From IMG/VR virus record IMGVR_UViG_3300011560_000001, positions 32,001-96,000 of that record: a DNA stretch of 64,000 nt; one strand, given 5' to 3'. A program made the translations under genes and the position numbers. Below the pieces are notes generated by a model that was not told the DNA's origin, searched no databases, and saw nothing but the letters and a program-made list of their open reading frames with translations. The stretch comes from a virus (Duplodnaviria; Caudoviricetes). This document shows positions 1 to 64,000 of the stretch, one piece after another (positions within the stretch are counted from its first letter, which is position 1; each line of letters opens with the position of its first letter).

Positions 1-1
1 G

Positions 2-226
2 GTAACAGACGATCCGTACTATGTTTTCACAGAGGCTTTCTATCGCAACCAAGCCCCAATGACAATCATTGAGAGTATGGTGCGTGATATGGTCGACGAG
101 AAAGCGATCAGTCATCCAGCATTGAAACAGATGGTTGACGCATTGCCGTTGCTTTCTCCGCTGGATCGTTATTATTTCACACCGTTCGTTATTATGCTGT
201 TACGAGCAGGAGCTATTGAACCATGA
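2..226 (+). CDS. 3' end of a probable virion structural protein (partial; phiKZ gp99-like position)
   Basis: Frame 2 is open from the window edge (...DDPYYVFTEAFYRNQ...LDRYYFTPFVIMLLRAGAIEP*). It ends in an ATGA overlap with the next gene. Confidence 0.6.
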   Translation, partial: VTDDPYYVFTEAFYRNQAPMTIIESMVRDMVDEKAISHPALKQMVDALPLLSPLDRYYFTPFVIMLLRAGAIEP

Positions 227-828
227 GTCTACAACACGTTAAAGATACTCCAACCAAACGTCTATTTGAACGTAAATTCGAATTCTGGATTCCCCGTAAA
301 TTCATGGTGGATAATTACACCAACGAAGTCAGCGGTGTCTACTCTTCAGGGGTTGCAGAAATCGACGATATGACCATGAACGAAGAGGTGCCCGCACAAC
401 TCACGGTACCGCAGGCTGCTGAAAAACATTCTCGTGGTGTCCCTATGCGTATTGCAAATCCTGACGTGAACGCCATGAAGATGTTCATGCTTCTTCTGGA
501 ACACACGGAATACGTTAAATACAATCTTGAAAACGACCCTAATGCGCGCGTACCGTCTCTCGAAGCCAGTCGTATTCTCGAAGAGTTCATGGGTGGTCTG
601 TGGAACGTTGCACGCGGTCGCATTAAAGACCCAACCGAAATGAGCGGATTATCTTCACGTTTGCGTGAAATCGGTCAGCGCCGTAAAATCGGCATCAACC
701 GCGCACGTCGTGGTGGTCTCAATGCAGGCCCAACCGTTGAAGAGCAACTGCAAGCGGTTCGTCACAGCGAATTCCGTGGTACGAAGATCGAAGAATTCAT
801 CATTCAACAACAGCAACGGGGTCGTTAA
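223..828 (+). CDS. conserved hypothetical phage protein
   Basis: 201-aa ORF with GGAG RBS, translationally coupled to both neighbours. Confidence 0.7.
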   Translation: MSLQHVKDTPTKRLFERKFEFWIPRKFMVDNYTNEVSGVYSSGVAEIDDMTMNEEVPAQLTVPQAAEKHSRGVPMRIANPDVNAMKMFMLLLEHTEYVKYNLENDPNARVPSLEASRILEEFMGGLWNVARGRIKDPTEMSGLSSRLREIGQRRKIGINRARRGGLNAGPTVEEQLQAVRHSEFRGTKIEEFIIQQQQRGR

Positions 829-830
829 AC

Positions 831-2198
831 ATGGATTACAAACAGACGCCGTTAGGACGGTATATCGGTACATTTGCGCAGGAAGCAGTTGCTGTTGCGT
901 ATAAAGTCACCGCGGAATTAATCACGCCGTCAATGACGGTGTCTGTTCCTTTAGTGACTCAAGTCCACACGTATCGAGACTATGAACGTAACGCTGGAGA
1001 TGAACTCTATATCTCTGTAAAGTTCCCGCCCGGCAGTTACGGAAAATACATCTTACCGCACCAACAACAACTTAAAATGCGCATCATCGTGCAGGCGTAC
1101 AGCCTGATGCGCGGACAACGCCAAACCGTAGACGATGCCGCACAAGCTTACGTCTACCGAGCGGTTTGTTTAACAACCGTAGACAGTCGTATGTCTGCTA
1201 CCGACGAACGTACCGCAACCGATTCTTCGAAGAAAGACTACGAACAAATGGTCGATCTTCAATTTCAACTGTTCGATCCTGTTCTTGAAAGCTTCATGCA
1301 ATCAGAAACCGGTGAAAACTATACCGGGTCGAAAGTGCTGGATGTGTTACGGCTCGAATTCAGCAAGATACTTTCTGCGGTTGAAGCCGACACCGGGTTC
1401 AAAATGCAGGGCGTGGATATTGTTGCACCGAATAACGACAACCTGTTCAAGTTGCTTATTCTTCCGCACGGTACCAACGCAATGGATCTCGTAGACAAAA
1501 TCCAGAACCAGGTCGGTATTTATTCGGCGGATGTCGGTTGTTATTACCAATCTCCGTATCTGTATATTTATCCTCTCTATGACGAAACCCGTTTCTCTGA
1601 CGGTCGGCGCACGGCTATCTTTTACAACTATCCTGCCGATATGTTTCCGGGTATGGACAAGACCTGGATCAATCGTGACAAATACGTGGAAATTGCATGT
1701 ACGAGAGGGGCGTCGGTAAGCGACATCAATAACGCGGCTTCGTTGTTAGGTAATGCGGGTGGGCGTTTTGTTTCGGCAAGTCAGATGAGTCAGGGAATGA
1801 CATTATCAAAAGGGGGCGATACAATAATCAGTCGTACTGTAAACGTTAGCGAGTACGTAACTGAAGAACGTAGCGATAACGTGAAGGTGGCGAAAGGGAT
1901 GGGACGCGTAACCGATAACCGATGGCGTGAATTAAGTAATACTGCTGGATTACGCGGTAGAACAATGCAGTTGGTGTGGGAATACGCAAACATGGATTTG
2001 TTGTATCCTGGCATGCCTGCTAAAGTTGTGTGGATGCAGGATAACAATCTCTGCGAAGCATACGGGGTTATCATGCGTACCGATTGCGCTGTAACGATGG
2101 CAGGTTCTTCTGTACGTGAACCGCAGTGGACATGCCATGGTACGGTCACGTTATGGCTTGCACCAGAAAAAGACAACACCGTTCGTCCAACCGTTTAG
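831..2198 (+). CDS. virion tail/baseplate protein, possibly hub-like (phiKZ gp101-like)
   Basis: 455 aa; LYIYPLY and C-terminal VWEYANMDLLYPGMPAKV resemble baseplate hub-type proteins; gene context. Confidence 0.5.
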   Translation: MDYKQTPLGRYIGTFAQEAVAVAYKVTAELITPSMTVSVPLVTQVHTYRDYERNAGDELYISVKFPPGSYGKYILPHQQQLKMRIIVQAYSLMRGQRQTVDDAAQAYVYRAVCLTTVDSRMSATDERTATDSSKKDYEQMVDLQFQLFDPVLESFMQSETGENYTGSKVLDVLRLEFSKILSAVEADTGFKMQGVDIVAPNNDNLFKLLILPHGTNAMDLVDKIQNQVGIYSADVGCYYQSPYLYIYPLYDETRFSDGRRTAIFYNYPADMFPGMDKTWINRDKYVEIACTRGASVSDINNAASLLGNAGGRFVSASQMSQGMTLSKGGDTIISRTVNVSEYVTEERSDNVKVAKGMGRVTDNRWRELSNTAGLRGRTMQLVWEYANMDLLYPGMPAKVVWMQDNNLCEAYGVIMRTDCAVTMAGSSVREPQWTCHGTVTLWLAPEKDNTVRPTV

Positions 2199-2214
2199 CT
2201 GTAGTGAGTACATC

Positions 2215-2847
2215 ATGCTTTCGGAGATTAAGAAATTAAACCAATGGATATTCAACAAGGAAATCATCAAATTCCTTCCTATTGATTTGCGTAATGTTAA
2301 CTGGGCTATCGTCAATAAATATAGCGCGTATCCCAACCTAATGGAACTTGCGGCAAAGTGGAACATCCAAGCAGATTATGAATTGGCTGAAGAACTTAAA
2401 CCTTTGAAAATATTGGTTGACCGTTTACAACCCGTTCATCGTCATCAAAAGGCCATCTTGTATCGCGGTGTGTTTCCAGACACGATGAAAGAAGAATGGA
2501 ATATCTTCGACGTGCCAATTGCGTCGATTCGGAAAATGAAGCCGGGTGAAACGATGGGAATGACTTTGGATTTCCCTGTTTCGTTCACAGATACTCCAAA
2601 TATCGCACGGCGGTTTGGTAACGTACTTATCCGATATGATGCAACACCACACATCGGTGAGTACCTCCGTTTCACCGATGAGCTTCAAGTCGCCATGTTC
2701 CAATTTCTGACGGGTTCTGCCCGCATCGATGAGCGAGAAGACAACGTCCCGCTATCGCAACGCGAATATGTCTCATTGCCATCAGCACCAATAACCTTCC
2801 AAGTTGAGATCGTTCGTAACACTCCTGGTTCCTTCGATCATTGGTGA
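2215..2847 (+). CDS. putative ADP-ribosyltransferase (R-S-E clade)
   Basis: Ordered motifs ILYRG...PVSFTD..NIARRFG...SQREYV. Start moved to ATG 2215 to avoid overlap with the upstream gene. Confidence 0.6.
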   Translation: MLSEIKKLNQWIFNKEIIKFLPIDLRNVNWAIVNKYSAYPNLMELAAKWNIQADYELAEELKPLKILVDRLQPVHRHQKAILYRGVFPDTMKEEWNIFDVPIASIRKMKPGETMGMTLDFPVSFTDTPNIARRFGNVLIRYDATPHIGEYLRFTDELQVAMFQFLTGSARIDEREDNVPLSQREYVSLPSAPITFQVEIVRNTPGSFDHW

Positions 2848-2853
2848 TATATC

Positions 2854-2885
2854 CCCTCTCCCTTCCCTGACGGGTTGGGAGAGGG
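2854..2885 (+). terminator. repeated hairpin element copy 1
   Basis: CCCTCTCCC-TT-CCC-TGAC-GGG-TT-GGGAGAGGG followed by TTCTATGC. Confidence 0.7.
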
Positions 2886-2920
2886 TTCTATGCTGTCTTA
2901 TTTCGCATTACTCCAGTTTA

Positions 2921-2945
2921 TTTCACGACTACATTACCTAGGTGA
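2921..2945 (+). promoter_or_regulatory. putative early (virion RNAP) promoter
   Basis: TTTCACGACTACATTACCTAGGTGA; five related copies in the window; resembles the phiKZ early TATATTAC core. Confidence 0.7.
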
Positions 2946-3147
2946 TAACAGCGGTTACTGTTATCGCTGTAAATTTCTCTTAATAATCGAGGATACAGTC
3001 ATGACCTTATTAATACGCGACCCGTCAGAATACGAAAACACGCGTTATAACCATAACCAGTTCGGCAATAATTTCTAACATAGAACGATCAATCTATGCA
3101 TTGATTCTTCTATCCGCAATCCACCTAACATAGAAAGGTAAAATACG

Positions 3148-3717
3148 ATGTTTAATCCAGAAATCATGATTCTTGATCCTTGGTACCTCAACAAACTTCC
3201 AGGAATCAAAATGCCAGGTGACCCTCACGCATTTGATTTGATGGTTGTTGCTGAAGTTACCAGCAACACGGTTAACACCATCGACGATGACGAGGTTCCT
3301 GTTGAAGAGGTGTTCTCTGTTACGACGACATTACTGGAAAGTCGCGAGCTGACCGAAAACGGCAGCGCCGATGAAATCATTCCTATCGATGGTGAGATGG
3401 AGATCATGTTAACACAGGTCGAGTTGCAACATCGTGTCGCACCAACAAAAGACACGCCGTATGACAATGAACCTGCAGAACAACCTGATGAAAACGGTCG
3501 AGTGAAACTTGCTGACATCGACGACGATGCTCTCGAAGAGATCGACGAAAACGAAGAAACGAACTTCTACCAAGCTGAAGCGAAAGAAGCGTTTGATAAA
3601 GCGGTTCAGCAAGATCGACGCATCACCGAGAAGATGATTCAGCAACAACTTATCGGTAAACGTCTTAAGCTCGAATTCGCAAGCGGGGTGCTTACTACCT
3701 GGTCACTCATCGTCTAA
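3148..3717 (+). CDS. acidic hypothetical early protein
   Basis: 189 aa, D/E-rich, AAGG RBS, downstream of the early promoter. Confidence 0.75.
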   Translation: MFNPEIMILDPWYLNKLPGIKMPGDPHAFDLMVVAEVTSNTVNTIDDDEVPVEEVFSVTTTLLESRELTENGSADEIIPIDGEMEIMLTQVELQHRVAPTKDTPYDNEPAEQPDENGRVKLADIDDDALEEIDENEETNFYQAEAKEAFDKAVQQDRRITEKMIQQQLIGKRLKLEFASGVLTTWSLIV

Positions 3718-3787
3718 AACCGAAACAACGTTTTCATTTCCCAATCACATACCCAACAATCTAAATCCAATTAAGAGGACAACATCT

Positions 3788-4189
3788 ATGTTTAATATTC
3801 TTAGTGTACCACGTTCCCCTGTCAGTTCTTACTTCGGTATTATGACCAGTAAAGAACACAATGTGGAATATACTGTTATCGCTAAAGATCCATCACCGAT
3901 CAACGTAACGTTTGCTGAAGGTACTACCGAACTCGTTCCGTTAAATGGCGAATTCAGTAAACCTGTTAACGGCGTCTACGAACTTATCACTCGCGATCCG
4001 AATAACAACGCGACCTACCGTGTGGTGTGTGCGTTCAACAATAACAAACTGGTTATTGTTGCGGATAGCCGTGGGTTATCGTGGATGGCTGAGGAAGGCA
4101 CACATCGTTACTACGAAGAGTGCTTACGAACCGCAGGCATCTACGATCTGGTAATGGACGCCCGTGCTAAAAACGACCGTATGTTTTAA
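3788..4189 (+). CDS. hypothetical protein
   Basis: 133 aa with GAGG RBS. Confidence 0.75.
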   Translation: MFNILSVPRSPVSSYFGIMTSKEHNVEYTVIAKDPSPINVTFAEGTTELVPLNGEFSKPVNGVYELITRDPNNNATYRVVCAFNNNKLVIVADSRGLSWMAEEGTHRYYEECLRTAGIYDLVMDARAKNDRMF

Positions 4190-4195
4190 ATTATC

Positions 4196-4522
4196 ATGAT
4201 TACTCGAGAAATCATTTACGACGCTATTATCGAATGCCGCCATCGTGTCATGCGTGGAACGGTATACAACTACCACTTAAACAACATTATCAGTGAATGT
4301 ACGGCGGTGATGACTAGCGCGCTGGGTAAACCTAGCGCTATCGCACTTTATCCAAACATCACTGAACAGGAGCAAATCAATATCGAAAACCAACGTCGAG
4401 TGAATCGCCAATACGATGTAACGGCTATGCACGCATGGCTTATCGTCGCAGCGAAACTCAACACACTTCTCAATGAGAATGGTTGGAAATTCTCACCAAG
4501 CGAATTTATGACAATAAGTTAA
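4196..4522 (+). CDS. hypothetical protein
   Basis: 108 aa, operon position, followed by a hairpin element. Confidence 0.65.
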   Translation: MITREIIYDAIIECRHRVMRGTVYNYHLNNIISECTAVMTSALGKPSAIALYPNITEQEQINIENQRRVNRQYDVTAMHAWLIVAAKLNTLLNENGWKFSPSEFMTIS

Positions 4523-4537
4523 TCGTAGCGGTCATAA

Positions 4538-4569
4538 CCCTCCTCCTTCCCTGACGGGTTGGAGGAGGG
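4538..4569. terminator. repeated hairpin element copy 2 (convergent junction)
   Basis: CCCTCCTCC-TT-CCC-TGAC-GGG-TT-GGAGGAGGG. Confidence 0.75.
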
Positions 4570-4593
4570 AACCGTACAATCTTTTTTTTGCGT

Positions 4594-6204
4594 TTAAAAT
4601 TCTAAATCAAATTGTAATTCATTACTCGGTGCTGCGTTTTCATCGAACTTGTTCCATGGACCTTTGCCTCCCTCGGAGACTGGTTGTCCGCCAACCTTAC
4701 GGCAGTATACTGCTTTCTTACCGTAATCATCAGGAAGCATCCCGATGGTTTGGAATGGCATCGTGAAATGTTTATCCTCAGGTTTCGTTGAACCGTTATC
4801 CGGTTGACGGTCTTTCCCTAACGCAAAGACCTGCCAGCTTTGACGCTTACCCGGTTCCTTAACGATATCAACAATCACTTCAAGATCGATCTCACGGTCA
4901 ATCCCTTTACAACCATCCCAGTAACTTAATCCTGCGACTTGGTCAACAAACTCTTCATCGTTACCATCACGTGCACGCATCTTCGCGTCGGATGACAGCT
5001 GATGTACGGTCATACCTAAAATACGTTTAACACTGCAGAGGTTACGAACTTTGTTGAAGAGTTCTTGGAGCCATGCGCCGGTCGGTCCATTTCTATCCAG
5101 CCCTTCCGATGAGAACATTTTCAGATAGTCAATGAACAACGCCATGACCTCATAACCCATGCGTTCGAAATGGTCGATGAGATTAGCGAGTTGTTTGTAA
5201 CTCATCCCATCAACACGACGCATACAAACAGAGAAACCCGCATCGTTGAACACCTTCAACACATAACGTGATGCCTCGCGAGGGTCAATCTTACGAATAT
5301 CGACATATTCGCCTGTTTCCTGTTCTCGCATGTTCTTGTATATCTGAAGCGTGTTTTCTTCTACTTCGTTTTCCGTCGACAAATGAATCAGTAATGCTTT
5401 CTTTGCTCGCTCCGGAAAAAAGAAATGAGGTTTATTGTACAATGCCAGATGCGTGAACAGTTTTAACAACACGCCCGACTTATTTCGGTGCTGCATCGCA
5501 CCAATCAGTCCTAAGGTACCGCGACGTAAAACGCCGACCGACCCCAACATTTTATTAAAGCCTTGCCAGCCGGTTACAAATCCACCTTCAGGACTGTTAC
5601 GTTCCATCGCTTTGACGAACATACGTTCGACTTTCTCGATATCGTCTTCGCTGTCAGCGATAAAGCCGTCAATCATACACGACATCTCTTCGGGATTTTC
5701 GGTATCCATTTCGATACTGTCTAGCGATAATTTCAGATTCGCCATCGCATCGAAAAATTCTTTATCCCCAAGTCGCCCGTTACTGATATCCATGTACGTG
5801 TTTCTAAAGGTTTCGAAAACACGTCGGCGGGTAACCAGGTTACGCAATTCGTTGTAATAAAGCGAACAGACCTTACTGATATGAGCATCGTCTTCGATAT
5901 CGTACAGTCCGTCGGCAAGAATCTCGTAAAGATTGCTTTGCTCAAGGCAATCTAAACGTATCCTTTGTAACAACTGTTGTTTGTCGAAAGGTTCCGATAA
6001 CGGTTGTTCCAGCATCCAATGAATGGTATTCATCAGGTTGTTGAAAACCTCTCTATCTATGTCCGTAGCGAGATGGTTTTTCGGGGGTTCGACTTTATCT
6101 AAGACGGATTTAACATGGTCGATCGTACTGGGATCGGGATGGTTCAATTGTGCGTTACGAAACAGTAACGTAATAATCTTAATGGCTATCTGTTTTGGGT
6201 CCAT
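4594..6204 (-). CDS. dnaB: DnaB-like replicative helicase (phiKZ gp118-like)
   Basis: TGWQGFNKMLG, divergent Walker A GAMQHRNKSG, LSTENE, FIDYL, TVHQLS. Start at MDPKQ has an AAGGA RBS. Confidence 0.85.
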   Translation of the reverse strand: MDPKQIAIKIITLLFRNAQLNHPDPSTIDHVKSVLDKVEPPKNHLATDIDREVFNNLMNTIHWMLEQPLSEPFDKQQLLQRIRLDCLEQSNLYEILADGLYDIEDDAHISKVCSLYYNELRNLVTRRRVFETFRNTYMDISNGRLGDKEFFDAMANLKLSLDSIEMDTENPEEMSCMIDGFIADSEDDIEKVERMFVKAMERNSPEGGFVTGWQGFNKMLGSVGVLRRGTLGLIGAMQHRNKSGVLLKLFTHLALYNKPHFFFPERAKKALLIHLSTENEVEENTLQIYKNMREQETGEYVDIRKIDPREASRYVLKVFNDAGFSVCMRRVDGMSYKQLANLIDHFERMGYEVMALFIDYLKMFSSEGLDRNGPTGAWLQELFNKVRNLCSVKRILGMTVHQLSSDAKMRARDGNDEEFVDQVAGLSYWDGCKGIDREIDLEVIVDIVKEPGKRQSWQVFALGKDRQPDNGSTKPEDKHFTMPFQTIGMLPDDYGKKAVYCRKVGGQPVSEGGKGPWNKFDENAAPSNELQFDLEF

Positions 6205-6243
6205 CGACTCAATCCTTTCGATACTTGCAAAGAGGTAATCATA

Positions 6244-6864
6244 ATGAAGGAACTCCGATATCTCGTCGTTCCGAATTGGGTAGAACACGCGATTATTCGA
6301 AATGCGCGTGATGACTTACAGGTGTTATTGGATCCTAAAAGTCTTTTCGGCATACTATCGCCCAATGATGTAGGTTTTTATTTCGCGGCTCAAAACGTGC
6401 CTTTCTTCATCACGAAAGAACACGAACAAGCGAACCCTGCGGTTCATCTTAACAACCTGCTTGGTGGTATGTTTGCGTATCACTATGACGAAACAGGTTT
6501 GCCGCCAGAGAAGAATGTTGATGTGCTGTGTGAGTACATCAATCGTTATGACAATGGTTATTACCATTTACTGACGAGCTATCCGCGTGATATTGAACGT
6601 CGTTTGGCGGATCCAACTTACAGCCCAGACAAACGTCCGTTGAGTGTTCGGGTGCGTTATGTTAATGAGGATGTGATCGCGATTGTTGTCGATTGTCTTC
6701 CTTTATTGGCAGAAGAGTTATTGAGCGATCGTATTGCTGATAACTACAGCGCCGTTATTGAACATCTGCGAATTAATATGAGTCTTGCGGAAGTTGCGCA
6801 ATTGCCGCTGTTCCGTTCATATTGCACCAATCGTTCCATCCATTATCGCCTGCGTCGTTTGTGA
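6244..6864 (+). CDS. conserved protein upstream of MCP (phiKZ gp119-like position)
   Basis: 206 aa, GAGG RBS, gene order helicase-X-MCP. Confidence 0.65.
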   Translation: MKELRYLVVPNWVEHAIIRNARDDLQVLLDPKSLFGILSPNDVGFYFAAQNVPFFITKEHEQANPAVHLNNLLGGMFAYHYDETGLPPEKNVDVLCEYINRYDNGYYHLLTSYPRDIERRLADPTYSPDKRPLSVRVRYVNEDVIAIVVDCLPLLAEELLSDRIADNYSAVIEHLRINMSLAEVAQLPLFRSYCTNRSIHYRLRRL

Positions 6865-7013
6865 CGTAGGGAAAAGTTATGCGGCATTTTTAGTGTTGTA
6901 TCACAACCTCAATAACGGTAAGTGTTTACTGATACTATAGTGGCGCATGCACGCGTGTACGCTATGGTCTATCGACCGACTTATATAAGTTAATTCTGTA
7001 AAGGATACTTTCA

Positions 7014-9236
7014 ATGAATGATAAAACCCTTCTTAGCCAACAGGTCGCGGCCACTCGCCAGTTCCTGACCGCTAATGGTAGCAAACCAGCAGACAAAGGT
7101 CTGGAGAACACCTTCCTGTCTATGGAATCTGCTTCTAAGGTTGATTTCAAATCCATGGACAAACTGGTTAACGATATGGATGTTAAGAGCTTCAGCAGCG
7201 ACATCCGTAAAGCAGAAGAACCGGTTCTGTCCATGCTGGGCTTCGAAACCACCACTCCGGAAGAGAAGCAGCGTATTGAAGAACAGTTGTTCACCATGAA
7301 CGCACAGCAGGCTCGTGCAGCAGCATTGATCATGCTGGCTCATGGCAACCCGGTAGAATATGCTAAACAAGCACGTTCCATGAACATCAGCACCACTCCG
7401 TCTGGCCGTGAAGTTGACAGCTCTAACTTCGTCATGATGGCTGCTGATTCCTGCGGTTGCGAATCTGAAGAACTGGTTCAGCTGTCCTACGACCAGAAAG
7501 AACTGCGTGACATGATGCCGTACTCCGTTGTGTTCAACGTGAAGGCTTCTCGTCTGAGCCGCATGGGTAACGAACTGTACAACACCATCGTTCTGGCTCC
7601 GAACCAGATCGGTTATGACGTATCTTTCCGTCGTCCGCTGGTGTTCAACCACCTGCGCCGTAACGCTGACGGTACTCCGGCTGATTGGGTACGTCGTCCG
7701 CTGCTGGATGCGTTCATGTACAACGACGTTCTGTCCAATGACGTGACCGATCTGCATCCGATCTATCGTGCTGACGATGCTAACGCGCAGTACTTCGTTG
7801 ACAAAACTATCGTTGCTCCGCGTGACATCGAGATCAAAGGTGTAACTTACAAAACGTCTTACCTGGCTGTTGATAAACTGATCGACATGATCGGTATCGC
7901 TGAAGACGATAGCATTCTGGCTAACGGTTACAGCGACAACACCGATGCGCTGGATGCTCAGATCACGCTGACCAAAATCCTGGTGGAAATCAAATCCGCT
8001 AAGCACAGCAAGACCTCTTACGTTCCGTTCGACGTATCCGGTCTGATTACCAACGGTTTCCAGAAATCCCTGGAAGGCGACTTCCGCAAAATGACCCTGG
8101 CGTTCGACACCCACTCCATCTTCGTTGATGAGAACACTGTTGACGTTAAAGGTGCGAAAGCTGAAGCGCTGCAAGACATCATCGATGCGAAATCTGCTGC
8201 TCAGCTGGCTATCGAAGTTTACGGTTCTTCCAACGTAGAGAAAGCAGGTCTGCGTGTTAACGGTGCTAACGCTGAACTGTATCGCCTGGTTGATCAGGAC
8301 AACATCGAACAGCCGCGTAAGAGCCAAGAATTTAAAGACCTGGCTGACGACCTGAGCTTCAAACTGGTTGGTTACGAACTGCGTATCCGCCGTAACAACA
8401 GCAACCGTCGTGAACGTGGTAAGCACCTTGACTTCAACATGAAGCAAGAGCGTTACGCAATCGGCCTGCTGGCTCCGTTCTCTATTCCTCGTCCGCTGGA
8501 TTGGGAAGAAAACGCTGCTGACCTGGACGTTCTGATCCAAGCTGCTAACGCACGTTTCGACAACCTGATGGTTGAGAAACTGTTCAGCTACAAAGATGCA
8601 CTGAAAGCGGTTGCGACCTCTCGCTTCCGTCAGTTCGGTGACATCCAGATCGAAGGTTTCGGTCGTTACCTGATTCGTCCGTGGTTCGAAGAAATCAATC
8701 TGGACCTGGCGAAATCTGTTCAGGGTACCACCACTGCAGAACGTCGTGCTGAAGTGTCCGCTGCGATCATGAACGTGATTCGTGAGATGGCATACCGCAT
8801 GTACTCCGAGTCTGGTTATCAGCCAGCTCTGCAGCTGCTGTCTTCCAACGCTGATGAGAAACCGCGTTGCGTGGTAGCGACCGACAACTACATCCCGCAG
8901 TTCCTGCAGACCGATGGTGATTTCCGTACCGTTGGTGTAAGCTTCAACTTCGTGGTTGTAGATAACCCGAACGTCCTGCTGCGTGATAAGATCTTCGTGA
9001 CCCTGTCTCGTGGTATCCAGGGTTCTCCGGATCCGCTGACCTTCGGTATGTTCCTGTACGTACCGGAACTGGTATCTGTTGCTCAGGTTACCCGTAACGG
9101 TCAGGTTTCTAAAGAAACCATGGTTCAGCCTCGCTGCCGCTTCGTTAACAACTGCCCGCTGCTGGGTCTGATTAACGTTGTGAACCTGCGTAAGGTCTAC
9201 ACCGAAAACATCAAGCTGCCGGTTCAGACTAACTGA
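7014..9236 (+). CDS. major capsid protein precursor (phiKZ gp120-like)
   Basis: 740 aa with extreme optimal-codon bias; N-terminal propeptide with SME/GFE-type sites; RNNSNRRERG and C-terminal ETMVQPR..FVNNCPLLG..NV; gene order. Confidence 0.9.
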   Translation: MNDKTLLSQQVAATRQFLTANGSKPADKGLENTFLSMESASKVDFKSMDKLVNDMDVKSFSSDIRKAEEPVLSMLGFETTTPEEKQRIEEQLFTMNAQQARAAALIMLAHGNPVEYAKQARSMNISTTPSGREVDSSNFVMMAADSCGCESEELVQLSYDQKELRDMMPYSVVFNVKASRLSRMGNELYNTIVLAPNQIGYDVSFRRPLVFNHLRRNADGTPADWVRRPLLDAFMYNDVLSNDVTDLHPIYRADDANAQYFVDKTIVAPRDIEIKGVTYKTSYLAVDKLIDMIGIAEDDSILANGYSDNTDALDAQITLTKILVEIKSAKHSKTSYVPFDVSGLITNGFQKSLEGDFRKMTLAFDTHSIFVDENTVDVKGAKAEALQDIIDAKSAAQLAIEVYGSSNVEKAGLRVNGANAELYRLVDQDNIEQPRKSQEFKDLADDLSFKLVGYELRIRRNNSNRRERGKHLDFNMKQERYAIGLLAPFSIPRPLDWEENAADLDVLIQAANARFDNLMVEKLFSYKDALKAVATSRFRQFGDIQIEGFGRYLIRPWFEEINLDLAKSVQGTTTAERRAEVSAAIMNVIREMAYRMYSESGYQPALQLLSSNADEKPRCVVATDNYIPQFLQTDGDFRTVGVSFNFVVVDNPNVLLRDKIFVTLSRGIQGSPDPLTFGMFLYVPELVSVAQVTRNGQVSKETMVQPRCRFVNNCPLLGLINVVNLRKVYTENIKLPVQTN

Positions 9237-9323
9237 ACTACCGTAGCTGCTTCGTTGGATGATATTCTTGATGACAACGTTGCGGATGGTTTCATTGCAC
9301 CGGACATTCATCCGGCACCGTGA
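9237..9323 (+). other. putative stop-codon readthrough extension of MCP (28 aa)
   Basis: In frame after TGA: TTVAASLDDILDDNVADGFIAPDIHPAP*. Matches the C-terminus of the 35289-35819 protein. Confidence 0.65.
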
Positions 9324-9334
9324 TACATAAGTCA

Positions 9335-9366
9335 GCCTCCCTCAGCCCGTAAGGGTTGGGGGAGGT
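9335..9366 (+). terminator. repeated hairpin element copy 3 (ends the MCP transcript after the extension)
   Basis: GCCTCCCTCAGCCC-GTAA-GGGTTGGGGGAGGT followed by TTCTATGC. Confidence 0.7.
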
Positions 9367-9399
9367 TTCTATGCCGTTTATCGTTGCGAATAGAAAAAA

Positions 9400-9424
9400 T
9401 TTGACGCTTACATTACCTAGGTGA
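9400..9424 (+). promoter_or_regulatory. putative early promoter
   Basis: TTTGACGCTTACATTACCTAGGTGA. Confidence 0.65.
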
Positions 9425-9573
9425 CAGAAGCCTGCGATTAATAAGGCATAGACAGCACGTAAGGTCGTTCTCGCGCTAGGGGCGATACTGAAACCGTCGG
9501 CTGTCGGTTTGATAAGAACAAGAAAAGGGAAATGCATCATGCATGATATTTTTCAATCTGATGGAGGTTGACA

Positions 9574-11010
9574 ATGCCCTCCATGCCAATATGTGATACC
9601 GCGTTTGAGCCGTGGGATGGCACACACGCATATCGCATTGACGGTTATGCTGAACCGTTATATGACCTGGAATTAGGGTGGGCATGTATTAATGAATCCG
9701 GCCATACCGTGTTGGTTATCACCTCCGACAATATGTTCCAGTACATTCCTGGTAGAGTTGAGGACGGTAATACATTCAGGATCGTACGACGTTCAAAATT
9801 TCGTAGTCCTGTAATAGTTGACAGCCATGACGTATCTAATGCGAATGGTGCATTCAGAAACTTCGTCTACGCGGGTAGACGTCGGGATATACTCCGTGTT
9901 AAAAACGGAACAGGTTATGCAATAAGGAAACCGCATATCCGTCGTATCGTTAACACAGAGAAAATACCGCGTCTATTAGACCAGCAAGACTGGTACGATA
10001 CGCTGGACGAGATATGTCAAATTGACCTCAACACGTTGAACTTTAATCAACCTATTTATGTCGCGCAAATCAACGTGGCAATCGTAAAAGTTAAAGGAGA
10101 ATACAAAAGCGCAGACCATGTTACGAAAGGGATTGATCACCCCTACATCGCAACCTGTGCGCGGAGCTTAACAGGAAAGACAGAGGGTTTCCGGATTCTC
10201 GGAACACAACTCACTATCCATTGGACGCCGCCCGACTTTCATAACCCGTACAGTCTATGGGTTAACGTGCTGGGAAAAGCGTTCGAAATAAAGCCAACGA
10301 ATGGCGCAGGCGCGCCAGGTATGTTGGTTACCTTCGGGAATAATGACTCCATCTTCGTACCGGTCGAAGATTTGGAAAAAGAGATGTGGAAGTACAATGT
10401 TTTTCCGACACGCGAATCGGCATTGCATTGGCGCGACCCCATCCAAAAAGAAGCCTACAAAAATGATTTCGACCAGCGTAGCTACGAACGTAAGGCATCA
10501 GAAGAAACCCTTAAAGGGGTGATGGCTGAAATGCGACGTATGGCGGATGAACACAAGGCAGTTATCGCACAGATGCATGAGGCGCATCGCGCTGATGCAA
10601 AGCTGCGTGATGAACAACATAAAGCCGAACTCGATCAGCTTAAAGACGAACAAAAACGTAGGATGGAACAACACCAAGCCGAAATGAAACGTCAAGATGA
10701 TCTACGTAGACAAATACACGAAGATTATCAAGCTGATTTAAAACGTCGTGATGACGAGGCTAAACGCAAACATGAAGAATTCGTCGCTGAACTTCGTCGT
10801 CGAGACGAAGAATCCAAACGTAAGCACGACGAGTTTGCTGCTGAGATACGTCGACGTGATGAAGAGGCAAAAAGACAACGTGAAGCGGAAGAAGCGCGAC
10901 GTCAACGTAACGTCGATGTTTGGAAAGCCGCTGCGAGTATAACTGCGGCCGTTGTCGGTATAGGTATGACCTTTTTCAAGATTCTTGAGAAGGCGTCATC
11001 GAAAAAGTAA
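9574..11010 (+). CDS. protein with long charged helical repeat and C-terminal hydrophobic anchor
   Basis: About 478 aa; 18-aa E/R/K repeats; C-terminal WKAAASITAAVVGIGMTFFKIL; GGAGG RBS. Confidence 0.75.
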   Translation: MPSMPICDTAFEPWDGTHAYRIDGYAEPLYDLELGWACINESGHTVLVITSDNMFQYIPGRVEDGNTFRIVRRSKFRSPVIVDSHDVSNANGAFRNFVYAGRRRDILRVKNGTGYAIRKPHIRRIVNTEKIPRLLDQQDWYDTLDEICQIDLNTLNFNQPIYVAQINVAIVKVKGEYKSADHVTKGIDHPYIATCARSLTGKTEGFRILGTQLTIHWTPPDFHNPYSLWVNVLGKAFEIKPTNGAGAPGMLVTFGNNDSIFVPVEDLEKEMWKYNVFPTRESALHWRDPIQKEAYKNDFDQRSYERKASEETLKGVMAEMRRMADEHKAVIAQMHEAHRADAKLRDEQHKAELDQLKDEQKRRMEQHQAEMKRQDDLRRQIHEDYQADLKRRDDEAKRKHEEFVAELRRRDEESKRKHDEFAAEIRRRDEEAKRQREAEEARRQRNVDVWKAAASITAAVVGIGMTFFKILEKASSKK

Positions 11011-11046
11011 CTTTAATCTGCTTAAGCAACTTTCTGAAAGGAGTGT

Positions 11047-12846
11047 GTGATGGATCCTAGATTCTGCAAAGCTGTCGCTGAGCTTGCACCGAAGATGAAC
11101 GAGAAGATAGCACGCAACATCGTCGTCGATAAGATGCAAGATGTTGAGTCCTATGTTGATCGTCTTTGGCGGAACAGCAAAGATAGTTTACCTAAGGATC
11201 TGGTGTATCATGGCCTGCGTCGTTGTATGGCCCGCGAACAGTTCCACTACTTAAGCGGAGGAAAGAAAACCAAAGGGAAGGATAGCGGTAAACTGACGTT
11301 CGACCTTGCGCCTTCCGATGTGTTCATGGTGATGTTAGAATTCCGCTGGTACGGCGCGATGGAAGCAGGTGACCGTCGTGAACCCGGCAAGGATTACTGC
11401 ATCATCCGGCATCCTCTCCTATTACCCGCGGTAGGTCAGGGTGGTAAGATGCGTCTACGTGGTGCGAACTTCATTCTCAGTGCGGTACTCGCTGACCCCG
11501 TAATCAGTTACACGAAAGACATGGCGTTCATCATGCTTCCGCGTGACAAAATCACGGTTAAACGTACACCGTATCAGTTCCTGAGCAATGATACACCGAC
11601 CGGTATCGATTATCGACATTACTTGTCATTGCCCTGGTCGCAAATCTATCACCTTACCAAACAAAGCAAGGTGAACGGGGACAACATCAACCACACCAGC
11701 GTAACCACGTTGGGTCATTATCTCTTTGCGAAATATGGCGTGGGTGAATGTTTCCGACGTTTCGCAGGCGTCGAAGCGATCACCGGACGGAATCTCGCTG
11801 AACGTGATTTTCCGCGTGACCAATGGGTAATCTATCGCACCATGGGGGTTATTCCTAAAGGCTTTAGTATCAGCAAAAGCGGTAAAAGCCGTAGCGCTAG
11901 CGCTGTACGTTATAAACATCCTGATATTCAAATTGCTGTAAGACGTGGAGGCACGGAACGTATTGTTCTTGGCCTTGTCGGTGCATTCTTGTATCTCATC
12001 GACCGTTATTACGATCGTTTTCCGGAAGACTATCCGGTTGAGGAGTTCGCGAATGCGCCAGACCATTGGCGTACATTACTCGGTTTGATTATCTTTAATA
12101 ACAACAATGCGGATGCGCGTTTGTTGCGTGATGTAAACCACCACATCGACAGTCTCGATCTTTACGTTGATGAAATTCAACAGAAGAAGTTCAAACAGGA
12201 AAATATTCCTTGCGACGACTTCTACGAATTTATGGCGTATCTGATTGACAATGTCACTATCGAAATGAGTCGTGTTGATACCACGACGATGTTCGGTAAA
12301 GAACTGATGGTGTTGGAATACGTCATGGAGGATGTGCGTAAGAGCATCTTTAAACTGGGGTTCCATCTTAAAACCACTGAACGTGGTAAACGACAGAACA
12401 ACCGGAAAGAGATGACCAATCGCGATGTACAAAAAGCGTTACGTAATCAAGTTGCAACAGAAGCGATTCTCAACATCCAGAGCAATCGTGATAAACGCGA
12501 GAAAGTGGCAACCTCGATTCAATCACCTGGTGACTGCATGCTGTTCAAAGTAAGTACACATGTTGTTCTCCAGAGTCAAAATGCGGGCGGTGCTGCATTG
12601 GCTGACGAGAGTCGTTTGGTGAGCGGTTCCATCCCGTTCTGCGCGAGCTATCTGAATCTTCCGCACTCCGAACCAACCGGACGCCAGAAGTTCAGTATGT
12701 ACGCACCTATTGACGATCGTGGTCGGTTAATCATTACCCCACAAATCGCAAATGACGTTGCAGCAACAAACGCAGGCTTGAAGAAAGACGTCGGTCGATT
12801 CGATGAAGAAATTGTAGAAATTAACGATCGTGACATAATCGATTGA
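11047..12846 (+). CDS. non-virion RNA polymerase beta-like subunit, N-terminal part (phiKZ gp123-like)
   Basis: LLLPAVGQGGKMRLRGANF and PHSEPTGR resemble beta regions; position downstream of MCP. Confidence 0.75.
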   Translation: MMDPRFCKAVAELAPKMNEKIARNIVVDKMQDVESYVDRLWRNSKDSLPKDLVYHGLRRCMAREQFHYLSGGKKTKGKDSGKLTFDLAPSDVFMVMLEFRWYGAMEAGDRREPGKDYCIIRHPLLLPAVGQGGKMRLRGANFILSAVLADPVISYTKDMAFIMLPRDKITVKRTPYQFLSNDTPTGIDYRHYLSLPWSQIYHLTKQSKVNGDNINHTSVTTLGHYLFAKYGVGECFRRFAGVEAITGRNLAERDFPRDQWVIYRTMGVIPKGFSISKSGKSRSASAVRYKHPDIQIAVRRGGTERIVLGLVGAFLYLIDRYYDRFPEDYPVEEFANAPDHWRTLLGLIIFNNNNADARLLRDVNHHIDSLDLYVDEIQQKKFKQENIPCDDFYEFMAYLIDNVTIEMSRVDTTTMFGKELMVLEYVMEDVRKSIFKLGFHLKTTERGKRQNNRKEMTNRDVQKALRNQVATEAILNIQSNRDKREKVATSIQSPGDCMLFKVSTHVVLQSQNAGGAALADESRLVSGSIPFCASYLNLPHSEPTGRQKFSMYAPIDDRGRLIITPQIANDVAATNAGLKKDVGRFDEEIVEINDRDIID

Positions 12847-12880
12847 CACCTAATCGAATAAATAAAAGGATTGTAAGAAG

Positions 12881-15472
12881 ATGTATAACGGTAACAACAT
12901 ATACCAACAAATGGGCTATAGCGAGAACCCGTACGCAAGCACGGTTCGATTTGCAGCTGACCAGGTGCGTCAACAACAGTACCAGCAACCGCAATATCAA
13001 CAACCTCCGTACCAACCCCAGCAACCGGCTTATCCACAATACGGGGGCGGTTACCAACAACCACCGCAATACCAACCTAATCCAGCATATCAGCAGAACT
13101 ACCAGTTCATCACCAACGAAGGAAATATCGTCAAAATCCGTCAGGCTATCTTTAATGTCCTGAAAGAGCATGCCCAGCAAGACGATATTCAAACACAGTT
13201 CGTGGCACGTTACGCCAATAACAACGAGGCGATGGAGTCACTTGTTGAAGACTGCTGCTGGAACGTATTCTCTTACATCAACCCAGCACCTCAGAATGCT
13301 TCAGTCGATCAGATTATCGACACCGCGGTACGTACAACGATACTTATGCATCTTGTACAGTGGCTCTTTGAGGCCAATCAATATCCTGAGTATTATCGTG
13401 CAAAGGAATTAACGCGCATTAACCCGGAAGCAGCGAATAAGTACACACAACTGAATCAAGGTGGAACTCTGAGTCAAATCGCGCAGAAAACACGTGCGTT
13501 GAAATCGCAGGTAACGCAGTTGGGAATGACCTATCGCGGACCGCAAGCAAACGCGATGGTCAACACCGGATACGGTCAACCTCAACAACCTGTGTATAAC
13601 ACGTACGGTGGAGCTTATCCTCAACCGCAGTACCAACCTAATCCAGCGGTTATGCGTGGTATGGCTCCGACAATGCCAGGATACGGCACACAACCTCGAC
13701 CAACGGTTGTTCAGCAGCAAGCACCTTCGTATATGGATTCGAAGGAGTGTGCATTCAACCGTTTGTACGATGTTGGTGATGATGACCCAGTTGACGATAA
13801 ACCTGCTCCGGCAGCAACACGTCGGGAAGCACCACAAACGCGTATTTACTCAACCCATCCTGAAGGAGATATTGGTGGTATCAACGATATCTTTGCAGCG
13901 GCTGAGCAATTTGCTGAACAGTACGAAGAGCCAGAATGGCATGTTAAGGCTGGGCAGCAGAAACCCGTTCAACCTGAACCTGCGCAGGTGAAACCAGAAC
14001 CCGTTCGTACGGCTCGTTCTGCTACGGTAACAAAGACCGTTAATCCAATTGATGCGACCGAAGATGCTAAGCGTTACGGTCGTGTTGTTCAACATGAAGA
14101 ATTTATGCAGATGCGTCTGAAAGCCAAAGACTTTGCACCTAATAGTCGTTGGCCGACGTTGTATGACTTCAGGCACTTCGCTCGTCGGGCACGTATCGAC
14201 GAAAACGGAATTCTTCATGAAACCATTGTCGACATTACATCCCTCACGGAGGAAGAAGTGGAATACATCGAACTTGAATCAGACCCAACCGCTCGTCGTA
14301 TGGCAGAGCAGGAAATGGCAAAACTGGATCGTATCGCGCAAGCAGAAGTTGTTCGTGTTAGTCTTAACAAGCCTGTTCAGCGTGAACCAATCGTTGTCGG
14401 CGAGCAGCGCGAAATGAAACTGTTTACCGTCACCGATGCGATCGCAGCGTCAAGCGTTGAGGATGCTGAAACCAAAGCTTCAGTGGCGATCATTCAGCAG
14501 ACCAACACCGACGTCAACCAAAACGACGCATTAGCATTCCTGGCTACGGTCAATTCCTATCTGGGAACCTATACCGACAAAGAGCTGGATGCAATCCATG
14601 AATTCCTGGATGCTTTGTCTATTGATAAAGGTCGCAGCGACGATATCAAAGCTTATCGTCAGATCATGCAACAGTATCGAGATGTCATTCCTCTGCGTAT
14701 CTGGCATTTCCTGAACGATAGCATGACCAAAGACGTCAATAAGCTGATCAAACGTATCGTACCGAAGAACTTCTCTGAAACCACCATCTCTAGCTTCGTT
14801 GATGATATCGGAGAACTGTCCGGTTGGCTGATTCACGATCTTAAAATGGACCAGAAGTTCATTGAAGATGAATTCGCCAATTGCTACTACACCTGGGTCA
14901 ACATGCTGAAGTGTCTCTACTGCAATCGTGATGGCGAAGGTCAGTGGAACATTCGTCTTTCCATGGCTGAACTGTACAACATGCATGACTACCTGAAAGC
15001 CGCTCACGAAAAATCAGCAGCGAATCGTGAACGTCATCTGGTTGCCATGAGTGAGTATCGTGCAGAACTGGAGAAAGATGGCTCTCTGGATGCTGACGAA
15101 ATCGAACGTCGTTTGGCGGATGCGGCTACCGAAGACATGCGTGTTAATCCAGACATCGTCACTGACGAAGATAGCAACGATGCTTACTGGTTCAATCACA
15201 GCGTATTCGCGATGCGTCCGCATGTTGTTGTTCGCGTACCGACCAACGCCAAGATTCTGAAGCTGAACCAGAGCGGTTACACTCACGCATCGGCTGCAAC
15301 CAACCCAAGCATTGCTCGTATGCTGGATCAGGTGTTCAAGACCTTCGAAACCAAAGTAAAAGGTCTGCAATCTGTTACCGTGATTCTGAGTGATGATACT
15401 CGTCTGAAAGCAGTACGTACGGTAAACGGTATTACCGCTTCCGAGTACCTGCTGGAACGCGACGAACAGTAA
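12881..15472 (+). CDS. large conserved protein with Q/P/Y-rich low-complexity N-terminus
   Basis: 863 aa, AAGGA RBS, follows the nvRNAP subunit. Confidence 0.8.
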   Translation: MYNGNNIYQQMGYSENPYASTVRFAADQVRQQQYQQPQYQQPPYQPQQPAYPQYGGGYQQPPQYQPNPAYQQNYQFITNEGNIVKIRQAIFNVLKEHAQQDDIQTQFVARYANNNEAMESLVEDCCWNVFSYINPAPQNASVDQIIDTAVRTTILMHLVQWLFEANQYPEYYRAKELTRINPEAANKYTQLNQGGTLSQIAQKTRALKSQVTQLGMTYRGPQANAMVNTGYGQPQQPVYNTYGGAYPQPQYQPNPAVMRGMAPTMPGYGTQPRPTVVQQQAPSYMDSKECAFNRLYDVGDDDPVDDKPAPAATRREAPQTRIYSTHPEGDIGGINDIFAAAEQFAEQYEEPEWHVKAGQQKPVQPEPAQVKPEPVRTARSATVTKTVNPIDATEDAKRYGRVVQHEEFMQMRLKAKDFAPNSRWPTLYDFRHFARRARIDENGILHETIVDITSLTEEEVEYIELESDPTARRMAEQEMAKLDRIAQAEVVRVSLNKPVQREPIVVGEQREMKLFTVTDAIAASSVEDAETKASVAIIQQTNTDVNQNDALAFLATVNSYLGTYTDKELDAIHEFLDALSIDKGRSDDIKAYRQIMQQYRDVIPLRIWHFLNDSMTKDVNKLIKRIVPKNFSETTISSFVDDIGELSGWLIHDLKMDQKFIEDEFANCYYTWVNMLKCLYCNRDGEGQWNIRLSMAELYNMHDYLKAAHEKSAANRERHLVAMSEYRAELEKDGSLDADEIERRLADAATEDMRVNPDIVTDEDSNDAYWFNHSVFAMRPHVVVRVPTNAKILKLNQSGYTHASAATNPSIARMLDQVFKTFETKVKGLQSVTVILSDDTRLKAVRTVNGITASEYLLERDEQ

Positions 15473-15521
15473 TTGACGATGGGTATTGTTAACGCGATAC
15501 CCTAGTTGATAAGGAAACCCT

Positions 15522-15797
15522 ATGAGTCATTATAAACTCATTACTGTCCCGATGGACGCAAAGGACTTACGCGAAATCGTTTTAGCAACCGAAGCAATCC
15601 AAATGGATGCTGTACTGATGGCGTACGAACGTTACCAGCTTTTCCTTTCGGTAAACGCTACGGTAGCCCGTATGAAACAGAAGTACCAGGCTCAGCTAAC
15701 CGTAATCGACCAAGGTGCTGTGATCCCACCACACCCTAGTTGGCGCGTATTGCGAAGCAACCTCACCACAATTGAATCGTGGTTAACCTCGAGATAA
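15522..15797 (+). CDS. small hypothetical protein
   Basis: 91 aa with AAGGA RBS. Confidence 0.7.
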   Translation: MSHYKLITVPMDAKDLREIVLATEAIQMDAVLMAYERYQLFLSVNATVARMKQKYQAQLTVIDQGAVIPPHPSWRVLRSNLTTIESWLTSR

Positions 15798-15814
15798 GTT
15801 AAATAGCGCATAGC

Positions 15815-15848
15815 CCTTCTCCCCTTACCTTACGGGTTGGGGAGAAGG
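15815..15848. terminator. repeated hairpin element copy 4 (convergent junction)
   Basis: CCTTCTCCCC-TT-ACC-TTAC-GGG-TT-GGGGAGAAGG flanked by GCATA...TATG. Confidence 0.7.
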
Positions 15849-15877
15849 TTAACTATGTGTTATTTTTTTACATCCGT

Positions 15878-18787
15878 TTAGACAACGCCACCTGAAGTGT
15901 CGTCTTCTGACGTTGTGTCGGTAGTCGTTTCCTCAGATGTGGTTGTTTCTTCTGTTGAGGTTTCCTCCATCGTTTCGGTATCGAAATCGGTATCTCCGAA
16001 ATCGTCACCGCCACCGAAGTCATCAGAAGAACCGGTATCGCTACTTGAATCGGATGACCACGAACCATCAGATGAAACGCTGCCGTCCTGTGCTTGAGCT
16101 CCCATCTTCTCTTCAATCTTCTTCGTCAGATTCTGGATATACAATGCAAAATCACCCATGCATTTACCCATGACTTCAATATGTTCCATGGACATACGTT
16201 TCCAATCTTGCACGGCATTCTTCTTATCGTCAAGACTGAAGAGATCAGCCAGCTCCTGATTGAAGTTGTTCTCTTTTGCCCACGTACGCATCGCGGTACC
16301 AATAATGCATGCGCGGATCATCTGCAGCGTTGTTTCATCAACCCCACCCAGACCCATGACGTAATCAGGCGTTAAATAATCATCAAGTTGCGCAGTAATC
16401 GCTTCCTTGTACTGATTATATTCACGTACCTGGTCTTCAAGGCGACGAGCATTGCTATCCGGTAAACGCACACGCAGGCTGTTTAAGAACATGGACACAT
16501 AAGCATCGGCAATAACTTCCTGGACTTCTGGTTTAGTGTAATCCAGATCCATTGTTGCTGATTGGTCGTCAATCTCCTGATAGGCGTTAACGTTACGGAT
16601 AACACCGTTTTCGAAATCGCTACCAAAAAGCTGCTTCAATTGTGCCTGGGAGAGCTTAGACATGTTCGCACGAACCGTGTTTCGTAACGACGTCAACAAC
16701 ACGGGACTGTATGCCGTATATTTCTTGATGTGGTCCGATAACCCATTCGTGATCACCTCACGACAAACCGTGAACTGTTTCTCTTGCATCGCGTTAGCTG
16801 TAATCACAGAAGCTGCGAATTCAGATTGGTAGGAAGTATCGATAATCTCCGGAGACACACCCAAGCCCATGAAATGGTCACGACGGTAACGATCCATCAG
16901 CTCATTATCAGGAGACTGATAGTTACGCTGCTCAACACTGACGTCTGTATTCAATTTCGGGAAGCGTGGGTTATTCCCCTCAACCTTCAATCGAATCGAG
17001 CTTCGTTCATACGCGTTGATGATATCCATCGGGTTAGTTTCACCCAACGGGAAACCAGACTGGTAGACACGAGCGAAACTATGCAGCGCTTGTTCGACGG
17101 TATCGACCGGGTTTCTGTCGGTGTCTTCAAGCATTACACTCAGCGTCGTATAGTTCAACGAACTTTTGATTTTTGCCATCAGTTCTTGAACCATGAGCAT
17201 GGCTCGTTGCGACGAGATCATCTTCGTACTTTCAAGCAGCGAACGACCGATACCGTATTTGTTGTATTCATAGGCGATGTAAGTCACCATCTCTCGAGGA
17301 ATAAACAAAACACGGGTCTGCTTGTGAGCGAGGCTACGGGCAAGCATCGACAGATAAAACGATGATGTCGCGCCGATTTCCACCGCACTGCCAAGATAAC
17401 CGTTGACAATACGTTCAACGATGTAACGTTGCATCAGCGATTCGTACGACGATACGAAGGCCGACATGTCTACCTGATTACATGACGTACCTTGGATCAT
17501 GTTCTTGGCTGCACCAATCATCTCGCTCGCCATGCCGTTGCTTGACGTGCCTGCGATATCTGCAGTGATCTTCGACAACCGACCTTCCAACTGCTTGTAA
17601 TACGCAGCATCTTCAACCAAACGCACCGGATAACCAAACTCATCCAACTGAACCAAATATCCGATATGGTTCTCCGGATCACCAGGCGCATGTACAGGTT
17701 CTAATGCCTCAGGTGGTACGTGCATCACACCAGGATGACCGACGCTTTGACGATCGAGTGTATCTGGGGTTGCCAGCGCGTAAACGGGAGATACCTTGGT
17801 GTGACGCTGGATGTTGAGTTTATTCCAGATCTCGTTAACCTGTTCTTGCGTCAGCTCACGTCGGTTAGCGGTTAGGGTTGGGTCACCTGACAGCGTTACC
17901 AAACCACTACCTCCTAACGTGTTTGCACGTAACGCACGTTGTACCGCGGTCGCCGCTCGACGCTGATGCAGAATGGGCATGCGGAGGATATCCGGGTTAT
18001 CGACAACCGTAACCATATCCGGAATATCGATCTTCGCTTCAATGAATTTACCGTCCTTATCACGAAGCAGGGTATTGGTAAATTTAATGCTGTCTATGCG
18101 AACAACAGGATCGTACGGTATGGTTTCATTAACGCCTGAGAAATAATCTTCCATCGAAACCGTCGCAGGTAATTGATTTTCGTGGCGTTTACGACTGTCG
18201 TTACCTAGAAGCCCCCAACTTGCAAAATGGTTGTCTTTAAATCCGTATTCTTCAAGTTTCAGTTGACCGTTACCATTAATAGCGCGGTCGAGCGTGCTTT
18301 CCGGCAGAACAACGAAGTTATAACTACCCTTGATAAAGAAGACGTCTTCGATGATACGCGGGATAAGCGTCTTTATTTTATAGATATTCTTAAAATGCGT
18401 GTCGATGGTATCGATCATCGGCTGAACGATTTCTGCGACTCTGCCGGGGAAATCTTCGCTGTCGATAAACATCTCGACCGTCTTAAGATCGTTAGGGTTC
18501 GTCAACGCGGCAACATAGATCTGCATCACGCGTTTAAGTTCAGGGAACAACTCGAGGATGTTTTTATTATCCTCGATGTTTGTCGCGGTCGCACGCGTAA
18601 CCGTGTTCATCGTCATTTGGTCGGGAACAACTAACCCGAAACGACCGTTCGCTCCTTCCGCATCACGTGTATTATAAAGACGTGACTGCGGAGCAGGAGC
18701 GACAAATTTGTTCATGAGTGCCTTCGCAACGTCATTATTGCTCATTTGACGTTCGAGGGCGACGCGCCCTTTATTTATATCGTTCAT
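15878..18787 (-). CDS. portal protein (phiKZ gp129-like)
   Basis: 969 aa; VH.PGDP.NHIGY.V.LDE.G.P and YNKYGIGRSLLE segments; acidic C-terminal tail; divergent from a large virion gene. Confidence 0.75.
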   Translation of the reverse strand: MNDINKGRVALERQMSNNDVAKALMNKFVAPAPQSRLYNTRDAEGANGRFGLVVPDQMTMNTVTRATATNIEDNKNILELFPELKRVMQIYVAALTNPNDLKTVEMFIDSEDFPGRVAEIVQPMIDTIDTHFKNIYKIKTLIPRIIEDVFFIKGSYNFVVLPESTLDRAINGNGQLKLEEYGFKDNHFASWGLLGNDSRKRHENQLPATVSMEDYFSGVNETIPYDPVVRIDSIKFTNTLLRDKDGKFIEAKIDIPDMVTVVDNPDILRMPILHQRRAATAVQRALRANTLGGSGLVTLSGDPTLTANRRELTQEQVNEIWNKLNIQRHTKVSPVYALATPDTLDRQSVGHPGVMHVPPEALEPVHAPGDPENHIGYLVQLDEFGYPVRLVEDAAYYKQLEGRLSKITADIAGTSSNGMASEMIGAAKNMIQGTSCNQVDMSAFVSSYESLMQRYIVERIVNGYLGSAVEIGATSSFYLSMLARSLAHKQTRVLFIPREMVTYIAYEYNKYGIGRSLLESTKMISSQRAMLMVQELMAKIKSSLNYTTLSVMLEDTDRNPVDTVEQALHSFARVYQSGFPLGETNPMDIINAYERSSIRLKVEGNNPRFPKLNTDVSVEQRNYQSPDNELMDRYRRDHFMGLGVSPEIIDTSYQSEFAASVITANAMQEKQFTVCREVITNGLSDHIKKYTAYSPVLLTSLRNTVRANMSKLSQAQLKQLFGSDFENGVIRNVNAYQEIDDQSATMDLDYTKPEVQEVIADAYVSMFLNSLRVRLPDSNARRLEDQVREYNQYKEAITAQLDDYLTPDYVMGLGGVDETTLQMIRACIIGTAMRTWAKENNFNQELADLFSLDDKKNAVQDWKRMSMEHIEVMGKCMGDFALYIQNLTKKIEEKMGAQAQDGSVSSDGSWSSDSSSDTGSSDDFGGGDDFGDTDFDTETMEETSTEETTTSEETTTDTTSEDDTSGGVV

Positions 18788-18814
18788 TTACACTGGCTCC
18801 TTGGAGGACCGATC

Positions 18815-21226
18815 GTGTCCAACACTGACTATCAGCTTTATTCGGAAAGCGTGCAGCGTCTAACGGACACCCTGATTATTAAAAGCGACATCACGGCAGA
18901 ACGGTTAAACCTCAAGGTTTCCGAAGTCTACCAGATGGCCGTCGGGGACGACCCACGCACGTGGTTATACTACATGAATCTCGCTGGCGAGTATCATCCT
19001 TGTCAGACAATGATGACCGTAAATTCCCTGGATACGCTCGAAGAGATCGAGTTCACCAAGGAAAACATGTTACGGCACCGCATGACGGCAAGGGAGTACG
19101 CGTATGGTGGAGATTATTTCAATCGTTTAATTGCGCGATACCCGGAACAACGTATGTTGATCTTGGGTATCCTTAACCCCATCGATATCGAGAAAGCAAT
19201 TGCGGCACGCAATCATGAGATTCTCTGGTACGATACACAAGAGGTTGAGTCACGCGAGGCCAATCTTATTCCGCGTTTACAGCAAGAAATCGACGATTAC
19301 TTCAGACGCTGGGAACATCCGGCATACGAGAGCGTCGATATGCTTCATTGGCCTGCGCTATACGCCATCCTATTCACACAAATACCTGAGATGATAAAAG
19401 GTATTCGTTGGGAAAACTGTCATACCCATTATGCCCATAGCTTCCATATCTGGAGTTATCTGGCAAGCCATCAAGGTCTCGATCGATTCAAGCGATACAT
19501 GACCGAATCCCAAATGCTCTGGTTCTATCGTAACATCGCTTACGTTGAAAGAAACATGGGCAGAACGGAAAACTACGATAAGCTCATTCAAAAGGTATTA
19601 ACCGATCGTGGGATTCCAATCGGTGCGTTCTCGATCAAACAAGACGCTTCCGGGATACCCCAGACGTTAAAACCCGCAGTTTACATGGAGCGTAAACCGC
19701 TTAACCTTCAAGAGATCGTCGGTAATGGCACGGTAAGACGTAAGGTCACCACCGTGATGCAACAACAGTTCCCTCTAGCGCGGGATAACGAAGCGGAGTA
19801 TTATACCGAGCTTAACCGCACGATAGAGAAGATGTCGATGCACGACAATAATACCTTAACAACCAAGGTATTGGAAAGTGAAGCGGAAGATCTTACCGAC
19901 AGTGAGTTATACCCGAAATACGATTTCTTGCTCAACGAATGGATCCATCTGAGTTCCATCGGTATGTATCAGTCACGGTTAACCACCACCAACCCGGTGA
20001 CGGGTGATACCATGACGATGTCGATGAAAGATGCATACAAGCTGTTCTTGTATTTGCTGAACTATTCGATGGGTATGCCGCTGATTGAAGTGCCTAAGAT
20101 CCATGCTAACCATGTCAGGGTGTTAACGCTACCAACATTCGATCATCTCCGCAGCATTACCGATCCTGCTATCATTCCCGATAAACTGATCTGGTGGTGT
20201 TTGGATAAGCAAGTAACATTGCGTCCGGTCGTCAGCACTGAAGAGTTTCTCAACGTCGTTACCGAGATCTATCAGGGCTGGCGTCGCCATCAATTCATGT
20301 ACCAGCTCCAAGAGCATTATCAAGCTCGAGGTATGGCTGAAGCAATCGTTGAAAACTTTTACGTGGATGTTGGTGTCGACTTCGGTATTGGGCAGCTTTA
20401 CAAGGAATGGTTCTTAGCGATGGATTGGGAGCTTGATGCAATCAGTCAAGAAGAGGCGGGAATTCTAGCTCTCGATATCTTCACAAAGGCTACCGGTCAA
20501 GATTTGGAAGACGTCACCAGTCTTAAGGATATTCAATACGGAATGCTGCAGCTGCTTAAGACATTGAGCAGTTACACCATCCATTTTATCCAGACAATCA
20601 ACAGCGATCCAATCAAGCCGCTAAACAAAATCGCCGTTCGTCTTGGTTCGAGTTTAGTAAGCGGTAGTGAAGAACTGTGGGAAGACTGGGCACAGGCAAA
20701 CGTTCATGATACGGATAACCAGGCTACGGAAGTTATCAAATTCGTACATGATAACAACCCGATGACGAACTGGCGCGAATCGGCGGTTGAAAGTTTGGAA
20801 GCACCTCCGAAACCAACCTGGTGTGACTGTAGCGGTTACGAGAATACCCAAACCGTTCGATTCAGTACGCAATATTGGGCGCAAGTCATCAGTGATCCTG
20901 TCTCGTTACGTTTCCGTAAAAACCCGCTCGATGGTTTGTGGCTTGCACCGTTCCCGGGTCGGGCACCACGCGACCTTCGTGAGCGTTTACTGTCGGAGTC
21001 GCTGCATGGGCTGACCATAAACCCGATCAAACCGTTCGAACAACGTTTCCGTAAACGTGATCTTCGAGGTCTTTGGATAGAACCAATCTACAAACAGGTG
21101 AATGGTCGTTTCAGGTCAGCGGTTCTAAGTGAGACGAATCATGTTGCGTATAAGCCTGTCAGTATGCGTCTATCGAATCCGCTCAATCGTTTGATTGTTA
21201 AACCTTTGCCTATCGAGGACGCTTAA
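18815..21226 (+). CDS. virion baseplate-region protein (phiKZ gp128-like) with C-terminal peptide repeats
   Basis: W.YYMNLAGEYH, HSFHIWSYLASH; GTG start after GGAGG; C-terminal RF..xxLxGLW repeats. Confidence 0.7.
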   Translation: MSNTDYQLYSESVQRLTDTLIIKSDITAERLNLKVSEVYQMAVGDDPRTWLYYMNLAGEYHPCQTMMTVNSLDTLEEIEFTKENMLRHRMTAREYAYGGDYFNRLIARYPEQRMLILGILNPIDIEKAIAARNHEILWYDTQEVESREANLIPRLQQEIDDYFRRWEHPAYESVDMLHWPALYAILFTQIPEMIKGIRWENCHTHYAHSFHIWSYLASHQGLDRFKRYMTESQMLWFYRNIAYVERNMGRTENYDKLIQKVLTDRGIPIGAFSIKQDASGIPQTLKPAVYMERKPLNLQEIVGNGTVRRKVTTVMQQQFPLARDNEAEYYTELNRTIEKMSMHDNNTLTTKVLESEAEDLTDSELYPKYDFLLNEWIHLSSIGMYQSRLTTTNPVTGDTMTMSMKDAYKLFLYLLNYSMGMPLIEVPKIHANHVRVLTLPTFDHLRSITDPAIIPDKLIWWCLDKQVTLRPVVSTEEFLNVVTEIYQGWRRHQFMYQLQEHYQARGMAEAIVENFYVDVGVDFGIGQLYKEWFLAMDWELDAISQEEAGILALDIFTKATGQDLEDVTSLKDIQYGMLQLLKTLSSYTIHFIQTINSDPIKPLNKIAVRLGSSLVSGSEELWEDWAQANVHDTDNQATEVIKFVHDNNPMTNWRESAVESLEAPPKPTWCDCSGYENTQTVRFSTQYWAQVISDPVSLRFRKNPLDGLWLAPFPGRAPRDLRERLLSESLHGLTINPIKPFEQRFRKRDLRGLWIEPIYKQVNGRFRSAVLSETNHVAYKPVSMRLSNPLNRLIVKPLPIEDA

Positions 21227-21285
21227 CGTGATAGTGCAGCAAATCGTAAAGTCTTTTTTAATTAATTCCTGGCGTGGAGGTCACC

Positions 21286-22221
21286 GTGAGTGATACGGTA
21301 ACAACTATTGACGACACCGAACTTTACCCGGTCGACGTCTCTTTACCCTCATCCGATCTCGTGTATGGTCTTATCAACCACGATAACCCACCTCAGAACG
21401 GAGAACATGTTCTAACCCCTGAATTATTGGTTTTAGGGACACCAACCACCAACCAAAGCGCCTACGAGCGCGATACCCAGATTACGGCAACGGCAACCGC
21501 TAAGCTTACCGAGTTAGACGATTATGAAGGTTCGACGACGCTGTATTACGATCGTATTAACATCGGTGCGTATCTACGTAACGTAGCACCTATTCTTATC
21601 GATGCGCCAGATGCCACCAAGATGCGTGATATCTGGCCTATCATCAAAGAACGTTTCGGTCTCGGCCTTACCGCAGAAGAAATTGTCAACGACGAACTTA
21701 ACTGGGATACCGTTAACGGACAATTGCTCCGTGTCGTATCTAATTGCCTGGCTTGGACGGGAAGTGTTCGTATCTTGATGAAATCGCGTGTACCGAATCT
21801 TGATGATATTATCGCGATCAAAGAGCTCGATGGTCTTAAGTTCTTCGGACAGGGCGTACGCGCTAGCGGTGAGATCTACAGTTACAGTCGTGATACTTCT
21901 GATTACGGTGAGTTGCTGGCTTCGCTGGTAACAGGTACGGTCATTAGCGATGTGGTGGTCGCCGATCTTCTGGCTGAAATGACCGCCAATCGTTGGGTAT
22001 TAGACGACAACATCGCACCGTATAACCTGTATAATGCTAAAGTGGCTTTCAACGGTGAGTTGGGTGGACGTATTCCAGCACGAGCAGGTTACCAATACGG
22101 TATCGAGATCAGTCTGGATGAAAACTACTGTACTGCTGTCGGCGGTCCATTGATTTTCTATTACAACGTCGACGGACATACCGCAAGCCTCCAGGGTCGT
22201 TCTCCAGAAGAACAAGGCTAA
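21286..22221 (+). CDS. gp131-like tail/fibre paralogue A
   Basis: Shared family motifs YYDRI, FGL.L...EIV.D, LAWTGSV, L..II....L.GL. Confidence 0.7.
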   Translation: MSDTVTTIDDTELYPVDVSLPSSDLVYGLINHDNPPQNGEHVLTPELLVLGTPTTNQSAYERDTQITATATAKLTELDDYEGSTTLYYDRINIGAYLRNVAPILIDAPDATKMRDIWPIIKERFGLGLTAEEIVNDELNWDTVNGQLLRVVSNCLAWTGSVRILMKSRVPNLDDIIAIKELDGLKFFGQGVRASGEIYSYSRDTSDYGELLASLVTGTVISDVVVADLLAEMTANRWVLDDNIAPYNLYNAKVAFNGELGGRIPARAGYQYGIEISLDENYCTAVGGPLIFYYNVDGHTASLQGRSPEEQG

Positions 22222-22231
22222 GGAATAAACA

Positions 22232-23083
22232 ATGAGTCAGAAATTGTTAAACAAAAGTCCTAAAGTACTGGTCGCCGAACTTATTCAGGCCGCCAATCCT
22301 GACTTCGACTTTAACTTCGATGCGCTTGAGATCACGGATGCTGCTGAAAACGGAAACCACGCGTATAAACGGAACACCCGCGCTAAGGTATCGCCTTCGG
22401 CAACAGTAACGCCAGCACAATACCGTGAAAGCAGCTACGTGTGGTACGATCGTATTCCTATCCAAGACTTCTTCTTGGGAATGGAACCGAAGCTCGCTAT
22501 CGATGCCGGGGTTAAAACAACGCACGATCTTATCCCTCTGATCCAATCGACGTACGGAATCGTTATCGATCGGGATAGCTGCGTCGATTCTCCGATTGTT
22601 CGAGGGAATGAATACCCATTCCCTCATGTCGTAGAATTGAAAACAACCGGATTGGCTTGGACGGGAAGTGTTACATTCTACCTCCTCGATAGCGCACGCG
22701 ATATTGCGGGGATGATGAAGACCACGGCGATGGCCGGTCTCAATTTCCCGTACTACACCGCAAATCGTATCCAAGCGTTGGTCTACAGTTACGCTATAGA
22801 CTGCACAGCAATCCGTTCCGATCTTGCCGGGTTAAAGGTTGGTGGTAACCTAAGCGCAATGGTTAGCTTATTCAACAACGTTGCACCAACCCCATGGGTT
22901 TATAACGGCCGTGAAGACGAAAACAACCTTTACGGGGCTACCGTACTCGCAACCGGTAAAACAACAGAACTTATCGCACAGGGTTATCCTGTTAACCCCG
23001 CGTTCGCTAACGCTGTTATCGTTACGCTTAGCCAAGATTACTGCACGAACTACGGCGGTATCCTGTTGATGCAATATAACTGA
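22232..23083 (+). CDS. gp131-like tail/fibre paralogue B
   Basis: RNT, WYDRI, YGIVI, LAWTGSV, IAGMMKTTAMAGLNF. Confidence 0.7.
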   Translation: MSQKLLNKSPKVLVAELIQAANPDFDFNFDALEITDAAENGNHAYKRNTRAKVSPSATVTPAQYRESSYVWYDRIPIQDFFLGMEPKLAIDAGVKTTHDLIPLIQSTYGIVIDRDSCVDSPIVRGNEYPFPHVVELKTTGLAWTGSVTFYLLDSARDIAGMMKTTAMAGLNFPYYTANRIQALVYSYAIDCTAIRSDLAGLKVGGNLSAMVSLFNNVAPTPWVYNGREDENNLYGATVLATGKTTELIAQGYPVNPAFANAVIVTLSQDYCTNYGGILLMQYN

Positions 23084-23099
23084 TTAAATAGGAAAAGAC

Positions 23100-23984
23100 A
23101 TGGCTTCTACACAAATCCGTGCTACCGATCGTATCGTCCGTACGATTATCGGCGGTCAAGTACAAACGAACCTTACGCTCGGTCTTCCTCATGCGTGGGA
23201 AGAACACAGCACCTTGAACGAAAAGCTTCAGATTCAATCAAAGATTTACCCCGACGGTAATCCTGCTGTACGTTACTTCTGTATCGGCAACCAAGGTCAC
23301 GAATTCATCCGCAACGCTAACGGCATCCCTTCCTCGATGCCGATCGCTCACGAAGCAAGCGATCTTTCACCATGGAAAATCAAACCTTTCGTGATGCGTG
23401 AAGTTGGTAACGATTTGACCACGGACGAACGTGCTAGATTTGGGTTACGTCGTATTGAGACGCTGGAAAACGGTAAAAAATACATCTGTTATTACGGTCG
23501 TCGCATCGATTTCGATAACGTTGTCCGCTCCATGCGATATACCAAGTACATCGATGGTGTTGCTCAGACTATCGAATGGCATCCGACCGACAAGAACCTC
23601 AACCCACCCCGACCGGATATTCCAACAACAGGAATTCTGGTGGCGACCGGGGAGTATTACGATTATAGCTGTAAAGTCTCTTTGGTTTGGACACCATGGG
23701 ATATTAACGAATACCTCAATGTAGCTAAACTCACCGAGGGTGGTGAAGAGTACGCGGTTATTTCTGAAATTGGGATGGTCTCCGCCGGTGACAAAATCGT
23801 TCGTGCTGATGATGGTCAAGGTTCTGCCTTCGACATGAACGAAATCGTCGGTGCGCAGGTTACCGACCTGATTTCGACTTACCACAACCTATTTACCACC
23901 AACGATACGCTGACGTTGAAATACGACCTTGGTGCGTTGGAAGCTCGTAAGGCAGGCCCGACGGGCGCAGAAATCCTACCGTAA
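23100..23984 (+). CDS. virion structural protein (baseplate region, phiKZ gp130-like)
   Basis: 294 aa; YFCIGNQGH, PFVMRE..NDL, YAVISEIG; context. Confidence 0.6.
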   Translation: MASTQIRATDRIVRTIIGGQVQTNLTLGLPHAWEEHSTLNEKLQIQSKIYPDGNPAVRYFCIGNQGHEFIRNANGIPSSMPIAHEASDLSPWKIKPFVMREVGNDLTTDERARFGLRRIETLENGKKYICYYGRRIDFDNVVRSMRYTKYIDGVAQTIEWHPTDKNLNPPRPDIPTTGILVATGEYYDYSCKVSLVWTPWDINEYLNVAKLTEGGEEYAVISEIGMVSAGDKIVRADDGQGSAFDMNEIVGAQVTDLISTYHNLFTTNDTLTLKYDLGALEARKAGPTGAEILP

Positions 23985-23999
23985 CCTAAGGGGTGTTAA

Positions 24000-24905
24000 A
24001 TGGAGTACAGTGAAATCCTAGGGTTAGAATCGAAAGAAATCCTCTTTCGGCTGATTCGAAAGCATAGCGATTTCGATGCTCGAGGCGTAACGCTGGATAA
24101 ACTGGTTATCGGTGAGGCTTCTGAAAGCACAGGGTACAAGCGTAACAGCAAGTTAACCGTGCATCCCCAACCGGGTTCGGGGCTGGTGAACTCTGTCGAC
24201 ATCTATTATAACCGCGTCGATCTTGGTAAACTGGGTATTTGGCCTGGTGGACAGCACCGCTGGCCCATCGAGATCGAAACCTTAGATACACTAACCAAGG
24301 TCTCTGAGATATTACCTGTCTTAGCATCAACGTACGGTATCCTTCTCAATAAAACCGAGATCGTCGACGCGGATCTGGATAAATCCAAATCACCGATACA
24401 TGTTGCGATAACACCTAAACCTGGTAACCAAGTATGGGTTGGTCAATTACTTGTTGAGTTAACTTCAGGACATAACGACCTCAACAACCTCATTCGCAAC
24501 AATATGTTGGCTGGGTTGAATTATCTCATCGATCGAGATAGTGATAAACTCCCGGGCGCTATTGTTTCGTACAACTGGTTCATGTCTGATGATGTTCTAG
24601 CGTCACTTACTGATGGGTATACGTTAACCTCAGGTGATATGCAATCAGAAGCACTAATCGCAGAAATGAACATGCTGCAATTGGGTCTCTCTGAAGAGAT
24701 CGATGGTCTTACGGCCAACGATCGCTGGGTATTGTCGGCAACGCCTGGACCGCTCAACTTGCAGAATGCGAGAGTAATAGCCGATCCAGAGCATTTCAAA
24801 ACACTACCATTTGGTGTACGTACAGACGCTCGTAAAGCTGTTGTACTTCAACTCAGTGTGATGAATACGCTCATCGACGGTTATCTAACGTTATACGTGG
24901 CATAA
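24000..24905 (+). CDS. gp131-like tail/fibre paralogue C
   Basis: RNS, YYNRVDL, YGILL..TEIVD, VWVGQL, LNNLIRNNMLAGLNY. Confidence 0.7.
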   Translation: MEYSEILGLESKEILFRLIRKHSDFDARGVTLDKLVIGEASESTGYKRNSKLTVHPQPGSGLVNSVDIYYNRVDLGKLGIWPGGQHRWPIEIETLDTLTKVSEILPVLASTYGILLNKTEIVDADLDKSKSPIHVAITPKPGNQVWVGQLLVELTSGHNDLNNLIRNNMLAGLNYLIDRDSDKLPGAIVSYNWFMSDDVLASLTDGYTLTSGDMQSEALIAEMNMLQLGLSEEIDGLTANDRWVLSATPGPLNLQNARVIADPEHFKTLPFGVRTDARKAVVLQLSVMNTLIDGYLTLYVA

Positions 24906-24914
24906 CAGCATATT

Positions 24915-24946
24915 CCCTCCTCCTTCCCTGATGGGTTGGAGGAGGG
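24915..24946. terminator. repeated hairpin element copy 5 (convergent junction)
   Basis: CCCTCCTCC-TT-CCC-TGAT-GGG-TT-GGAGGAGGG flanked by GCATA...TATG. Confidence 0.75.
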
Positions 24947-24956
24947 TTATGTTTGT

Positions 24957-26237
24957 TTATTTGTTTTTCTGACTGGAATCGATCAATTCGAGCTTATGTA
25001 CTGTCTGCAACGTCGCATGCGTTTCCAACCAGACCTGGTGAAGATAAGGCGTATCGTTAAGCCGCTTAACGCGTGTATGTTTGTACAATGTGTTTTCAAA
25101 CAACATGTTCTTACGAAGTCCCCAGCGTGAGTGAAGTACCCATAACGGTTTTTCATAGGTCTGCACGTAAGCCGGTAACTCACCGAGATCGGCTCGAATC
25201 AGTCCTTCCGGTTTCTTACCTAAGAAATATTGTCCTGGTACACCACTTCGCGGTAAAGGTTCTTGTGTAACCTGAATCGATGTTGCTTTGATATACACCC
25301 AGAAACTGCAGGGATGCGTCACCCATGCTTTTAAAGTCTTATCAGACAGTAAACGATTGGCAACAATATCGGACTGCGGGTCTTCTTCGTTCAACAGAAT
25401 ACCGAGAGACGTTAAATCAAGGTATTTGCGGGAGCGGAAGTATCTTTCATACAGAAACATGTTTCTGCAGTTTATTTTTGCCGTCGTATCACTAACAATC
25501 GTGTAGCAATCGTCAAGAAGGTGTAGATATCCCCCGAACACCAGCGCAACGGTTTCATCTTCGGCGACCTTGCGTGGTAACCGCAAGTACATCTCGTCCT
25601 TATACGGCAAGAGCTTCGTGGAATCAGCAATCATCTCTTCCGTGATAGCGTGGATTTCCAAACTCCCGATACGGCTAAAATCAATCATGCCGATATCGTT
25701 TTCTTGGCTACGCTGTGCTGTCTCGAACCCACCCTGGATATAGACACCAACGTCTTTACCGTAGACGTGAGGATGAACATAACCGCCTACAGTGAACAAG
25801 CAGTGTTTGCCGATATTTTCGTAATTCGTATTCGCCTTCGTCAACAGTATATCAGTACGTTCCGACTCAGGGATCGCGTTGCTCGGATGATAGCCGCTAT
25901 TACCGACTTTAGGGAGAAAGCCTACCGTAATAGCATCATGGCAATAAAGCTTGTGGGTTTTAATCGACAGCTCGCCGGGCTGTCCTCGAAGGTTGGTATG
26001 CGCATCCGATTTCGCTTTCAACCACGCATTGAGCGTGTCATTGCTGTTTTGAAGCTCGGATTGAAACGCGTACAGATCAATAACTTGTTGCTGGTCAGCA
26101 TAGCTTTCATGGACCTGGATCTTGAGTTTTTGATACGTTGAGAACAACGTACTCAGGACACTTTCACCCGCCTCAAGTGCTGTCCAGGCCGTGCCAGAAC
26201 CTACGGGTAATCCGTAAGTTTTTACCAATGTATACAT
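24957..26237 (-). CDS. probable virion structural protein
   Basis: 426 aa; CLFTVGGYVH and LVFGGYLHL; located within the tail module. Confidence 0.6.
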   Translation of the reverse strand: MYTLVKTYGLPVGSGTAWTALEAGESVLSTLFSTYQKLKIQVHESYADQQQVIDLYAFQSELQNSNDTLNAWLKAKSDAHTNLRGQPGELSIKTHKLYCHDAITVGFLPKVGNSGYHPSNAIPESERTDILLTKANTNYENIGKHCLFTVGGYVHPHVYGKDVGVYIQGGFETAQRSQENDIGMIDFSRIGSLEIHAITEEMIADSTKLLPYKDEMYLRLPRKVAEDETVALVFGGYLHLLDDCYTIVSDTTAKINCRNMFLYERYFRSRKYLDLTSLGILLNEEDPQSDIVANRLLSDKTLKAWVTHPCSFWVYIKATSIQVTQEPLPRSGVPGQYFLGKKPEGLIRADLGELPAYVQTYEKPLWVLHSRWGLRKNMLFENTLYKHTRVKRLNDTPYLHQVWLETHATLQTVHKLELIDSSQKNK

Positions 26238-26341
26238 GGGAGAGGCCCCCTTATTTTATAGTTACAGTAATATTTTACCGCTGTTAACACAGGATACCCC
26301 AGGGTATCCCACACTTACTAACAACTTGTAAAGGGCGCATC

Positions 26342-28495
26342 ATGACAGATGAAATTAAACGCCTTCCGTATAACCCGCAGGGGAATTTGGATGGCGCATG
26401 GGTTCCAGAAGAACTCGTCACTGTCCGTCCTTCCACGGGGACCGGATTTAACTTTCTCGTTCCTAAATACGCACCCTATTTTCGTAATGGGTTAAGGATC
26501 TACAATCCTGAAACAAACGCGTATCTGGAAGAAGGCGTTGACTTTTTATGCACTCACCCCTTCCGTGCCATGGCTGCGCTGACCGGCCTGGAATTATACG
26601 GTTCCATCATGCTGTTGGACACCGCATTCAGTGGACAGTTGCAACTGAACTACTATTCACTGGGGGGTGAGTTTACACTTGATCAACAACAAATTCTTAA
26701 CGTTTTAGCCAACAACCTTTATGACCCTCGCGTTACGTTCTGGGAAAAGGTTGCTGACGTTCCTTCCGTATTCCCACCAATCAACCACCAACATAATGTC
26801 GAAACCGACACGATGACGTGGGACGATGTGGTGGCTGCAATCGAGTCATTGAAAGGACCGCTTGAAGAAGGGTTCAATAAAGCAATGACTGCGTTAGTGC
26901 AGCACGAGAATCGACGTGATAATCCCCATGGCGTCACGAAAGCCCAAGTTGGGTTGGGGAATGTACAGAACTTCACAACAGCGACCGAGAGCGATCTGGA
27001 AACTGTCGGTGAAAATCTGTACATGACGTTGGCGATGACACGTAAGATGATCGCTAACCTTAGCGGCGATAGTGCCGCTGCGCACATCAGTAACCGCAAC
27101 AACCCACACAAGGTGACCAAAGCCCAGGTGGGACTCGGGGACGTTGAGAACTACGGTGTAGCCGATGATAATACAACCGTTACCGGTACAGCCACTAATC
27201 TGTACACGACTCCAGCGGGTGTACGAGCAGCAATCAAGGCAATCACGGACGGCTTAAGTACACGCATCGATCACGTCAACGCTACGTTAACAACCCATAC
27301 CGAGGATAATAGCAACCCTCATGCTGTTACGAAAGCACAGGTAGGGCTGGGGGACGTACAGAACTACGGTGTAGCGTCTAATGGGGAAGCTGGTGCGGGT
27401 GTTGCTAACAACAAATACATGACGCCTGCGACCACAGCCGCCGCTATCGCAGCGCTAATCACCCCAACCGTAACCGAACATATCGGTAGCACCAATAACC
27501 CACATGGGGTGACAAAAGCCCAAGTCGGTCTGGGAAGCGTGCAGAACTTCGGGGTTGCTACTACCCAAGAAGCGATCGACGGTCAGGTTAACAACAAGTA
27601 CATGACACCAATACTTGTTCGTTACGCGATCGAGCAAATGGCTGGTCAAGGGTTCAGTAGTCACATCGCAAACACCGAGAACCCGCACAGGGTGACGAAA
27701 ACCCAGGTTGGGTTGGGGAGTGTTGAGAACTACCCTGTTGCTTCTGATGTGGAAGCACAAACCGGTGTAGCGACCAACCGCTATATGACACCGGCTGCGA
27801 CAAAAGCAGCGATCATCGCTTTAGCAGGTGATGGTTTTGCGGCACACGTTGTCGATAAGAGTAACCCGCATGAAGTAACCAAGGTACAAGTGGGGTTAGG
27901 GAACGTACAGGACTTTGCTGTCGCCACCGACGTGCAAGCTGCCGACAGGACTAACCAGACAGCGTACATGACACCGTACTCGACTTACAAGTCGATTGCA
28001 GCGTTCGCCGCGTTAGCCGATCATACACACACAGCCGAACAGGTCGGCGCGCTCCCTATCAATGGGGGTAAGTTAACCGGACCAATCGATCTTTCAGCAA
28101 CGTCTATCACGGGTACCGGACTCGGTATCGATGGTGCTAATGGTTCAATCAACGTCAATAAGTTGACCGTCAACCAGCTTCTGGAAGCTTACGGCGGTAT
28201 TGAATCCAGCGATACGATCAAAATCCTTAACGATGATGAGACCCCGGCGAACTTCCTTGCTGACGGCGATCTCGAAGGGATCAAATGGGCTAATATCAAT
28301 AGCCAGGAACCCGGAGAGAACGATGAAGGCGTGACAATGCAGAAGATCGGTAAGCTTAGCGATTACCTTAAGAACGACTATTTAACCAGCTTGAAGACGA
28401 ACGCGGCGTTCCGTGACGTTTTCCAAGCGTTACTTAAGGAATTCCTTGCCAACTTCAACGCAGTCATCAAGGCAAAAGACTTCGAAACGTTATAA
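26342..28495 (+). CDS. tail fibre protein with six ~60-aa H-x5-NPH.VTKAQVGLG repeats
   Basis: Repeats are visible in the translation; the N-terminal domain is paralogous to 32183-34231. Confidence 0.8.
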   Translation: MTDEIKRLPYNPQGNLDGAWVPEELVTVRPSTGTGFNFLVPKYAPYFRNGLRIYNPETNAYLEEGVDFLCTHPFRAMAALTGLELYGSIMLLDTAFSGQLQLNYYSLGGEFTLDQQQILNVLANNLYDPRVTFWEKVADVPSVFPPINHQHNVETDTMTWDDVVAAIESLKGPLEEGFNKAMTALVQHENRRDNPHGVTKAQVGLGNVQNFTTATESDLETVGENLYMTLAMTRKMIANLSGDSAAAHISNRNNPHKVTKAQVGLGDVENYGVADDNTTVTGTATNLYTTPAGVRAAIKAITDGLSTRIDHVNATLTTHTEDNSNPHAVTKAQVGLGDVQNYGVASNGEAGAGVANNKYMTPATTAAAIAALITPTVTEHIGSTNNPHGVTKAQVGLGSVQNFGVATTQEAIDGQVNNKYMTPILVRYAIEQMAGQGFSSHIANTENPHRVTKTQVGLGSVENYPVASDVEAQTGVATNRYMTPAATKAAIIALAGDGFAAHVVDKSNPHEVTKVQVGLGNVQDFAVATDVQAADRTNQTAYMTPYSTYKSIAAFAALADHTHTAEQVGALPINGGKLTGPIDLSATSITGTGLGIDGANGSINVNKLTVNQLLEAYGGIESSDTIKILNDDETPANFLADGDLEGIKWANINSQEPGENDEGVTMQKIGKLSDYLKNDYLTSLKTNAAFRDVFQALLKEFLANFNAVIKAKDFETL

Positions 28496-28501
28496 CGGAT
28501 G

Positions 28502-28537
28502 GGTGGGTTCTGCCCACCTTTCCATCTTTTTATTTTT
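28502..28537 (+). terminator. possible intrinsic terminator or attenuator
   Basis: GGTGGG-TTCTG-CCCACC followed by T-rich sequence. Confidence 0.45.
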
Positions 28538-28553
28538 TCGATAGGACGTGAAA

Positions 28554-29063
28554 ATGGGCACAAAAATGAGTGAGTTGGGTGCTCGCATGACGACATGGTA
28601 CACAAGGAAGGATAACCCCAACCAAGTCACCGCAGCGCAAATCGACGCACCCGATAAAAACACAATCGATACGAAAATCGACAAAAAGCTACCTAAGGGG
28701 ATACTCCCCGTAGCGTATTTCGGTGATTGCACTGATATTCGTAACGATCATATCAGCAACGTTACCGCTAGCGGTACGGTAATCTCGTATCCTGAAATAC
28801 CTGTCATGATTGCGGGTACCGACTATATTCTGGCGAAAGGAACGCTAGACATCAAAAATCTTACTTCCGACTGGGCGAACAAGACCGGTTATCTTTTCAT
28901 TCGTCAGAAAGACGGATCGATCGATTGGATCTGGCAGAGTAGTGCTGGGGTCGACACGTCAACAGCGATTCGCGTCGGGCAGGTGAGCTGTAACGCATCA
29001 GGAATCACTTCAGTGGTATTCAACAAAGTCTTCATCCTCGGCCAAAAACGTTACATGGGGTAA
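28554..29063 (+). CDS. small tail-fibre-associated protein (paralogue of the N- and C-termini of 29566-32169)
   Basis: N-terminal DNPNQVTAAQI motif; C-terminal beta domain similar to that of the 867-aa protein. Confidence 0.7.
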   Translation: MGTKMSELGARMTTWYTRKDNPNQVTAAQIDAPDKNTIDTKIDKKLPKGILPVAYFGDCTDIRNDHISNVTASGTVISYPEIPVMIAGTDYILAKGTLDIKNLTSDWANKTGYLFIRQKDGSIDWIWQSSAGVDTSTAIRVGQVSCNASGITSVVFNKVFILGQKRYMG

Positions 29064-29067
29064 CCAC

Positions 29068-29553
29068 ATGAAGCTATCAACATTGCTTTCTGAATGGGGA
29101 GCGTATCTCACCCAAAAGAACCCTCACGAGGTAACGCCAACACAAACAAATGTTTACGTTAAGATCGAAGTGGCTCCTAAACTTGCATCGCTTGTTACTC
29201 AGCGTTACCTTCCGTTTCTTTTCTTCAGTCGAAATAAAACGCTTCCGGCAGCCAGTTACAGCAACGGGCAGATCAGTATTGGTCAAGGTACAGCGGAATA
29301 CAACACGATGGTAGGGACAGTACCAGCAACGACTTTGGATGTGTCTGGTATCAGTGAGTCTGTGGGCTGGATCTATCTTGCCGTAACCGATCGTGGTTTT
29401 GTTTACACGCTGAATGATAGCGATAGCAGCTACAAAAACACCATGCGTATCGGTACCTGGAACAAAGTCCAGGGTACATCACATCTTGCTGCAACACGTA
29501 AGGTGGCCACCATCGAGATTGACGATGGTCAGCTTCCCGACTCGCCTATTTAA
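29068..29553 (+). CDS. small tail-fibre-associated protein
   Basis: N-terminal KNPHEVTPTQ motif; ...GWIYL...MRIGT. Confidence 0.7.
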   Translation: MKLSTLLSEWGAYLTQKNPHEVTPTQTNVYVKIEVAPKLASLVTQRYLPFLFFSRNKTLPAASYSNGQISIGQGTAEYNTMVGTVPATTLDVSGISESVGWIYLAVTDRGFVYTLNDSDSSYKNTMRIGTWNKVQGTSHLAATRKVATIEIDDGQLPDSPI

Positions 29554-29565
29554 TCGAGGTGAATA

Positions 29566-32169
29566 ATGGCAATGAAAAAGTTCAGCGAACTGGTGAGTAG
29601 CGTTAATACGCGTATCGCTAGTCGCGACAACCCAACGGGACTAAAAGCGAGTGATCTTGGGGCCTACAGTACCGCTGAGTTCAACACCGAGATGGAAAAA
29701 TACATCGATATCAGCGTAACCGATATCGAACAGGTTGGGGACCAAAGTTATTTTCCTCTGGCAATTGAAGGCTCCGCCGATGGTGCTATCTCCCTAAACG
29801 ACAAATACCGTCGTTACGGCGTATGTCGTGAATCGGACGGTACCATCGTGTTATTGCGTTCAGCAACGAACAGCGTAAAGAAAGGGGTTTACTACGTTAT
29901 CTGTAAAACAGATCAAAACGGGCAAATCACCGAAGTTATCCCAACCAGTCGTCGTTATGAGCCCGCGACGCTCGATCGTATTCCTACGGTGATATACTGC
30001 CACCAGAACGGTATCATGTTAGGTCAAGCTGCTTTTGAAGACGGTAGCAGCCCTAAAATGTTTATCGCATTGACAGACGGAACGTTTGATGCATCCAAAC
30101 ACGTCGCCATGTATCTCGATGGTAGTCTTGCCAACTTTGTTGATACGTCACCGAATGTCTGCTGTTGGGAAATTAACGGTAAAATCTACATCGCTATTGC
30201 TGGCGCTAACAGTTATAAACTCTACTTAAATGTTTATACCGTAACTAAATCTTCCATCGGTCCCAGCGGTGGCAGCGTAGCGGCTACACAGCTTACGAAT
30301 ATTAGCGGTAGAACGATAGAAGGAACGGCGATAAGCAACAGCGCCGAGATGATTGTCTGCAACCGCATAACTGCGAACGATTTCCCTTCTGACGGGATCG
30401 GTCAAATCGTCTGGCGTGCTCAGATTCGTCTGCTCGCAGCAACCAAAGGCACTAAAGCACGCATTCTGATTGCTTCGGCGTGGTGGACGAACAACCGTAA
30501 CAACCGAGCTAAAAATGGGTTGCATCAGTTTTATCTGGATTTTGAAACCACCAACAACAGTTACAGCATGAACCCGGGCGCTGGACAATCGACTTACACG
30601 TCAACCAGCAGCGGTATTGACTGGATAGGACCTTCCAACACAACGGAGGGGACAAGCGCATATAACGATGGTTTCTGGCAATGGGGTTCGGGTAACGGTA
30701 CCGGGAATATCGAAATCAACGAACGTGGTCAGGTAGCCCTTATCCAAAACGACAACTTATCCGCCCCCCAAGCGAGATCGTACACCATCAAAGGTTTCTC
30801 TGGAAACGTGTTCGACGAACTCGCCAAACTCGGCCCGACCGGTGGAAGACAGTACGATTCAAACTGGAAAAGCGTCGGGGATCGCGTCGTTGGTGCGCTC
30901 GCGTCCCATGGTTACCTGGGTTTCTTTTCTAAAAACAAGGTTTTTGTTAACTCGCGTACGGCTGGCGGACAAGGTAATTTTGAGGCTCGTCTAGTGACCT
31001 ATGACTGGAACCTCAATTACCATTATCAGGGCGAGGGTATTAATGTTTACGGTTTTCCGCCTTCCAACAATGTGGTGGTTAGAACAGGTCAAACAGCGTT
31101 ACCTTTCCTAACCGTGCATTTAAGCGATGACAATACGGTGGTTAGCGGGTCTTATTTAACCGATGCGGTCCTAACAAGCAAAATCGGTTACGACGCAACC
31201 AAACTTGCACCATCCGGTGAAGCCATCAGCATAACCGCAGCGAATCTGCAGGCAGGCGGTCAGCTTGTGTGGAACGCATATACAGGATCTAAGTTATCAG
31301 GGGTAAGTCAATGGCGACATGCGTTAGCAGTGCCTCCAGATGGTACAAACGCGCCCTGTATCCTGTTTGTTGCTGGCTGTAATACCAGCACACGCGTACA
31401 TGGACGAATCGCTGCAGAGGTTACCGTATCCGCGCGTAAAGGTTCGATTACGGTGACGGGCGTAACCAAATTGCTGGGTTATGTCGAAGAACCCGATTCA
31501 ACAAATATCGGTAGTCAGGATGCTGCCTGGGGTGTATTAGCTTACAAGAAGGTGAGTGATGGATGGCTTGTTGCGGGACATGTTCCGTACTCCCGTCAGT
31601 CTGCAGGGAACCAGAACACATATCAGTTCCGAGCTGGGCGACAAAACGATGGGAACTGGACAACCATCGCATTTGAAGGTATGTATGCTTACCTACAGAC
31701 AAGCGGCTATCGCTGGAACGTACATCCGGTGTGGGGAATCGGTTATGTTGATACCGCCGTCTCTACGGTGATGGGTAATGGCGGGCAGGTCTTTAACGCT
31801 GTCGGTAATTCCGTTGCGGAATATACAGCCCTCGCTGTTAAAAATCGTTATATGGTTTCTACGGTCGTTGCCGCTTCCGGCTACGATATCTACGTCAACG
31901 AAGATATCACCTGCTTGTTTGCCGGTAAAGTCATGACCCTACCTAAAGGCCATTATAACCTAAAAGACTATAATAGCTCACCAGGTAATAAAACATGGTA
32001 CGTTTCCGTTGTTCCTAACGGTAACCAGTTAGAGCTGGAATTAACCATCCACAAGCAAGAGGATGATAAAGGACAGCGCGTTAATATCGGAACGATTACA
32101 ACCAGCGATACCCAGATCTCTGTCATCAATCTCAATAAGACAACCAAATTAGGTACAGTCACGTTATAA
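29566..32169 (+). CDS. large tail-fibre or receptor-binding protein
   Basis: 867 aa, beta-rich G/S/T/N composition; N-terminal RDNPTGLKASDLGA. Confidence 0.7.
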   Translation: MAMKKFSELVSSVNTRIASRDNPTGLKASDLGAYSTAEFNTEMEKYIDISVTDIEQVGDQSYFPLAIEGSADGAISLNDKYRRYGVCRESDGTIVLLRSATNSVKKGVYYVICKTDQNGQITEVIPTSRRYEPATLDRIPTVIYCHQNGIMLGQAAFEDGSSPKMFIALTDGTFDASKHVAMYLDGSLANFVDTSPNVCCWEINGKIYIAIAGANSYKLYLNVYTVTKSSIGPSGGSVAATQLTNISGRTIEGTAISNSAEMIVCNRITANDFPSDGIGQIVWRAQIRLLAATKGTKARILIASAWWTNNRNNRAKNGLHQFYLDFETTNNSYSMNPGAGQSTYTSTSSGIDWIGPSNTTEGTSAYNDGFWQWGSGNGTGNIEINERGQVALIQNDNLSAPQARSYTIKGFSGNVFDELAKLGPTGGRQYDSNWKSVGDRVVGALASHGYLGFFSKNKVFVNSRTAGGQGNFEARLVTYDWNLNYHYQGEGINVYGFPPSNNVVVRTGQTALPFLTVHLSDDNTVVSGSYLTDAVLTSKIGYDATKLAPSGEAISITAANLQAGGQLVWNAYTGSKLSGVSQWRHALAVPPDGTNAPCILFVAGCNTSTRVHGRIAAEVTVSARKGSITVTGVTKLLGYVEEPDSTNIGSQDAAWGVLAYKKVSDGWLVAGHVPYSRQSAGNQNTYQFRAGRQNDGNWTTIAFEGMYAYLQTSGYRWNVHPVWGIGYVDTAVSTVMGNGGQVFNAVGNSVAEYTALAVKNRYMVSTVVAASGYDIYVNEDITCLFAGKVMTLPKGHYNLKDYNSSPGNKTWYVSVVPNGNQLELELTIHKQEDDKGQRVNIGTITTSDTQISVINLNKTTKLGTVTL

Positions 32170-32182
32170 GGACCTCCAGGTT

Positions 32183-34231
32183 ATGTCAACACCAATTACC
32201 CTGAAGTACCCCGAGGACTGGACCGGCACGCTCGATAGCAACCACATCGTTGGTGAAGAGCATACCGTTCCACGAACCGAGAATAAATGTTACGCCCTCG
32301 ATGGCGGACCGTTCTTCACCGAAAGTCTGGTTATCACCGAAAAGCTTACCGGTAAGACACTGGTGCGAGGTGTGGATTATAAGCCCATCTTCTTGTATCA
32401 GGACGCTACGCTTTACGCTGGTAAAGAAATCTGTGCAGCCATCGCCATCATCAACGATGATATCGAGGGTACATTAGTTAACGACTATCGTATCATCGGT
32501 GGTGTTTACGTAAGTCTTATTGACGCGTTATATCAGGCTATCGAAGAACTCAAACTTGACGATCGTCCGATCAACTGGGATGACATCAAGAACAAACCGG
32601 AACTTTATCCGCCTGAACCACACATCCACCACGTTAGCGCGATTTACGGTACCGAACATCTTTGCTTAGCGATCTATTCGTTAAAAGCCGCAATACTTAT
32701 CGGTGATGCTGCGTCCGATAACCGTCTCTGGGCGGCAATCGATCAGTTACGCAAAGACATGCAAGCAGCGGATAAAGATCTAACCGATTTGCATTACGCG
32801 CATGCTAACCGTACCGATAACCCGCACGAAGTAACAAAAGCCCAAGTCGGACTAGGTAATGTACAGAACTATCCTACCGCCAACAAGGCGGAGGCAGAAG
32901 CCGGTACCGCACCAGACCGTTACATGACAGCACAAACGGTTGGATGGGCGATTGCTAAACTGGCGGGCGATCTGGTTAATGCTCACGCTAACCGTCGAGA
33001 TAACCCGCATAGCGTCACCAAAGCGCAGGTTAACCTCGGCAACGTTGATAACTTCCCGACAGCGTCGGACTCTGAAGCAAAAGCGGGTACAGCGAACAGC
33101 CGTTTCATGACGCCGCTACGCACCGTTGCAGCGATTGAACAGTTCGCATTGATTCCACTTAACGCGCATAAAACCGATTATAACAACCCACACAGAGTAA
33201 CCAAGGCACAGGTTGGGTTAGGGAATGTGCAAGACTATCCGATGGCTTCTGAAGAAGAAGCGCGTGCTGGTGTTGCAGCTAACCGATTAATGGCACCGAA
33301 CACAACCAAAGCGTCCATTGAGACCTTCGCGTTAGTTCCGCTTAATGCGCACATCGCCGACAAGAACAACCCACACCAAGTGTCTAAGGCACAAGTAGGG
33401 TTGGGAAGCGTTGAGAACTATCCAACCGCTAACCAAGCTGAAGCGCAAGGTGGTTCTGCAACTAACCGTTACATGACACCACAGTCTACCAACTGGGCAA
33501 TTCAGAAATTAGCGGGCGATCTGGTTAATGCTCACGCTAACCGTCGAGATAACCCTCACGCCGTTAACAAAGCCCAGGTGGGCTTAGGGAATGTTCAGAA
33601 CTACGGTATCGCTTCCGATGCGCAAGCGCAGCAAGATGTTAACACTGTGTATTCTACACCACGTAACGCCCGTCTCGCTGCAACACACATCATCGATACA
33701 CGCTTGTTCTGGGGTTCTTACAGCGGAAACAAACTGGTCTTCGTTGATGGTAATGGTGGTACGCGTTTAGGTAAACATGTCATCATCACGGAGAATGGGG
33801 GCGGTGAGATCACACGCTTCTATTGGGGGAACTCTGCCGGTGGTGGTAGTGCGCTGTACTTCAACAGCAACATCGATGTTCCTAACGCGTACATCCGTTC
33901 AGATGAGCGTAGTAAACACGACATCCGTTATCTGAAAGACCATCCGGAATCTTTCAGTGATCGTTTACGTGAAATGGCGTATACCGGACTTGCCCGTTTC
34001 CGTCACAACTACGATCCTGATGTCGAGAAGATCGGTGTTATCGCACAGCGTGTTCAAGAACAGTTCCCGGAAATGATCAACGTATCAGATAAAGGGCTGT
34101 TAAGTCTTGACACCATGGTGTATAGCGGGGTTCTGTTAGGTGGTTGGTATGAACACGACCAACAACTTCGTGCTCTGCGTGCAATGGTTGAAGAAATTGC
34201 ACATCACGTGAAAGGAACCAAGGGTATGTAA
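32183..34231 (+). CDS. tail fibre protein with five NPH repeats and a C-terminal intramolecular chaperone (peptidase S74-like)
   Basis: Repeats; RSDERSKHDI...IGVIAQRVQEQFPE..L + coiled coil. Confidence 0.85.
   Translation: MSTPITLKYPEDWTGTLDSNHIVGEEHTVPRTENKCYALDGGPFFTESLVITEKLTGKTLVRGVDYKPIFLYQDATLYAGKEICAAIAIINDDIEGTLVNDYRIIGGVYVSLIDALYQAIEELKLDDRPINWDDIKNKPELYPPEPHIHHVSAIYGTEHLCLAIYSLKAAILIGDAASDNRLWAAIDQLRKDMQAADKDLTDLHYAHANRTDNPHEVTKAQVGLGNVQNYPTANKAEAEAGTAPDRYMTAQTVGWAIAKLAGDLVNAHANRRDNPHSVTKAQVNLGNVDNFPTASDSEAKAGTANSRFMTPLRTVAAIEQFALIPLNAHKTDYNNPHRVTKAQVGLGNVQDYPMASEEEARAGVAANRLMAPNTTKASIETFALVPLNAHIADKNNPHQVSKAQVGLGSVENYPTANQAEAQGGSATNRYMTPQSTNWAIQKLAGDLVNAHANRRDNPHAVNKAQVGLGNVQNYGIASDAQAQQDVNTVYSTPRNARLAATHIIDTRLFWGSYSGNKLVFVDGNGGTRLGKHVIITENGGGEITRFYWGNSAGGGSALYFNSNIDVPNAYIRSDERSKHDIRYLKDHPESFSDRLREMAYTGLARFRHNYDPDVEKIGVIAQRVQEQFPEMINVSDKGLLSLDTMVYSGVLLGGWYEHDQQLRALRAMVEEIAHHVKGTKGM
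32963..33555 (+). repeat. exact 44-bp direct repeat (32963-33006 and 33512-33555)
   Basis: GCGGGCGATCTGGTTAATGCTCACGCTAACCGTCGAGATAACCC occurs twice, 549 bp apart. Confidence 0.9.
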
Positions 34232-34357
34232 TTCAGCGTTCTAGAACGCGTTGTAACGCTTCGAAAAGTTTAATCTAGGGTTTGCCTGGGTTAAATCGTT
34301 TATCGCGTTCTAGACCCTTCCTGTTCCTCTAAATCGTTATTTAAACGAGGAGTTCTA

Positions 34358-34993
34358 ATGGCTAAGATTACTGAGAAAGATTTCACGTGCGAATTTATCA
34401 TTCGCGATAAAACCAGCATCGAAGCAGGTTACGTCGACGATCCCGATGATTCGGGTGGAATCACGAACCACGGCATTACGAAAACACTCGCCGATCAATA
34501 CAAAACCACGCTGAAAACGAAATTCGGCTGGGACGGTAACATGCGTAACCTTACCACGGAAATGGCGTTCTTTATCTACAAGACCCACTTCTGGGATAAG
34601 ATGAAACTTGACGAAGTCATGAAACGTTCTGTGTTCTTAGCTGACCGTCTCTTTGACTTGGGTATCAATGCTGGCAAAACCGTTCCGGTTAAGAACCTCC
34701 AACGTTATCTGAACGTCATGAACAACCGACAAACGTACTGGAAAAATATCAACGCCGACGGTTTGATGGGACCTGCGACGTTAAGCGCGCTCGACGCTTA
34801 CATCGCTAAGCGTGGTGCAACCGGTAAGGATTATCTCATCGATGCGATGCTGGATATGCAGAGCACCTATTACATCGAATTAGCGGAACGTCGTGAGAAA
34901 GATGAGAAATTCATCTACGGTTGGCAGGCACGCAAACGTCGTGAACGTAAGCGTTATGAAGCGATCATCTTGAACGGGTTCAGTGTTGAGTAA
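34358..34993 (+). CDS. endolysin, glycoside hydrolase family 108 with C-terminal peptidoglycan-binding domain
   Basis: EAGYVDDPDDSGGITNHGIT, FDLGINAG, ADGLMGPATL, EKFIYGW. Confidence 0.9.
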   Translation: MAKITEKDFTCEFIIRDKTSIEAGYVDDPDDSGGITNHGITKTLADQYKTTLKTKFGWDGNMRNLTTEMAFFIYKTHFWDKMKLDEVMKRSVFLADRLFDLGINAGKTVPVKNLQRYLNVMNNRQTYWKNINADGLMGPATLSALDAYIAKRGATGKDYLIDAMLDMQSTYYIELAERREKDEKFIYGWQARKRRERKRYEAIILNGFSVE

Positions 34994-35056
34994 AACACCA
35001 TCATAAACCGTCCTAAAACGCTCCAGAACGAACGGAACGCATAAAGACGTATAAGA

Positions 35057-35089
35057 CCCCTCCTCAGCCCGATAAGGGCTGAGGAGGGG
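35057..35089. terminator. repeated hairpin element copy 6 (convergent junction)
   Basis: CCCCTCCTCAGCCC-GATAA-GGGCTGAGGAGGGG. Confidence 0.75.
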
Positions 35090-35288
35090 CTTAACATGTG
35101 TTTGTGTTTATTCAGGTTGGTCTGGGTCCCTGGCCGCTTGAGGAGATCCACAACCCTTTCAACACCACGCTTCATACGAAGCGTTCAATGAGAAAGATAA
35201 GCGTGCAACCACGCAGATTGTTACAACCAAATTGTAGAAGAGCAATAGCCGAGCTGTACAAAACCCATACTATTGCTCATTGCTTACA

Positions 35289-35819
35289 TTAGCCGCCGAT
35301 GGAGATGGTCGGTTTCTCGAAGCCTTCGGCAACGTTATTCGCCAGAACAGTAGCCAAGTCATCGCCTACCTGGATGTACTGCATCTTAACGACCAGCTGA
35401 CCGGTGTACACCAAACCACCCTCTTTTGCCTGGATGGTGATGGATTCCGGTTTGGACGATACGTCCATATCGCTAACAACGATATCATCCGCAGCAATAC
35501 CCAGTTTGAATGTGGTTGCGATGCTTGCGATAACATCGCCGGTGTTCACGGAAGTCCCGCTGGCGGTAAAGGTTACCTGATCCTGAACATCAGCGAATAC
35601 CGTGGTCAGGTCCAGACGGTTATAGAAGAAATCCTGTTGGCCAGACAGCGTCGGGGAATCTTCTACAGCAGACAGATGGATTTTGGTATTCTTTTCGTGT
35701 TCGGAAGATGTTTCAACAGCACCGAACTGCAGTTCGCCTTCTTCTAAAGTACGGGTTGCTTTAGTGTTAATCAGGTCCAACAGCAACGCTTTACTTTTCT
35801 TGCTAAAATCAAGAGCCAT
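35289..35819 (-). CDS. short gp131-like paralogue D (N-domain plus terminal peptide only); candidate fibre shaft subunit
   Basis: LLLDLIN, KNT, FYNRLDL, FKLGI..DDIV, LVYTGQL; ends LATVLANNVAEGFEKPTISIGG; optimal codon bias. Confidence 0.75.
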   Translation of the reverse strand: MALDFSKKSKALLLDLINTKATRTLEEGELQFGAVETSSEHEKNTKIHLSAVEDSPTLSGQQDFFYNRLDLTTVFADVQDQVTFTASGTSVNTGDVIASIATTFKLGIAADDIVVSDMDVSSKPESITIQAKEGGLVYTGQLVVKMQYIQVGDDLATVLANNVAEGFEKPTISIGG

Positions 35820-35959
35820 GTTTTATCCTCGTTTTTTCAGATGATCGAACAGGAGATTCGGAGTCGTTCTCCATAATATTCACATTTAATATAAAATATA
35901 TTGATTTCTGTAAATACTTACATCTTTTGAGAGTAATGTAACAACCATCGAGGAAGAAA

Positions 35960-36853
35960 ATGACAGCTCAAGTATCACTTACTTTAAAAACACCTTGGCA
36001 ACTTATCGTTGATGAGATCAACACACTCAACGCCGACACTGGTGCCAACTTCAAACCCACCGACCTTAAATACGTTCTTAAATCCAAAAGCGATTCTGCT
36101 CCAGATGCAACTTTAACGCTTAGCCCTGGTGAAGGTACTCCTTACTTCAATGACCGCGATGTTACCTACCATCGTCTGGATCTGGCTAAGTGGTTCCAGA
36201 AGATCGCCGTACGTGTTAACGTTAATAAAAACACCACCATCGGTGATGTGGTTGACCTTGTAGCTCAACGCTACGGTATGATCACACCTTCCGGTGAGAA
36301 GTTCCTGGATAAAACGAAAGACATCAAAGCCGATACGTTAAATACGCCGGTTACCTTTGAGCAGTCGGGTATCCAGACGATCACTTTGGAAGCCAAAGAA
36401 GATTCGCTGGCTTGGTATGGTTCCGTTGAAGTTAAAGTTTATAACACCACGCTGGATCTGGCTAACATCATCAAGGTTACCAACCTGGGTAACTTAACCT
36501 ACGTTGATGAAGGCGATGGCACCAAGACCTCAGCGCGTCTGTTAACCTATCCGTTAGACTTCAGTACCTACACCACAGGCCTACAGGCGATCATCAGTGA
36601 TGAAACCAAGATCGATGAAACCCTGGCAGGTAACCTGACCACGCTGATCAAAGAGCAGACGGGTGTAAGTGATGATATCATCAATGAACTGAAAACCAAT
36701 CTGCAAACAGCTACCTTTGTCTATAACGGTGCTACCACCGGGTCTACCGACAAGGGCGTTAACGCTACGTACAGCAATGTGCTAGTGGTGTCGTTAACCG
36801 ACGGTACCCACACCTACGGTAAAGCCGTATTCGGTTATAACGTTTCCGAATAA
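35960..36853 (+). CDS. gp131-like paralogue E
   Basis: YHRLDL, YGM, SLAWYGSV, LANIIKVTNLGNLTY, then a C-terminal domain ending FVYNG...FGYN. Confidence 0.75.
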   Translation: MTAQVSLTLKTPWQLIVDEINTLNADTGANFKPTDLKYVLKSKSDSAPDATLTLSPGEGTPYFNDRDVTYHRLDLAKWFQKIAVRVNVNKNTTIGDVVDLVAQRYGMITPSGEKFLDKTKDIKADTLNTPVTFEQSGIQTITLEAKEDSLAWYGSVEVKVYNTTLDLANIIKVTNLGNLTYVDEGDGTKTSARLLTYPLDFSTYTTGLQAIISDETKIDETLAGNLTTLIKEQTGVSDDIINELKTNLQTATFVYNGATTGSTDKGVNATYSNVLVVSLTDGTHTYGKAVFGYNVSE

Positions 36854-36864
36854 TTTAATCTCTC

Positions 36865-36896
36865 CCTTCCTCCTTCCCTGTTGGGTTGGAGGAAGG
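36865..36896 (+). terminator. repeated hairpin element copy 7
   Basis: CCTTCCTCC-TT-CCC-TGTT-GGG-TT-GGAGGAAGG followed by TTTATG. Confidence 0.75.
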
Positions 36897-36959
36897 TTTA
36901 TGTTTGTGTTTATTCTTCTCTTTATATTTTCTAATGATAAGATTAAGTACCTGGAGTAA

Positions 36960-37500
36960 AAGTTTACAGATGTTGTAAATGTATTTGGAAAGTAAAATTT
37001 CCACGACCTCGGCCCCTTCGGGGGACGGGGGAGGAGCGAAGTCCTTTAGAGACGAGCAACAGGATAACTCTAAGAAAAAGAAAAACTAAACGAGCGAAGC
37101 GAGTTTATGTTTTTATCCTTAGAGTTATCAAGCTATAAGCGTAGCGTTAGCGTATAACGGTTATGTCGTATACGAATGCAATGAGTATAGACGAGATACT
37201 CTGATGAACAACGTGAAGAAGAGTATCACAAATGGTTTTTTTTTGAGTTATCCAACTTATAAGCTTATTAACTTAGTTTAAATATACAAACAAGATAAAT
37301 AAAACAACTTAAACATACCAAGATAAAACGATTAAACCATTAAGACATAACCTAAGATAAACAAGATAACATAGACAATACACTTTTAACAAACACAGAT
37401 AACATCTTACTTAAATCAAAATACCTATTCTCGTTTACCTTCCTTGAAACACCTCTTCTAAATCCATCCCTTCTTAAAACAAAACCCTTGCTTTAATGCA
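36960..37500. other. origin-like non-coding region: hairpin cluster plus G-poor A/C-rich tract with AAGATAA repeats
   Basis: Longest ORF-free stretch in the window; hairpins with GCGAAGC, GCGTAGC and GA-tandem motifs. Confidence 0.5.
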
Positions 37501-37505
37501 AATCC

Positions 37506-37530
37506 TTTCACGACTATATTACCTTCATGA
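37506..37530 (+). promoter_or_regulatory. putative early promoter
   Basis: TTTCACGACTATATTACCTTCATGA. Confidence 0.75.
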
Positions 37531-37652
37531 TGCCATGCATCATGAACGCGACGCGTAAGCGTTACCTTCATGATGCATACGTACAATGTTCGTATTGCGT
37601 CAAATAGAAATCAATACGTTGTTTAATTAACGTGAAACAGAGGATCTTTTAG

Positions 37653-38402
37653 ATGAACGATGAATTAATTTTTGATGTGGTGTTTATTGAACATGATTAT
37701 CTAACGTTGCCTGAAGCGGTGCAAGCAGAATGCGTGAAGGTTAAACGTTGGTGGAACGGTTCGGAAGGAAGCATGATCGAAGGGATGGATGGTGAGGTTG
37801 GACGGTTCCGTCAGCGGGGTTGTTGCATCGCCCATCCGGTAGACTTATCTGTGGTGCAGTTGCGTGCGCATAAGAGCCAGCATCCGCAACGGATGAGCGC
37901 AAGCGGACTACGAGTACTTGCGTCGGGAGAGCAGCTTGGGGACGCATGGTTGTATCCTACCGCGGATGCTTTGCCACGGTCGATGGTGGACGCAGCGAAT
38001 CAGGTTGTTGGGACGGTGTATAGCGGTGAAGTGCACAACGTATCAGGAGCACTCGAAAATGACGTACGCGCACTTCCTGGTTGGATCAATCATACCATCG
38101 GAACGTATTACACCAAGCGGCTGGAACGGGTTGCCTTATTCGTTGGCGAGGGTTCCGATAAGCTTTATCAGCAAAGACTGATGGTGCTTAAACGTTACTA
38201 CCCTCGGGTTATCCATCCTTTCGGTTACGCCTGGGTTAGCGAAGCGCGCTACAATCCCCGCAAACAACGCCTGGAAGCGAAGGTACTTAACGAACGTTGG
38301 CTACCTGTCATGCATCCTAGAGTTAGCGTTGATATCGCGCAGAAGATGCTTGAGAAAAGCAAGCTGGTATGCTGGGATGTGACTATGTTGCGCCATCCCT
38401 AA
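37653..38402 (+). CDS. hypothetical early protein
   Basis: 249 aa, GAGG RBS, first gene after the early promoter. Confidence 0.7.
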   Translation: MNDELIFDVVFIEHDYLTLPEAVQAECVKVKRWWNGSEGSMIEGMDGEVGRFRQRGCCIAHPVDLSVVQLRAHKSQHPQRMSASGLRVLASGEQLGDAWLYPTADALPRSMVDAANQVVGTVYSGEVHNVSGALENDVRALPGWINHTIGTYYTKRLERVALFVGEGSDKLYQQRLMVLKRYYPRVIHPFGYAWVSEARYNPRKQRLEAKVLNERWLPVMHPRVSVDIAQKMLEKSKLVCWDVTMLRHP

Positions 38403-38425
38403 TACAACCAAGGAGAAACATTCGC

Positions 38426-38725
38426 ATGATACGTGCAACGGGATACGAAAACAAAGGGAAGAACAGCGTGCAGCGTTACGTTGCCGACGAGGAAGGGAAA
38501 GCAGAATACCTGGATTGGTTCGATCGCTACAGTGCAAGCAAGGTACGTGATCCTAGCATCCTACGGCTACAGAGCAGTTTTCAATGGCAGGCTTCCGAAC
38601 AACGCTGGTACATCACGTTGGAAATCGGAACGGTACGGGAAGACCAGCTTCCCGCATGCTTAAAAGAACAACGGGAGCAGATCAACACACTACTCGCACA
38701 ACACAAAACGGAACCTAAACCTTAA
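38426..38725 (+). CDS. hypothetical early protein
   Basis: AAGGAG RBS before ATG 38426. Confidence 0.7.
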   Translation: MIRATGYENKGKNSVQRYVADEEGKAEYLDWFDRYSASKVRDPSILRLQSSFQWQASEQRWYITLEIGTVREDQLPACLKEQREQINTLLAQHKTEPKP

Positions 38726-38765
38726 TCCAACACCAACAAGCGAAAAGGAAAATACAACAGAAATC

Positions 38766-39041
38766 ATGTTGATGAAACCGACAGCAAAGAACAAGGTTTA
38801 TAAAGCAATCTACGCGTCAGACACAGTCAGCCTGACGAAGATCATCAAATGCAAACTTGAGAAGGTGCTACGTGTTGAACCGAGCATAGGCTTAGTCCGT
38901 TATCGCCTGATTACCGAGAACGGTGAAGGGTATTACGCACCGTCGTCTCGAAGCGATAACGCCGTTATGTTAACCCGGGATGTGGTTGAAGCAATCAACA
39001 ACGGAACGAAGGCGTTCTACGCGCACAGAAAAGCCGTATAA
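38766..39041 (+). CDS. hypothetical basic early protein
   Basis: 91-aa ORF within the operon. Confidence 0.65.
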   Translation: MLMKPTAKNKVYKAIYASDTVSLTKIIKCKLEKVLRVEPSIGLVRYRLITENGEGYYAPSSRSDNAVMLTRDVVEAINNGTKAFYAHRKAV

Positions 39042-39118
39042 CGCAATAAACGAATCCAAAGAAGGGAAACTATACCTTAACTTAAAACGACGCTTAGAGA
39101 GCGTTACAGGAGCTTAGA

Positions 39119-39526
39119 ATGCAACATGATCAAACGAACACCACCGCAACGTCAATAGCCCTTGCCGATGCCGTCCAGGCGTGGAACGAGAACCCAGCCT
39201 GTCGAGCAAAGATGGAATTGGTGTACGAAGGATCAACCCGTGTCAGGACGGCTGATGACGTTCTGGTCGTACGAGGTGAATTCTTCGCCTTAGGTGTCAC
39301 GGACCGTGGTCCGTTAGATGCGCTTTGGATCGAGTTACAAACCTGCCCGCAGAGACCACGCTACGTGACCCGTGACCATCGTCCTGAGAACGCGTTAGTC
39401 GGAACCGGTTCCGTGGATATTTTCATCTGGCAGGATACCCTCGACAACATGAACAAGATCATCGATGTTGAGAACATCGTTGCAAATAAGTTAACCCAAC
39501 TTAAAGAACGTCTGATGCCGCTATAA
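39119..39526 (+). CDS. hypothetical early protein
   Basis: 135 aa, AGGAG RBS. Confidence 0.7.
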   Translation: MQHDQTNTTATSIALADAVQAWNENPACRAKMELVYEGSTRVRTADDVLVVRGEFFALGVTDRGPLDALWIELQTCPQRPRYVTRDHRPENALVGTGSVDIFIWQDTLDNMNKIIDVENIVANKLTQLKERLMPL

Positions 39527-39539
39527 CGCATCAACATCA

Positions 39540-39569
39540 CCCGCCTGTACCCCATCGGGTACAGGCGGG
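39540..39569. promoter_or_regulatory. perfect 13-bp intergenic hairpin
   Basis: CCCGCCTGTACCC-CATC-GGGTACAGGCGGG; a second small hairpin GGGGAC/GTCCCC follows. Confidence 0.6.
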
Positions 39570-39638
39570 GCAATAAGAAACCAAGGGGACATCGCCGTCC
39601 CCGTTACTATCATCAACCACTATCAAGAGGAACCTACC

Positions 39639-40082
39639 ATGGAAATTAAATTCTGTAAATCGATCGCGATTGTACCTGAACAACCTGCGGATGATCTCGA
39701 AAAGCTCGATCATCCCACACTGCAACATGCGCTGGAACGTTTAGCCTCTTTTGCGCCGTTAGAGAATCATCTTCACTGCGTTAATCTTGAAGCATCCGAC
39801 TTCGATGTGAAGCTTGGGTTCGTGTTTTCACAAACGGGGAAGGATGTGTTAGAAAACATATTCTGGTCTGCTGAGCATAAGGCGAGAAATGTGATGGCGA
39901 AGTTAGTTTATAACGTTAGCCTTAGTGAAGACGGCACCTATTGGACGTCAGAGGCTTGCTGGACGATTTCTGCGATTTCACGAATGGACAAAATACACTA
40001 TTTGCATCGTGTTGCTGATAGCATTGTACACCAACTGGATCGTTTTGATACCACCCGCTTATCGAATGGAACACAGTGTTAA
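39639..40082 (+). CDS. hypothetical early protein, tandem paralogue 1
   Basis: LGFVFSQTGKDVLE...EDGTY....CW. Confidence 0.75.
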   Translation: MEIKFCKSIAIVPEQPADDLEKLDHPTLQHALERLASFAPLENHLHCVNLEASDFDVKLGFVFSQTGKDVLENIFWSAEHKARNVMAKLVYNVSLSEDGTYWTSEACWTISAISRMDKIHYLHRVADSIVHQLDRFDTTRLSNGTQC

Positions 40083-40097
40083 TACGAGGAATCGAAC

Positions 40098-40523
40098 ATG
40101 AAAATTAAATGGCCTAAATCAGTCGCCGAAGAGTGTATCGGTGAGTATAGCTCATCGGTTACCGAGCATACGCGGTTACATCACACGTTATTGCTTTTAC
40201 GTGAAGACGCCAAACTCCGCAAACATATTCAACCGATATCAGCAACCTACTGTAAAACGTCATCGTACCTGTACTCTTCCCGGTTAACATTTGCTTGCAC
40301 TGCGTTAGGGAAAGTATTGCTAGAATCCGCATATCTTCGTAGTTGCGAGAACATGAAATTGACGGGTGGTATGGTACTCTCAATCGATGTGCTTTGTTTG
40401 GACGATGGAACACATAAACCCCAGCTTGTGTGGGAAGTATATGGATTGAACCCAGCCATGATTAAGACGAAGTTCGACTGGATTACTGACGGTCTTAATG
40501 AGATTCTGAAAGAAGGAATTTGA
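40098..40523 (+). CDS. hypothetical early protein, tandem paralogue 2
   Basis: LTFACTALGKVLLE...DDGTH...LVW. Confidence 0.75.
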   Translation: MKIKWPKSVAEECIGEYSSSVTEHTRLHHTLLLLREDAKLRKHIQPISATYCKTSSYLYSSRLTFACTALGKVLLESAYLRSCENMKLTGGMVLSIDVLCLDDGTHKPQLVWEVYGLNPAMIKTKFDWITDGLNEILKEGI

Positions 40524-40524
40524 T

Positions 40525-40887
40525 ATGCAACAACGTATCGGTTTATCGTTAGCTATTGACCGACTGATCAAAGTCTCATCGTTGCGAAGTGAATTTGTTG
40601 GCGTCCGTGAAGAAGCTGCGAATAATCGCTTTATTTTAACGTTTACGTGTACCAAGAAAGGCGTGACGGTTATCCGTGATGTTTGGAGTGCTGTGAACAA
40701 ACGCGAGGCCCGTTGTTCTACATCTGTCGTTGATTACAAAAACCTGGATAATACGTACACTATCCGTTTAGAATGGGAGCATCGCCTCAGGACATTTGTT
40801 GAAGTTCGGTCGAAGCTGTTAGCTGAATTGTTGAACGAAGCCTGTCTACGTGACGAGAACGCTACAGAACTCTTCAGAACGCTTTAA
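40525..40887 (+). CDS. hypothetical early protein, tandem paralogue 3
   Basis: LTFTCTKKGVTVIR...LDNTY...LEW. Confidence 0.75.
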   Translation: MQQRIGLSLAIDRLIKVSSLRSEFVGVREEAANNRFILTFTCTKKGVTVIRDVWSAVNKREARCSTSVVDYKNLDNTYTIRLEWEHRLRTFVEVRSKLLAELLNEACLRDENATELFRTL

Positions 40888-40992
40888 TTCAATCTTAGAT
40901 AAGGAAACCCCTTAGAAATTAAAACAAACTGTTATACGTCGTTCTGTGACGTTTAAGCTATACATTGAACTCATTGTAATCGAGGAAAGAAA

Positions 40993-41382
40993 ATGTTAAA
41001 TTCAACTTTTACCCACTATCTCCACACCTATGCAAAATTATGCTGTGTTGATATGGAAGAGCTGGCGAACGATAATAGTGTTCGCGATTGTGAGATGCTC
41101 CCTAAGCGACAAGGTTTTCTACCTGGTTCGCGGTCAGCGGCGTTCTTCTTAATCGCTTACTTCATCGTTAGTCATAGTGCGGCGCTGTTGAGCCAAACCA
41201 AGAAACAGCGAAAGGATTACGCTACCGCAATCACTCAAGTCTATTTCGATCGTCTTCACGGACGTGCGGTGAGTATCGATACCGCGTTAACGACCGCGTT
41301 TCGTCATCGAGGCGCAACCGCTGTACAGATACCCGCTTTGGTTAAGATCGGAAAAGAAATCATCCAGAATGCAACGCGTTAA
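40993..41382 (+). CDS. hypothetical protein
   Basis: 129 aa, GAGG RBS. Confidence 0.7.
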   Translation: MLNSTFTHYLHTYAKLCCVDMEELANDNSVRDCEMLPKRQGFLPGSRSAAFFLIAYFIVSHSAALLSQTKKQRKDYATAITQVYFDRLHGRAVSIDTALTTAFRHRGATAVQIPALVKIGKEIIQNATR

Positions 41383-41397
41383 TAAATAAACTATAAT

Positions 41398-41432
41398 CCT
41401 CCTTCCCCGGCCTTGACGGCTAGGGAAGGAGG
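41398..41432. terminator. repeated hairpin element copy 8 (convergent junction)
   Basis: CCTCCTTCCC-CG-GCC-TTGAC-GGC-TA-GGGAAGGAGG. Confidence 0.7.
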
Positions 41433-41461
41433 TTGTATTGCATTTCTTTTTTTTCTTCTGT

Positions 41462-42550
41462 TTATTGGAACGGGTCTGTACGACCGCTACCACGATCTAC
41501 ACCACCGTGATCGTGGGTGTATACGTTTGTTCCGGTTGGTGAACGCCAAGAGCCTGCGATGTGTACGAAGTTCCCATTCAACGTCATCGTGTTTCCGTCT
41601 TCACCTGTGAAGCTTACAGCTCCAGTGAATACCGTATTCGGACATTTAAACGTGGTCTGTCCTGATACTTGCGCGGTGTAGCGATCACACTTCAAAGAAA
41701 CATTCTGACTCGTAACGCTTTCTGTTTTGCTGGTACGTTCAAAGTTCTCACATTCGGTATAAATGTTTTTTGCTTTCATTCGGATATCGTTCTTAGCGAT
41801 TGCTTTGAGCGTATCCTCGCACTGGAATGTGATGTTCTTTTTTGTCACGTCGATAATGCTGTCGTCCTGGTTTTGGTATCGCAGCATATGCTCGACAAAA
41901 TGGAGCAATAGTAGGTTTTGATGGACGCTGTCCGCAACCTGTAAGTAACCCTCGTCCAGATTAAGTTCCATGTAGACTTGGGTAACTTCACCAAGCTGTG
42001 CGCTTGTACCGATAACCGCTTTCTTAAGAAAGGTATCAACCATTAGGTAATAGCAGTCTTCCGTTGAAATCGATTTACGGTCCTTCTTAGCGCTAGGACG
42101 TGCGCTGACGGTGAGGATAACCGATTCCATGGTCATCAGCTCACTATCCCCTCCTTTGGGCTGCCAATAGAGTTGTTCTTCATCAGCAGTACGCCAGACC
42201 ACCACACGCTGACCTTTCCTCAAGTTAGGTGCCGTCATCCGGTTGCTACCAAAGGGTAACCAGTAACACTGTACGCTGGTTGTTGTTGCCGCTTTTGCCG
42301 TATAGCTGTTCCCTTGAGCGTCTGTTGCACTAACTTCTTTAACGCTTCCCGCCGCTTCAACTTTCCCATCAGCGCCTGACATCATCTCATCAAGAAAGAC
42401 CTCCAGCGCCTGGTTAGGATCTTCCTCCAGACTTTTATTGGAAAAGTCGGCCGCAACGGTACCCAAGGCAAAGATACGAAAAACGCTTACGTTGCTGTCT
42501 GGAGCTAACTGACTCCCTTTTGTGTGATTGTCTGTTGCCAGGTCGCTCAT
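41462..42550 (-). CDS. baseplate central spike (gpV/gp138-like; phiKZ gp164-like)
   Basis: N-terminal OB-like W.P..SNRMTAPNLRKGQRV, beta-helical middle, C-terminal THDHGGVDRG..RTDP metal-binding tip. Confidence 0.8.
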   Translation of the reverse strand: MSDLATDNHTKGSQLAPDSNVSVFRIFALGTVAADFSNKSLEEDPNQALEVFLDEMMSGADGKVEAAGSVKEVSATDAQGNSYTAKAATTTSVQCYWLPFGSNRMTAPNLRKGQRVVVWRTADEEQLYWQPKGGDSELMTMESVILTVSARPSAKKDRKSISTEDCYYLMVDTFLKKAVIGTSAQLGEVTQVYMELNLDEGYLQVADSVHQNLLLLHFVEHMLRYQNQDDSIIDVTKKNITFQCEDTLKAIAKNDIRMKAKNIYTECENFERTSKTESVTSQNVSLKCDRYTAQVSGQTTFKCPNTVFTGAVSFTGEDGNTMTLNGNFVHIAGSWRSPTGTNVYTHDHGGVDRGSGRTDPFQ

Positions 42551-42664
42551 GCTGTAATCTCCTACTGATTTAAATAACGATATAGAAAATAACGCTGAAG
42601 TATGGCTTCAGCTTCGCATTCTGAACCCGTGGTTCAGAAGGTATCGAAGAAGGATTATCATAGC

Positions 42665-45121
42665 ATGCGATGTACCTATCTCCACTTACGTGGATTCAAT
42701 CGTTTTGATACCGGGATGATTCGGGAGCTGGTCATCCGGCCAGATAATCCCGTACAACTCATTTTAGGCAGTAACGGTTCGGGTAAGAGTAGTCTACTGC
42801 CTTTGCTGTATCCAACCGTTCCCGAGCGCGCCGATTTTGATAAAGATGGGTATTACGAGTACCGCTGCGAACACCGTAATAAGCAATACCGTCTTATCAG
42901 TCGTTTAGAAAAAGGGTTTAAGCATGAGTTCTACGTTAACGACAGTGAGAACCTGAACGGTGGTGGTACACAACCAGCCCAGTGGAAACTGATCGAAGAA
43001 CATTTCGAACTTAATGACGACACCATTCGTTTGTTGTTAGGTTACGAAACAGCTTACCAGTTCACCGAAATGGGACCGATGAAACGACGCGAACGATTAA
43101 CACAGATATGTCCGGTTAACGTCGATTATGCGCTTGAGTTGTTTCAGGTGGTTAAGCAACAAGTACGTTCACTGAAAGCGGTGAATGAGCATACACTGAA
43201 TAAGTTGGTTGAAACGTCACAGCGAATTGAAGCGAAATACACTGGAACCGACCACCAGGGATTGGAAGCAGAGTTAAAGCAGCAACGCTCAGCGCTCGAA
43301 GCGATGATGGGATTGCCGTTATTCGATAGTGATGTCGATCAACGACAGCTTCTGGAATCCGCACAACGTGCCCATCATTTTAATCGCGAGCTTCTTCGTG
43401 CGGTTGTTCGTTACCAAGGAGGAACATCGCAACAAGAACAGCGGAATCTGGCTGAACTAAGAGAGCAACTCGCGAATGCGAATGCGAAACTCGAAAGTCA
43501 GGTTGACGAGCTGTTGGGTATCGATAATATCCTTGACCAGTTGAAACAGTCTGGAGAAGGCGATATCGATCAGATTAAAGCCCGTCTTGCCTGTTTGGAC
43601 GAACAACTTCAGCACGATCATCCAGGTGAGCTTTTAACGATGAATCTGGACGCTGCGGTTTGTTTACAACAGCTCACGCAAGTTCAGGCTCCGTTAACAG
43701 AACTGTTGCAAGAATGGATTGATACCGACAACACCTATCATGTTTACGATGCTGAAGCTTACATCAAGGAGGAAGAGGCGGCACGAATGCGTTTGCGTAA
43801 CGCGAAACATGCGTTAGCTGACTTGGAAGCGCATCTTGACCACCTTAACCATCAACCCCAGACCAGCTGTCCAAAATGCAATTATCGCTTTCATGTTGGT
43901 GAGACAGAAAAGACCAGCAAAGCGAGCATTGAACAACGTATTCAGAAGGGTCGCGCTTGGGTTGAAGAACAGGAGAAATCGTTATCCGAACTTAATGAGA
44001 AGGTGCAGCGTTATACGCTTTGGATGGAACAGCATCGTCAGTTAACGCGTTGGACGAAAGATTATTACGCTATTAAACCCATGTGGGATAATCTGCTGGA
44101 AGAAGGCCGCAAAAACGGTTTAGGATTCCGCAGTATTGGCATCATTAACGACTGGTTGCTTGCATTCGAGAAACTCGCGCGTTATACACATGCCGAGCAA
44201 GAACGTAAACATCTTCAAGATATGCTCGAACGCGTACAAGCGGTGGATGTTGAACCATTACAGCAACGTCGAGAACTGCTTTATAAGAACAGGACAGAGT
44301 TGTTAACAACCGTTGAACGGTTAACACAAGCCATCACGGCTACGGAAGGTAGATTGGAAACCATTACGGCGATTATGGAAGATCAGGTACGTTCTGATAG
44401 TAGCGATAAAGCGTTAACGCAACTGTGGTTAGAGTATCTACAGCATCTTTACACGAAATCACTACGTGCTGCGATGTCTGATACTGTTCGCCGAATAAGT
44501 CATGTTGAACAGCAGTTACAGGAAGCTAAAACCGACCAGCAGCTTCTGGCTCAGTTGGAAATAACGCAAAAAGAGGTGGAAGAACAGCTCAGTTACGCAC
44601 AACTTGTTTTGGATGAGTTGAGTCCATCCAACGGATTGATTGCCGAAACAATTGCTGGCCCAATCAACGCATTCGTTGAATACATGAACGGTATCATTGC
44701 GAGTATTTGGGAATACCAACTTCAGATACTCCCGTGTGCTATCGACGCGCAAGGATTGAACTATCGTTTTCCGCTTTTAACTGAGAAGTATCCGACACCG
44801 CGAAAAGATATTGTTTATGGGAGTAAGGGACAAAAGGAAATTATCAATATCGCGTTTATCATCGCGATGATGCATTACAAAGGGTTTACGGATTATCCGT
44901 TGATGTTAGATGAATTCGCATCAACATTTGATCCTCAGCACCAATCTAATGCCATGGATTTTGTTCGTCGTTTAGTCGATGGTCACCGTGTAAGCCAAGT
45001 GTGGTTCATCAGCCACTATGTTATCAATCACGCATCATTCCGTAAAGCCGAGTGTATGGTTCTCGACAAAACGAACATCATTCTCCCCGAAACGTATAAC
45101 GAACATGTCACGATTATTTAA
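42665..45121 (+). CDS. sbcC: SbcC/Rad50-like SMC ATPase (phiKZ gp165-like)
   Basis: Walker A GSNGSGKSS, coiled coils, CPKC hook, signature GSKGQ, Walker B LMLDE, ISH. Confidence 0.9.
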   Translation: MRCTYLHLRGFNRFDTGMIRELVIRPDNPVQLILGSNGSGKSSLLPLLYPTVPERADFDKDGYYEYRCEHRNKQYRLISRLEKGFKHEFYVNDSENLNGGGTQPAQWKLIEEHFELNDDTIRLLLGYETAYQFTEMGPMKRRERLTQICPVNVDYALELFQVVKQQVRSLKAVNEHTLNKLVETSQRIEAKYTGTDHQGLEAELKQQRSALEAMMGLPLFDSDVDQRQLLESAQRAHHFNRELLRAVVRYQGGTSQQEQRNLAELREQLANANAKLESQVDELLGIDNILDQLKQSGEGDIDQIKARLACLDEQLQHDHPGELLTMNLDAAVCLQQLTQVQAPLTELLQEWIDTDNTYHVYDAEAYIKEEEAARMRLRNAKHALADLEAHLDHLNHQPQTSCPKCNYRFHVGETEKTSKASIEQRIQKGRAWVEEQEKSLSELNEKVQRYTLWMEQHRQLTRWTKDYYAIKPMWDNLLEEGRKNGLGFRSIGIINDWLLAFEKLARYTHAEQERKHLQDMLERVQAVDVEPLQQRRELLYKNRTELLTTVERLTQAITATEGRLETITAIMEDQVRSDSSDKALTQLWLEYLQHLYTKSLRAAMSDTVRRISHVEQQLQEAKTDQQLLAQLEITQKEVEEQLSYAQLVLDELSPSNGLIAETIAGPINAFVEYMNGIIASIWEYQLQILPCAIDAQGLNYRFPLLTEKYPTPRKDIVYGSKGQKEIINIAFIIAMMHYKGFTDYPLMLDEFASTFDPQHQSNAMDFVRRLVDGHRVSQVWFISHYVINHASFRKAECMVLDKTNIILPETYNEHVTII

Positions 45122-45142
45122 GATAAATAAGGATTTCTGTTG

Positions 45143-45955
45143 ATGAAAAAGCCCATGAAGAAGCTAGGCCACGCACGCAAGCATCGCTATTCCGATCTGG
45201 AGAAAATGTTTTTAACCCAACAGCCGTTTCTCCAGACATACTTTAACGGGATGGCAAAGAAGTTAGCCGATGAGTACCAGGAGCGTGGTACACCAGCACG
45301 AATTACAATCACCGTAATTCCGACGTTCGCTGAAAAGATCTATAACGTCATGACGGAGATTATTCCCGAAGACGCAAAATCCCAGGATGAAGTTCTGCGA
45401 TTAACACGTTACATCCGTTTTAAAGAACATCTGGACGCACAAGCGACCATCATTCTGGAAAACGATAAACCCGAACCCAACGTTGAGCTTATTGCTTCCC
45501 TCCTTCCTGACCGCCTATTACACGATTTTGTTACCGTGAAACGTATCGACGAACAAGGAAAAGAAGTTGAGGTTCAACTACGCCAAGAAACCGTGGTCGC
45601 TTTGGATTGGATTGAAGACCGTTGTAAAGCGCTGAGCAAGCTTCTGGATGATGAAGGGACGAATGCTCGTGTTGCCATCGATTTCGGTCATGAACCGGAT
45701 GACGCGGTAACCATGATGCGCGTGCTGTACGATCCCAAGGTTAATGATCATGCGATCATCGTTAAGCGCGAAGGCGTTAAAGGCGAAGTTACCCTGGTTA
45801 AAGACCTGGGTCCCATTCATGCGGTGGGTTTAACCGAGGACCAAACGCCGTTTGAAAAGCTTTCGGTGTATGAGCAAGCCGAAGTTGAACGCTTCCTGGA
45901 AGGTGTTGTTGCGAAAACCTTCCCATGGTCGGTGGAGGCTGTTGTAACGCCATGA
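45143..45955 (+). CDS. hypothetical protein
   Basis: 270 aa, AAGGA RBS. Confidence 0.75.
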   Translation: MKKPMKKLGHARKHRYSDLEKMFLTQQPFLQTYFNGMAKKLADEYQERGTPARITITVIPTFAEKIYNVMTEIIPEDAKSQDEVLRLTRYIRFKEHLDAQATIILENDKPEPNVELIASLLPDRLLHDFVTVKRIDEQGKEVEVQLRQETVVALDWIEDRCKALSKLLDDEGTNARVAIDFGHEPDDAVTMMRVLYDPKVNDHAIIVKREGVKGEVTLVKDLGPIHAVGLTEDQTPFEKLSVYEQAEVERFLEGVVAKTFPWSVEAVVTP

Positions 45956-46566
45956 TTCCACCAGAATACGCTTACGATATTCTGGCAATCGACCCCGGCA
46001 CCGATACGCTCGGTGCGTCGTTACTGCGTTTGGACGTGCGTGTCGAAGATATCGAACTGCTGTATGCGGGGACATGGCACGCCTCACGCCGATATGATCC
46101 TGATGGCGATATTGCTCTTGGATACGGTAACCGTGCCGCACGTATCCAAGAACACCGTCGTTCGCTGACGTCGTTATTGCAAGAGTACCAACCGCAAGCG
46201 GTCGCTTGTGAAACACCGTTTATCGGTCGTTTCAAGCAAAGCGGTATGGCGCTCAGCGAGCTGTTTTCAGCGATTCAGACAACGGTTATCGATTTTGACC
46301 CTACGGTGTCTTTCTTAGGGGTTGATAACCGAAGCGCAAAACGCGCCGTTGGGATCATGACGTCCCGTGTTGGTAAGGACGATGTTCGCCAGAAAGTGTT
46401 GAACCTCATGAACATCACACCCAGAAACGGTGTTGTGTTAGCGAATCTTGATGAGCATGCGATAGACAGTATCGCCGTAGGTTATTTCGCAGCTGAACTC
46501 CTGTTCGAAGAATGGCGTATTCTTGATGACCATCGAAATGGGAAGGTCGGTACAAAACGCCGTTAG
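45952..46566 (+). CDS. ruvC: RuvC-like Holliday junction resolvase
   Basis: ILAIDPGT..LG, VACETPF, AKRAVG...KDDV, DEHAIDSIAVG; ATGA overlap start. Confidence 0.85.
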   Translation: MIPPEYAYDILAIDPGTDTLGASLLRLDVRVEDIELLYAGTWHASRRYDPDGDIALGYGNRAARIQEHRRSLTSLLQEYQPQAVACETPFIGRFKQSGMALSELFSAIQTTVIDFDPTVSFLGVDNRSAKRAVGIMTSRVGKDDVRQKVLNLMNITPRNGVVLANLDEHAIDSIAVGYFAAELLFEEWRILDDHRNGKVGTKRR

Positions 46567-46598
46567 CAGCATGTACAAAACCCAAGAAGGAAAACGTT

Positions 46599-47780
46599 AT
46601 GAATACTGTTGAATGGGGCCTAGTTGATCAATGCCCTCAAGTCCCGGTTATCTGTGGTACAGAGAAATACGGCGAAGATCGTTTTATCGTACCGTTGGTC
46701 AGTACGACGACAAAATATCCGGTTAGTGAAGATGCATTAACCGGTCTGTTGGCACATCTTAACGACGGTAAGGTGCCCGTCATTAGCAGTAAAATCGTAG
46801 CGGTGCTCGATGGCGCTGAAGTGTGCTTCCCGATTCGTGACGTGAATGATATCGTCGGTCGCGTTCTAACGGGATGGTTGGAAGACGATGGTGTGGTAAA
46901 AGCCTTGATTCATATTGACCGCGATACTCCTAATGCGGAACGTGTGAGACAAGCATTGAATTCGGATGCTACACGTTTGCAGATCACTGTCATGGACGTT
47001 GGTGCTGAAAACAAGTATATAGTTGAATACTTCGTTCCCGTGGTATCCATCGAACCTTTTGACCGCATTGCTGAGCAACCTGAACCTACCGCAGATAAAA
47101 TAGTGACGCCAGCGGTAATGCGAAGTATCACTGCAGACAACTCGGTATTGAACAATGAATCTATCATCCTACGTGGTATTGTTCCTACTGGATACAACGG
47201 TGAAGCATTATTAGTCAGAATTCCGGAACTTAATAACCGTCGTGTGTTTATTGGATGTGTTGGGTATGAAGTTCTGTACTTCGACGCCGAAGGTCGTGCT
47301 GTGATTGCGACAAAATCAAAGTTATTTAACCAGCATAAAGCGCAAGCGTCCGCAACCCAACCGTACCGGCTGGTGTATTCCGAATATAAAGTAACGATCT
47401 GGTTCGTGAACGGCAACGATACCCTTAATAGTGCTTTTCCAGAGAAAACATTTAAACCGGTGACGTTAATAGAAATGTTCGGCGGTGAGGTATGCTTAGC
47501 TAATTGCGCTAACGGTCAGTTCTGTCTACCCTCCTGTTGCGGGTTCAAGACGGATGACACCGTTACCGTAAACGATACGCGTGTACATTTAGTAAGAATT
47601 GATGTTAGCTCTGGTTTTGCGGTATTTGAAGCTTTCGGTGAGATTCTTGAAAATCTTAAAGAGGCTTGTAAGATCTCAGAACCATTCGGTGATGAACGCA
47701 GCCTTATCATCGTTAAACGTACCGATGTCGATCGGGTCGAGATTACAGTATCGCAGCCGATAACGGCGAAAACGAAGTAG
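46599..47780 (+). CDS. hypothetical protein
   Basis: 393 aa, AAGGA RBS. Confidence 0.75.
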   Translation: MNTVEWGLVDQCPQVPVICGTEKYGEDRFIVPLVSTTTKYPVSEDALTGLLAHLNDGKVPVISSKIVAVLDGAEVCFPIRDVNDIVGRVLTGWLEDDGVVKALIHIDRDTPNAERVRQALNSDATRLQITVMDVGAENKYIVEYFVPVVSIEPFDRIAEQPEPTADKIVTPAVMRSITADNSVLNNESIILRGIVPTGYNGEALLVRIPELNNRRVFIGCVGYEVLYFDAEGRAVIATKSKLFNQHKAQASATQPYRLVYSEYKVTIWFVNGNDTLNSAFPEKTFKPVTLIEMFGGEVCLANCANGQFCLPSCCGFKTDDTVTVNDTRVHLVRIDVSSGFAVFEAFGEILENLKEACKISEPFGDERSLIIVKRTDVDRVEITVSQPITAKTK

Positions 47781-47796
47781 TTAATTGGAGCGGGGA

Positions 47797-48426
47797 ATGT
47801 CTCGTAATAAATATATCGTTATTGAAGGCCTGGATTATTCAGGAAAGAGTTCGGTTATCTCGTCTTTACACAGTCGTTTAAACAATGTCTGTGTCGTACG
47901 TGAGCCTGGTGGCACGCTCTACGGAGAAGCCATTCGTAAACTTATCCTGGAAGATCAGACGCCAACGAACAGATTCGATCCAGAAACTGAACTATTGGCG
48001 ATGATGTCACAACGTAATCATCTCTTCAACAAGGTGATTCATCCAGCCCTTAACGAAGGGAAGACCGTGCTTAGCGATCGTTCGATTGCTTCGACGTATG
48101 TTTATCAGGTTAATGATGCCAACGTTAAGTTGTTTGACGCATTGTTGCCGAACCTACCGTCGATTATCATGCCGTCTTACTACGTTTATCTGGATATTGA
48201 CTATCCTACGTATTTAAGGCGGTTCCGTGTTCGACACGCTAAACATCAGATGTTTGATAACATCGATGAAGCGACATTCAATGAACGACGTTATCGTTAC
48301 ATGGATTTTATGGACTATCTCGGCGACGCGAAAACGTTGTGTATAGACACCAGTAACACACATTCTCCTGTTGATGTCGCTAATCGTGTTTACGACAATT
48401 TGTTGAACGCGGGATTTGTTGAATAA
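47797..48426 (+). CDS. tmk: thymidylate kinase
   Basis: YIVIEGLDYSGKSS, REPGGT..GEAIR, LSDRS..STYVYQ. Confidence 0.95.
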   Translation: MSRNKYIVIEGLDYSGKSSVISSLHSRLNNVCVVREPGGTLYGEAIRKLILEDQTPTNRFDPETELLAMMSQRNHLFNKVIHPALNEGKTVLSDRSIASTYVYQVNDANVKLFDALLPNLPSIIMPSYYVYLDIDYPTYLRRFRVRHAKHQMFDNIDEATFNERRYRYMDFMDYLGDAKTLCIDTSNTHSPVDVANRVYDNLLNAGFVE

Positions 48427-48443
48427 CATTTAACGGCATATTT

Positions 48444-48475
48444 CATCCTCCCTTCCCTTACGGGTTGGGAGGATG
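48444..48475. terminator. repeated hairpin element copy 9 (convergent junction)
   Basis: CATCCTCCC-TT-CCC-TTAC-GGG-TT-GGGAGGATG flanked by GCATA...TATGC. Confidence 0.75.
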
Positions 48476-48479
48476 GTTT

Positions 48480-48788
48480 TTATGCGCTTTCTACTTCAAC
48501 AATAAAACGACGGATCTCACCATCGGAGGCTTTCAATGTTTGCGTGTAGGTGAATTTTCCGATCCCTGATGGTAGCAACACATGATCGGTATTTTCTGTA
48601 TCGTGTTGGAAATCTTTATCGGAATCAAGATCGATACTGTTTAAGGCGTTACGTATACGTGGCATCAGTTGGTAAAAATCACCGAGATCACGTAATCCCG
48701 GAATGGGTTCTAATACGATCTTGGTTTCAGTACCAACACCATTCATGACAGGCGTTGTTGAAGTAAACTCAACATTCAAATTGCTCAT
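48480..48788 (-). CDS. hypothetical protein
   Basis: AAGG RBS before MSNLNVEF. Confidence 0.65.
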   Translation of the reverse strand: MSNLNVEFTSTTPVMNGVGTETKIVLEPIPGLRDLGDFYQLMPRIRNALNSIDLDSDKDFQHDTENTDHVLLPSGIGKFTYTQTLKASDGEIRRFIVEVESA

Positions 48789-48898
48789 GTTTATAACCTT
48801 TTGTTTTGTAGATGATAAATAGTCGCGCATAGGTGTTGGCCCTCGTGAAGACGGGGGCCTCGACGATTTCTCGTCATACACTAATGCAGACATTGTTT

Positions 48899-49015
48899 TC
48901 AGCGTAATACATTATGCGTATTACGCCTTTCTTCAGTCATGATAGCAACAGCGTGTTTAACAGAGAATGCGCATATACCCGCCAGCAATGCTCTCTCCAT
49001 TAGAATGAGTAACAT
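48899..49015 (-). CDS. small 38-aa hydrophobic peptide (not in the ORF track)
   Basis: AAGGAGG RBS 9 nt before ATG; MLLILMERALLAGICAFSVKHAVAIMTEERRNTHNVLR*. Confidence 0.5.
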   Translation of the reverse strand: MLLILMERALLAGICAFSVKHAVAIMTEERRNTHNVLR

Positions 49016-49088
49016 AATCATCTCCCTCCTTTGTGTTATATTCACACCATTTTCCTATTTTGTTAATTCTTATTCCTGATATTTAACA

Positions 49089-49118
49089 GCATAAAAGCCT
49101 GCCCCGAAGGACAGGCTT
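49089..49118 (-). terminator. intrinsic terminator with cUUCGg loop
   Basis: Minus strand AAGCCTGTCC-TTCG-GGGCAGGCTT-TTATGC directly after the 49124 stop. Confidence 0.75.
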
Positions 49119-49123
49119 GATGA

Positions 49124-49945
49124 TTAATAACGACGTAAGCTATCTACGGTATTGCCATAGCAGTCAGTAATGTACACACTTTCATTGGGATAAATGAAAA
49201 TGAAACACGTGGTGTGCGTTGTTGTCGATGTATAATCGTCTACAACAGTGGGTTCGGTATAACGTAGAACACCAATCGCTTGACTTAAACGGTGATTATT
49301 TTCATCGTTTGTCATAGCGTAATGCTCATCACAACCATCGGATTTAACGACGAGGGTATGGTGTATTGCCCGAACCCCAGTAGGTTCTTGTTCTTTTAAT
49401 GGACCATCCAATTCGATATCATAACCACCATCGATGGTGGGTGTCGCTGTAGCAAGAACCGATCCGTATTTCTTTATCTGGCAGTTTAAGCGGGTGTTGA
49501 TCTTCGTATTCGGATCGACGCCGTTAAAAAGTACTTGATACGTTAACTTGGCGAATTCGGGATGAACATCTTTACCGAGCTGTTTGTTCAGGGCGGCAAG
49601 GTATTGTTCAAAAGTGTTCTCTGGATTAAACACGTAAACGTCATTAAAATCAACTAAAACGTTTGATAGAATTTCTGCGTTTTCGCGCACGACAATGGTC
49701 GTGAGGCTGATTTCCTGTTTTCTTGCATCCCGAACGAAGTGTCTAACAGCATCACCTAATAACTCTGCCCACGTGATACCATTGATACAGTCATCGGACG
49801 TCAGTGTTCTCACGGCTTTATTTTTAGCGTATTCGATAGCTTCTTTGAATACGGTACTGTTCCGATTACCCAGAACAGGATCGGTCAGATACATTGGTTG
49901 GCTATTGCCATTAGTAAACAACTTACAAACAAATACTTTTTCCAT
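49124..49945 (-). CDS. hypothetical protein
   Basis: 273 aa, AGGA RBS. Confidence 0.75.
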   Translation of the reverse strand: MEKVFVCKLFTNGNSQPMYLTDPVLGNRNSTVFKEAIEYAKNKAVRTLTSDDCINGITWAELLGDAVRHFVRDARKQEISLTTIVVRENAEILSNVLVDFNDVYVFNPENTFEQYLAALNKQLGKDVHPEFAKLTYQVLFNGVDPNTKINTRLNCQIKKYGSVLATATPTIDGGYDIELDGPLKEQEPTGVRAIHHTLVVKSDGCDEHYAMTNDENNHRLSQAIGVLRYTEPTVVDDYTSTTTHTTCFIFIYPNESVYITDCYGNTVDSLRRY

Positions 49946-50047
49946 GATAGGTTCCTGTTTCGTAGATGATGATTTCGAAGATGATTGGTTTAGGCTAAAA
50001 GCCTATAAAATTAGCTGCGGTTGCGGTATTTAACTTAATCCAACATT

Positions 50048-50072
50048 TTTCACGGCTATATTACTTAAGTGA
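50048..50072 (+). promoter_or_regulatory. putative early promoter
   Basis: TTTCACGGCTATATTACTTAAGTGA. Confidence 0.7.
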
Positions 50073-50368
50073 AGTAAGCCAGCGAGATTTCATTCATGGA
50101 TAAGACTTTCAGTCTCACCGATGTGGAACAACAATGGTTTCCTATCGAAGTGATTGAAAGATACTTTCGCTTGGCTAGGAAACTAGACATACCGCAACAG
50201 CTACACCGTTTGAGTGCTCGTGGATGGGTAATGCTGAAAGCCTTACGTGTAGGCGCAAAACGTTTTTACGCTTTCCTGCACGAGAAACTTAACTGCACAT
50301 GTAAAACAGAATACCGCCATCCACGATGGTTTAAATCAATTTCGTCTCAAAAATCGAAGGAGTCTATC

Positions 50369-50752
50369 ATGACCAATAAAGATCAGAAAATGAACAACCA
50401 GCCGTTTGAACCATCTGAAACGACTGTTGACCAAGAATCCACTAAGCAATCAACTTCCAAACAAGAGGAAACCACCATGAACGTACGTTATGATAACCTT
50501 GACCGCGATACCTTAGCCCGCTTGGCTGAATCCGAAATTCATCGGAATGAAGCAGAGGCTGAATACATGCGTCGTATGGCTCTTGATCAAAAGCCCGACC
50601 GTAAATGGCAGTATCGTGCCGGGGTTGCGTTAACGGCGACGAGCGCAGCAGCAATGGGCGCTATCGCTCTCTTCTACCTGAAACATACGGGTCTGTTTGA
50701 CGGTTTGTTAGGGGGAAGCAAACCTGATACAAATGAAGAAGCTGCAAGCTAA
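50369..50752 (+). CDS. tail-anchored membrane protein (the ORF could start at 50096)
   Basis: AAGGAG RBS at ATG 50369; hydrophobic AGVALTATSAAAMGAIALFYL. Confidence 0.65.
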   Translation: MTNKDQKMNNQPFEPSETTVDQESTKQSTSKQEETTMNVRYDNLDRDTLARLAESEIHRNEAEAEYMRRMALDQKPDRKWQYRAGVALTATSAAAMGAIALFYLKHTGLFDGLLGGSKPDTNEEAAS

Positions 50753-50758
50753 TTGATC

Positions 50759-50786
50759 CAAGGTCCTCTGATATCAGAGGACCTTG
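50759..50786. terminator. perfect 28-bp palindrome, probable terminator
   Basis: CAAGGTCCTCTGATATCAGAGGACCTTG followed by T-rich sequence. Confidence 0.7.
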
Positions 50787-50853
50787 CTTTATATCGTTTT
50801 TTCTTTTGTTGTTTTTAACCGATCTTCAAGATGCGTATGTAGGGGAGATGACA

Positions 50854-51381
50854 ATGCAATACACGTTAATGATTTCTGTTTTGGCTATACTTGGTATCGT
50901 TGTTGTTTATGGCGCTTTTGCGCTTCTGAATAGCATGCAGACAACCCTACGGGTTACCCAATTACATTCTGATGGAGCGAGTACTATGACAACACCACTC
51001 ATCGATTTACATGAGCATATTTCCCGTAAACCTGCCGAACGTTTCGTGTCTCGCCCTGATCCAATCAGTGACGAAGATAAAGGCTATATCACCGCAACGG
51101 TTCAACGCACCGTCGAACGTATGTTACGCCCAGTGGAGCAACGTGCTGAGTGGTCAAACGACTTAGATATTGCAACACTGATGCCTGCTTGGTTGTCTGT
51201 ATTAACACAACAGGTTACTGCGTCTCTTGAACAGAGTAATCTTCTTCCTGGTCGATTTATTATTCGTTGGGAAAGAGACGATGATAAAATTGTTCTCTAC
51301 GCTGATGCGGATGTAGAGAACATCGGTAAAGTACAGTTGCCCATTAATAAGGTAAAACCGCTTGCCGACTATTGGGTATAA
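50854..51381 (+). CDS. membrane protein with N-terminal TM helix
   Basis: LMISVLAILGIVVVYGAFALL. Confidence 0.65.
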   Translation: MQYTLMISVLAILGIVVVYGAFALLNSMQTTLRVTQLHSDGASTMTTPLIDLHEHISRKPAERFVSRPDPISDEDKGYITATVQRTVERMLRPVEQRAEWSNDLDIATLMPAWLSVLTQQVTASLEQSNLLPGRFIIRWERDDDKIVLYADADVENIGKVQLPINKVKPLADYWV

Positions 51382-51392
51382 GTGAGGTCGTT

Positions 51393-51806
51393 ATGGATAC
51401 TTACTATTGGTATATTGGTATCGGTACGATAATTTTTGTTGCTGCAGCTTTTGTCGCTGGCTTTTATCTCGGTCGCGGGTCACGAGAGTTCATCGTTATT
51501 GATACAAGCGATAACGGAACGACAACGGGTATCTCTGAGTGTTTGATTGAATCATTACGTCAGCTACATCGTCGTGGTCGTGGGGTTCCAATGAACCCCG
51601 GTAAAATTCAGCGTAAGTTTAATGAACTGTACGGTGCTTGGTTACGGTTACCTGAAGACGCACACCTCGACCTACGGATCGAACAGTCTAACAAAAATTA
51701 CTATTTCCACTTTCTCAATCATTACACCCATAACACGATAACAACGATTGTCCTTCCCATCGGTTGGATTACCGAGGGGATTGACGATGTGCATATTAAA
51801 ACATAA
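51393..51806 (+). CDS. membrane protein with N-terminal TM helix
   Basis: YIGIGTIIFVAAAFVAGFYLGR; GAGG RBS. Confidence 0.7.
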   Translation: MDTYYWYIGIGTIIFVAAAFVAGFYLGRGSREFIVIDTSDNGTTTGISECLIESLRQLHRRGRGVPMNPGKIQRKFNELYGAWLRLPEDAHLDLRIEQSNKNYYFHFLNHYTHNTITTIVLPIGWITEGIDDVHIKT

Positions 51807-51820
51807 GAAGGATCCTTCCG

Positions 51821-52522
51821 ATGAACCCGTTAAAACACGCAGTGAGTATTATTCTTAATTTTATCCCAAACTACCAACGTACCGAAAGATACCGTCATTG
51901 GTATAATTTCGTTTACCAGCCGGTGGTAGAAGGGCATATTGCTAATCTCGAGAAAGTAGGAGGCGATAAGAAATACTTGATGGTTACGATTCCGGATATT
52001 ATCCGCAAGATATACGAAGACCAGGAAGAATTTCCTAACGTCGCTGATATTCTGTTGTTTATACAAGCATATCGCTTTCGTCTTACACCACCGAAATCTG
52101 TAGTACGTCCGTGGTTTGGAACAAAAACAGATGGTGTGGAACAAGCGATGAAACAGCGTTTTAACGACCAGTTCGCTCGCCATACTCCTCGCGCGTTACG
52201 GGTGATGATGGAAATCCTCAATCGTGCTGATTTATGCGTCATTCCGATGATCATTGAATCGGAACTGTTTTATTTGTTCAATAAACGATTCGAAGTTACC
52301 ATCGTTGAGTACGGCGATGGTCTTTTGGTATTCAGTTACGTTGATTGCGATGGTGTTGGTGACGTTCGTTACGTTGTTCTAGACGTAGAAGACCGCTCGT
52401 CAACGATGACGGCGGCGCAGTTACGTCGATTCGTTGCTTACCTCGAATGGCGTGACGAGGACGACGAAGTTCGCCGTAAGAACCATGTTCGCCAGAAGTA
52501 CGCGAGATTATCTGCATCTTAA
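51821..52522 (+). CDS. hypothetical protein
   Basis: 233 aa, AAGGA RBS. Confidence 0.75.
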   Translation: MNPLKHAVSIILNFIPNYQRTERYRHWYNFVYQPVVEGHIANLEKVGGDKKYLMVTIPDIIRKIYEDQEEFPNVADILLFIQAYRFRLTPPKSVVRPWFGTKTDGVEQAMKQRFNDQFARHTPRALRVMMEILNRADLCVIPMIIESELFYLFNKRFEVTIVEYGDGLLVFSYVDCDGVGDVRYVVLDVEDRSSTMTAAQLRRFVAYLEWRDEDDEVRRKNHVRQKYARLSAS

Positions 52523-52529
52523 ACTGACG

Positions 52530-52580
52530 GTCACGGCTCTCCTTCATTGGAGAGCCTGTGACTATCATTTTTTTTTTTTT
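52530..52580 (+). terminator. intrinsic terminator
   Basis: GTCACGGCTCTCC-TTCATT-GGAGAGCCTGTGAC followed by a long T run. Confidence 0.65.
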
Positions 52581-52594
52581 GCTTGGCGGCATAA

Positions 52595-52626
52595 CCCTCC
52601 TCCAACCCAACAGGGAAGGAGGAGGG
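52595..52626 (-). terminator. repeated hairpin element copy 10 (inverted orientation)
   Basis: Minus strand CCCTCCTCC-TT-CCC-TGTT-GGG-TT-GGAGGAGGG-TTATGC. Confidence 0.75.
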
Positions 52627-52632
52627 AATATG

Positions 52633-53259
52633 TTAAGGTGTCGGATTGATTCCGGCGTCCTGAAGCAATTTGATAAGTTGCTTTTGGGTTGCAAGTAAAG
52701 CCGTTATCTGCTTCTCTTGCGTTTCACAGCGTGCGTAAATGGTATCTCGCTCTTTTATCGCAGCCTGACGACGGGCTTCGTTTATCTGATGTTGTTCCTG
52801 AGTAACGGTATCATCGAGAGTGATTTCCATTATTTTAACTTCAGGTTCGACACCAAGAATATCACTGGCCTTACCTTTCAATATCGTTGTTAAATACGAA
52901 AGGTCAAGACCTGGAGGAAGAGGCCCGAAATCGATACCCAGAATAATGCGACGATACCGCAATGAATCGTTCTTTGGATACGACGTGATATACGTATCAG
53001 GTACCAGTACGGGCGCACCGTAATCCGGTTGCAGCGTAACGAGATATGCATTCGCTTCGAGATGTGCATCGAATGTGGATTTGTCTATCGATAACGGTTC
53101 GTACAGTTCCTTAAATAGATCGATTCCGCTACCAATAACTTCACTGAATCTACGCAACGCTGTAACGGTATAAAGCGTTGACGCACCAACGGTGAACGGC
53201 GCGGATACTGTGAATACCCCGACCGCACCGGGACTTGGCGTCATGCGTGTTACAGCCAT
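52633..53259 (-). CDS. conserved protein, probably virion (phiKZ gp158-like position)
   Basis: GGAGG RBS; VPDTYITSYP, GIDFGPLP. Confidence 0.65.
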   Translation of the reverse strand: MAVTRMTPSPGAVGVFTVSAPFTVGASTLYTVTALRRFSEVIGSGIDLFKELYEPLSIDKSTFDAHLEANAYLVTLQPDYGAPVLVPDTYITSYPKNDSLRYRRIILGIDFGPLPPGLDLSYLTTILKGKASDILGVEPEVKIMEITLDDTVTQEQHQINEARRQAAIKERDTIYARCETQEKQITALLATQKQLIKLLQDAGINPTP

Positions 53260-53261
53260 AA

Positions 53262-54602
53262 TCAACCTCCAACAGGTGTGTCGGCTTCATCCGGCATTTT
53301 CTTCAGGAACGCTTCTTTTGTTAAGAAGAGATACTGAACATCGTTGTGGCTTTTCGCTAAGAAGTTATTGCTACCACGCGTAACACGACTATAACCCAAC
53401 GGTACCGGATCGTCTTCGGTGAGCGATTCTGCCAGTTTCAGCATTTCGTAAGTGAACGTGATGAATTCACGTGTTGCGTCGTCGATACGGTTAATATCGA
53501 TGCTGGTTGTGCTGATGAGTGCGTATTGCGGCCAACGATCGTAGAACTTAAGTTTACCATCACGGTTACGTGAGTTACCAACACTTAAGAAACTGATCGA
53601 ACGCCACAGCGTCGGCACCGCTTGAAGCGATTTACGGACTTCGGCGGTTTCACCGTAACCATCAGCAAAGTTTTTCAGGTAGGTATCCATCAACGAATCA
53701 TCGAAGATGGGACTATAGATACGTGCCTGATTGGTCATCTCCGGAGCGCTGTGGCGGTTCCAGATTGGGATGAAGATGTGTTCTGTCGGAATAAAAAGAT
53801 CAGGCAGAACGATTTCCCAGTCTGGGCGTCCATGCGTACTATTGCTAAGAATCCAGTTTTGCAGGAACTCCTTGATATTATCAATATTGTTACCTGCTGC
53901 ACCGTAGATAATCACCGTCCAATCGGTATCAATGTACTTCGAATCGTCGGTGTAATCGTACGCTTTATAGGTTTTCGTCCACAATTGTGTGTCTGGGAAT
54001 TGGTCGCGCACCTCATTGATTTCTTCGGTCAGTTTCTCGCTGCTTCGACTGTCAACCAGTTTCTTCAACGTTGCCAGATCTTCGAAGAAGGTGTCTAACT
54101 GGTCCTTAGGAACAGGAGGAACGACTTCGTATTCGTATTTTGGATATTGACTTTGGAATACGCTATCAGACAGCCATATCTTGACAACATCACCCGTGGC
54201 GGTTATCTTGAAACTGATCCACGCCGGTAGATAGACTTTCCCATCGGTGGTGGGTGTCGGGATGTCGATAGAATCCAAATACGTTGTGAAGTCGTCTTTT
54301 AGGTAGCTGATAACCTGGTCTCTGTCATCCTGGATTTCGCCCGATGAGGCTTTTTCCAGCAACCATTGACCAACCTGAAGAATCTGATTTGCGGTGTTGT
54401 CATCCAGCGTTTGTGCTTCACCAGCTTCGTTTTCTGCATTCAATACCAGCAGGGTCGTACGTGCGTACGCCGTGTTGGTATAGATGCCGATCTCGCGACT
54501 GAACGTAGCACTATGCTGGCTGAACTCACCGAATTTCGCCGTGGTTTTTGGGTGGTTATTAGCGTACCCTTTGTACGTATAAAAACCAAAAATACTAATC
54601 AT
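53262..54602 (-). CDS. virion structural protein (phiKZ gp157-like)
   Basis: FGEFSQHSATFSRE, IWLSD..FQ.QYP.YE, W.VIIYGAAG, W...LPDLF. Confidence 0.65.
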   Translation of the reverse strand: MISIFGFYTYKGYANNHPKTTAKFGEFSQHSATFSREIGIYTNTAYARTTLLVLNAENEAGEAQTLDDNTANQILQVGQWLLEKASSGEIQDDRDQVISYLKDDFTTYLDSIDIPTPTTDGKVYLPAWISFKITATGDVVKIWLSDSVFQSQYPKYEYEVVPPVPKDQLDTFFEDLATLKKLVDSRSSEKLTEEINEVRDQFPDTQLWTKTYKAYDYTDDSKYIDTDWTVIIYGAAGNNIDNIKEFLQNWILSNSTHGRPDWEIVLPDLFIPTEHIFIPIWNRHSAPEMTNQARIYSPIFDDSLMDTYLKNFADGYGETAEVRKSLQAVPTLWRSISFLSVGNSRNRDGKLKFYDRWPQYALISTTSIDINRIDDATREFITFTYEMLKLAESLTEDDPVPLGYSRVTRGSNNFLAKSHNDVQYLFLTKEAFLKKMPDEADTPVGG

Positions 54603-54656
54603 TCGACGTCCTCGGTTAAGTTGTATTGGAAATTTCATACTATCAAGGACACACGC

Positions 54657-55208
54657 ATGTTTACTACACTCAAGGCGTTGCCCTGGCTTTTCCCTTTTCT
54701 TCGCGAGTTGTTTCGGCGAAGTAAGCGACCACCCACACGCTATCGTCGAGATGGAGCTCGACAGTCCTCGATATTCTTGATTACGGGTTTTTTCATCGTG
54801 TTGGGTATCGTGACGTTATTTGCTGGCGAAAAAATCTTTACCTTGATGGCTGAGGCGAATAGTTTACGTCAGGAAAATACAACATTGCGCTATGCGCGAG
54901 ACACCAACCGAGAACTGATTCATCAACTCTACACATCGAACGAAGTGCGAGGTCGTTTAATCGACAGTATGGTTGAACAGAACCGGATTCTCCAAGGTGA
55001 GGTCGATCGTGCATTACGAACTTTTGAAAAAGAGCAAGTTGCCAGGAGGAAGTTTCAAGAACGCGTTGAGCGTTTTATCGATACTTATTATGTCTGTAAC
55101 AGTCTGGCCTCCGTCGAACAGCGCAATCAGTGTGTAACTAATGGTGGAAAATTACGGTCAATGAAAATCGATCGCAATCAACCAACGTCAACTGACGGTA
55201 ATCGGTAA
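54657..55208 (+). CDS. bitopic membrane protein with coiled coil; holin or spanin candidate
   Basis: N-terminal amphipathic helix, basic linker, one TM, coiled coil, two Cys. Confidence 0.6.
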   Translation: MFTTLKALPWLFPFLRELFRRSKRPPTRYRRDGARQSSIFLITGFFIVLGIVTLFAGEKIFTLMAEANSLRQENTTLRYARDTNRELIHQLYTSNEVRGRLIDSMVEQNRILQGEVDRALRTFEKEQVARRKFQERVERFIDTYYVCNSLASVEQRNQCVTNGGKLRSMKIDRNQPTSTDGNR

Positions 55209-55258
55209 TACCGTACAACTTTGGGCTATCATACGGACAATGATTAATGAGGTTTACA

Positions 55259-56785
55259 ATGGCAGGAAATACTGAGCTTGGTGCCGTTTTCTACTGTGAT
55301 GGAGGATCCCGTCCAACATCGAGTGGGTATGGTGGCTATGGCGTGCATGGCTACACCTACGATATGGTGAAAGAAATAAAAGGCACCTTGGAACCTTCAA
55401 AAAGTGGAAAGCCCAAACCAACACAATACGGTTATGTTGACCCTAAACTCAACTTTCCTAAAGACGCCGTGTTGGTCGAACCCAAGGAATACGTGGATGA
55501 GTTAGAGGCTTTGGGTTTCAACGTAACGAACAATCAGGCTGAGTTGGATGCTGCAATACGTGCGATTGAACTTGGAAAAGCAAAGGGGGCAAAACGGATC
55601 CAGCTGTTGTCGGACAGCCAATATGTTGTTGTGGGTGCCACCAACCATCTTGCTAACTGGCGAGAGAACAACTGGGTTAAATCCGACAATAAACCGTTAA
55701 TGAATGCGGAACGGTGGCGGAAACTCGATAGTGCGATAAGGGATGCGAAGCGCGACGCTATCGATATTTCGCTGCGCTACGTTCCTGGACATGAGGGCAA
55801 TGTTGGTAACGAACGTGCGGATATGTTGGCAACGCGTGGAACATATCTATCACAAAACCAGGACTGGGCTGTAAGAACCCAAATACGTCGCGAACTTCCG
55901 GCTAAGGGGTATTGGAGTCCCGAACCGGAAATAAGTCCGTTCTTTACGTTCTCACGCTGCTACTTTACCACCAATCAGCAGCAAGAGCGCGCGAAAGATG
56001 GTCGCTACATCTATTTCGGTGGTAACACCGATAAAGACAACAAGGGACGTCTTGAGTTAGGGAAAAGGATTAGCGATAGCGCGTACAGTGTTATCTATTT
56101 AAGCAAGCCGGATGATGCTATTGAGATTATGCGTACGCATGCATCTCGGGTATTAGAGCACGGGACAACGGAGTCAGTGTATATTGCATACACGGATAAC
56201 CTTCATCATCGTCAACATCATCGCGATATTCTTGAGGGTGAGTGCGATCTTACGATGCGTCCGACAGGCCTCGGTAAGAGCGTGCATCTTCCGCTAGGTG
56301 GATCGAACACAGCCATTTTAATGGAAGCATGCAATCCGCCTAACCTTGCTTGGCGTGCGATTGATTCCTTGAACTTCTTAAAGACGTTACTGGATGAATG
56401 GCTTGACGCTAACCGCGAATCCACACCGCGTCTGGTCGTAACCGAAATTACCGACGTTCTTTTCGAAACAGAAAAGGATAAGAAAGGCAAAACGGTTACC
56501 AAAGTGCATAGTGCGATTACACAGGTTACGAAAAGCTTGAAGGTGGACGTGAATTACAGACTGACCCCCGATAAGCAGGGCGTTACGTCTTGTACCATGT
56601 CCTTGGGGTTAGACCTGCCTCAACGTCTGAACTTGAGCTATTTAGCATCACCGGAAACGAAAGCGTACGCGGTAACTTATCGCGAGTCTGATGTTGCGTT
56701 TCGTTTCGCCGTGATTATTGAGTCGGGGGACGACGTTGGTATATGGGCTAACATATACAGTAACCCACGTTATGTGTTGGAGTAA
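55259..56785 (+). CDS. rnhA: RNase H1 with C-terminal extension (phiKZ gp155-like)
   Basis: FYCDGGS, TNNQAEL.A, SDSQYV, N.E.W, VPGHEGNVGNERAD. Confidence 0.9.
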   Translation: MAGNTELGAVFYCDGGSRPTSSGYGGYGVHGYTYDMVKEIKGTLEPSKSGKPKPTQYGYVDPKLNFPKDAVLVEPKEYVDELEALGFNVTNNQAELDAAIRAIELGKAKGAKRIQLLSDSQYVVVGATNHLANWRENNWVKSDNKPLMNAERWRKLDSAIRDAKRDAIDISLRYVPGHEGNVGNERADMLATRGTYLSQNQDWAVRTQIRRELPAKGYWSPEPEISPFFTFSRCYFTTNQQQERAKDGRYIYFGGNTDKDNKGRLELGKRISDSAYSVIYLSKPDDAIEIMRTHASRVLEHGTTESVYIAYTDNLHHRQHHRDILEGECDLTMRPTGLGKSVHLPLGGSNTAILMEACNPPNLAWRAIDSLNFLKTLLDEWLDANRESTPRLVVTEITDVLFETEKDKKGKTVTKVHSAITQVTKSLKVDVNYRLTPDKQGVTSCTMSLGLDLPQRLNLSYLASPETKAYAVTYRESDVAFRFAVIIESGDDVGIWANIYSNPRYVLE

Positions 56786-56788
56786 TCA

Positions 56789-57220
56789 ATGGTGATGGTC
56801 GAACAGGTAGAACGTGAGAAACAACCGTTGAAACACGCTCTCCTATCGTTCCTCTTAACCGCAAAAGCTAAACGTATACTTCTCTTCGGAAGTTTGTTTG
56901 GTACCTTGCACCAGCATGACGATAATTACGTCATGCTAAAAGGTCTTGCGGATATGAATGAGCGATTGGAGATAGCTGAGTCGGTTTCGGCGTTGATGTT
57001 TGCTGCGCGGCTTGGTATTACTGCATGGAAAGATCTGGATAGTGAGACGTTACTTAATGGGACGACAAACTACGATGAAGCGGTGCAGTGCATAATGCAG
57101 CGCGTTCCACCATGGCTTTATTATGATGATAAAACAACGATTCGTCAGGAGATTAAAAAGCTTCTGGTAAGAGTCTGCGTTCCTACGACACAACGAGTGG
57201 TACAACTATACGGCAAATAA
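56789..57220 (+). CDS. conserved hypothetical protein
   Basis: 143 aa, GGAG RBS. Confidence 0.7.
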   Translation: MVMVEQVEREKQPLKHALLSFLLTAKAKRILLFGSLFGTLHQHDDNYVMLKGLADMNERLEIAESVSALMFAARLGITAWKDLDSETLLNGTTNYDEAVQCIMQRVPPWLYYDDKTTIRQEIKKLLVRVCVPTTQRVVQLYGK

Positions 57221-57227
57221 ACCTTAT

Positions 57228-57263
57228 CCCACCCTACCGCCCTTAACGGGGTAGTAGGGTGGG
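57228..57263. terminator. repeated hairpin element copy 11 (convergent junction)
   Basis: CCCACCCTAC-CG-CCC-TTAAC-GGGG-TA-GTAGGGTGGG. Confidence 0.65.
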
Positions 57264-57271
57264 TTATTATG

Positions 57272-58114
57272 TTATTTTTTCGCGTTCTTTTTAACAGCGT
57301 CCCAAGTGTCGTTATATGCGATGATCGCCTCAGCCAAAGCGTTCACGAGAAACGCATACAGTTCAGCCTGCTTGGCTGTTTGGTAGATAGCGTCACTAAT
57401 ATCGCGAATCATCGCGTTGCTCACCGCACCTTCATTGTAGTCTTGAACCAGGATTTCGGTTAAGCGGTCAGCCACTTCCATGAAACGTTCGATTGCTTTC
57501 TTCACGTCTTTAGGATTAACGTCGAGCGCACGGATACGGGAAGCGTCCAGATCTTTTCCGATCTGACGGATATCGTCTTCGTTCTTATATGCGCGACCTA
57601 CAGTGGTCTGTGTTACCGTCCCACGTTTGAACATCGCACGTAACGTCTCTAAAACGTTCTCTGGGTCGTTTTTAGGTAGTGTTTGAGCCATACCACTACT
57701 ACGACGGAAGTTGACGTCATTGACGGCTTTAGCGCACGTTACGGTCAACTTATCTAAATCGGGTAGGATGGTGCCAATTACGTTATCCTGGCTCTGGGTT
57801 AGAGCAACAACATAATCTGACATCGGTGCATTTAAACCATTCGGAATAAAAGCACGATACCCAATGAGGTCGCTGTATGCGTTGTTGCTAAAGATGGTGT
57901 CGAGGTCATCGAAGACTTTAGGATAAACCGTCTCATCACGTTTCTTAAGCCAATCGGTAACAAACTTCTTACCGTTAGTAAACATACTACGAAGATTCGT
58001 TACTGCGGTAAGTGAAGCGAAGTCTTGCGCAAAGCCTTCCATTGATAGAGCACGATGTGAATCCCAAAGGGTCTGCAGCGTAATCGGATCTTCAGGAATG
58101 GTAAATTTATGCAT
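57272..58114 (-). CDS. internal head protein with propeptide (phiKZ gp153-like)
   Basis: N-terminal ALSMEG processing-like site; helical; gene order. Confidence 0.6.
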   Translation of the reverse strand: MHKFTIPEDPITLQTLWDSHRALSMEGFAQDFASLTAVTNLRSMFTNGKKFVTDWLKKRDETVYPKVFDDLDTIFSNNAYSDLIGYRAFIPNGLNAPMSDYVVALTQSQDNVIGTILPDLDKLTVTCAKAVNDVNFRRSSGMAQTLPKNDPENVLETLRAMFKRGTVTQTTVGRAYKNEDDIRQIGKDLDASRIRALDVNPKDVKKAIERFMEVADRLTEILVQDYNEGAVSNAMIRDISDAIYQTAKQAELYAFLVNALAEAIIAYNDTWDAVKKNAKK

Positions 58115-58212
58115 GATAGTCCTCGTGGAAATAGCAGTTGTCAGTCTTAACTAAAAATAGTTATTCTCTGAACACTAAGAATTAGTCGAAGAATCGAAGG
58201 AGTTTTTACCCA

Positions 58213-59703
58213 ATGAATCTTAATAAGTACCTTTCTCCCGGTGAAGAGATGCGTTTTAATCTCAACATTGGTTGCTTAATGGATATTCCCACATCTGGTG
58301 GTCGGTACTACGTCGGTAAACACGGTGAAAGCATTTGTAACGGCGGTATGATGCTTGTTGAGGGCGCAGGCGCTCGCGGCAACATGAACAAAACCACGTT
58401 CATAATGTTTCGCTTGTTACGTGTTATCGACCGTTACGCGAACAGCAATAGTAGCGTTTACGACACAGAAATGTCATTAACGACAACACGTATCTTAACG
58501 CTTGCGATGAACATGTCTAATATCGCAGGTGTCGATCTTTTCGAAGAAGAACGTGTGTTTATCACCGATGCTGTTCAGATGAGTGGTAACATTTGGTTTG
58601 ATGCGATTAAGAAATTCCGTGACGACAAGGTCAAAGATAAATCCCAACGCAAAGCCGTTCCGTTCATTAATAAACATGGCGAGAACTATACCTGGTGGTT
58701 ACCAACCGTTGTACTCATCGACAGTTTCTCTGGATTACCAATCGATGCCGTTGACGCGCTGTTTGATAAAGAAACCGCGGGTGGTGCAAAACTGAATGCT
58801 GAAGCGATGCGTTCGGCAGCAGCAAAAAGCCAGATCCTATCGCAGATGCCGGTACTCACAGCGTCGGCAGGTATCTACATTACCATGACCGCCCACCTCG
58901 GCGACGGCGTAAACGTTGGTGGTATGCCGGGACAGCAGCCAGTACGAAAACTGAAAGGGTTTAAGGGCGATGAGAAGTTTAAGAACGTCCCGGAACGCTT
59001 CACGTTTTATACGAACAACCTCTGGAAAATCGATAAACTGACGATTCTTCAGAACGCTGATAAACGCGTTCTTTATCCGCGTGGGCCTGGTGATAACCTT
59101 ATCGGTGATACCGATCTACAGATGATCCAAGTCTTCAACATGCGTGCTAAAAACGGACCCACCGGCTTACCGTTCCCGATTGTGGTTAGTCAGAGCGAAG
59201 GGGTTAAACCATCATTAACGGAATACCACTACCTGCGTGATAAAGATTGGATGCGTGGTTGGGGTATGCATGCATCGGGTGGTAAGTCAGCTGATGGTGC
59301 TTCAACGGTGTATTTGGATATTTATCCGGATGTTGCGTTGCAGCGCACGACCATTCGTTCTCTCTGTGAAGAAGATGAGTATTTACAACGTGCTCTGGAA
59401 ATTACGTCGGAGCTATGTCAGATGCATAATCTCTGGCGTCAAGAGGTTTACGAAAATCCGCAATTGTATTGCACCCCGCAGGAACTGTACGACGATCTTA
59501 AAGCAAAAGGGTTCGATTGGGATGTGTTGTTAAACACACGCGGTTACTGGACATATCTGGATGATCCTAACCCGCTACCGTTCCTGTCCACAATGGACTT
59601 ATTGCGTATGCGTACCGGTGAGTACTTCCCGTACTGGATGGATGAAAAGACAAAGCAACCAAAGAACCCGGTACCCGCATTAAATCGTCCAAGCAAAAAA
59701 TAA
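58213..59703 (+). CDS. uvsX: RecA/UvsX-like recombinase (phiKZ gp152-like)
   Basis: Divergent P-loop GARGNMNKTT, YDTEMS, VLIDSFS, RAKNGPTG. Confidence 0.8.
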   Translation: MNLNKYLSPGEEMRFNLNIGCLMDIPTSGGRYYVGKHGESICNGGMMLVEGAGARGNMNKTTFIMFRLLRVIDRYANSNSSVYDTEMSLTTTRILTLAMNMSNIAGVDLFEEERVFITDAVQMSGNIWFDAIKKFRDDKVKDKSQRKAVPFINKHGENYTWWLPTVVLIDSFSGLPIDAVDALFDKETAGGAKLNAEAMRSAAAKSQILSQMPVLTASAGIYITMTAHLGDGVNVGGMPGQQPVRKLKGFKGDEKFKNVPERFTFYTNNLWKIDKLTILQNADKRVLYPRGPGDNLIGDTDLQMIQVFNMRAKNGPTGLPFPIVVSQSEGVKPSLTEYHYLRDKDWMRGWGMHASGGKSADGASTVYLDIYPDVALQRTTIRSLCEEDEYLQRALEITSELCQMHNLWRQEVYENPQLYCTPQELYDDLKAKGFDWDVLLNTRGYWTYLDDPNPLPFLSTMDLLRMRTGEYFPYWMDEKTKQPKNPVPALNRPSKK

Positions 59704-59715
59704 AAGGCTGAATAA

Positions 59716-60036
59716 ATGACCGCACCTGCTATCAAGCACGCGCACGAACTGGTTGATGTTATCGCACAGACAATTGCGTCGCATCAGCCAGCGATTGCCG
59801 AGCAATTTAAACACGATCTGCTGGCTCGTGTCCCTGAGTACATGACCTTAGAACACGCCCAAGCCGAAATCAATCGTTATTGGCGATTGCAGTTCGGTGT
59901 ACTAGAAGTAAGTACGTTCTCGGTGCGAGAGTGCTTACTAGACAATCAACCCATTAAAGGATGGATCCATAATTTCCGTGATTACGTTGCGCCCTTTATT
60001 GCACGCAACGTAAAGTCATTGCGCGGTGGAAGATAA
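59716..60036 (+). CDS. conserved hypothetical protein
   Basis: 106 aa within the operon. Confidence 0.7.
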   Translation: MTAPAIKHAHELVDVIAQTIASHQPAIAEQFKHDLLARVPEYMTLEHAQAEINRYWRLQFGVLEVSTFSVRECLLDNQPIKGWIHNFRDYVAPFIARNVKSLRGGR

Positions 60037-60431
60037 GCGAACCCTATCGTGTAGGGGTATCAGGATCACGCTACTGGGATGATTATCCCTTGTTCGAAAA
60101 GCGTATGAACCAGATGTTACATAACCTCCCTCACGACAAAGTTCATCTCATTGCTGGCGGTGCGCGTTCAGGTGCTGATTTGCATGTGCGCCGCTATGCG
60201 AAGGATTACGGGTTTAAATACACCACGTTTCCTGCCGATTGGGATGGCCCTTATCGTAAAGGTGCTGGATTCAGACGCAACGAGTGGATGGGCGATGTCA
60301 TTACGCATCTAGTTGCGTTCTGGGATTTCAAAAGTCCTGGAACAAAACACATGATTGACATCGCCAACCGCGAGGACAAGAACATCATCGTCCAGGTGTT
60401 TCGGGTATTTCCGCAACAGACACGACAATAG
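60033..60431 (+). CDS. SLOG/YspA-like (DUF2493-type) protein, apparent ATA start
   Basis: VGVSGSRYWDDY (upstream of the listed start), GGARSGAD, PADW, AGFRRN, AFWDFKSPGTKHMI. Confidence 0.75.
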   Translation: MSEPYRVGVSGSRYWDDYPLFEKRMNQMLHNLPHDKVHLIAGGARSGADLHVRRYAKDYGFKYTTFPADWDGPYRKGAGFRRNEWMGDVITHLVAFWDFKSPGTKHMIDIANREDKNIIVQVFRVFPQQTRQ

Positions 60432-60440
60432 GAGACGTTT

Positions 60441-61115
60441 ATGTCCAACCGCGCTGCAGCAGAAAAATTCATTCTTGGGTATATCAAAGACTTGGTGGGG
60501 GGATCGAGTCCGACCTACGCTATTTACAAAAAACGTTTTGCTGAAATCGATGATGAGACGTTTGATGCGTATATGCGTTTATGCCGGGATAAGAAAGAGA
60601 TTCTACCCATCTGGGTACCCAATATGAACAAAAACGAGGTGACGATAAAACGCGCACTGGAAGTCGGCAAGAAATACGGTTTCCCCTTCTTCCAACGCGT
60701 TTATCTCACCGATCAGAAAACAGGGCAATTGGTGCTTCGTGACCGCCCAACCAGATTGTACCTGATTCCAAACCGCCGACAAGCCGAAACGCTGAGTGCT
60801 AAAATATCGATTCCGAAAAACAACAACACCAAGGACCAGCTCACCAATCAGCCGACGGGTGATAGTAAAGGTTCCACTTGGAGTCAGCCGGAAATGCAAG
60901 CAACGTTAGGACGATCGATGCCGAACGTGAACCGAGAGTTAATGCAGGCTCGTGGTGGCGATGATAAGAAGTTCAACGCGATGAACCGCATGCTGTTAGA
61001 AACGGGTACCGTAAGCTTGGAACAGCTACCCGAAGACAGCAAGGCAAAATCGGTTTCGGCAGTTGGTGTTATTCTCACCGCAATGCATCTCCAGAATAAC
61101 CTTGATGAGGGCTAA
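60441..61115 (+). CDS. virion RNA polymerase beta-like C-terminal subunit (phiKZ gp149-like)
   Basis: RRQAETL, DQLTNQPTGDSKGSTWSQPEMQA, ARGGD resemble the beta C-terminal region. Confidence 0.8.
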   Translation: MSNRAAAEKFILGYIKDLVGGSSPTYAIYKKRFAEIDDETFDAYMRLCRDKKEILPIWVPNMNKNEVTIKRALEVGKKYGFPFFQRVYLTDQKTGQLVLRDRPTRLYLIPNRRQAETLSAKISIPKNNNTKDQLTNQPTGDSKGSTWSQPEMQATLGRSMPNVNRELMQARGGDDKKFNAMNRMLLETGTVSLEQLPEDSKAKSVSAVGVILTAMHLQNNLDEG

Positions 61116-61117
61116 TT

Positions 61118-61825
61118 ATGTTACGTAGTCGGCTATCACGACGTATCGCAGAAATAAAACGATCGTTCTCCCCAGAGAGCGATACAGCGTTCGAGCTTTT
61201 GTTAGAAGAGCTTGCTTCCGATCGTTACGTGCTTGTTTTAGATGCGACGATGCGAAAGGAAGTTATCGCGTTTACGAAACGTTGGGTGTATTTGTATTCC
61301 CCACCACAACAGTATTCCAGAGGTGCGACAATTCGTGATTGGATTACGAAATTCAGCGTAACGTTCATCCATGATTTGTTTATCCCCGAAAACATGCTCC
61401 GTCTTTGGCGTGAACTCCGTTCTGAAGAAACCCCTTCGTTAATGGGTTTTACGATGGACCTCACAACGCACGTTCGTCGTACGGTGTTCTCAACGGACGA
61501 TGACATCAGTATGCTTGTTGACCATCTTGCTGAAAGTTTTGCATGGATCCATGAAAGCGATCATAAACTGGTGGATGGTATCGCACGGGATTTATTTGCG
61601 GTAGACGAACAGTTCTTTACGGAGTTACCCACCGTTGACGATATTCAGGACATGCTTCGTGCGAATACCTGGATTATTCCGCTGCTTTATTTGCATACCG
61701 TCACCGTTGAAGAATTGGAAGAAATCGGTGAATTGGTATTCAAACAAACAAAAGAGTACGAGAAGAAAATTAAAACGTCTCCCGATATGCAGATGTTAAC
61801 CGGTGAAGCTGGAGAGCAACAATGA
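61118..61825 (+). CDS. conserved hypothetical protein
   Basis: 235 aa, coupled to neighbours. Confidence 0.7.
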   Translation: MLRSRLSRRIAEIKRSFSPESDTAFELLLEELASDRYVLVLDATMRKEVIAFTKRWVYLYSPPQQYSRGATIRDWITKFSVTFIHDLFIPENMLRLWRELRSEETPSLMGFTMDLTTHVRRTVFSTDDDISMLVDHLAESFAWIHESDHKLVDGIARDLFAVDEQFFTELPTVDDIQDMLRANTWIIPLLYLHTVTVEELEEIGELVFKQTKEYEKKIKTSPDMQMLTGEAGEQQ

Positions 61826-62610
61826 CTGGAAGTGCGGCGTTGGTGACGGTGTACGTAGAACTCGAAGCACTGCTTGATATCGAAATGGCGGTAGCAACAA
61901 CGTTGGATCCGGAGGCTATCAGAAAGTGGGGGAAGAAATGGCATTACCGACCCTATAACCTGGAGCCGGAGAAGCAGGCGGGCGTTACTTATACTTACGA
62001 AGAGTTTAAGGACGCGATGGCAAATATCGACGAAACCATTCTCGATAAATGCATCCCGACGGAGTTGATGTGGCGGCTGTGTTATGTGGTCGCGGATTAC
62101 ATGAAAGACCGCTTAACGGGGATTGCTACGCCGGATTTTTCGGTTCACGTGAACACGTACCCGTTTGAATTTGTGGGAGATGCAGCGACCGCATTAAAAG
62201 AAGGTATTCAGCAATACCTCGGTGCGCAAGATAGCGTCGAGATTATTTACCGTCATCCGGCCACACTGCATCCATCAGAAATCCGTAAGACATATAACGC
62301 AATGTTCTTTTACGATTTCAAACGCTGGCATCTCCCCAATCAGATGCTGTTAGAAGACAATCCGATTTGTAACGTGTTGGTTGTCGCCAGACGAATCAGC
62401 GAAACCATCCCTGATTCCGATCTGGCTTACGACAAACTTTACGAAGCAATCGAACTTTCTAACGCACCCGTGATGTTCATGCGGTTCTTTGGGATAAAAT
62501 GGTTCAGCTATTTTATCCCTCCTCGTGTGACGCCTCCGAAGACTGATGATCTGCAGCCATCTTCTGAGATACCTCCTCACGAACCGACTCCGTCAGTTGA
62601 GCCATTCTAG
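61822..62610 (+). CDS. conserved protein, possible degenerate HAD fold
   Basis: N-terminal VYVELEALLD (DxD-like position occupied by Glu); VNTYPF. Confidence 0.55.
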   Translation: MTGSAALVTVYVELEALLDIEMAVATTLDPEAIRKWGKKWHYRPYNLEPEKQAGVTYTYEEFKDAMANIDETILDKCIPTELMWRLCYVVADYMKDRLTGIATPDFSVHVNTYPFEFVGDAATALKEGIQQYLGAQDSVEIIYRHPATLHPSEIRKTYNAMFFYDFKRWHLPNQMLLEDNPICNVLVVARRISETIPDSDLAYDKLYEAIELSNAPVMFMRFFGIKWFSYFIPPRVTPPKTDDLQPSSEIPPHEPTPSVEPF

Positions 62611-63142
62611 CGTAGAAAGCATCACTGGTTTCTTCGACACGTCCCTGGATGAGAACGCCTGGTGAAAACTCCTTGCTATTAAACTCTTCCAACGATGCAA
62701 AACCAAGTCGACGATCGCGTTCTTCAGGCGTAACTGACTTCACGACTTCGCCATCGTAAACAGCCCCTGCTGCGAGAGGATGTTCATCTATCTGACCTAA
62801 GCGGCGCAGCATGGTTTCGGTTAGGGCCTGTGCTGTTTTCAATGCGCTGTCGTTCATAGCCTGGTCGGCGCTGATACGTTTCAACGTTAAGTCGACTTTA
62901 TCGTTATCACCCAACGATTTCAACAACAGCTTACCTATTCGGTCGACGTTTTCGACGTCAACAATGGCTTTATTATCTACACCGGGGTTACGCTCAAAAT
63001 CTTTGAATTCGCTATCTAACAGCATTTCGAGACGTTGAATAAATCGTTGACGGATGTTACGGGTTTCGTCAAGACGGACCTCGAATTTATCGGGTGTCTC
63101 TTGCGGTTCATCATCTACGGGGACAACACCGTATTCGCTCAT
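62513..63142 (-). CDS. hypothetical protein
   Basis: 209 aa, GGAG RBS; 3' end overlaps the convergent gene. Confidence 0.7.
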   Translation of the reverse strand: MSEYGVVPVDDEPQETPDKFEVRLDETRNIRQRFIQRLEMLLDSEFKDFERNPGVDNKAIVDVENVDRIGKLLLKSLGDNDKVDLTLKRISADQAMNDSALKTAQALTETMLRRLGQIDEHPLAAGAVYDGEVVKSVTPEERDRRLGFASLEEFNSKEFSPGVLIQGRVEETSDAFYARMAQLTESVREEVSQKMAADHQSSEASHEEG

Positions 63143-63167
63143 TTTACATTCTCCGTATTGAAAAAAA

Positions 63168-63192
63168 TAACAGGACTATATTACCTTCATGA
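63168..63192 (+). promoter_or_regulatory. putative early promoter
   Basis: TAACAGGACTATATTACCTTCATGA. Confidence 0.65.
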
Positions 63193-63275
63193 TGACTGTC
63201 ATGGAGGCGACGTATAACGTTACCTTCTTGTGATGGTTTCATTGATGCCTGCAAGAATGATACATAGGTGATGCC

Positions 63276-63791
63276 ATGTTACATCGCTTTTTCTTGAGGC
63301 GTGCATTCCAACGTTATAAAAGGAAGACGTTTCAAGATGATAGGCAACGGTTAAACGAACTCTTGTTGCTTTATAAAACAACGTCCTGGGTTCACAACAT
63401 CTACGATATACGCGTTGCACGTAAAACGTATTTACCGTTGTGGTATATGGACGCTGAGTCGTTGATGCTTGACCTTCGCCGTTGGCATCAAGCGTTCGAT
63501 AACGAAGGCAACATAAACATAATAGCATTAGAGGAGAGAACATATGCGATACTAGCACCACAAATCACATTCAATCGTTGGCTTGCTGATGCCGATGGTC
63601 GTGTTATCCAGTTCGACGTTCTCATGCGCGACGTTATCGAGTATGGACGCATACTTGCGACGTGGTTAGACGCGCTAGCGGAACGTGACGATTTGGATGC
63701 GGCTTATGGATTACGCAAAACAAGGAAACTAGCGAGAGACTGTTGCGAACTCCTAACCTTCGCACTCAGTCAGTACACTGGTGTATTATGA
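63276..63791 (+). CDS. hypothetical protein
   Basis: 171 aa, AGGTG RBS. Confidence 0.7.
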   Translation: MLHRFFLRRAFQRYKRKTFQDDRQRLNELLLLYKTTSWVHNIYDIRVARKTYLPLWYMDAESLMLDLRRWHQAFDNEGNINIIALEERTYAILAPQITFNRWLADADGRVIQFDVLMRDVIEYGRILATWLDALAERDDLDAAYGLRKTRKLARDCCELLTFALSQYTGVL

Positions 63792-64000
63792 CAAATAAAT
63801 ATAATGAAGTCTCTTTCCGAGCACGCATTAATCCGCTTAAGCGTTGTGACGAAAACGATGATGAAAATCCTCAAAGTAATCGAGGACGAGCGACTAACTA
63901 CAATCACGGTAACAATTTCTGGACGCCTACGGGTAGACAGGATTTCCTTACGGAGTTCCTGTTGCAGATTTATACGGAGAGAGGGATCGGCGCAAATCAG
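63788..64000 (+). CDS. 5' part of a hypothetical protein (runs off the window)
   Basis: ATGA overlap; MTNKYNEVSFRARINPLK... open to the end of the window. Confidence 0.6.
   Translation, partial: MTNKYNEVSFRARINPLKRCDENDDENPQSNRGRATNYNHGNNFWTPTGRQDFLTEFLLQIYTERGIGANQ

Follow-up and report, generated by a model that had tools for sequence, protein, structure and literature searches.

The major capsid protein (MCP) gene of a Goslar-like giant E. coli phage (genome of 237 kb) ends in a UGA stop codon behind which the same reading frame continues for 28 codons. This tail is under purifying selection in the MCP frame, belongs to a family-wide link between TGA stops and in-frame tails and matches the C-terminal docking peptide of gp23. 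Comparative evidence strongly supports that the tail is translated in the MCP frame, and it equally strongly supports that the tail carries the peptide with which DUF7941 filament proteins are predicted to dock. Probably, a few per cent of the capsid subunits carry a hidden anchor for head filaments. Here, we propose, with rather more confidence than doubt, that a leaky UGA yields a minor extended MCP which docks DUF7941 filaments onto the head. All coordinates refer to the window, i.e. the whole stretch of 64,000 nucleotides that was analysed (Table 1).

Table 1. Features of the MCP gene end and of the related DUF7941 genes in the window.
Feature	Position	Strand	Description
Major capsid protein (MCP) gene	7014..9233	+	740 aa, Goslar gp41 orthologue, PF25620 PhiKZ_MCP, extreme codon optimisation
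UGA stop plus +4 A, proposed leaky termination signal	9234..9237	+	Proposed from sequence; kept in 9/9 Goslar-like genomes
In-frame readthrough tail (putative), 28 codons	9237..9320	+	5-residue linker, docking-type core, Pro-rich end
Tail core matching the gp23 C-terminal docking peptide	9252..9308	+	S-L-x-x-[IV]-L ... N-V-A-D-G-F-x-x-P-x-I; 17.3 bits, E 0.001
Second stop (TGA) closing the extension	9321..9323	+	In relatives the conserved stretch runs as far as the equivalent stop
Intrinsic-terminator-like GC hairpin with U-rich run	9334..9367	+	Stem 9334-9348 / 9353-9367; z -5.8
gp23 orthologue	35289..35819	-	176 aa; DUF7941 N-terminal domain plus C-terminal docking peptide
gp23 C-terminal docking peptide	35304..35360	-	Nearly invariant; rest of gp23 falls to about 50% identity
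gp22 orthologue	35960..36853	+	297 aa, full DUF7941; paralogue forming filaments in vitro

Anatomy of the MCP gene end

Including its stop codon the MCP ORF occupies positions 7014-9236. An earlier note on this DNA had read its end as AAC-TGA-A, followed by 28 further open codons and, beyond a second stop, by a terminator-like hairpin, and all three statements are borne out (TGA at 9234-9236 and A at 9237; open codons at 9237-9320 and TGA at 9321-9323; hairpin at 9334-9367). None of 200 shuffles folds as well as this hairpin (z -5.8), and because it is located downstream of the tail, the tail is part of the MCP mRNA. Among the relatives it follows directly after TAA in the tail-less lineage L010 and after the tail in lineage L011. 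The codon bias of the MCP gene is extreme, with CTG for 63 of 68 leucines and ATC for 31 of 38 isoleucines, and is absent from the tail. According to a genome-wide count, an extension of at least 28 codons is open behind 27% of the long ORFs here; openness of the post-stop frame alone carries no weight and it is the comparison that decides.

It is known that UGA followed by A is prone to misreading by Trp-tRNA, that UGA followed by C is also weak and that highly expressed genes prefer UAA (PMC5289835). With a UGA reporter in K-12, readthrough was about 2% at 37 °C and rose to 4% at 25 °C (PMC10570021). Typical marks of a leaky stop are found together at the end of the MCP gene, namely UGA, a weak +4 A and an open in-frame extension on the same mRNA. 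A suppressor tRNA of the phage is absent, with no tRNA gene at all found in a search of the genome.

Conservation among close relatives and in the family

Whether relatives keep the post-stop frame was a check proposed in the earlier note. In L011, whose MCP is 75% identical, the 20 in-frame codons behind TGA are homologous to the tail, and the identity by codon position is of coding type both in the tail (10/13/6 of 20; p 0.04) and in tail plus linker (15/18/7 of 29; p 0.0035). From the conserved L-P-V to the motif start S-L there are 9 codons in both phages, with the stop at position 4 here versus position 9 (five codons further on) in L011, which means that the reading frame was kept across a moved stop. 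The stop context of L011 is UGA-U, which in E. coli means strong termination. The tail can also be lost, as L010 (MCP 79% identical) shows, where TAA closes the gene and a tail is missing. All 9 Goslar-like genomes retain both stops. Four synonymous and seven non-synonymous tail changes within this Goslar clade are indistinguishable from neutral drift in a test of low power; all seven of the latter are conservative or are located in the linker, and in the core (9252-9308) only conservative or synonymous changes occur. A tblastn search of 50,697 phage records with the tail retrieved Goslar only, since the tails diverge too fast for a query of 28 aa.

The family-wide survey is based on 55 chimallivirus MCP 3' ends, 22 ending in TGA and 33 in TAA or TAG. 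A conserved or domain-like in-frame extension is present behind all 22 TGA-ending genes and behind none of the 33 others, and the post-stop in-frame motif [LIVMA]-x-G-[FL] is found in 17/22 versus 0/33 (Fisher 4e-10). Of the five TGA-ending genes that remain, those of phiKZ, 201phi2-1 and Psa21 share a second type of conserved tail, L046 carries a Big_2 Ig domain and RP12 a P-D-G-F variant. The MCP tree requires 9-11 changes of stop state, and in nine independent pairs the motif goes with TGA 6-7 times and never against it (p 0.016-0.03), while an extension of at least 15 codons tracks TGA in 8-9 of the nine (p 0.004-0.016). A or C stands at the +4 position in 11 of 15 lineages with a tail versus 16 of 47 TGA-ending ORFs genome-wide.

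Deeply diverged tails (L027, L033, L039) show an identity by codon position of 32/36/20 of 54 (p 0.0015), and the 54 nt past their stop are random (11/14/18). In the tails the third codon positions are almost saturated, and from the second stop onwards conservation is lost. The very first codon behind TGA is already conserved in the tails of relatives, which an internal start codon cannot explain, and the peptide is always found in the MCP frame though its distance from the stop varies. Stop-free fusions occur as well: in pEa_SNUABM_37, Ea35-70 and L053/L061 the motif lies within the main MCP ORF, which ends in TAA. These patterns indicate that the extension evolves as a protein in the MCP frame and that the stop is conserved as a stop.

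Relationship to the gp23 docking peptide

The gapless alignment previously claimed between the tail and the C-terminal end of a 176-aa protein (35289-35819, minus strand), i.e. the gp23 orthologue, does exist, and the core N-V-A-[DE]-G-F occurs at two places only in the six frames of the 237-kb genome, namely in the tail and at the C-terminus of gp23. As a single pairwise match this likeness does not rise above chance: in the comparison of the tail with all ORFs of at least 100 aa its BLOSUM score of 43 was reached by 93 of 1000 shuffles (p about 0.09), which is not significant alone. It stands at the level of a profile built from 34 homologues of the C-terminal peptide of the 176-aa protein, which scores the tail with 17.3 bits (E 0.001 in the six-frame genome) and the next match with 7.7 bits; the tail is the only non-self match in the whole genome. 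A general linker profile of the seven other DUF7941 paralogues detects neither the tail nor gp23, and therefore the membership of the tail among docking peptides is that of the gp23 subtype. The motif had also been described as sitting at the extreme C-terminus, which is correct for the 176-aa protein; in the longer DUF7941 paralogues the equivalent segment is an internal linker. A Pfam search of the genome detects nine DUF7941 (PF25613) genes with MCP not among them, and the globular domain is absent from the 28-aa tail. Judged by its residues, the tail is a ligand-like mimic of the DUF7941 docking peptide and not a member of this family.

In four other genomes the MCP tail matches the respective own set of DUF7941 linkers above shuffles (p 0.02, 0.05, 0.06 and 0.018), a signal that came only with the restricted linker database; in whole-genome pairwise scans of these distant genomes with their own MCP tail as query DUF7941 peptides were not top-ranked. 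The cross-genome score matrix of tail versus partner peptide is not diagonal and reveals no clean co-variation, so that none is claimed here. Variants of gp23 could not be assigned to the lineages L010 and L011, as they come from other samples than these. An 826-aa protein encoded just upstream of the DUF7941 gene cluster ends with three similar L-x-G-L-x-x-x-P repeats.

Proposed mechanism

Most ribosomes would stop at UGA-A and release the 740-aa MCP. A minor fraction, which in E. coli K-12 is probably 1-4%, would instead accept the near-cognate Trp-tRNA at the UGA and lengthen the protein by about 29 residues. These longer subunits would co-assemble into the T=27 shell, and their tails are expected at the centre of the hexon because the C-terminal arms of MCP meet there, most likely with exposure on the outer face. 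The tail peptide would correspond to that by which gp23 and gp22 are predicted to attach to the next protomer at its N-terminal domain. As the tail carries a peptide of this DUF7941 docking type, each extended MCP could bind DUF7941 and become the seed of a head-to-tail filament anchored on the head. Of the fibre anchor suggested in the earlier note, translation in the MCP frame and the docking-type peptide are now backed by comparative evidence (TGA-tail link, coding pattern, stop-free fusions and the profile match with E 0.001), and the anchoring itself, like the control of fibre number by readthrough efficiency, stays at the level of a proposal.

The Goslar shell (T=27) contains 1615 copies of MCP, and gp41 with a C-terminal GFP fusion localises like MCP. 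In its hexon centres the C-terminal arms form a six-stranded barrel, and no extra density is reported there (Goslar cryoEM paper). The capsid maps of Goslar are deposited as EMD-75836 and EMD-75608. In the pentons of phiKZ the C-terminal arm contacts the outer-surface protein gp244 (PMC11297242). The Goslar virion was reported to contain about 2140 copies of gp23 and, with gp22 included, about 2700 copies, for which only six baseplate anchor sites were assumed; docking of gp22 and gp23 was derived from AlphaFold 3 prediction plus negative-stain filaments, gp22 builds filaments in vitro, and an MCP tail, readthrough or the stop codon are not mentioned (Basu et al., bioRxiv 10.64898/2026.04.21.720040). 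Published mass spectrometry of Goslar virions was searched against annotated proteomes only. As Lys and Arg are absent from the tail, a tryptic peptide across the stop would be about 35 residues long.

More tentatively, MCP readthrough might be a family-wide trait of nucleus-forming jumbo phages (including Goslar, PCH45, Totoro, phiKZ, 201phi2-1 and many uncultured lineages) that was repeatedly gained and lost. A few dozen anchor peptides would then be present per head, the Goslar fibre cloud would largely hang on the capsid, and the number of head filaments would be set by the physiology of the producer cell, since readthrough depends on the balance of Trp-tRNA and RF2 in the host, which shifts with temperature, cAMP and growth state. 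This wider reading as a whole we hold for possible but somewhat doubtful.

Alternative explanations

The tail could be translated and selected without being an anchor for DUF7941, e.g. as plug or stabiliser of the hexon pore, as recruiter of another decoration or in assembly or docking to the phage nucleus, and its likeness to gp23 could be that of a generic short linear motif. All evidence for translation of the tail fits equally here, phiKZ-type tails bear a different motif and the cross-genome matrix gives no clear co-variation with the DUF7941 peptides of each genome. Against this the gp23-peptide profile picks the tail alone out of the six-frame genome (E 0.001), MCP tails in four distant genomes are similar to the DUF7941 linkers of the respective genome and there are the repeats at the end of the 826-aa protein upstream of the DUF7941 cluster. 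Such a non-anchoring role appears unlikely. Still less probable is a decaying remnant, i.e. a constitutive C-terminal tail (cf. pEa_SNUABM_37) that was cut off by independent nonsense mutations and now persists as uneroded, untranslated 3' UTR. Stop-free fusions, the loss in L010 and a within-clade dN/dS not clearly below 1 would agree with decay, but with at least 9 independent transitions the lesion is TGA in 22/22 genes and never TAA, TAG, a frameshift or an internal stop. Moreover, amino acids are retained while third positions are near saturation, conservation halts exactly at the second stop and the weak contexts A and C are over-represented at the +4 position.

It is very improbable that the conserved stretch is not an MCP extension but a micro-ORF with its own start, a small ORF on the antisense strand or an RNA element in the 3' UTR, as the peptide keeps to the MCP frame despite its varying distance from the stop. 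An in-frame TTG (9255-9257) could start a micro-ORF, but this candidate was rejected because it has no Shine-Dalgarno sequence and in relatives the conserved residues begin already at the first post-TGA codon. The antisense ORF (27 codons, 9224-9307) shares the wobble phase and was rejected too, since its frame in L011 contains stops and has no start. A hairpin is predicted directly after the stop (9236-9291), which the earlier note had taken for a readthrough-stimulating stem. Neither this function nor an RNA element is supported: 14 of 200 shuffles are as stable (z -1.64, not significant), substitutions at 9238, 9244 and 9284 in close relatives disrupt 3 of 12 pairs with no compensating change, and in L011 the stop lies at a different position.

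Significance and comparison with known systems

Model nucleus-forming phages (Goslar, phiKZ, 201phi2-1, PCH45) have capsids resolved to near-atomic level and virions analysed by mass spectrometry, yet the proposed conserved MCP isoform is unreported and no description of an MCP readthrough tail was found in the literature searched. If extended MCP does anchor filaments, this would be a rare programmed readthrough in a tailed dsDNA phage, with recoding that doses a short docking motif on a shell of 1615 subunits. It would also suggest attachment sites for the roughly 2700 DUF7941 subunits, a puzzle of the 2026 Goslar structure, and the MCP stop would offer a natural site for low-copy capsid display.

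The A1 minor coat protein of Q-beta (Qubevirus), an ssRNA levivirus with a T=3 shell, results from readthrough of the UGA of the coat gene, for which PMC5289835 cites Weiner and Weber. The part added in A1 is a globular domain of about 200 aa, and infection requires it. Both systems share a leaky UGA that closes the most highly expressed structural gene, an in-frame extension via near-cognate Trp-tRNA and a sub-stoichiometric long form with added function, the latter two as proposed here. In contrast with Q-beta, the present phage is a dsDNA jumbo phage with an HK97-fold T=27 shell and a short linear motif of 28 aa, in a layout that is conserved across a whole phage family with the stop repeatedly gained, lost and moved. 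T7 gp10B, and the Ig-like domains that are added to structural proteins of tailed phages, arise by programmed -1 frameshifting. As in T7, the shell is proposed here to display a minor capsid isoform whose C-terminus is extended by recoding, but via stop-codon readthrough instead of a frameshift. In L046 a Big_2 Ig domain is found in frame behind the TGA of MCP.

With the Goslar fibre cloud proteins gp22 and gp23 the tail shares the peptide that follows the DUF7941 N-terminal domain, but unlike them it has no such domain and for this reason could seed a chain but not extend it. Anchoring on the head also differs from the six peripheral-baseplate sites which are the only ones considered by Basu et al. 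(bioRxiv 10.64898/2026.04.21.720040). The MCP genes of phiKZ, 201phi2-1 and Psa21 have the same arrangement of TGA, 26-28 conserved in-frame codons and a stop, but their motif consists of two R-Y-x-E-[DN]-G-like repeats ending in R-x-L-E, and the partner of these phiKZ-type tails is presumably another one.

The open frame behind the major capsid protein gene

With vB_EcoM_Goslar, an Escherichia phage that belongs to the nucleus-forming jumbo phages (Chimalliviridae), the window region shares 97% DNA identity; it lies in a virus record of 237,533 bp. The sequence observation of an earlier note is confirmed: the major capsid protein (MCP) gene ends AAC-TGA-A after extremely optimised codons (CTG for 63 of 68 Leu, ATC for 31 of 38 Ile, TCG 0), 28 sense codons stay open behind this stop, and a terminator-like hairpin follows the second one. 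Because no terminator separates the MCP from this tail, the latter is present on the MCP mRNA. The codon bias ends at the MCP stop and the tail codons include CTT, TTG, ATT (three times) and TCG. The long ORFs of the genome stop with TAA (120), TGA (47) or TAG (9), and 27% of them have in-frame extensions of at least 28 codons, so an open frame past a stop is no evidence by itself. A stem proposed directly after the stop (9236-9247 with 9279-9291) is predicted, but it is no better than shuffles (z -1.64), and three of its pairs are lost in close relatives through uncompensated changes at 9238, 9244 and 9284; hence it was discounted.

Coordinates of the tail, features proposed to act with it and comparable tails in other phages
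Feature	Position	Strand	Basis or remark
MCP gene, 740 aa (Pfam PF25620)	7014-9236	+	orthology, Goslar gp41
First stop, AAC TGA, then A	9234-9236	+	sequence
Tail, 28 sense codons, ended by second TGA	9237-9320	+	MCP frame
GC hairpin and U-rich run	9334-9367	+	folding against shuffles, z -5.8
Three clear tandem L-x-G-L-x-x-x-P peptides and two degenerate ones	20897-21226		C-terminal end of 826-aa ORF 18746-21226
176-aa protein, DUF7941 (PF25613)	35289-35819	-	Goslar gp23 counterpart
phiKZ-type tail, KTN4 (phiKZ species), locus L079	1422-1499		
phiKZ-type tail, 201phi2-1, locus L078	1425-1508		
phiKZ-type tail, Psa21, locus L169			

Conservation in close and intermediate relatives

Both TGA codons and the frame are kept in nine of nine Goslar-like genomes (MCP 98-100% identical). 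Their tails show ten variable sites with four synonymous and seven non-synonymous changes, the latter located in the first four residues or conservative (D/E, I/V, D/N, A/T), and the G-F core is unchanged. Two further MCP lineages were found by protein search, and the conservation of the post-stop frame extends to L011 (75% identical) but not to L010 (79%), whose MCP ends with TAA and has no tail and a terminator about 30 nt downstream. In L011 the TGA is followed by 20 in-frame codons (5233-5292 of that locus), and their alignment with the tail is gapless. From a conserved L-P-V to the motif-opening S-L there are nine codons in both, with the stop at the fourth in the window and at the ninth in L011, which means that the reading frame was preserved although the stop moved. 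For the tail alone, identity by codon position amounts to 10/13/6 of 20 (p 0.04); with the linker included it is 15/18/7 of 29 (p 0.0035). Six of eight identical residues use different codons.

Distribution among chimalliviruses

The survey comprised 55 distinct chimallivirus MCP 3' ends (37 from IMG/VR, 15 from named phages, the window, L010 and L011) with TAA (31), TGA (22) or TAG (2) as stop. Of the 22 TGA-ending genes, 17 carry the motif [LIVMA]-x-G-[FL] in their in-frame extension, compared with 0 of the 33 others (Fisher 4e-10); the two alternative frames of the TGA-ending genes lack it throughout. Among the named phages, pEa_SNUABM_54 and the Serratia phages Totoro and PCH45 have a tail of this type, that of PCH45 being strikingly similar to the tail of the window. 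The MCP tree contains at least 9-11 stop-state changes. Across nine phylogenetically independent pairs the motif tracks TGA in six to seven with none opposed (p 0.016-0.03), and an extension of at least 15 codons does so in eight to nine (p 0.004-0.016).

The remaining five TGA-ending genes also bear extensions, that of RP12 being a P-D-G-F variant. phiKZ (KTN4), 201phi2-1 and Psa21 share a different but conserved tail of 26-28 codons with many synonymous differences, which consists of two R-Y-x-E-[DN]-G-like repeats, ends in R-x-L-E and gave no match in a Pfam search. In L046 (IMGVR_UViG_3300043122_000192) the MCP TGA-A is followed by 203 in-frame codons (3343-3954), in which Pfam recognises a Big_2 Ig-like domain (E 4e-9). 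An Ig domain may reach this capsid via readthrough and not via frameshifting; in L047 and L058, the nearest relatives of L046, the MCP stops with TAA and has no extension. Three lineages, namely pEa_SNUABM_37 (L166), Ea35-70 (L073) and L053/L061, contain the motif inside the main TAA-ended ORF, in the forms V-L-D-G-L, D-L-G-G-L and S-L-P-G-F. These natural stop-free fusions show that the peptide is functional as an MCP C-terminus, and there it would be on every capsid subunit.

Probable readthrough of the stop codon

As no tRNA genes were found in the virus genome containing the window, decoding of UGA would depend on host Trp-tRNA competing with RF2. A UGA reporter in K-12 shows readthrough of about 2% at 37 °C, which rises to 4% when the cells are at 25 °C and is modulated by cAMP and the Trp-tRNA level (PMC10570021). 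UGA followed by A is especially liable to misreading by Trp-tRNA, a following C is weak too and a following U is strong, while highly expressed genes prefer UAA (PMC5289835). The base after the stop is A or C in 11 of 15 tail-bearing lineages versus 16 of the 47 TGA-ending ORFs of the window's genome (p 0.002); in L011 it is U.

Relation to DUF7941 proteins

The earlier note had matched the tail with the C-terminal peptide of the 176-aa protein. As a single pairwise alignment this is unremarkable (score 43, equalled by 93 of 1000 shuffles), but the match stands at the level of a profile. The 34 gp23 homologues (40-99% identity) have bodies that fall to about 50% identity even between otherwise near-identical phages, and their C-terminal D-L-A-T-V-L-A-[DN]-N-V-A-[DE]-G-F-x-K-P-x-[IV] is almost invariant. 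A 21-residue profile of this peptide, built with the MCP tail left out and searched against the six-frame genome (403,000 residues), gave 53.7 bits for gp23, 17.3 bits for the MCP tail (E 0.001) and 7.7 bits for the next match; the core N-V-A-[DE]-G-F has only these two sites in the six-frame genome. With 34 of 57 nucleotides identical the pair is not a recent duplication. The peptide is an extreme C-terminus in gp23, but in longer DUF7941 paralogues the same segment is an internal linker after the N-terminal domain, and thus it represents a linker motif that is not strictly C-terminal.

In a comparison of 35289-35819 with P0018-P0051, gp23 occurs in two main forms, one of 176 aa and one of 180 aa, that share about 51% identity. 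Phages with differing forms share 98-100% identical MCP genes and only the C-terminal peptide is constant, as if the N-terminal domain had diversified rapidly or been exchanged.

Four complete or large relative genomes (G002-G005, three of them mutually related) encode 13-17 DUF7941 genes each, and the C-terminal peptides of their short gp23-like proteins resemble the MCP tail of the same genome (e.g., T-D-L-S-G-F versus T-D-L-G-G-F in the tail, or V-L-D-G-L in both MCP tail and partner of G005). Each tail matches the linker set of its genome better than shuffled tails, with p values of 0.02, 0.05, 0.06 and 0.018. The cross-genome matrix of tails versus linkers is not clearly diagonal, therefore we claim resemblance and not co-variation. 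G005, the record of L049 with a readthrough-type MCP tail behind TGA-C, encodes a tRNA-Trp(CCA) at 49084-49159, a near-cognate reader of UGA.

The proposed anchor and its alternatives

The structure of the Goslar virion and the copy numbers of its proteins come from Basu et al. (bioRxiv 10.64898/2026.04.21.720040). The T=27 shell has 1615 MCP copies that lack the first 157 residues, the hexon model extends to the last residue, and at each hexon centre the C-terminal arms, which are short, build a six-stranded barrel. Two of the most abundant virion proteins, gp23 with about 2140 copies and gp22 with about 580, are invisible in the maps; gp22 filaments were seen by negative stain, and in AlphaFold 3 predictions the peptide that follows the N-terminal domain of DUF7941 proteins binds to the next protomer. 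The derived filament length of about 3 micrometres follows from six assumed baseplate anchor sites. A C-terminal GFP fusion of gp41 showed MCP-like localisation, spectra were matched against annotated proteomes only, and the terms readthrough and stop codon are absent from that paper (10.64898/2026.04.21.720040). The hexon centres of phiKZ have a 9 A pore within a six-helix bundle made by the C-terminal arms, and at pentons these arms contact the outer-surface protein gp244 (PMC11297242), which suggests that an MCP extension might reach the outside of the shell. The literature covered, with subscription journals thinly represented, yielded no description of MCP readthrough in chimalliviruses.

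With a readthrough of 1-4% the tail would be on 16-65 of 1615 subunits per head. Anchor peptides, i.e. the MCP tail and the three repeats ending the 826-aa protein, would bind the N-terminal domain of the first DUF7941 protomer, whose own peptide would bind the next one. The repeats are encoded just ahead of the gene that opens the DUF7941 cluster (21274-22221) and may anchor the same filaments in a multivalent way.

We regard it as very probable that the tail is translated by readthrough and under selection. The changes within the Goslar clade fit weak constraint, as far as so few sites can tell, and are compatible with neutrality too, as a decaying remnant would require. Such a remnant is improbable, since three deep comparisons in the best-sampled tail group gave identities by codon position of 32/36/20 of 54 (p 0.0015), with a random pattern (11/14/18) over the 54 nt beyond the stop that closes the tail. 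A conserved element other than an extension is even less probable than a remnant. An antisense ORF sharing the wobble phase in the window could account for the latter reading, but it is broken and without start codon in L011. Conserved residues start with the first post-TGA codon, so that they can be translated only by ribosomes passing through the stop. Whether the translated tail seeds DUF7941 filaments on the head is a narrower matter, which we judge to be somewhat better than evenly balanced in favour; a real tail with another function is rather unlikely, though the most credible of the alternatives.

Goslar-like genomes vary most in the spacer that separates the tail from the next gene (spacer 9324-9567, gene 9568-11010), where about 20% of the sites are variable and L009 has a 51-nt insertion. 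The hairpin stem is its conserved portion, although L007, the most divergent of the genomes, has a few changes there.

Follow-up and report, generated by a model that had tools for sequence, protein, structure and literature searches.

Candidate copies of a DUF7941 docking peptide in the wedge-protein tail and behind the capsid gene of a Goslar-like chimallivirus

The region is best explained as encoding part of the fibre system that DUF7941 proteins form in a Goslar-like chimallivirus, and the peptide that links fibre subunits would also be carried by fixed parts of the virion; we hold this overall reading, extra anchors included, at slightly better than even odds. The window (the whole stretch of 64,000 nucleotides that was analysed) is a 94–97% relative of Escherichia phage Goslar. 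As judged from sequence comparison, the resemblance of the capsid and baseplate tails to the fibre linkers exceeds chance and is statistically real. The chaining of the fibre proteins is already described for Goslar; the presence of the peptide on a tail behind the TGA of the capsid gene and in the tails of wedge proteins goes beyond that account and suggests additional, unreported anchoring points. The features concerned are the following.

7014..9236, plus strand: major capsid protein (MCP; orthologue of Goslar gp41); PHROG 3231, major head protein, E 6.5e-165
9237..9323, plus strand: in-frame capsid tail behind the TGA, 28 codons and a second TGA, with NVADGF at 9276-9293; read from the sequence
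9333..9368, plus strand: G+C-rich hairpin past the second stop, a likely transcript end; recognized by eye
18815..21226, plus strand: gp35-like baseplate wedge protein (phiKZ gp128 family); PHROG 3222, E 6e-209, residues 25-672 only
20897..21226, plus strand: C-terminal tail of the gp35-like protein with peptide repeats; L.GL cores at 20927-20938, 21002-21013 and 21062-21073, then two degenerate repeats
21274..22221, plus strand: paralogue A, DUF7941 (Goslar gp34); Pfam PF25613, E 5e-63; linker peptide at 21799-21843 by alignment
22232..23083, plus strand: paralogue B, DUF7941 (Goslar gp33); Pfam PF25613, E 8e-47; linker peptide at 22703-22747 by alignment
23100..23984, plus strand: DUF7208 protein between B and C (Goslar gp32, homologue of phiKZ gp139); Pfam PF23838, E 2e-95
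24000..24905, plus strand: paralogue C, DUF7941 (Goslar gp31); Pfam PF25613, E 4e-53; linker peptide at 24480-24524
35289..35819, minus strand: paralogue D, short DUF7941 protein (Goslar gp23) consisting of N-domain and C-terminal docking peptide (35319-35357); Pfam positions 4-174 of 276
35960..36853, plus strand: paralogue E, DUF7941 (Goslar gp22); Pfam PF25613, E 1e-50; linker peptide at 36455-36502

The DUF7941 paralogues and their chaining

Paralogues E, D, C, B, and A are orthologues of Goslar gp22, gp23, gp31, gp33, and gp34 (94-97% DNA identity), and all five belong to DUF7941 (PF25613), scoring 92-213 bits against the Pfam profile with its gathering cut-off of 27. The family is phiKZ gp127-like and not gp131-like, as the original prediction had labelled it: a profile of A-E searched against all PDB chains (E up to 1) matches PHIKZ127 only, and the phiKZ atlas sets gp131-135 apart as a separate fibre family. 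The outer baseplate protein gp127 of phiKZ (PDB 9XQD; PMC13250141) is the only solved relative (sequence E 7e-18, Foldseek E 2.6e-8). Its gene directly follows the wedge gene, as in the window, and the order of wedge gene and DUF7941 gene is conserved from phiKZ to Goslar. Unlike in the window, however, the phiKZ linker is degenerate, gp126 lacks the peptide, and the DUF7941 family has only three members; although DUF7941 proteins are present in phiKZ, the peptide is absent from gp128 and from the MCP tail.

The N-domain of D is modelled by AF2 with a pLDDT of 91 in the absence of a partner, and the sole Foldseek match of the model is the N-domain of phiKZ gp127 (9xqd_0, E 2.6e-8, TM 0.71). 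A linker peptide directly after the N-domain is conserved over 118 members of the DUF7941 family, with the consensus D-L-x-x-[VIL]-[LIV]-x4-L-[DN]-G-[LF]-x-Y-P. In the alignment, the sites in A, B, C, D, and E, all from the same Pfam family, fall into a common block of homologous columns and do not represent independent events. In E, the G position of the linker is occupied by N; D continues for nine residues past NVAEGF (35319-35336, minus strand) before it stops, and the peptide is its best-conserved segment across 19 homologues. In the natural concatemers P0190, P0166, and P0177, N-domain and peptide alternate.

The fibre cloud proteins of Goslar share this domain plan and a high virion copy number, and chaining by docking of the linker on the N-domain has been proposed for them (Basu et al., bioRxiv 10.64898/2026.04.21.720040, April 2026; Sci Adv November 2026, PMC13742148). 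AlphaFold 3 predicts an intermolecular, head-to-tail beta-sheet for gp22 and gp23, and gp22 forms filaments in vitro, as seen by negative stain; gp23 is present in ~2,140 copies per virion, the highest number among the unmodelled proteins, and gp22 in ~580 (PMC13742148). The same study attaches the chains to the outer baseplate at roughly six sites and mentions neither a peptide motif nor repeats in the gp35 tail nor an extension of the capsid protein (PMC13742148). These data on the orthologues match two elements of the original prediction, namely that the N-domain accepts the peptide of a neighbouring subunit and that D is the abundant unit. The core idea of chaining, with D as abundant polymer, is thus already known, and the statement that no description was known has been outdated since 2026. 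The role of capping tip assigned to E does not hold: its orthologue gp22 polymerizes alone, so that members with two domains are not simply caps. We consider it highly probable that chaining of DUF7941 proteins by N-domain and donor peptide can be taken as shown from the published orthologues.

In chaperone-usher pili, the donor strand of one subunit completes the sheet of the next. The DUF7941 chains would be similar in that a strand from one subunit extends the sheet of its neighbour, which yields non-covalent chains, but they differ in that the N-domain folds confidently alone, chaperone and usher are absent, and the donor lies C-terminal to the acceptor. Membership in the chaperone-usher class was rejected, since the N-domain of D is modelled confidently without a partner and has no pilin or Ig-like match in the PDB. 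The likeness to donor-strand exchange is an analogy of mechanism, not a sign of membership.

Peptide repeats in the tail of the wedge protein

All peptides quoted in the original prediction are present in the linkers of A, B, C, and E, in D, in the frame behind the TGA of the capsid gene, and in the gp35 tail. The pattern, written as a regular expression, is loose (15 matches in the 56 window proteins versus 5.0 +/- 2.1 in shuffles); three strict matches lie within the last 110 residues of the gp35-like protein, and the MCP tail and D fall outside the literal expression because of an A at one hydrophobic position. Profile searches place the resemblance above chance. When a D-peptide HMM is searched against all six-frame segments of the window, the MCP tail ranks second after D (E 1.1e-4; next segment, E 1.4) and is the only match outside the paralogues. 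A second HMM, derived from linkers across the family with all window sequences left out, recovers the linkers of C, E, D, A, and B, with C as the best match in the window; out of 2,851 segments, the MCP tail takes second place, in the midst of the genuine linkers (per-sequence p 1.2e-6).

Goslar gp35, identified as the upper wedge protein by cryo-EM, is annotated at the same place as the 18815..21226 protein. The L.GL core occurs three times in the 110-residue tail, against an expectation of 0.046 (P 1.6e-5), which bears out the claim of tandem peptide repeats at the end of this protein. With the 19-position linker profile, the repeats in the window remain below significance and match in the L.GL core only, and no tandem repeat was found in gp35 at the DNA level. 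Across the wedge family, however, the tails contain 97 instances of L[DN]G[LF] and the cores a single one, an enrichment of about 450-fold. In a natural fusion (P0054), a wedge core is followed by four peptides that recur exactly every 21 residues and by a DUF7941 N-domain; when AF2 was run on this stretch, one peptide was modelled at pLDDT 86 with beta-bridges and the other tail residues at 40-64. Wedge-protein tails of the gp35 family are tandem arrays of the DUF7941-type peptide.

The repeats might instead bind the DUF7208 protein gp32, which according to published structures forms the spoke filament of the baseplate. Five repeats, as found in the window protein, P0041, and P0042, would then strap or measure the five gp32 dimers of a spoke; gp35 contacts the first gp32 dimer, phiKZ gp128 contacts dimer A of gp139, and the gp32 gene lies among the same genes. 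This alternative is improbable, because phiKZ has five gp139 dimers but a gp128 without repeats, the number of repeats in the family ranges from 0 to at least 9, and their core is that of the DUF7941 linker, with one natural protein even fusing the tail to a DUF7941 N-domain. Still less probable is that the peptide is read by some other partner, such as an assembly chaperone or a sorting step. A short motif shared by three classes of structural proteins could serve as such a tag, but the only partner predicted for it by structure is the DUF7941 N-domain, with which it alternates in the concatemers, and no candidate for another receptor was found.

The tail behind the capsid gene

The MCP gene is 97% identical to that of Goslar at the nucleotide level, and its product matches the PDB chains of Goslar MCP. 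It ends with TGA (9234-9236) followed by A, and the frame remains open for 28 codons (9237-9320). The arrangement is that expected for a candidate coat-gene readthrough: the coat gene ends in UGA, and an open in-frame extension, a second stop, and a hairpin follow. The position of the hairpin downstream of the tail would place the tail on the mRNA, although a scan for the terminator consensus did not call the hairpin at 9333..9368. In the literature searched, capsid-gene readthrough is not described for any jumbo phage.

In seven close relatives, the frame and length of the tail and both TGA codons are kept, and all changes in the motif are conservative; the four synonymous and seven non-synonymous changes are too few to show constraint. 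In diverged relatives, the extension is conserved as protein. In lineage L011 (MCP 68% identical), the motif again follows a TGA in frame (p 4e-5 to 1e-4), with different codons at 6/8 conserved residues, and Burkholderia phage FLC9 independently combines TGA and motif (p 3.6e-5). In SA002, pEa37, LucasX, and Proteus phage 10, the motif forms the normal C-terminus of the MCP (p 5e-6 to 9e-5; controls 0.05-0.1). Tails that lie behind a stop always follow TGA, a codon that ends only 10/56 genes in the window. A DNA-level 3' cassette shared by D and MCP was rejected; the similarity is confined to the motif codons, whose third bases differ.

It is unlikely that only the DUF7941 linkers dock, with the gp35 repeats as unrelated look-alikes and the capsid tail either left over, untranslated, from an ancestral C-terminal extension or serving as a 3' UTR element. 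Such a reading could draw on the published cryo-EM and mass spectrometry of Goslar, which place DUF7941 proteins at the peripheral baseplate and describe no form bound to the capsid and no MCP lengthened by readthrough or otherwise; the mass spectrometry searched annotated proteins. Moreover, an open in-frame stretch of at least 28 codons follows the stop in 14/56 window genes, so that openness alone means little, and the 3' part of the tail, where DNA conservation is high, includes a small inverted repeat. A neutral remnant, however, should be unrecognizable at the divergence of L011, where the motif persists with changed codons, and the return of the motif behind a TGA in the unrelated FLC9, the profile match over the six-frame window (E 1e-4), and the family-wide enrichment in wedge tails also argue for docking peptides outside the DUF7941 proteins.

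The absence of the tail from some relatives also fits the remnant reading. Two sister lineages (L010/L025 and L024/L026) possess D-type genes, but their MCP ends with TAA and has no tail, which indicates that the capsid tail is dispensable; the wedge tail of L025 has a D-like peptide at its end. D and MCP tail both carry the N-V-A type in the Goslar group. A G-D-G type is found in D of the sister lineages, in the MCP tail of L011, and in the last peptide of the wedge tail P0041, which scores only weakly with the D profile. D and capsid genotype were paired along contigs for L024/L026 and L025 but not for L011 (an 11.7 kb contig), and the IMG/VR relatives comprise near-identical ones only; with same-genome pairing incomplete for the diverged lineages, the co-variation of D and MCP tail is suggestive only. 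The proposed split into head-type and baseplate-type peptides applies within this phage but breaks down elsewhere, as other chimalliviruses carry the L-D-G-L type on their capsid protein.

Proposed anchoring of the fibre network

Each DUF7941 protein has an acceptor domain at its N-terminus and, after it, a short donor peptide, which would dock on the N-domain of the next subunit by beta-strand augmentation and thereby form flexible head-to-tail filaments. D, which comprises only N-domain and peptide, would be the bulk subunit, with the members that have extra C-terminal domains interspersed or carrying binding modules. We infer that two fixed components of the virion have acquired copies of the donor peptide, which would serve as starting points for chains. 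The disordered C-terminal tail of gp35 would offer 3-5 candidate docking copies, which would amount to about 18-30 sites per baseplate if each wedge has a single wedge protein, as it does in phiKZ. The 28-residue extension of the MCP would add a single copy, made only when ribosomes read through the TGA, so that only a few of the 1,615 capsid subunits would display the D-type peptide, at the capsomer centre. In phiKZ, the C-terminal arm of the MCP is located there and contacts an outer protein at the pentons; a comparison of PDB chains shows that Goslar MCP already has a phiKZ-type arm. At least one of the two anchors is probably real, whereas for either of them taken singly the chances fall somewhat short of even.

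Recoding yields minor capsid isoforms in other phages: A1 of Qbeta arises by UGA readthrough of the coat gene, and gp10B of T7 by a frameshift at the end of gene 10. A leaky end of the capsid gene would similarly place a C-terminal extension on few shell subunits, but here the readthrough is a candidate only, the extension has just 28 residues, and it would be a docking peptide rather than a folded domain.

If the extra anchors exist, they would change the expected architecture of the particle. In the published model, six sites carry about 2,700 fibre subunits, which would imply filaments of about 3 micrometres; tens of additional sockets on wedges and capsid would instead produce a denser and shorter fibre coat over the whole particle. 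If the capsid protein of a jumbo phage had a readthrough isoform, this would add a new example of recoding in a large dsDNA phage and provide the Goslar capsid with a natural site for display. Whatever the fate of the anchors, the peptide profile is of practical use in annotation; it finds components of the fibre network that domain searches miss.

More tentatively, the peptide may act as a universal plug of chimalliviruses that joins DUF7941 subunits, wedge-tail sockets, and the capsid, with the capsid copy rationed by TGA readthrough in Goslar-like phages and FLC9, and that equips heads and baseplates with host-sensing fibres. The capsid genes of phiKZ and PS119XW have conserved post-TGA tails of different sequence; if the universal plug were real, these tails would mean that capsid-gene readthrough is widespread in the phage family.

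Linker peptides of the DUF7941 paralogues

The docking-type peptides of the window are real, and the chaining mechanism of the paralogues that carry them is known; the proposed extension of such peptides to the capsid and to the baseplate wedge protein, of which a literature search found no published account, has sound statistical support in the sequences. Gene names were assigned from the annotation of Escherichia phage vB_EcoM_Goslar, which is 97% identical to the window in the capsid gene region and 94% identical in the paralogue cluster.

Genes of the window and their Goslar orthologues
7014-9236, major capsid protein (MCP), gp41
15878-18787, minus strand, gp36
18815-21226, wedge protein, gp35
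21274-22221, paralogue A, gp34
22232-23083, paralogue B, gp33
23100-23984, gp32 (Pfam DUF7208)
24000-24905, paralogue C, gp31
35289-35819, minus strand, paralogue D, gp23
35960-36853, paralogue E, gp22

The start of the gp35-like gene was taken as 18815, matching the ATG annotated in Goslar; its longest open reading frame begins with a TTG at 18746 and overlaps the divergent gp36-like gene at its end. An open reading frame of 155 codons antisense to D (35280-35747, plus strand) is most likely a by-product of strong codon bias and not a gene; another lies opposite the MCP gene (7011-9311, minus strand). Two tail-fibre-type proteins (26342-28495, gp29; 32183-34231, gp25) contain 5-6 copies of a repeat of ~60 residues that matches many tail-fibre PHROGs; the Goslar annotation gives gp25 a terminal chaperone domain of Peptidase_S74 type.

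All five paralogues match Pfam DUF7941 (PF25613), with D spanning just the first 174 of the 276 profile positions. When all PDB chains were searched, the only match to the A-E profile was PHIKZ127 (E 7e-18), and the AlphaFold2 (AF2) model of D (pLDDT 91) also matches this chain alone. The family is gp127-like and not, as originally labelled, gp131-like; phiKZ gp131-135 form a separate fibre family. An exhaustive profile search yielded 2,394 representative clusters of DUF7941. Among 118 aligned members, the linker that follows the N-domain has the consensus D-L-x-x-[VIL]-[LIV]-x4-L-[DN]-G-[LF]-x-Y-P, with column conservation of 81% (L), 75% (G), 68% (Y), and 80% (P). The peptides quoted in the original prediction are all present where it placed them. 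The spacing pattern used to describe them is permissive as written (15 matches in 56 window proteins; 5.0 +/- 2.1 in shuffled sequences), and the MCP tail and D fail to match it literally. The sites of the five paralogues align as a single block within one family and so amount to one event; the two sites outside the family, in the MCP tail and in gp35, needed separate tests.

Basu et al. (bioRxiv April 2026; Sci Adv November 2026, PMC13742148) named ten DUF7941 proteins in Goslar, among them gp31, gp33, and gp34. Their AlphaFold 3 prediction places the disordered linker of one protomer on the next N-domain, forming a continuous intermolecular beta-sheet, so that the chaining proposed for the paralogues is correct and already published. 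The same holds for D as the abundant subunit, with ~2,140 copies of gp23 (and ~580 of gp22) per virion by mass spectrometry. The filaments of gp22 seen in negative stain contradict the proposed role of E as a cap. The authors propose a fibre cloud anchored at ~6 outer-baseplate sites, on the basis of phiKZ gp127, which lies where the gp139 band ends; the peptide motif, the gp35 repeats, and a longer MCP are all absent from their account.

Among 19 D-type homologues (identity down to 43%), the C-terminal peptide is the best-conserved part, and natural concatemers consist of two or three successive units of N-domain plus peptide. Four such tandem proteins (P0190, P0166, P0177, and P0204) often end in short repeats of [LF]-[DE]-[DGS]-G, resembling the motif behind the MCP stop codon of phiKZ. 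Within the Goslar group, the N-domain of D is hypervariable (51-58% identity of window 35289-35819 to L028:10001-10543 and L015:3001-3534), whereas identity is 87-97% in its neighbours (gp26, the endolysin, and E) and its C-terminal peptide is retained. This fits diversifying selection or cassette exchange acting on the bulk fibre subunit.

A putative readthrough tail of the major capsid protein

The MCP gene of the window ends in TGA-A, followed by 28 open in-frame codons (9237-9320), a second TGA, and a hairpin; TGA is the stop codon of just 10 of the 56 window genes. A readthrough product would have a tryptic peptide across the junction with no K or R over ~35 residues. Run over the complete six-frame translation of the window (2,851 segments), a D-type peptide HMM recovers D (E 2e-17) and then the capsid tail (E 1.1e-4); the next match is noise (E 1.4). 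In a family linker HMM built without any window sequence, the tail ranks second, between the genuine linkers of C and E. At the DNA level, the tail resembles the 3' end of D in the motif codons alone, and these differ in third positions.

In seven relatives of the Goslar group, the tail has kept its reading frame, its length, and its two stops; in the most diverged of them, the motif changes from D to E (twice) and from I to V. The 4 synonymous and 7 non-synonymous changes among close relatives are too small a set to prove constraint. In a more distant relative (L011; MCP 68% identical), 20 codons follow the TGA in frame and include the motif (per-sequence p 4e-5 and 1e-4); the codons of the eight conserved residues differ in six cases. 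That this lineage keeps both TGA and motif with changed codons is hard to reconcile with the tail being an untranslated relic.

Burkholderia phage FLC9 also has TGA-A and a motif-bearing tail (p 3.6e-5). In SA002, pEa_SNUABM_37, LucasX, and Proteus phage 10, the motif lies in the normal C-terminus of the MCP (p 5e-6 to 9e-5), 17-30 residues past the Goslar MCP end. RAY scores weakly (p 0.011), and the annotated MCP C-termini of the window and FLC9 score 0.05-0.1. The motif is absent from the MCP ends of phiKZ and seven other phages. In the centre of the hexamer, the C-terminal arm of the phiKZ MCP forms a bundle of helices; at pentons, it touches the outer protein gp244. Since the Goslar MCP already contains this arm, the tail would start at the capsomer centre and may point outward.

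In phiKZ (L031:8510-8593) and PS119XW (L037:1216-1302), the TGA of the MCP gene is followed in frame by a conserved peptide (26-27 residues) whose motif, a repeated R-Y-L-E-[ND]-G, is a different one. The two peptides share 19 of 27 residues, seven conserved residues have different codons, and conservation is higher than in the final 20 MCP residues. The MCP of RP12 has TGA-A and a short tail containing D-G-F.

Peptides in the wedge tail and possible shifts of the anchor

In gp35, the match to PHROG 3222 is limited to residues 25-672, and the last ~110 residues carry three L.GL cores (P 1.6e-5) and two degenerate repeats. Across 120 members of the wedge family, the tails (16.3 k residues) hold L[DN]G[LF] 97 times and the cores (76.8 k residues) once, and for the longer form with [YF]-P the counts are 47 and 0; the number of copies per tail ranges from 0 to at least 9. 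The phage phiKZ, with five gp139 dimers but no repeats on gp128, weakens a rival reading in which the five gp35 repeats strap the five gp32 dimers.

Docking of wedge peptides on DUF7941 N-domains is tentatively supported by an AF2 model of a metagenomic fusion protein (P0054; 1310 aa), in which a gp35-like wedge core is followed by four docking-type peptides with an exact 21-residue period, a DUF7941 N-domain, and ~370 further residues. In the modelled tail/N-domain stretch, the N-domain has a pLDDT of 91-98, and one peptide segment (pLDDT 86) is predicted with beta-bridges; the remaining tail reaches 40-64. The gene order from wedge to DUF7941 is common to the window and phiKZ.

The position of the putative anchor seems to differ among lineages. 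The MCP genes of L010 and L025 (72% identical) and of L024 stop with TAA and lack a tail; in L024 and L026, neither an MCP tail nor a D-like peptide at the end of the wedge tail was found. The wedge tail of L025 (P0041) has a D-like peptide at its end. The D peptides of these sister lineages have G-[DN]-G-[VI]-A in place of the [DN]-N-V-A of Goslar, and G-D-G is present both at the end of P0041 and in the capsid tail of L011, which, judging from relatedness alone, is presumably paired with a D gene.

What the first reader, a model, noticed from the sequence alone, without database searches (positions are those of the whole stretch)
37000..37255. Cluster of ssDNA-style hairpins with GNA triloops and tandem sheared G.A pairs: candidate origin or primosome site
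Seen, all on the + strand. 37007-37030: stem with cTTCGg loop. 37032-37045: AGGA-G-C-GAA-G-TCCT. 37063-37129: long stem (GATAACTCTAAG/CTTAGAGTTATC) capped by TAAAC-GA-GC-GAA-GC-GA-GTTTA. 37139-37145: GC-GTA-GC, with two TAGCGT hexamers. 37165-37192: TATAC-GA-AT-GCA-AT-GA-GTATA. 37195-37227: GATACTCT-GA-T-GA-AC-AAC-GT-GA-A-GA-AGAGTATC. The GA/GA mismatches recur symmetrically in three unrelated stems, which points to selection on structure. Known: d(GCGNAGC) mini-hairpins and tandem sheared GA pairs are very stable in DNA and occur in single-strand origins, and TAGCGT is the CS-6 motif of plasmid ssoA. These pairings work on one strand only. Inference: a strand-specific replication origin, priming site or packaging signal.
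Basis: partly seen in the sequence, partly recalled or inferred. Interest (0 to 1): 0.75.

Follow-up and report, generated by a model that had tools for sequence, protein, structure and literature searches.

The report
Ultraconserved structured RNA-like element, Goslar-like phage
The hairpin cluster is real and is conserved far better than the neighbouring genes in a Goslar-like nucleus-forming giant phage of E. coli, but it looks more like an undescribed ~250-base structured non-coding RNA gene than a single-stranded-DNA replication origin.

Summary
The window comes from a Goslar-like chimallivirus, a nucleus-forming E. coli jumbo phage. The + strand folds far better than shuffled sequence (z about -5.5) and better than the - strand.

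The block 36956-37235 is single-copy and non-coding. It is nearly invariant in 16 related genomes: mean pairwise difference is 0.00-0.05, against about 0.11 in the upstream gene and 0.3-0.45 in the spacer just after it. The few substitutions cluster in hairpins H1 and H5, and most keep the pairing: C-G to U.G to U-A, A-U to G.U to G-C, and U-A to C-G. GNA triloops keep their G and A.

I read it as an independent transcription unit:
- It sits after a chimallivirus-type terminator.
- It follows a GTAAAAGTTTAC motif that has four copies in the genome, all intergenic.
- Conservation stops exactly at a T-run.
- It has persistent G.U pairs and a cUUCGg loop.
- It runs in the same direction as the flanking genes.

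Together these favour an RNA (about 0.6) over a single-stranded DNA origin or priming site (about 0.1).

No Rfam family matches, no homologue turned up in eight other chimallivirus genomes, and the held literature does not describe it. Expression could not be tested. Earlier follow-ups in this scan reached the same "ultraconserved ncRNA" reading on about eight other Goslar-like genomes.

The parts
36868..36902 (+). Intrinsic terminator of the upstream DUF7941 fibre gene: a hairpin followed by TTATG. It marks the left border of the unit and is not part of the RNA body.
   Evidence: Nine copies of this hairpin family occur in the genome, most followed by T(T)ATG. The architecture matches the phiKZ terminator motif, a hairpin followed by TTAT (10.1101/2023.10.13.562163). 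TATG is also the phiKZ late-promoter core (PMC7618050).
36956..36967 (+). GTAAAAGTTTAC, a promoter-like (or operator-like) motif upstream of the element.
   Evidence: There are four exact copies in this genome and four in Goslar; the reversed control pattern gives 0. All lie in intergenic DNA, two of them 58 and 200 nt upstream of co-oriented genes. It is invariant in all 16 relatives. A distant relative (L064) carries it as GTAAGAGTTTAC with the same 51-nt spacing to the first GC hairpin. The phiKZ middle promoters have an AT-rich motif near -24 (PMC7598289), so the resemblance is an inference.
36987..37002 (+). Predicted 5' hairpin, GGAAA-GUAAAA-UUUCC. It is a possible 5' end of the RNA if transcription starts about 22-24 nt after the motif.
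   Evidence: Fold. Invariant in the MAFFT alignment of 10 genomes. The start site is inferred, not shown.
37007..37030 (+). H1: a 9-bp GC hairpin with a cUUCGg loop, one G.U pair and one G.A mismatch.
   Evidence: Pair 37008-37029 is C-G (10 copies), U.G (5) or U-A (1). Pair 37009-37028 is U.G (10) or C-G (6). The G.A mismatch becomes U-A and the loop UUCG becomes CGAA in L048. The distant relative L064 has a differently spelled hairpin at the same place, CCUG-A-CCCG-AUUC-CGGG-G-CAGG.
37032..37045 (+). H2: AGGA-G-C-GAA-G-UCCU, with a GAA triloop.
   Evidence: Invariant in 16 copies, so there is no covariation evidence either way.
37063..37129 (+). H3: a long hairpin capped by UAAAC-GA-GC-GAA-GC-GA-GUUUA.
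   Evidence: Present in every fold, RNA or DNA. Invariant, except that the closing G-C pair is lost in 4 copies.
37138..37153 (+). Three AGCGU repeats (two TAGCGT), including the GC-GNA-GC mini-hairpin H4 at 37139-37145.
   Evidence: The middle loop base U37142 is A in L065 and L069, so the loop stays GNA while the first TAGCGT is lost.
37165..37192 (+). H5: GUC-G-UAUAC-GA-AU-GCA-AU-GA-GUAUA-GAC, a sister module of the H3 cap.
   Evidence: Pair 37177-37181 is U-A or C-G. Pair 37176-37182 is A-U, G.U or G-C. The loop is GCA or GAA. One violation: A-U becomes G.G at 37172-37186 in L072. The second G.A step becomes C.A in four copies.
37195..37227 (+). H6: an 8-bp stem, then GA/AG, U-A, GA/AG, 2 bp and an AAC loop. 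It contains CUGAUGA...GAA.
   Evidence: Invariant in 16 copies.
37228..37244 (+). Tail CACAAAUG(G) followed by a T-run (9 T here, 5-6 in relatives). This is the right border of conservation and the putative 3' end.
   Evidence: In the MAFFT alignment of 10 genomes, sequence identity collapses immediately after the T-run: indels of up to 83 nt and pairwise difference above 0.4.

Best explanation
The element is the gene for a discrete, highly structured non-coding RNA of about 240-260 nt, roughly 36988-37244 on the + strand.

Inferred mechanism:
1. A phage RNA polymerase starts about 20-25 nt after the GTAAAAGTTTAC motif. The motif lies just beyond the terminator of the upstream fibre gene.
2. 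The transcript folds as it is made into a row of independent hairpins: a 5' hairpin, then H1 to H6. Unusually stable motifs lock these in place: a cUUCGg loop, C(GNA)G triloops and tandem sheared G.A pairs.
3. The RNA ends at, or is trimmed to, the U-run.

H1 and H5 tolerate compensated changes, so they appear to act mainly as structural struts. H2, H3, H6, the AGCGU repeats and the linkers are invariant down to the loop bases. That is what is expected if they are read sequence-specifically by a partner.

The most likely partner is a phage (or host) protein that binds the twin UAWAC-GA-NN-GNA-NN-GA-GUWUA modules, making the RNA a scaffold or decoy in a ribonucleoprotein.

Shown: structure, strand specificity, purifying selection, borders, and absence of coding potential. 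Inferred: that it is transcribed, its start and end points, and the protein-binding role.
For: (1) Identity and context. The window is 92% identical to phage Goslar here. The element lies in a 799-nt gene-free gap, the largest in the genome apart from one that holds a group I intron.

(2) Conservation. 36945-37243 has a mean pairwise difference of 0.004-0.054 in 10 genomes, against about 0.11 in the upstream gene and 0.3-0.45 right after the T-run. The downstream gene is only 43% identical in protein to Goslar's. All 16 copies score 277-305 bits with the model.

(3) Structure under selection.
- 98.4% of pair cells are standard pairs.
- 7 cells have changes on both sides, against 2.7 in shuffles (1 of 500 shuffles reach this).
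- Partner-slid controls give 36-52% paired.
- An independent MAFFT alignment gives the same picture.

(4) RNA-type features.
- A cUUCGg loop.
- A G.U pair in H1 or H5 of every distinct sequence.
- G.U used as the intermediate between A-U and G-C and between C-G and U-A.
- The + strand as RNA has the best z-score, -5.4.

(5) Transcription-unit layout.
- A chimallivirus-type terminator lies upstream (10.1101/2023.10.13.562163).
- The recurrent intergenic motif is at 36956.
- The element runs in the same direction as all neighbouring genes.
- Conservation ends at a T-run.
- The distant relative L064 has the same motif and spacing, an H1-like hairpin, and about 240 nt ending in a canonical terminator.

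(6) Not coding. The only small ORFs are frameshifted or changed non-synonymously among relatives, and there is no tRNA.

(7) Precedent. phiKZ makes many short intergenic and 5'UTR RNAs, some confirmed by northern blot (10.1101/2023.10.13.562163).
Against: - No expression data could be consulted, so transcription is unproven.
- The T-run is 8-9 nt away from H6, so it is not a canonical intrinsic terminator. The scan tool calls no terminator and no sigma-70 promoter on the + strand.
- The promoter role of GTAAAAGTTTAC is an inference. Its arms are palindromic, so it could be an operator, and one copy points antisense to a gene.
- C(GAA)G and other GNA triloops and tandem G.A pairs are at least as characteristic of stable DNA mini-hairpins as of RNA (own knowledge).
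- Four of the six hairpins never vary, so covariation supports only H1 and H5.
- There is one G.G violation (L072), and four copies lose one G.A step.
- Near-total invariance of the loops and linkers would also fit a DNA site.
Confidence: 0.6

Rival explanations
1. Transcript-primed replication origin. The structured RNA is made as above, but its role is to prime DNA synthesis. Its 3' part, or read-through into the adjacent G-poor A/C-rich AAGATAA-repeat tract, forms a persistent R-loop. The phage RNase H-clamp (Rhc) processes that hybrid into a primer, as with ColE1 RNA II, T4 oriF/oriG or the T7 primary origin.
For: - Chimalliviruses lack an identifiable primase, and RNA-DNA hybrids have been proposed as initiation sites (PMC13648698).
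- No origin is known for these phages.
- The element sits next to the most repeat-laden, G-poor non-coding DNA of the region.
- The RNA has G-clusters near its 5' end.
- It is single-copy.
Against: - The A/C-rich tract is the least conserved DNA in the region, with large indels between close relatives.
- There is no GC-skew inflection at this position.
- The G-clusters are paired inside H1.
- Nothing here tests hybrid formation.
Confidence: 0.12
2. The + strand folds as single-stranded DNA and serves as a strand-specific origin, a primosome or priming site, or a packaging signal.
For: - The hairpins are + strand-specific and under selection.
- The GCGAAGC-type mini-hairpins, GNA triloops and tandem G.A pairs are known to be very stable in DNA (own knowledge).
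- Two TAGCGT hexamers are present.
- The DNA-parameter fold is also significant, z = -4.05.
Against: - d(cTTCGg) has no special stability in DNA, whereas the RNA form does (own knowledge).
- A T.G mismatch is kept in 15 of 16 H1 copies, and G.T intermediates occur in H5.
- The first TAGCGT is not conserved in L065 and L069.
- There is no Rep gene or rolling-circle context, and neighbouring proteins match no family.
- Host primosome proteins are not expected inside the phage nucleus, and the phage lacks an identifiable primase (PMC13648698).
- There is no skew signal.
- The borders coincide with transcription signals.
Confidence: 0.1
3. A cis-acting RNA leader. The element is the structured 5' part of a longer middle or late transcript that reads through the T-run into the downstream early-gene block. 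It would act as a stabiliser, a processing site, or a put-like anti-termination signal rather than as a free RNA.
For: - No canonical phage terminator lies between the element and the gene at 37653.
- The T-run is not adjacent to a hairpin.
- Many phiKZ short RNAs are 5'UTR-derived by conditional termination (10.1101/2023.10.13.562163).
Against: - About 270-400 nt of fast-evolving spacer and a separate early promoter-like site (ACGACTATATTACC at 37510) lie between the element and the gene.
- The downstream gene is hypervariable while the element is invariant.
Confidence: 0.12
4. A double-stranded DNA regulatory region. The inverted repeats are binding sites for a phage DNA-binding protein, and no nucleic-acid folding is involved.
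For: - Extreme sequence invariance includes loops and linkers.
- The GTAAA/TTTAC motif is palindromic and recurs in intergenic DNA.
Against: - Compensatory and wobble changes are not needed for duplex recognition.
- The strand asymmetry (G.U and G.A pairs only on the + strand) has no meaning in duplex DNA.
- 240 nt is very long for an operator.
Confidence: 0.05

Closest known systems
Intergenic and 5'UTR-derived short RNAs of phiKZ (ONT-cappable-seq, Grad-seq; 10.1101/2023.10.13.562163, 10.1101/2020.12.06.403469)
   Same: A chimallivirus. Short (70-200 nt), structured, intergenic units with their own start and end, and of unknown function.
   Different: No sequence or structure homology: model R1 finds nothing in the phiKZ-like genomes PA7 and OMKO1. 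This element is longer, far more conserved than its surroundings, and does not end in the canonical terminator. Its expression is unproven.
Stable structured phage RNAs that work as ribonucleoprotein parts (phi29 pRNA; T4 species 1 and 2 RNAs). Own knowledge.
   Same: Phage-encoded multi-hairpin RNAs of a few hundred nucleotides or fewer, with sequence-constrained loops.
   Different: No homology, no known partner, and no link to the packaging motor. The genome context differs.
Transcript-primed origins: ColE1 RNA II, T4 oriF/oriG, T7 primary origin. Own knowledge.
   Same: A promoter-like site, then a structured transcript, then an easily unwound AT-rich tract, in a phage family with no identifiable primase and an essential RNase H (PMC13648698).
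   Different: No evidence of a hybrid or of replication starts. The AT-rich tract is poorly conserved, and there is no skew signal.
Single-strand initiation signals: G4 and phiX174 complementary-strand origins, plasmid ssi sites, ssoA with CS-6. Own knowledge.
   Same: A cluster of strand-specific hairpins, GCGAAGC-like mini-hairpins, and a TAGCGT hexamer.
   Different: This is a double-stranded jumbo phage replicating in a protein-bounded compartment, with no Rep or double-strand origin. CS-6 is not conserved in all copies. The cUUCGg loop and kept G.U pairs point to RNA.
Hammerhead ribozyme core and box C/D kink-turn. Own knowledge.
   Same: H6 carries CUGAUGA, a short helix, then GAA, with tandem sheared G.A pairs. 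These are the same local motifs.
   Different: There is no three-way junction or cleavage-site strand, G replaces A15.1, and there is no 3-nt bulge. No Rfam hammerhead or snoRNA model matches even at E = 10.

Membership tests
Any Rfam 15 family | Score at or near the family's gathering threshold | tested here: not met
   No hit in the window at gathering thresholds. Over 36800-37700 at E up to 10, the only hit is a chance 17-bit match over the terminator.
tRNA / tmRNA | Cloverleaf or tmRNA detected by ARAGORN | tested here: not met
   0 genes in the window.
ssoA single-strand origin of rolling-circle plasmids | Lies on a replicon with a Rep gene and a double-strand origin | tested here: not met
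   The host replicon is a 237.5-kb chimallivirus. Ten neighbouring proteins matched only an endolysin and DUF7941 in Pfam, and the eight also run against PHROGs matched nothing.
ssoA single-strand origin of rolling-circle plasmids | Conserved CS-6 (TAGCGT) in a hairpin loop | tested here: inconclusive
   Two TAGCGT hexamers lie at 37142-37153. The first is AAGCGT in L065 and L069. They overlap a 2-bp mini-hairpin rather than a terminal loop of a long stem.
ssoA single-strand origin of rolling-circle plasmids | RS-B recombination / RNA polymerase binding site | not tested
   No reference sequence was available from a tool, and I did not rely on memory.
G4 / phiX174-type primosome or primase site (ssi) | Supports complementary-strand initiation on single-stranded DNA with host DnaG or PriA | not testable with these tools
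   This needs an M13 rescue assay or an in vitro priming assay. The literature says chimalliviruses lack an identifiable primase and replicate inside a shell (PMC13648698).
Replication origin (general) | Switch of cumulative GC skew at the site | tested here: not met
   Cumulative skew is flat over 0-70 kb and then rises steadily. There is no minimum or maximum at genome position 69 kb, and the pattern follows gene orientation.
Chimallivirus short intergenic ncRNAs (phiKZ type) | A discrete transcript with its own 5' and 3' ends | not testable with these tools
The indirect signals are an upstream terminator, a recurrent motif and a T-run border.
Chimallivirus short intergenic ncRNAs (phiKZ type) | Homology to a described phiKZ RNA | tested here: not met
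   Model R1 finds nothing at E up to 10 in PA7, OMKO1 and six other chimallivirus genomes apart from 7-bit chance hits.
Hammerhead ribozyme | Three-way junction with CUGAUGA and GAAA cores and an NUH cleavage strand | tested here: not met
   H6 has CUGAUGA and GAA, but it is a simple hairpin with G after GAA. No Rfam hammerhead hit.
Kink-turn / box C/D | Tandem G.A pairs next to a 3-nt bulge | tested here: not met
   All four tandem G.A steps are symmetric internal loops without a bulge.
Structured RNA under selection (generic) | Compensatory and wobble substitutions that keep the helices | tested here: met
   Met for H1 and H5 only. H2, H3, H4 and H6 never vary, which says nothing for or against them.

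The most novel reading that the evidence does not exclude
The element is the missing replication-initiation device of nucleus-forming phages. It would be a structured primer RNA, the functional analogue of ColE1 RNA II. Its hybrid with the adjacent unwinding-prone tract would be cut by the phage RNase H-clamp to prime DNA synthesis in a virus family that has no identifiable primase.
Probability: 0.1. Interest if true: 0.9.

Novelty: new variant of a known kind. Interest (0 to 1): 0.62.

Why it matters
Goslar is a laboratory model for nucleus-forming phages, yet no function is assigned to any of its non-coding DNA, and its origin of replication and priming mechanism are unknown.

This is a single-copy element that evolves several times more slowly than the structural gene beside it and more than ten times more slowly than the spacer after it. 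It is almost certainly important for the phage.

- If it is an RNA, it is a new RNA family. It offers a ready handle (twin G.A/GNA hairpin modules and AGCGU repeats) for finding an RNA-binding partner in a system where RNA must cross a protein shell.
- If it is tied to replication, it addresses an open question directly.

Either way, public Goslar RNA-seq and existing knock-down tools can test it.

Tried and rejected
- **IMG/VR pattern scans.** They returned only Goslar and one other genome. The 38 other hits of a 17-mer were chance matches without flanking stems. One scan returned nothing because I mistyped the pattern; it carries no information.
- **Wider sequence searches.** blastn against complete E. 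coli genomes and plasmids found nothing. Distant blastn against phages found only Goslar plus a chance AT-rich 44-mer in phiKZ-like phages.
- **Model R1 in other genera.** It found nothing in eight other chimallivirus genomes: Derbicusvirus (two), Erskinevirus, PCH45, pEa_SNUABM_54, Machinavirus, PA7 and OMKO1.
- **Long-range helix, rejected.** GGAUAACUC (37062) pairing with GAGUUAUCC after the T-run appears in the minimum-energy fold, but the 3' partner is not conserved.
- **Alternative long hairpin 37133-37190 (model B), rejected.** It has no two-sided changes, three broken cells plus an indel in L048, and A.G at 37142-37181 in L065.
- **DnaA boxes, rejected.** TTATCCAAC here is TTATCCGAT in Goslar.
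- **Small ORFs, rejected.** A 19-codon ORF after the terminator and 13- and 16-codon ORFs inside the element are frameshifted or altered non-synonymously in relatives.
- **Sigma-70 promoter and intrinsic terminator scan.** It found nothing on the + strand.
- **Distant gp22 relatives at 51% identity (L063, L067).** They have a different gene order and no element at this spot. L064 is a singleton, so its diverged unit gives no covariation.

Full report
**What the DNA is.** The window is part of a 237,533-bp virus record. Around the finding it is 92% identical to Escherichia phage vB_EcoM_Goslar, a nucleus-forming chimallivirus. The finding lies in a 799-nt gene-free gap, 36854-37652. Upstream is a DUF7941 virion fibre gene (35960-36853, +). 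Downstream is a hypothetical gene (37653-38402, +) that heads a block of small genes with no family match. With ORFs of at least 60 codons this is the second-largest gap in the genome. The largest holds a group I intron.

**Observation check.** All six hairpins are at the coordinates given, and every listed pair is complementary.
- As RNA, the + strand of 37000-37236 folds at -75.7 kcal/mol (z = -5.4, 0 of 200 shuffles as good). The - strand gives -62.4 kcal/mol (z = -3.6).
- With DNA parameters the z-scores are -4.05 (+) and -3.4 (-).
- A strict 'stem, GA, 2 bp, triloop, 2 bp, GA, stem' module occurs three times on both strands of the genome. Two of these are 82 nt apart in this element.
- The H3 cap and H5 are sister modules of the form UAWAC-GA-NN-GNA-NN-GA-GUWUA, not unrelated stems.
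- The element is single-copy, matches no Rfam family and no tRNA.

**Conservation.** I collected 15 further Goslar-like copies from IMG/VR, metagenomes and assemblies.
- In a 10-genome alignment the mean pairwise difference is 0.004-0.054 across 36945-37243. The upstream gene averages about 0.11, and the DNA right after the T-run gives 0.3-0.45.
- The next gene is only 43% identical in protein between this phage and Goslar.
- Identity collapses exactly at the T-run in each of the 10 genomes aligned through that border, with indels of up to 83 nt.
- On the left, the T-rich stretch 36903-36937 after the terminator is variable, and strong conservation begins near 36938-36956.
- Some coding blocks elsewhere are also 99-100% identical through mosaicism. 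The sharp, function-shaped borders seen in 10 aligned genomes argue for constraint rather than a recent swap.

**Structure.** Only 24 of 235 columns vary among the 16 copies. They cluster in H1, H5 and a few linker positions.
- In H1, pair 37008-37029 runs C-G, U.G, U-A, and pair 37009-37028 runs U.G, C-G. The G.A mismatch becomes U-A and the loop UUCG becomes CGAA in the most diverged copy.
- In H5, pair 37177-37181 switches between U-A and C-G, pair 37176-37182 runs A-U, G.U, G-C, and the loop GCA becomes GAA.
- In H4 the loop GUA becomes GAA.
- Formally, 98.4% of cells pair, and 7 cells carry two-sided changes against 2.7 in shuffles (1 of 500). Sliding the partners drops pairing to 36-52%. 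An independent MAFFT alignment agrees.
- The competing long hairpin 37133-37190 has no two-sided change and breaks in three relatives. The long-range helix in the minimum-energy fold uses a partner beyond the T-run that is not conserved.
- Caveats: H2, H3, H4 and H6 never vary, so they are neither supported nor refuted. L072 has a G.G at 37172-37186. Four copies turn one G.A step of H5 into C.A.

**RNA or DNA.** The pairings work only on the + strand, because the G.U and G.A pairs become C.A and pyrimidine mismatches on the other strand. That fits either an RNA or a folded + DNA strand.

For RNA:
- A cUUCGg tetraloop.
- A G.U pair kept in H1 or H5 of every distinct sequence, and used as the evolutionary stepping stone.
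- The best z-score comes from the + strand folded as RNA.
- The element runs in the same direction as all neighbouring genes.
- Its borders coincide with transcription signals.

For DNA:
- C(GAA)G and other GNA triloops and tandem G.A pairs are famously stable in DNA (own knowledge).
- Two TAGCGT hexamers are present.

Against DNA:
- The first hexamer is lost in two copies.
- There is no rolling-circle context.
- Cumulative GC skew has no turning point here.
- Chimalliviruses have no identifiable primase and replicate inside a protein shell (PMC13648698).

**Transcription-unit signals.**
- The hairpin at 36868-36898 belongs to a nine-member family followed by T(T)ATG. It has the architecture of the phiKZ terminator motif (10.1101/2023.10.13.562163), so transcription from the fibre gene should stop there.
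- GTAAAAGTTTAC at 36956-36967 has four exact copies in this genome and four in Goslar, against about 0.1 expected and 0 for the reversed control.
- All copies are intergenic, and two lie 58 and 200 nt upstream of co-oriented genes.
- phiKZ middle promoters carry an AT-rich motif near -24 (PMC7598289). By analogy the start would fall near 36988, at the foot of a predicted 5' hairpin.
- A distant relative (L064, fibre protein 54% identical) has GTAAGAGTTTACAG followed by AATGTATT. It has the same 51-nt distance to a differently spelled GC hairpin, then about 240 nt of purine-rich non-coding sequence ending in a canonical terminator.
- Beyond the first ~100 nt (the motif and the H1-like hairpin), the L064 sequence is not recognisably homologous.
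- Weak points: the T-run is 8-9 nt from H6 and is not a textbook terminator. The motif could equally be an operator.

**Best reading and rivals.**
- Most likely (about 0.6): a discrete RNA of about 250 nt that folds into a row of locked hairpins and acts through sequence-specific binding of a partner. This reading fits the invariance of the loops, the linkers, the AGCGU repeats and the twin modules.
- Transcript-primed origin (0.12).
- A cis-acting leader of a read-through transcript (0.12).
- A duplex protein-binding region (0.05).

**Comparison with what is known.** No paper in the held library describes a Goslar non-coding RNA. phiKZ is known to make short intergenic RNAs, but model R1 finds no homologue in eight other chimallivirus genomes. 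I therefore file it as a new RNA-like family within a known kind, phage-encoded structured non-coding RNAs. Earlier follow-ups in this scan reached the same reading on about eight other Goslar-like genomes. That is not independent evidence.

- the wobble-path argument for RNA;
- the GTAAAAGTTTAC motif;
- the diverged unit in L064.

Noticed in passing
G000:C1 about 1028-1548 (L074 729-1249, - strand), outside the window: The only larger gene-free gap in the genome holds a group I intron-like RNA: Rfam RF00028 at 47 bits (gathering score 50), E = 2e-10.
   Followed up: partly
window 36868-36902 and eight other genome sites: A family of near-identical terminator hairpins, CCCTCCTCCTTCCC-N4-GGGTTGGAGGAGGG, followed by TTATG. 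This matches the architecture of the phiKZ terminator motif. The 3' arm plus ATG also mimics a ribosome-binding site and start codon, but the short ORFs behind it are not conserved.
   Followed up: partly
window 37510-37600: An early-promoter-like ACGACTATATTACC(T) with a TACCTTCATGATG leader hairpin. This window carries a 44-nt duplication of the leader that Goslar and L003 lack. Similar sites lie at genome positions 95177 and 232860.
   Followed up: partly
window 37653-38402: The first gene after the gap is only 43% identical in protein to its Goslar counterpart, whereas the genes from about 38450 to 41500 are 99-100% identical in DNA. This is a hypervariable early gene next to an invariant block.
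   Followed up: no
window 37262-37500: A G-poor A/C-rich tract with AAGATAA(A/C) repeats. Copy number and spacing differ between close relatives, with indels of 8-83 nt. It is the least conserved DNA in the region.
   Followed up: partly
window 37201-37217 (H6): CUGAUGA, a 2-bp helix, then GAA reproduces the hammerhead core and box C motif locally. There is no three-way junction or bulge, and no Rfam hit.
   Followed up: yes
window 37045-37051, 37068-37074 and 37118-37124: UUUAGAG in the H2-H3 linker is a near-copy of CUUAGAG, the 3' strand of H3. It could compete for CUCUAAG, which raises the possibility of a conformational switch. All three are invariant, so this is untestable by covariation.
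   Followed up: no
L072 2646-2880 (columns for window 37172 and 37186): Both bases of one predicted H5 pair changed together, but to G.G rather than a standard pair. This is either a real non-canonical pair or an assembly error in a Logan contig.
   Followed up: no
L064 1985-2262: A distant Goslar relative carries a diverged unit with the same upstream motif, the same spacing and an H1-like hairpin. Its body is otherwise unrelated and purine-rich, and it ends in a canonical terminator. The fold z-score is only -2.3.
   Followed up: partly
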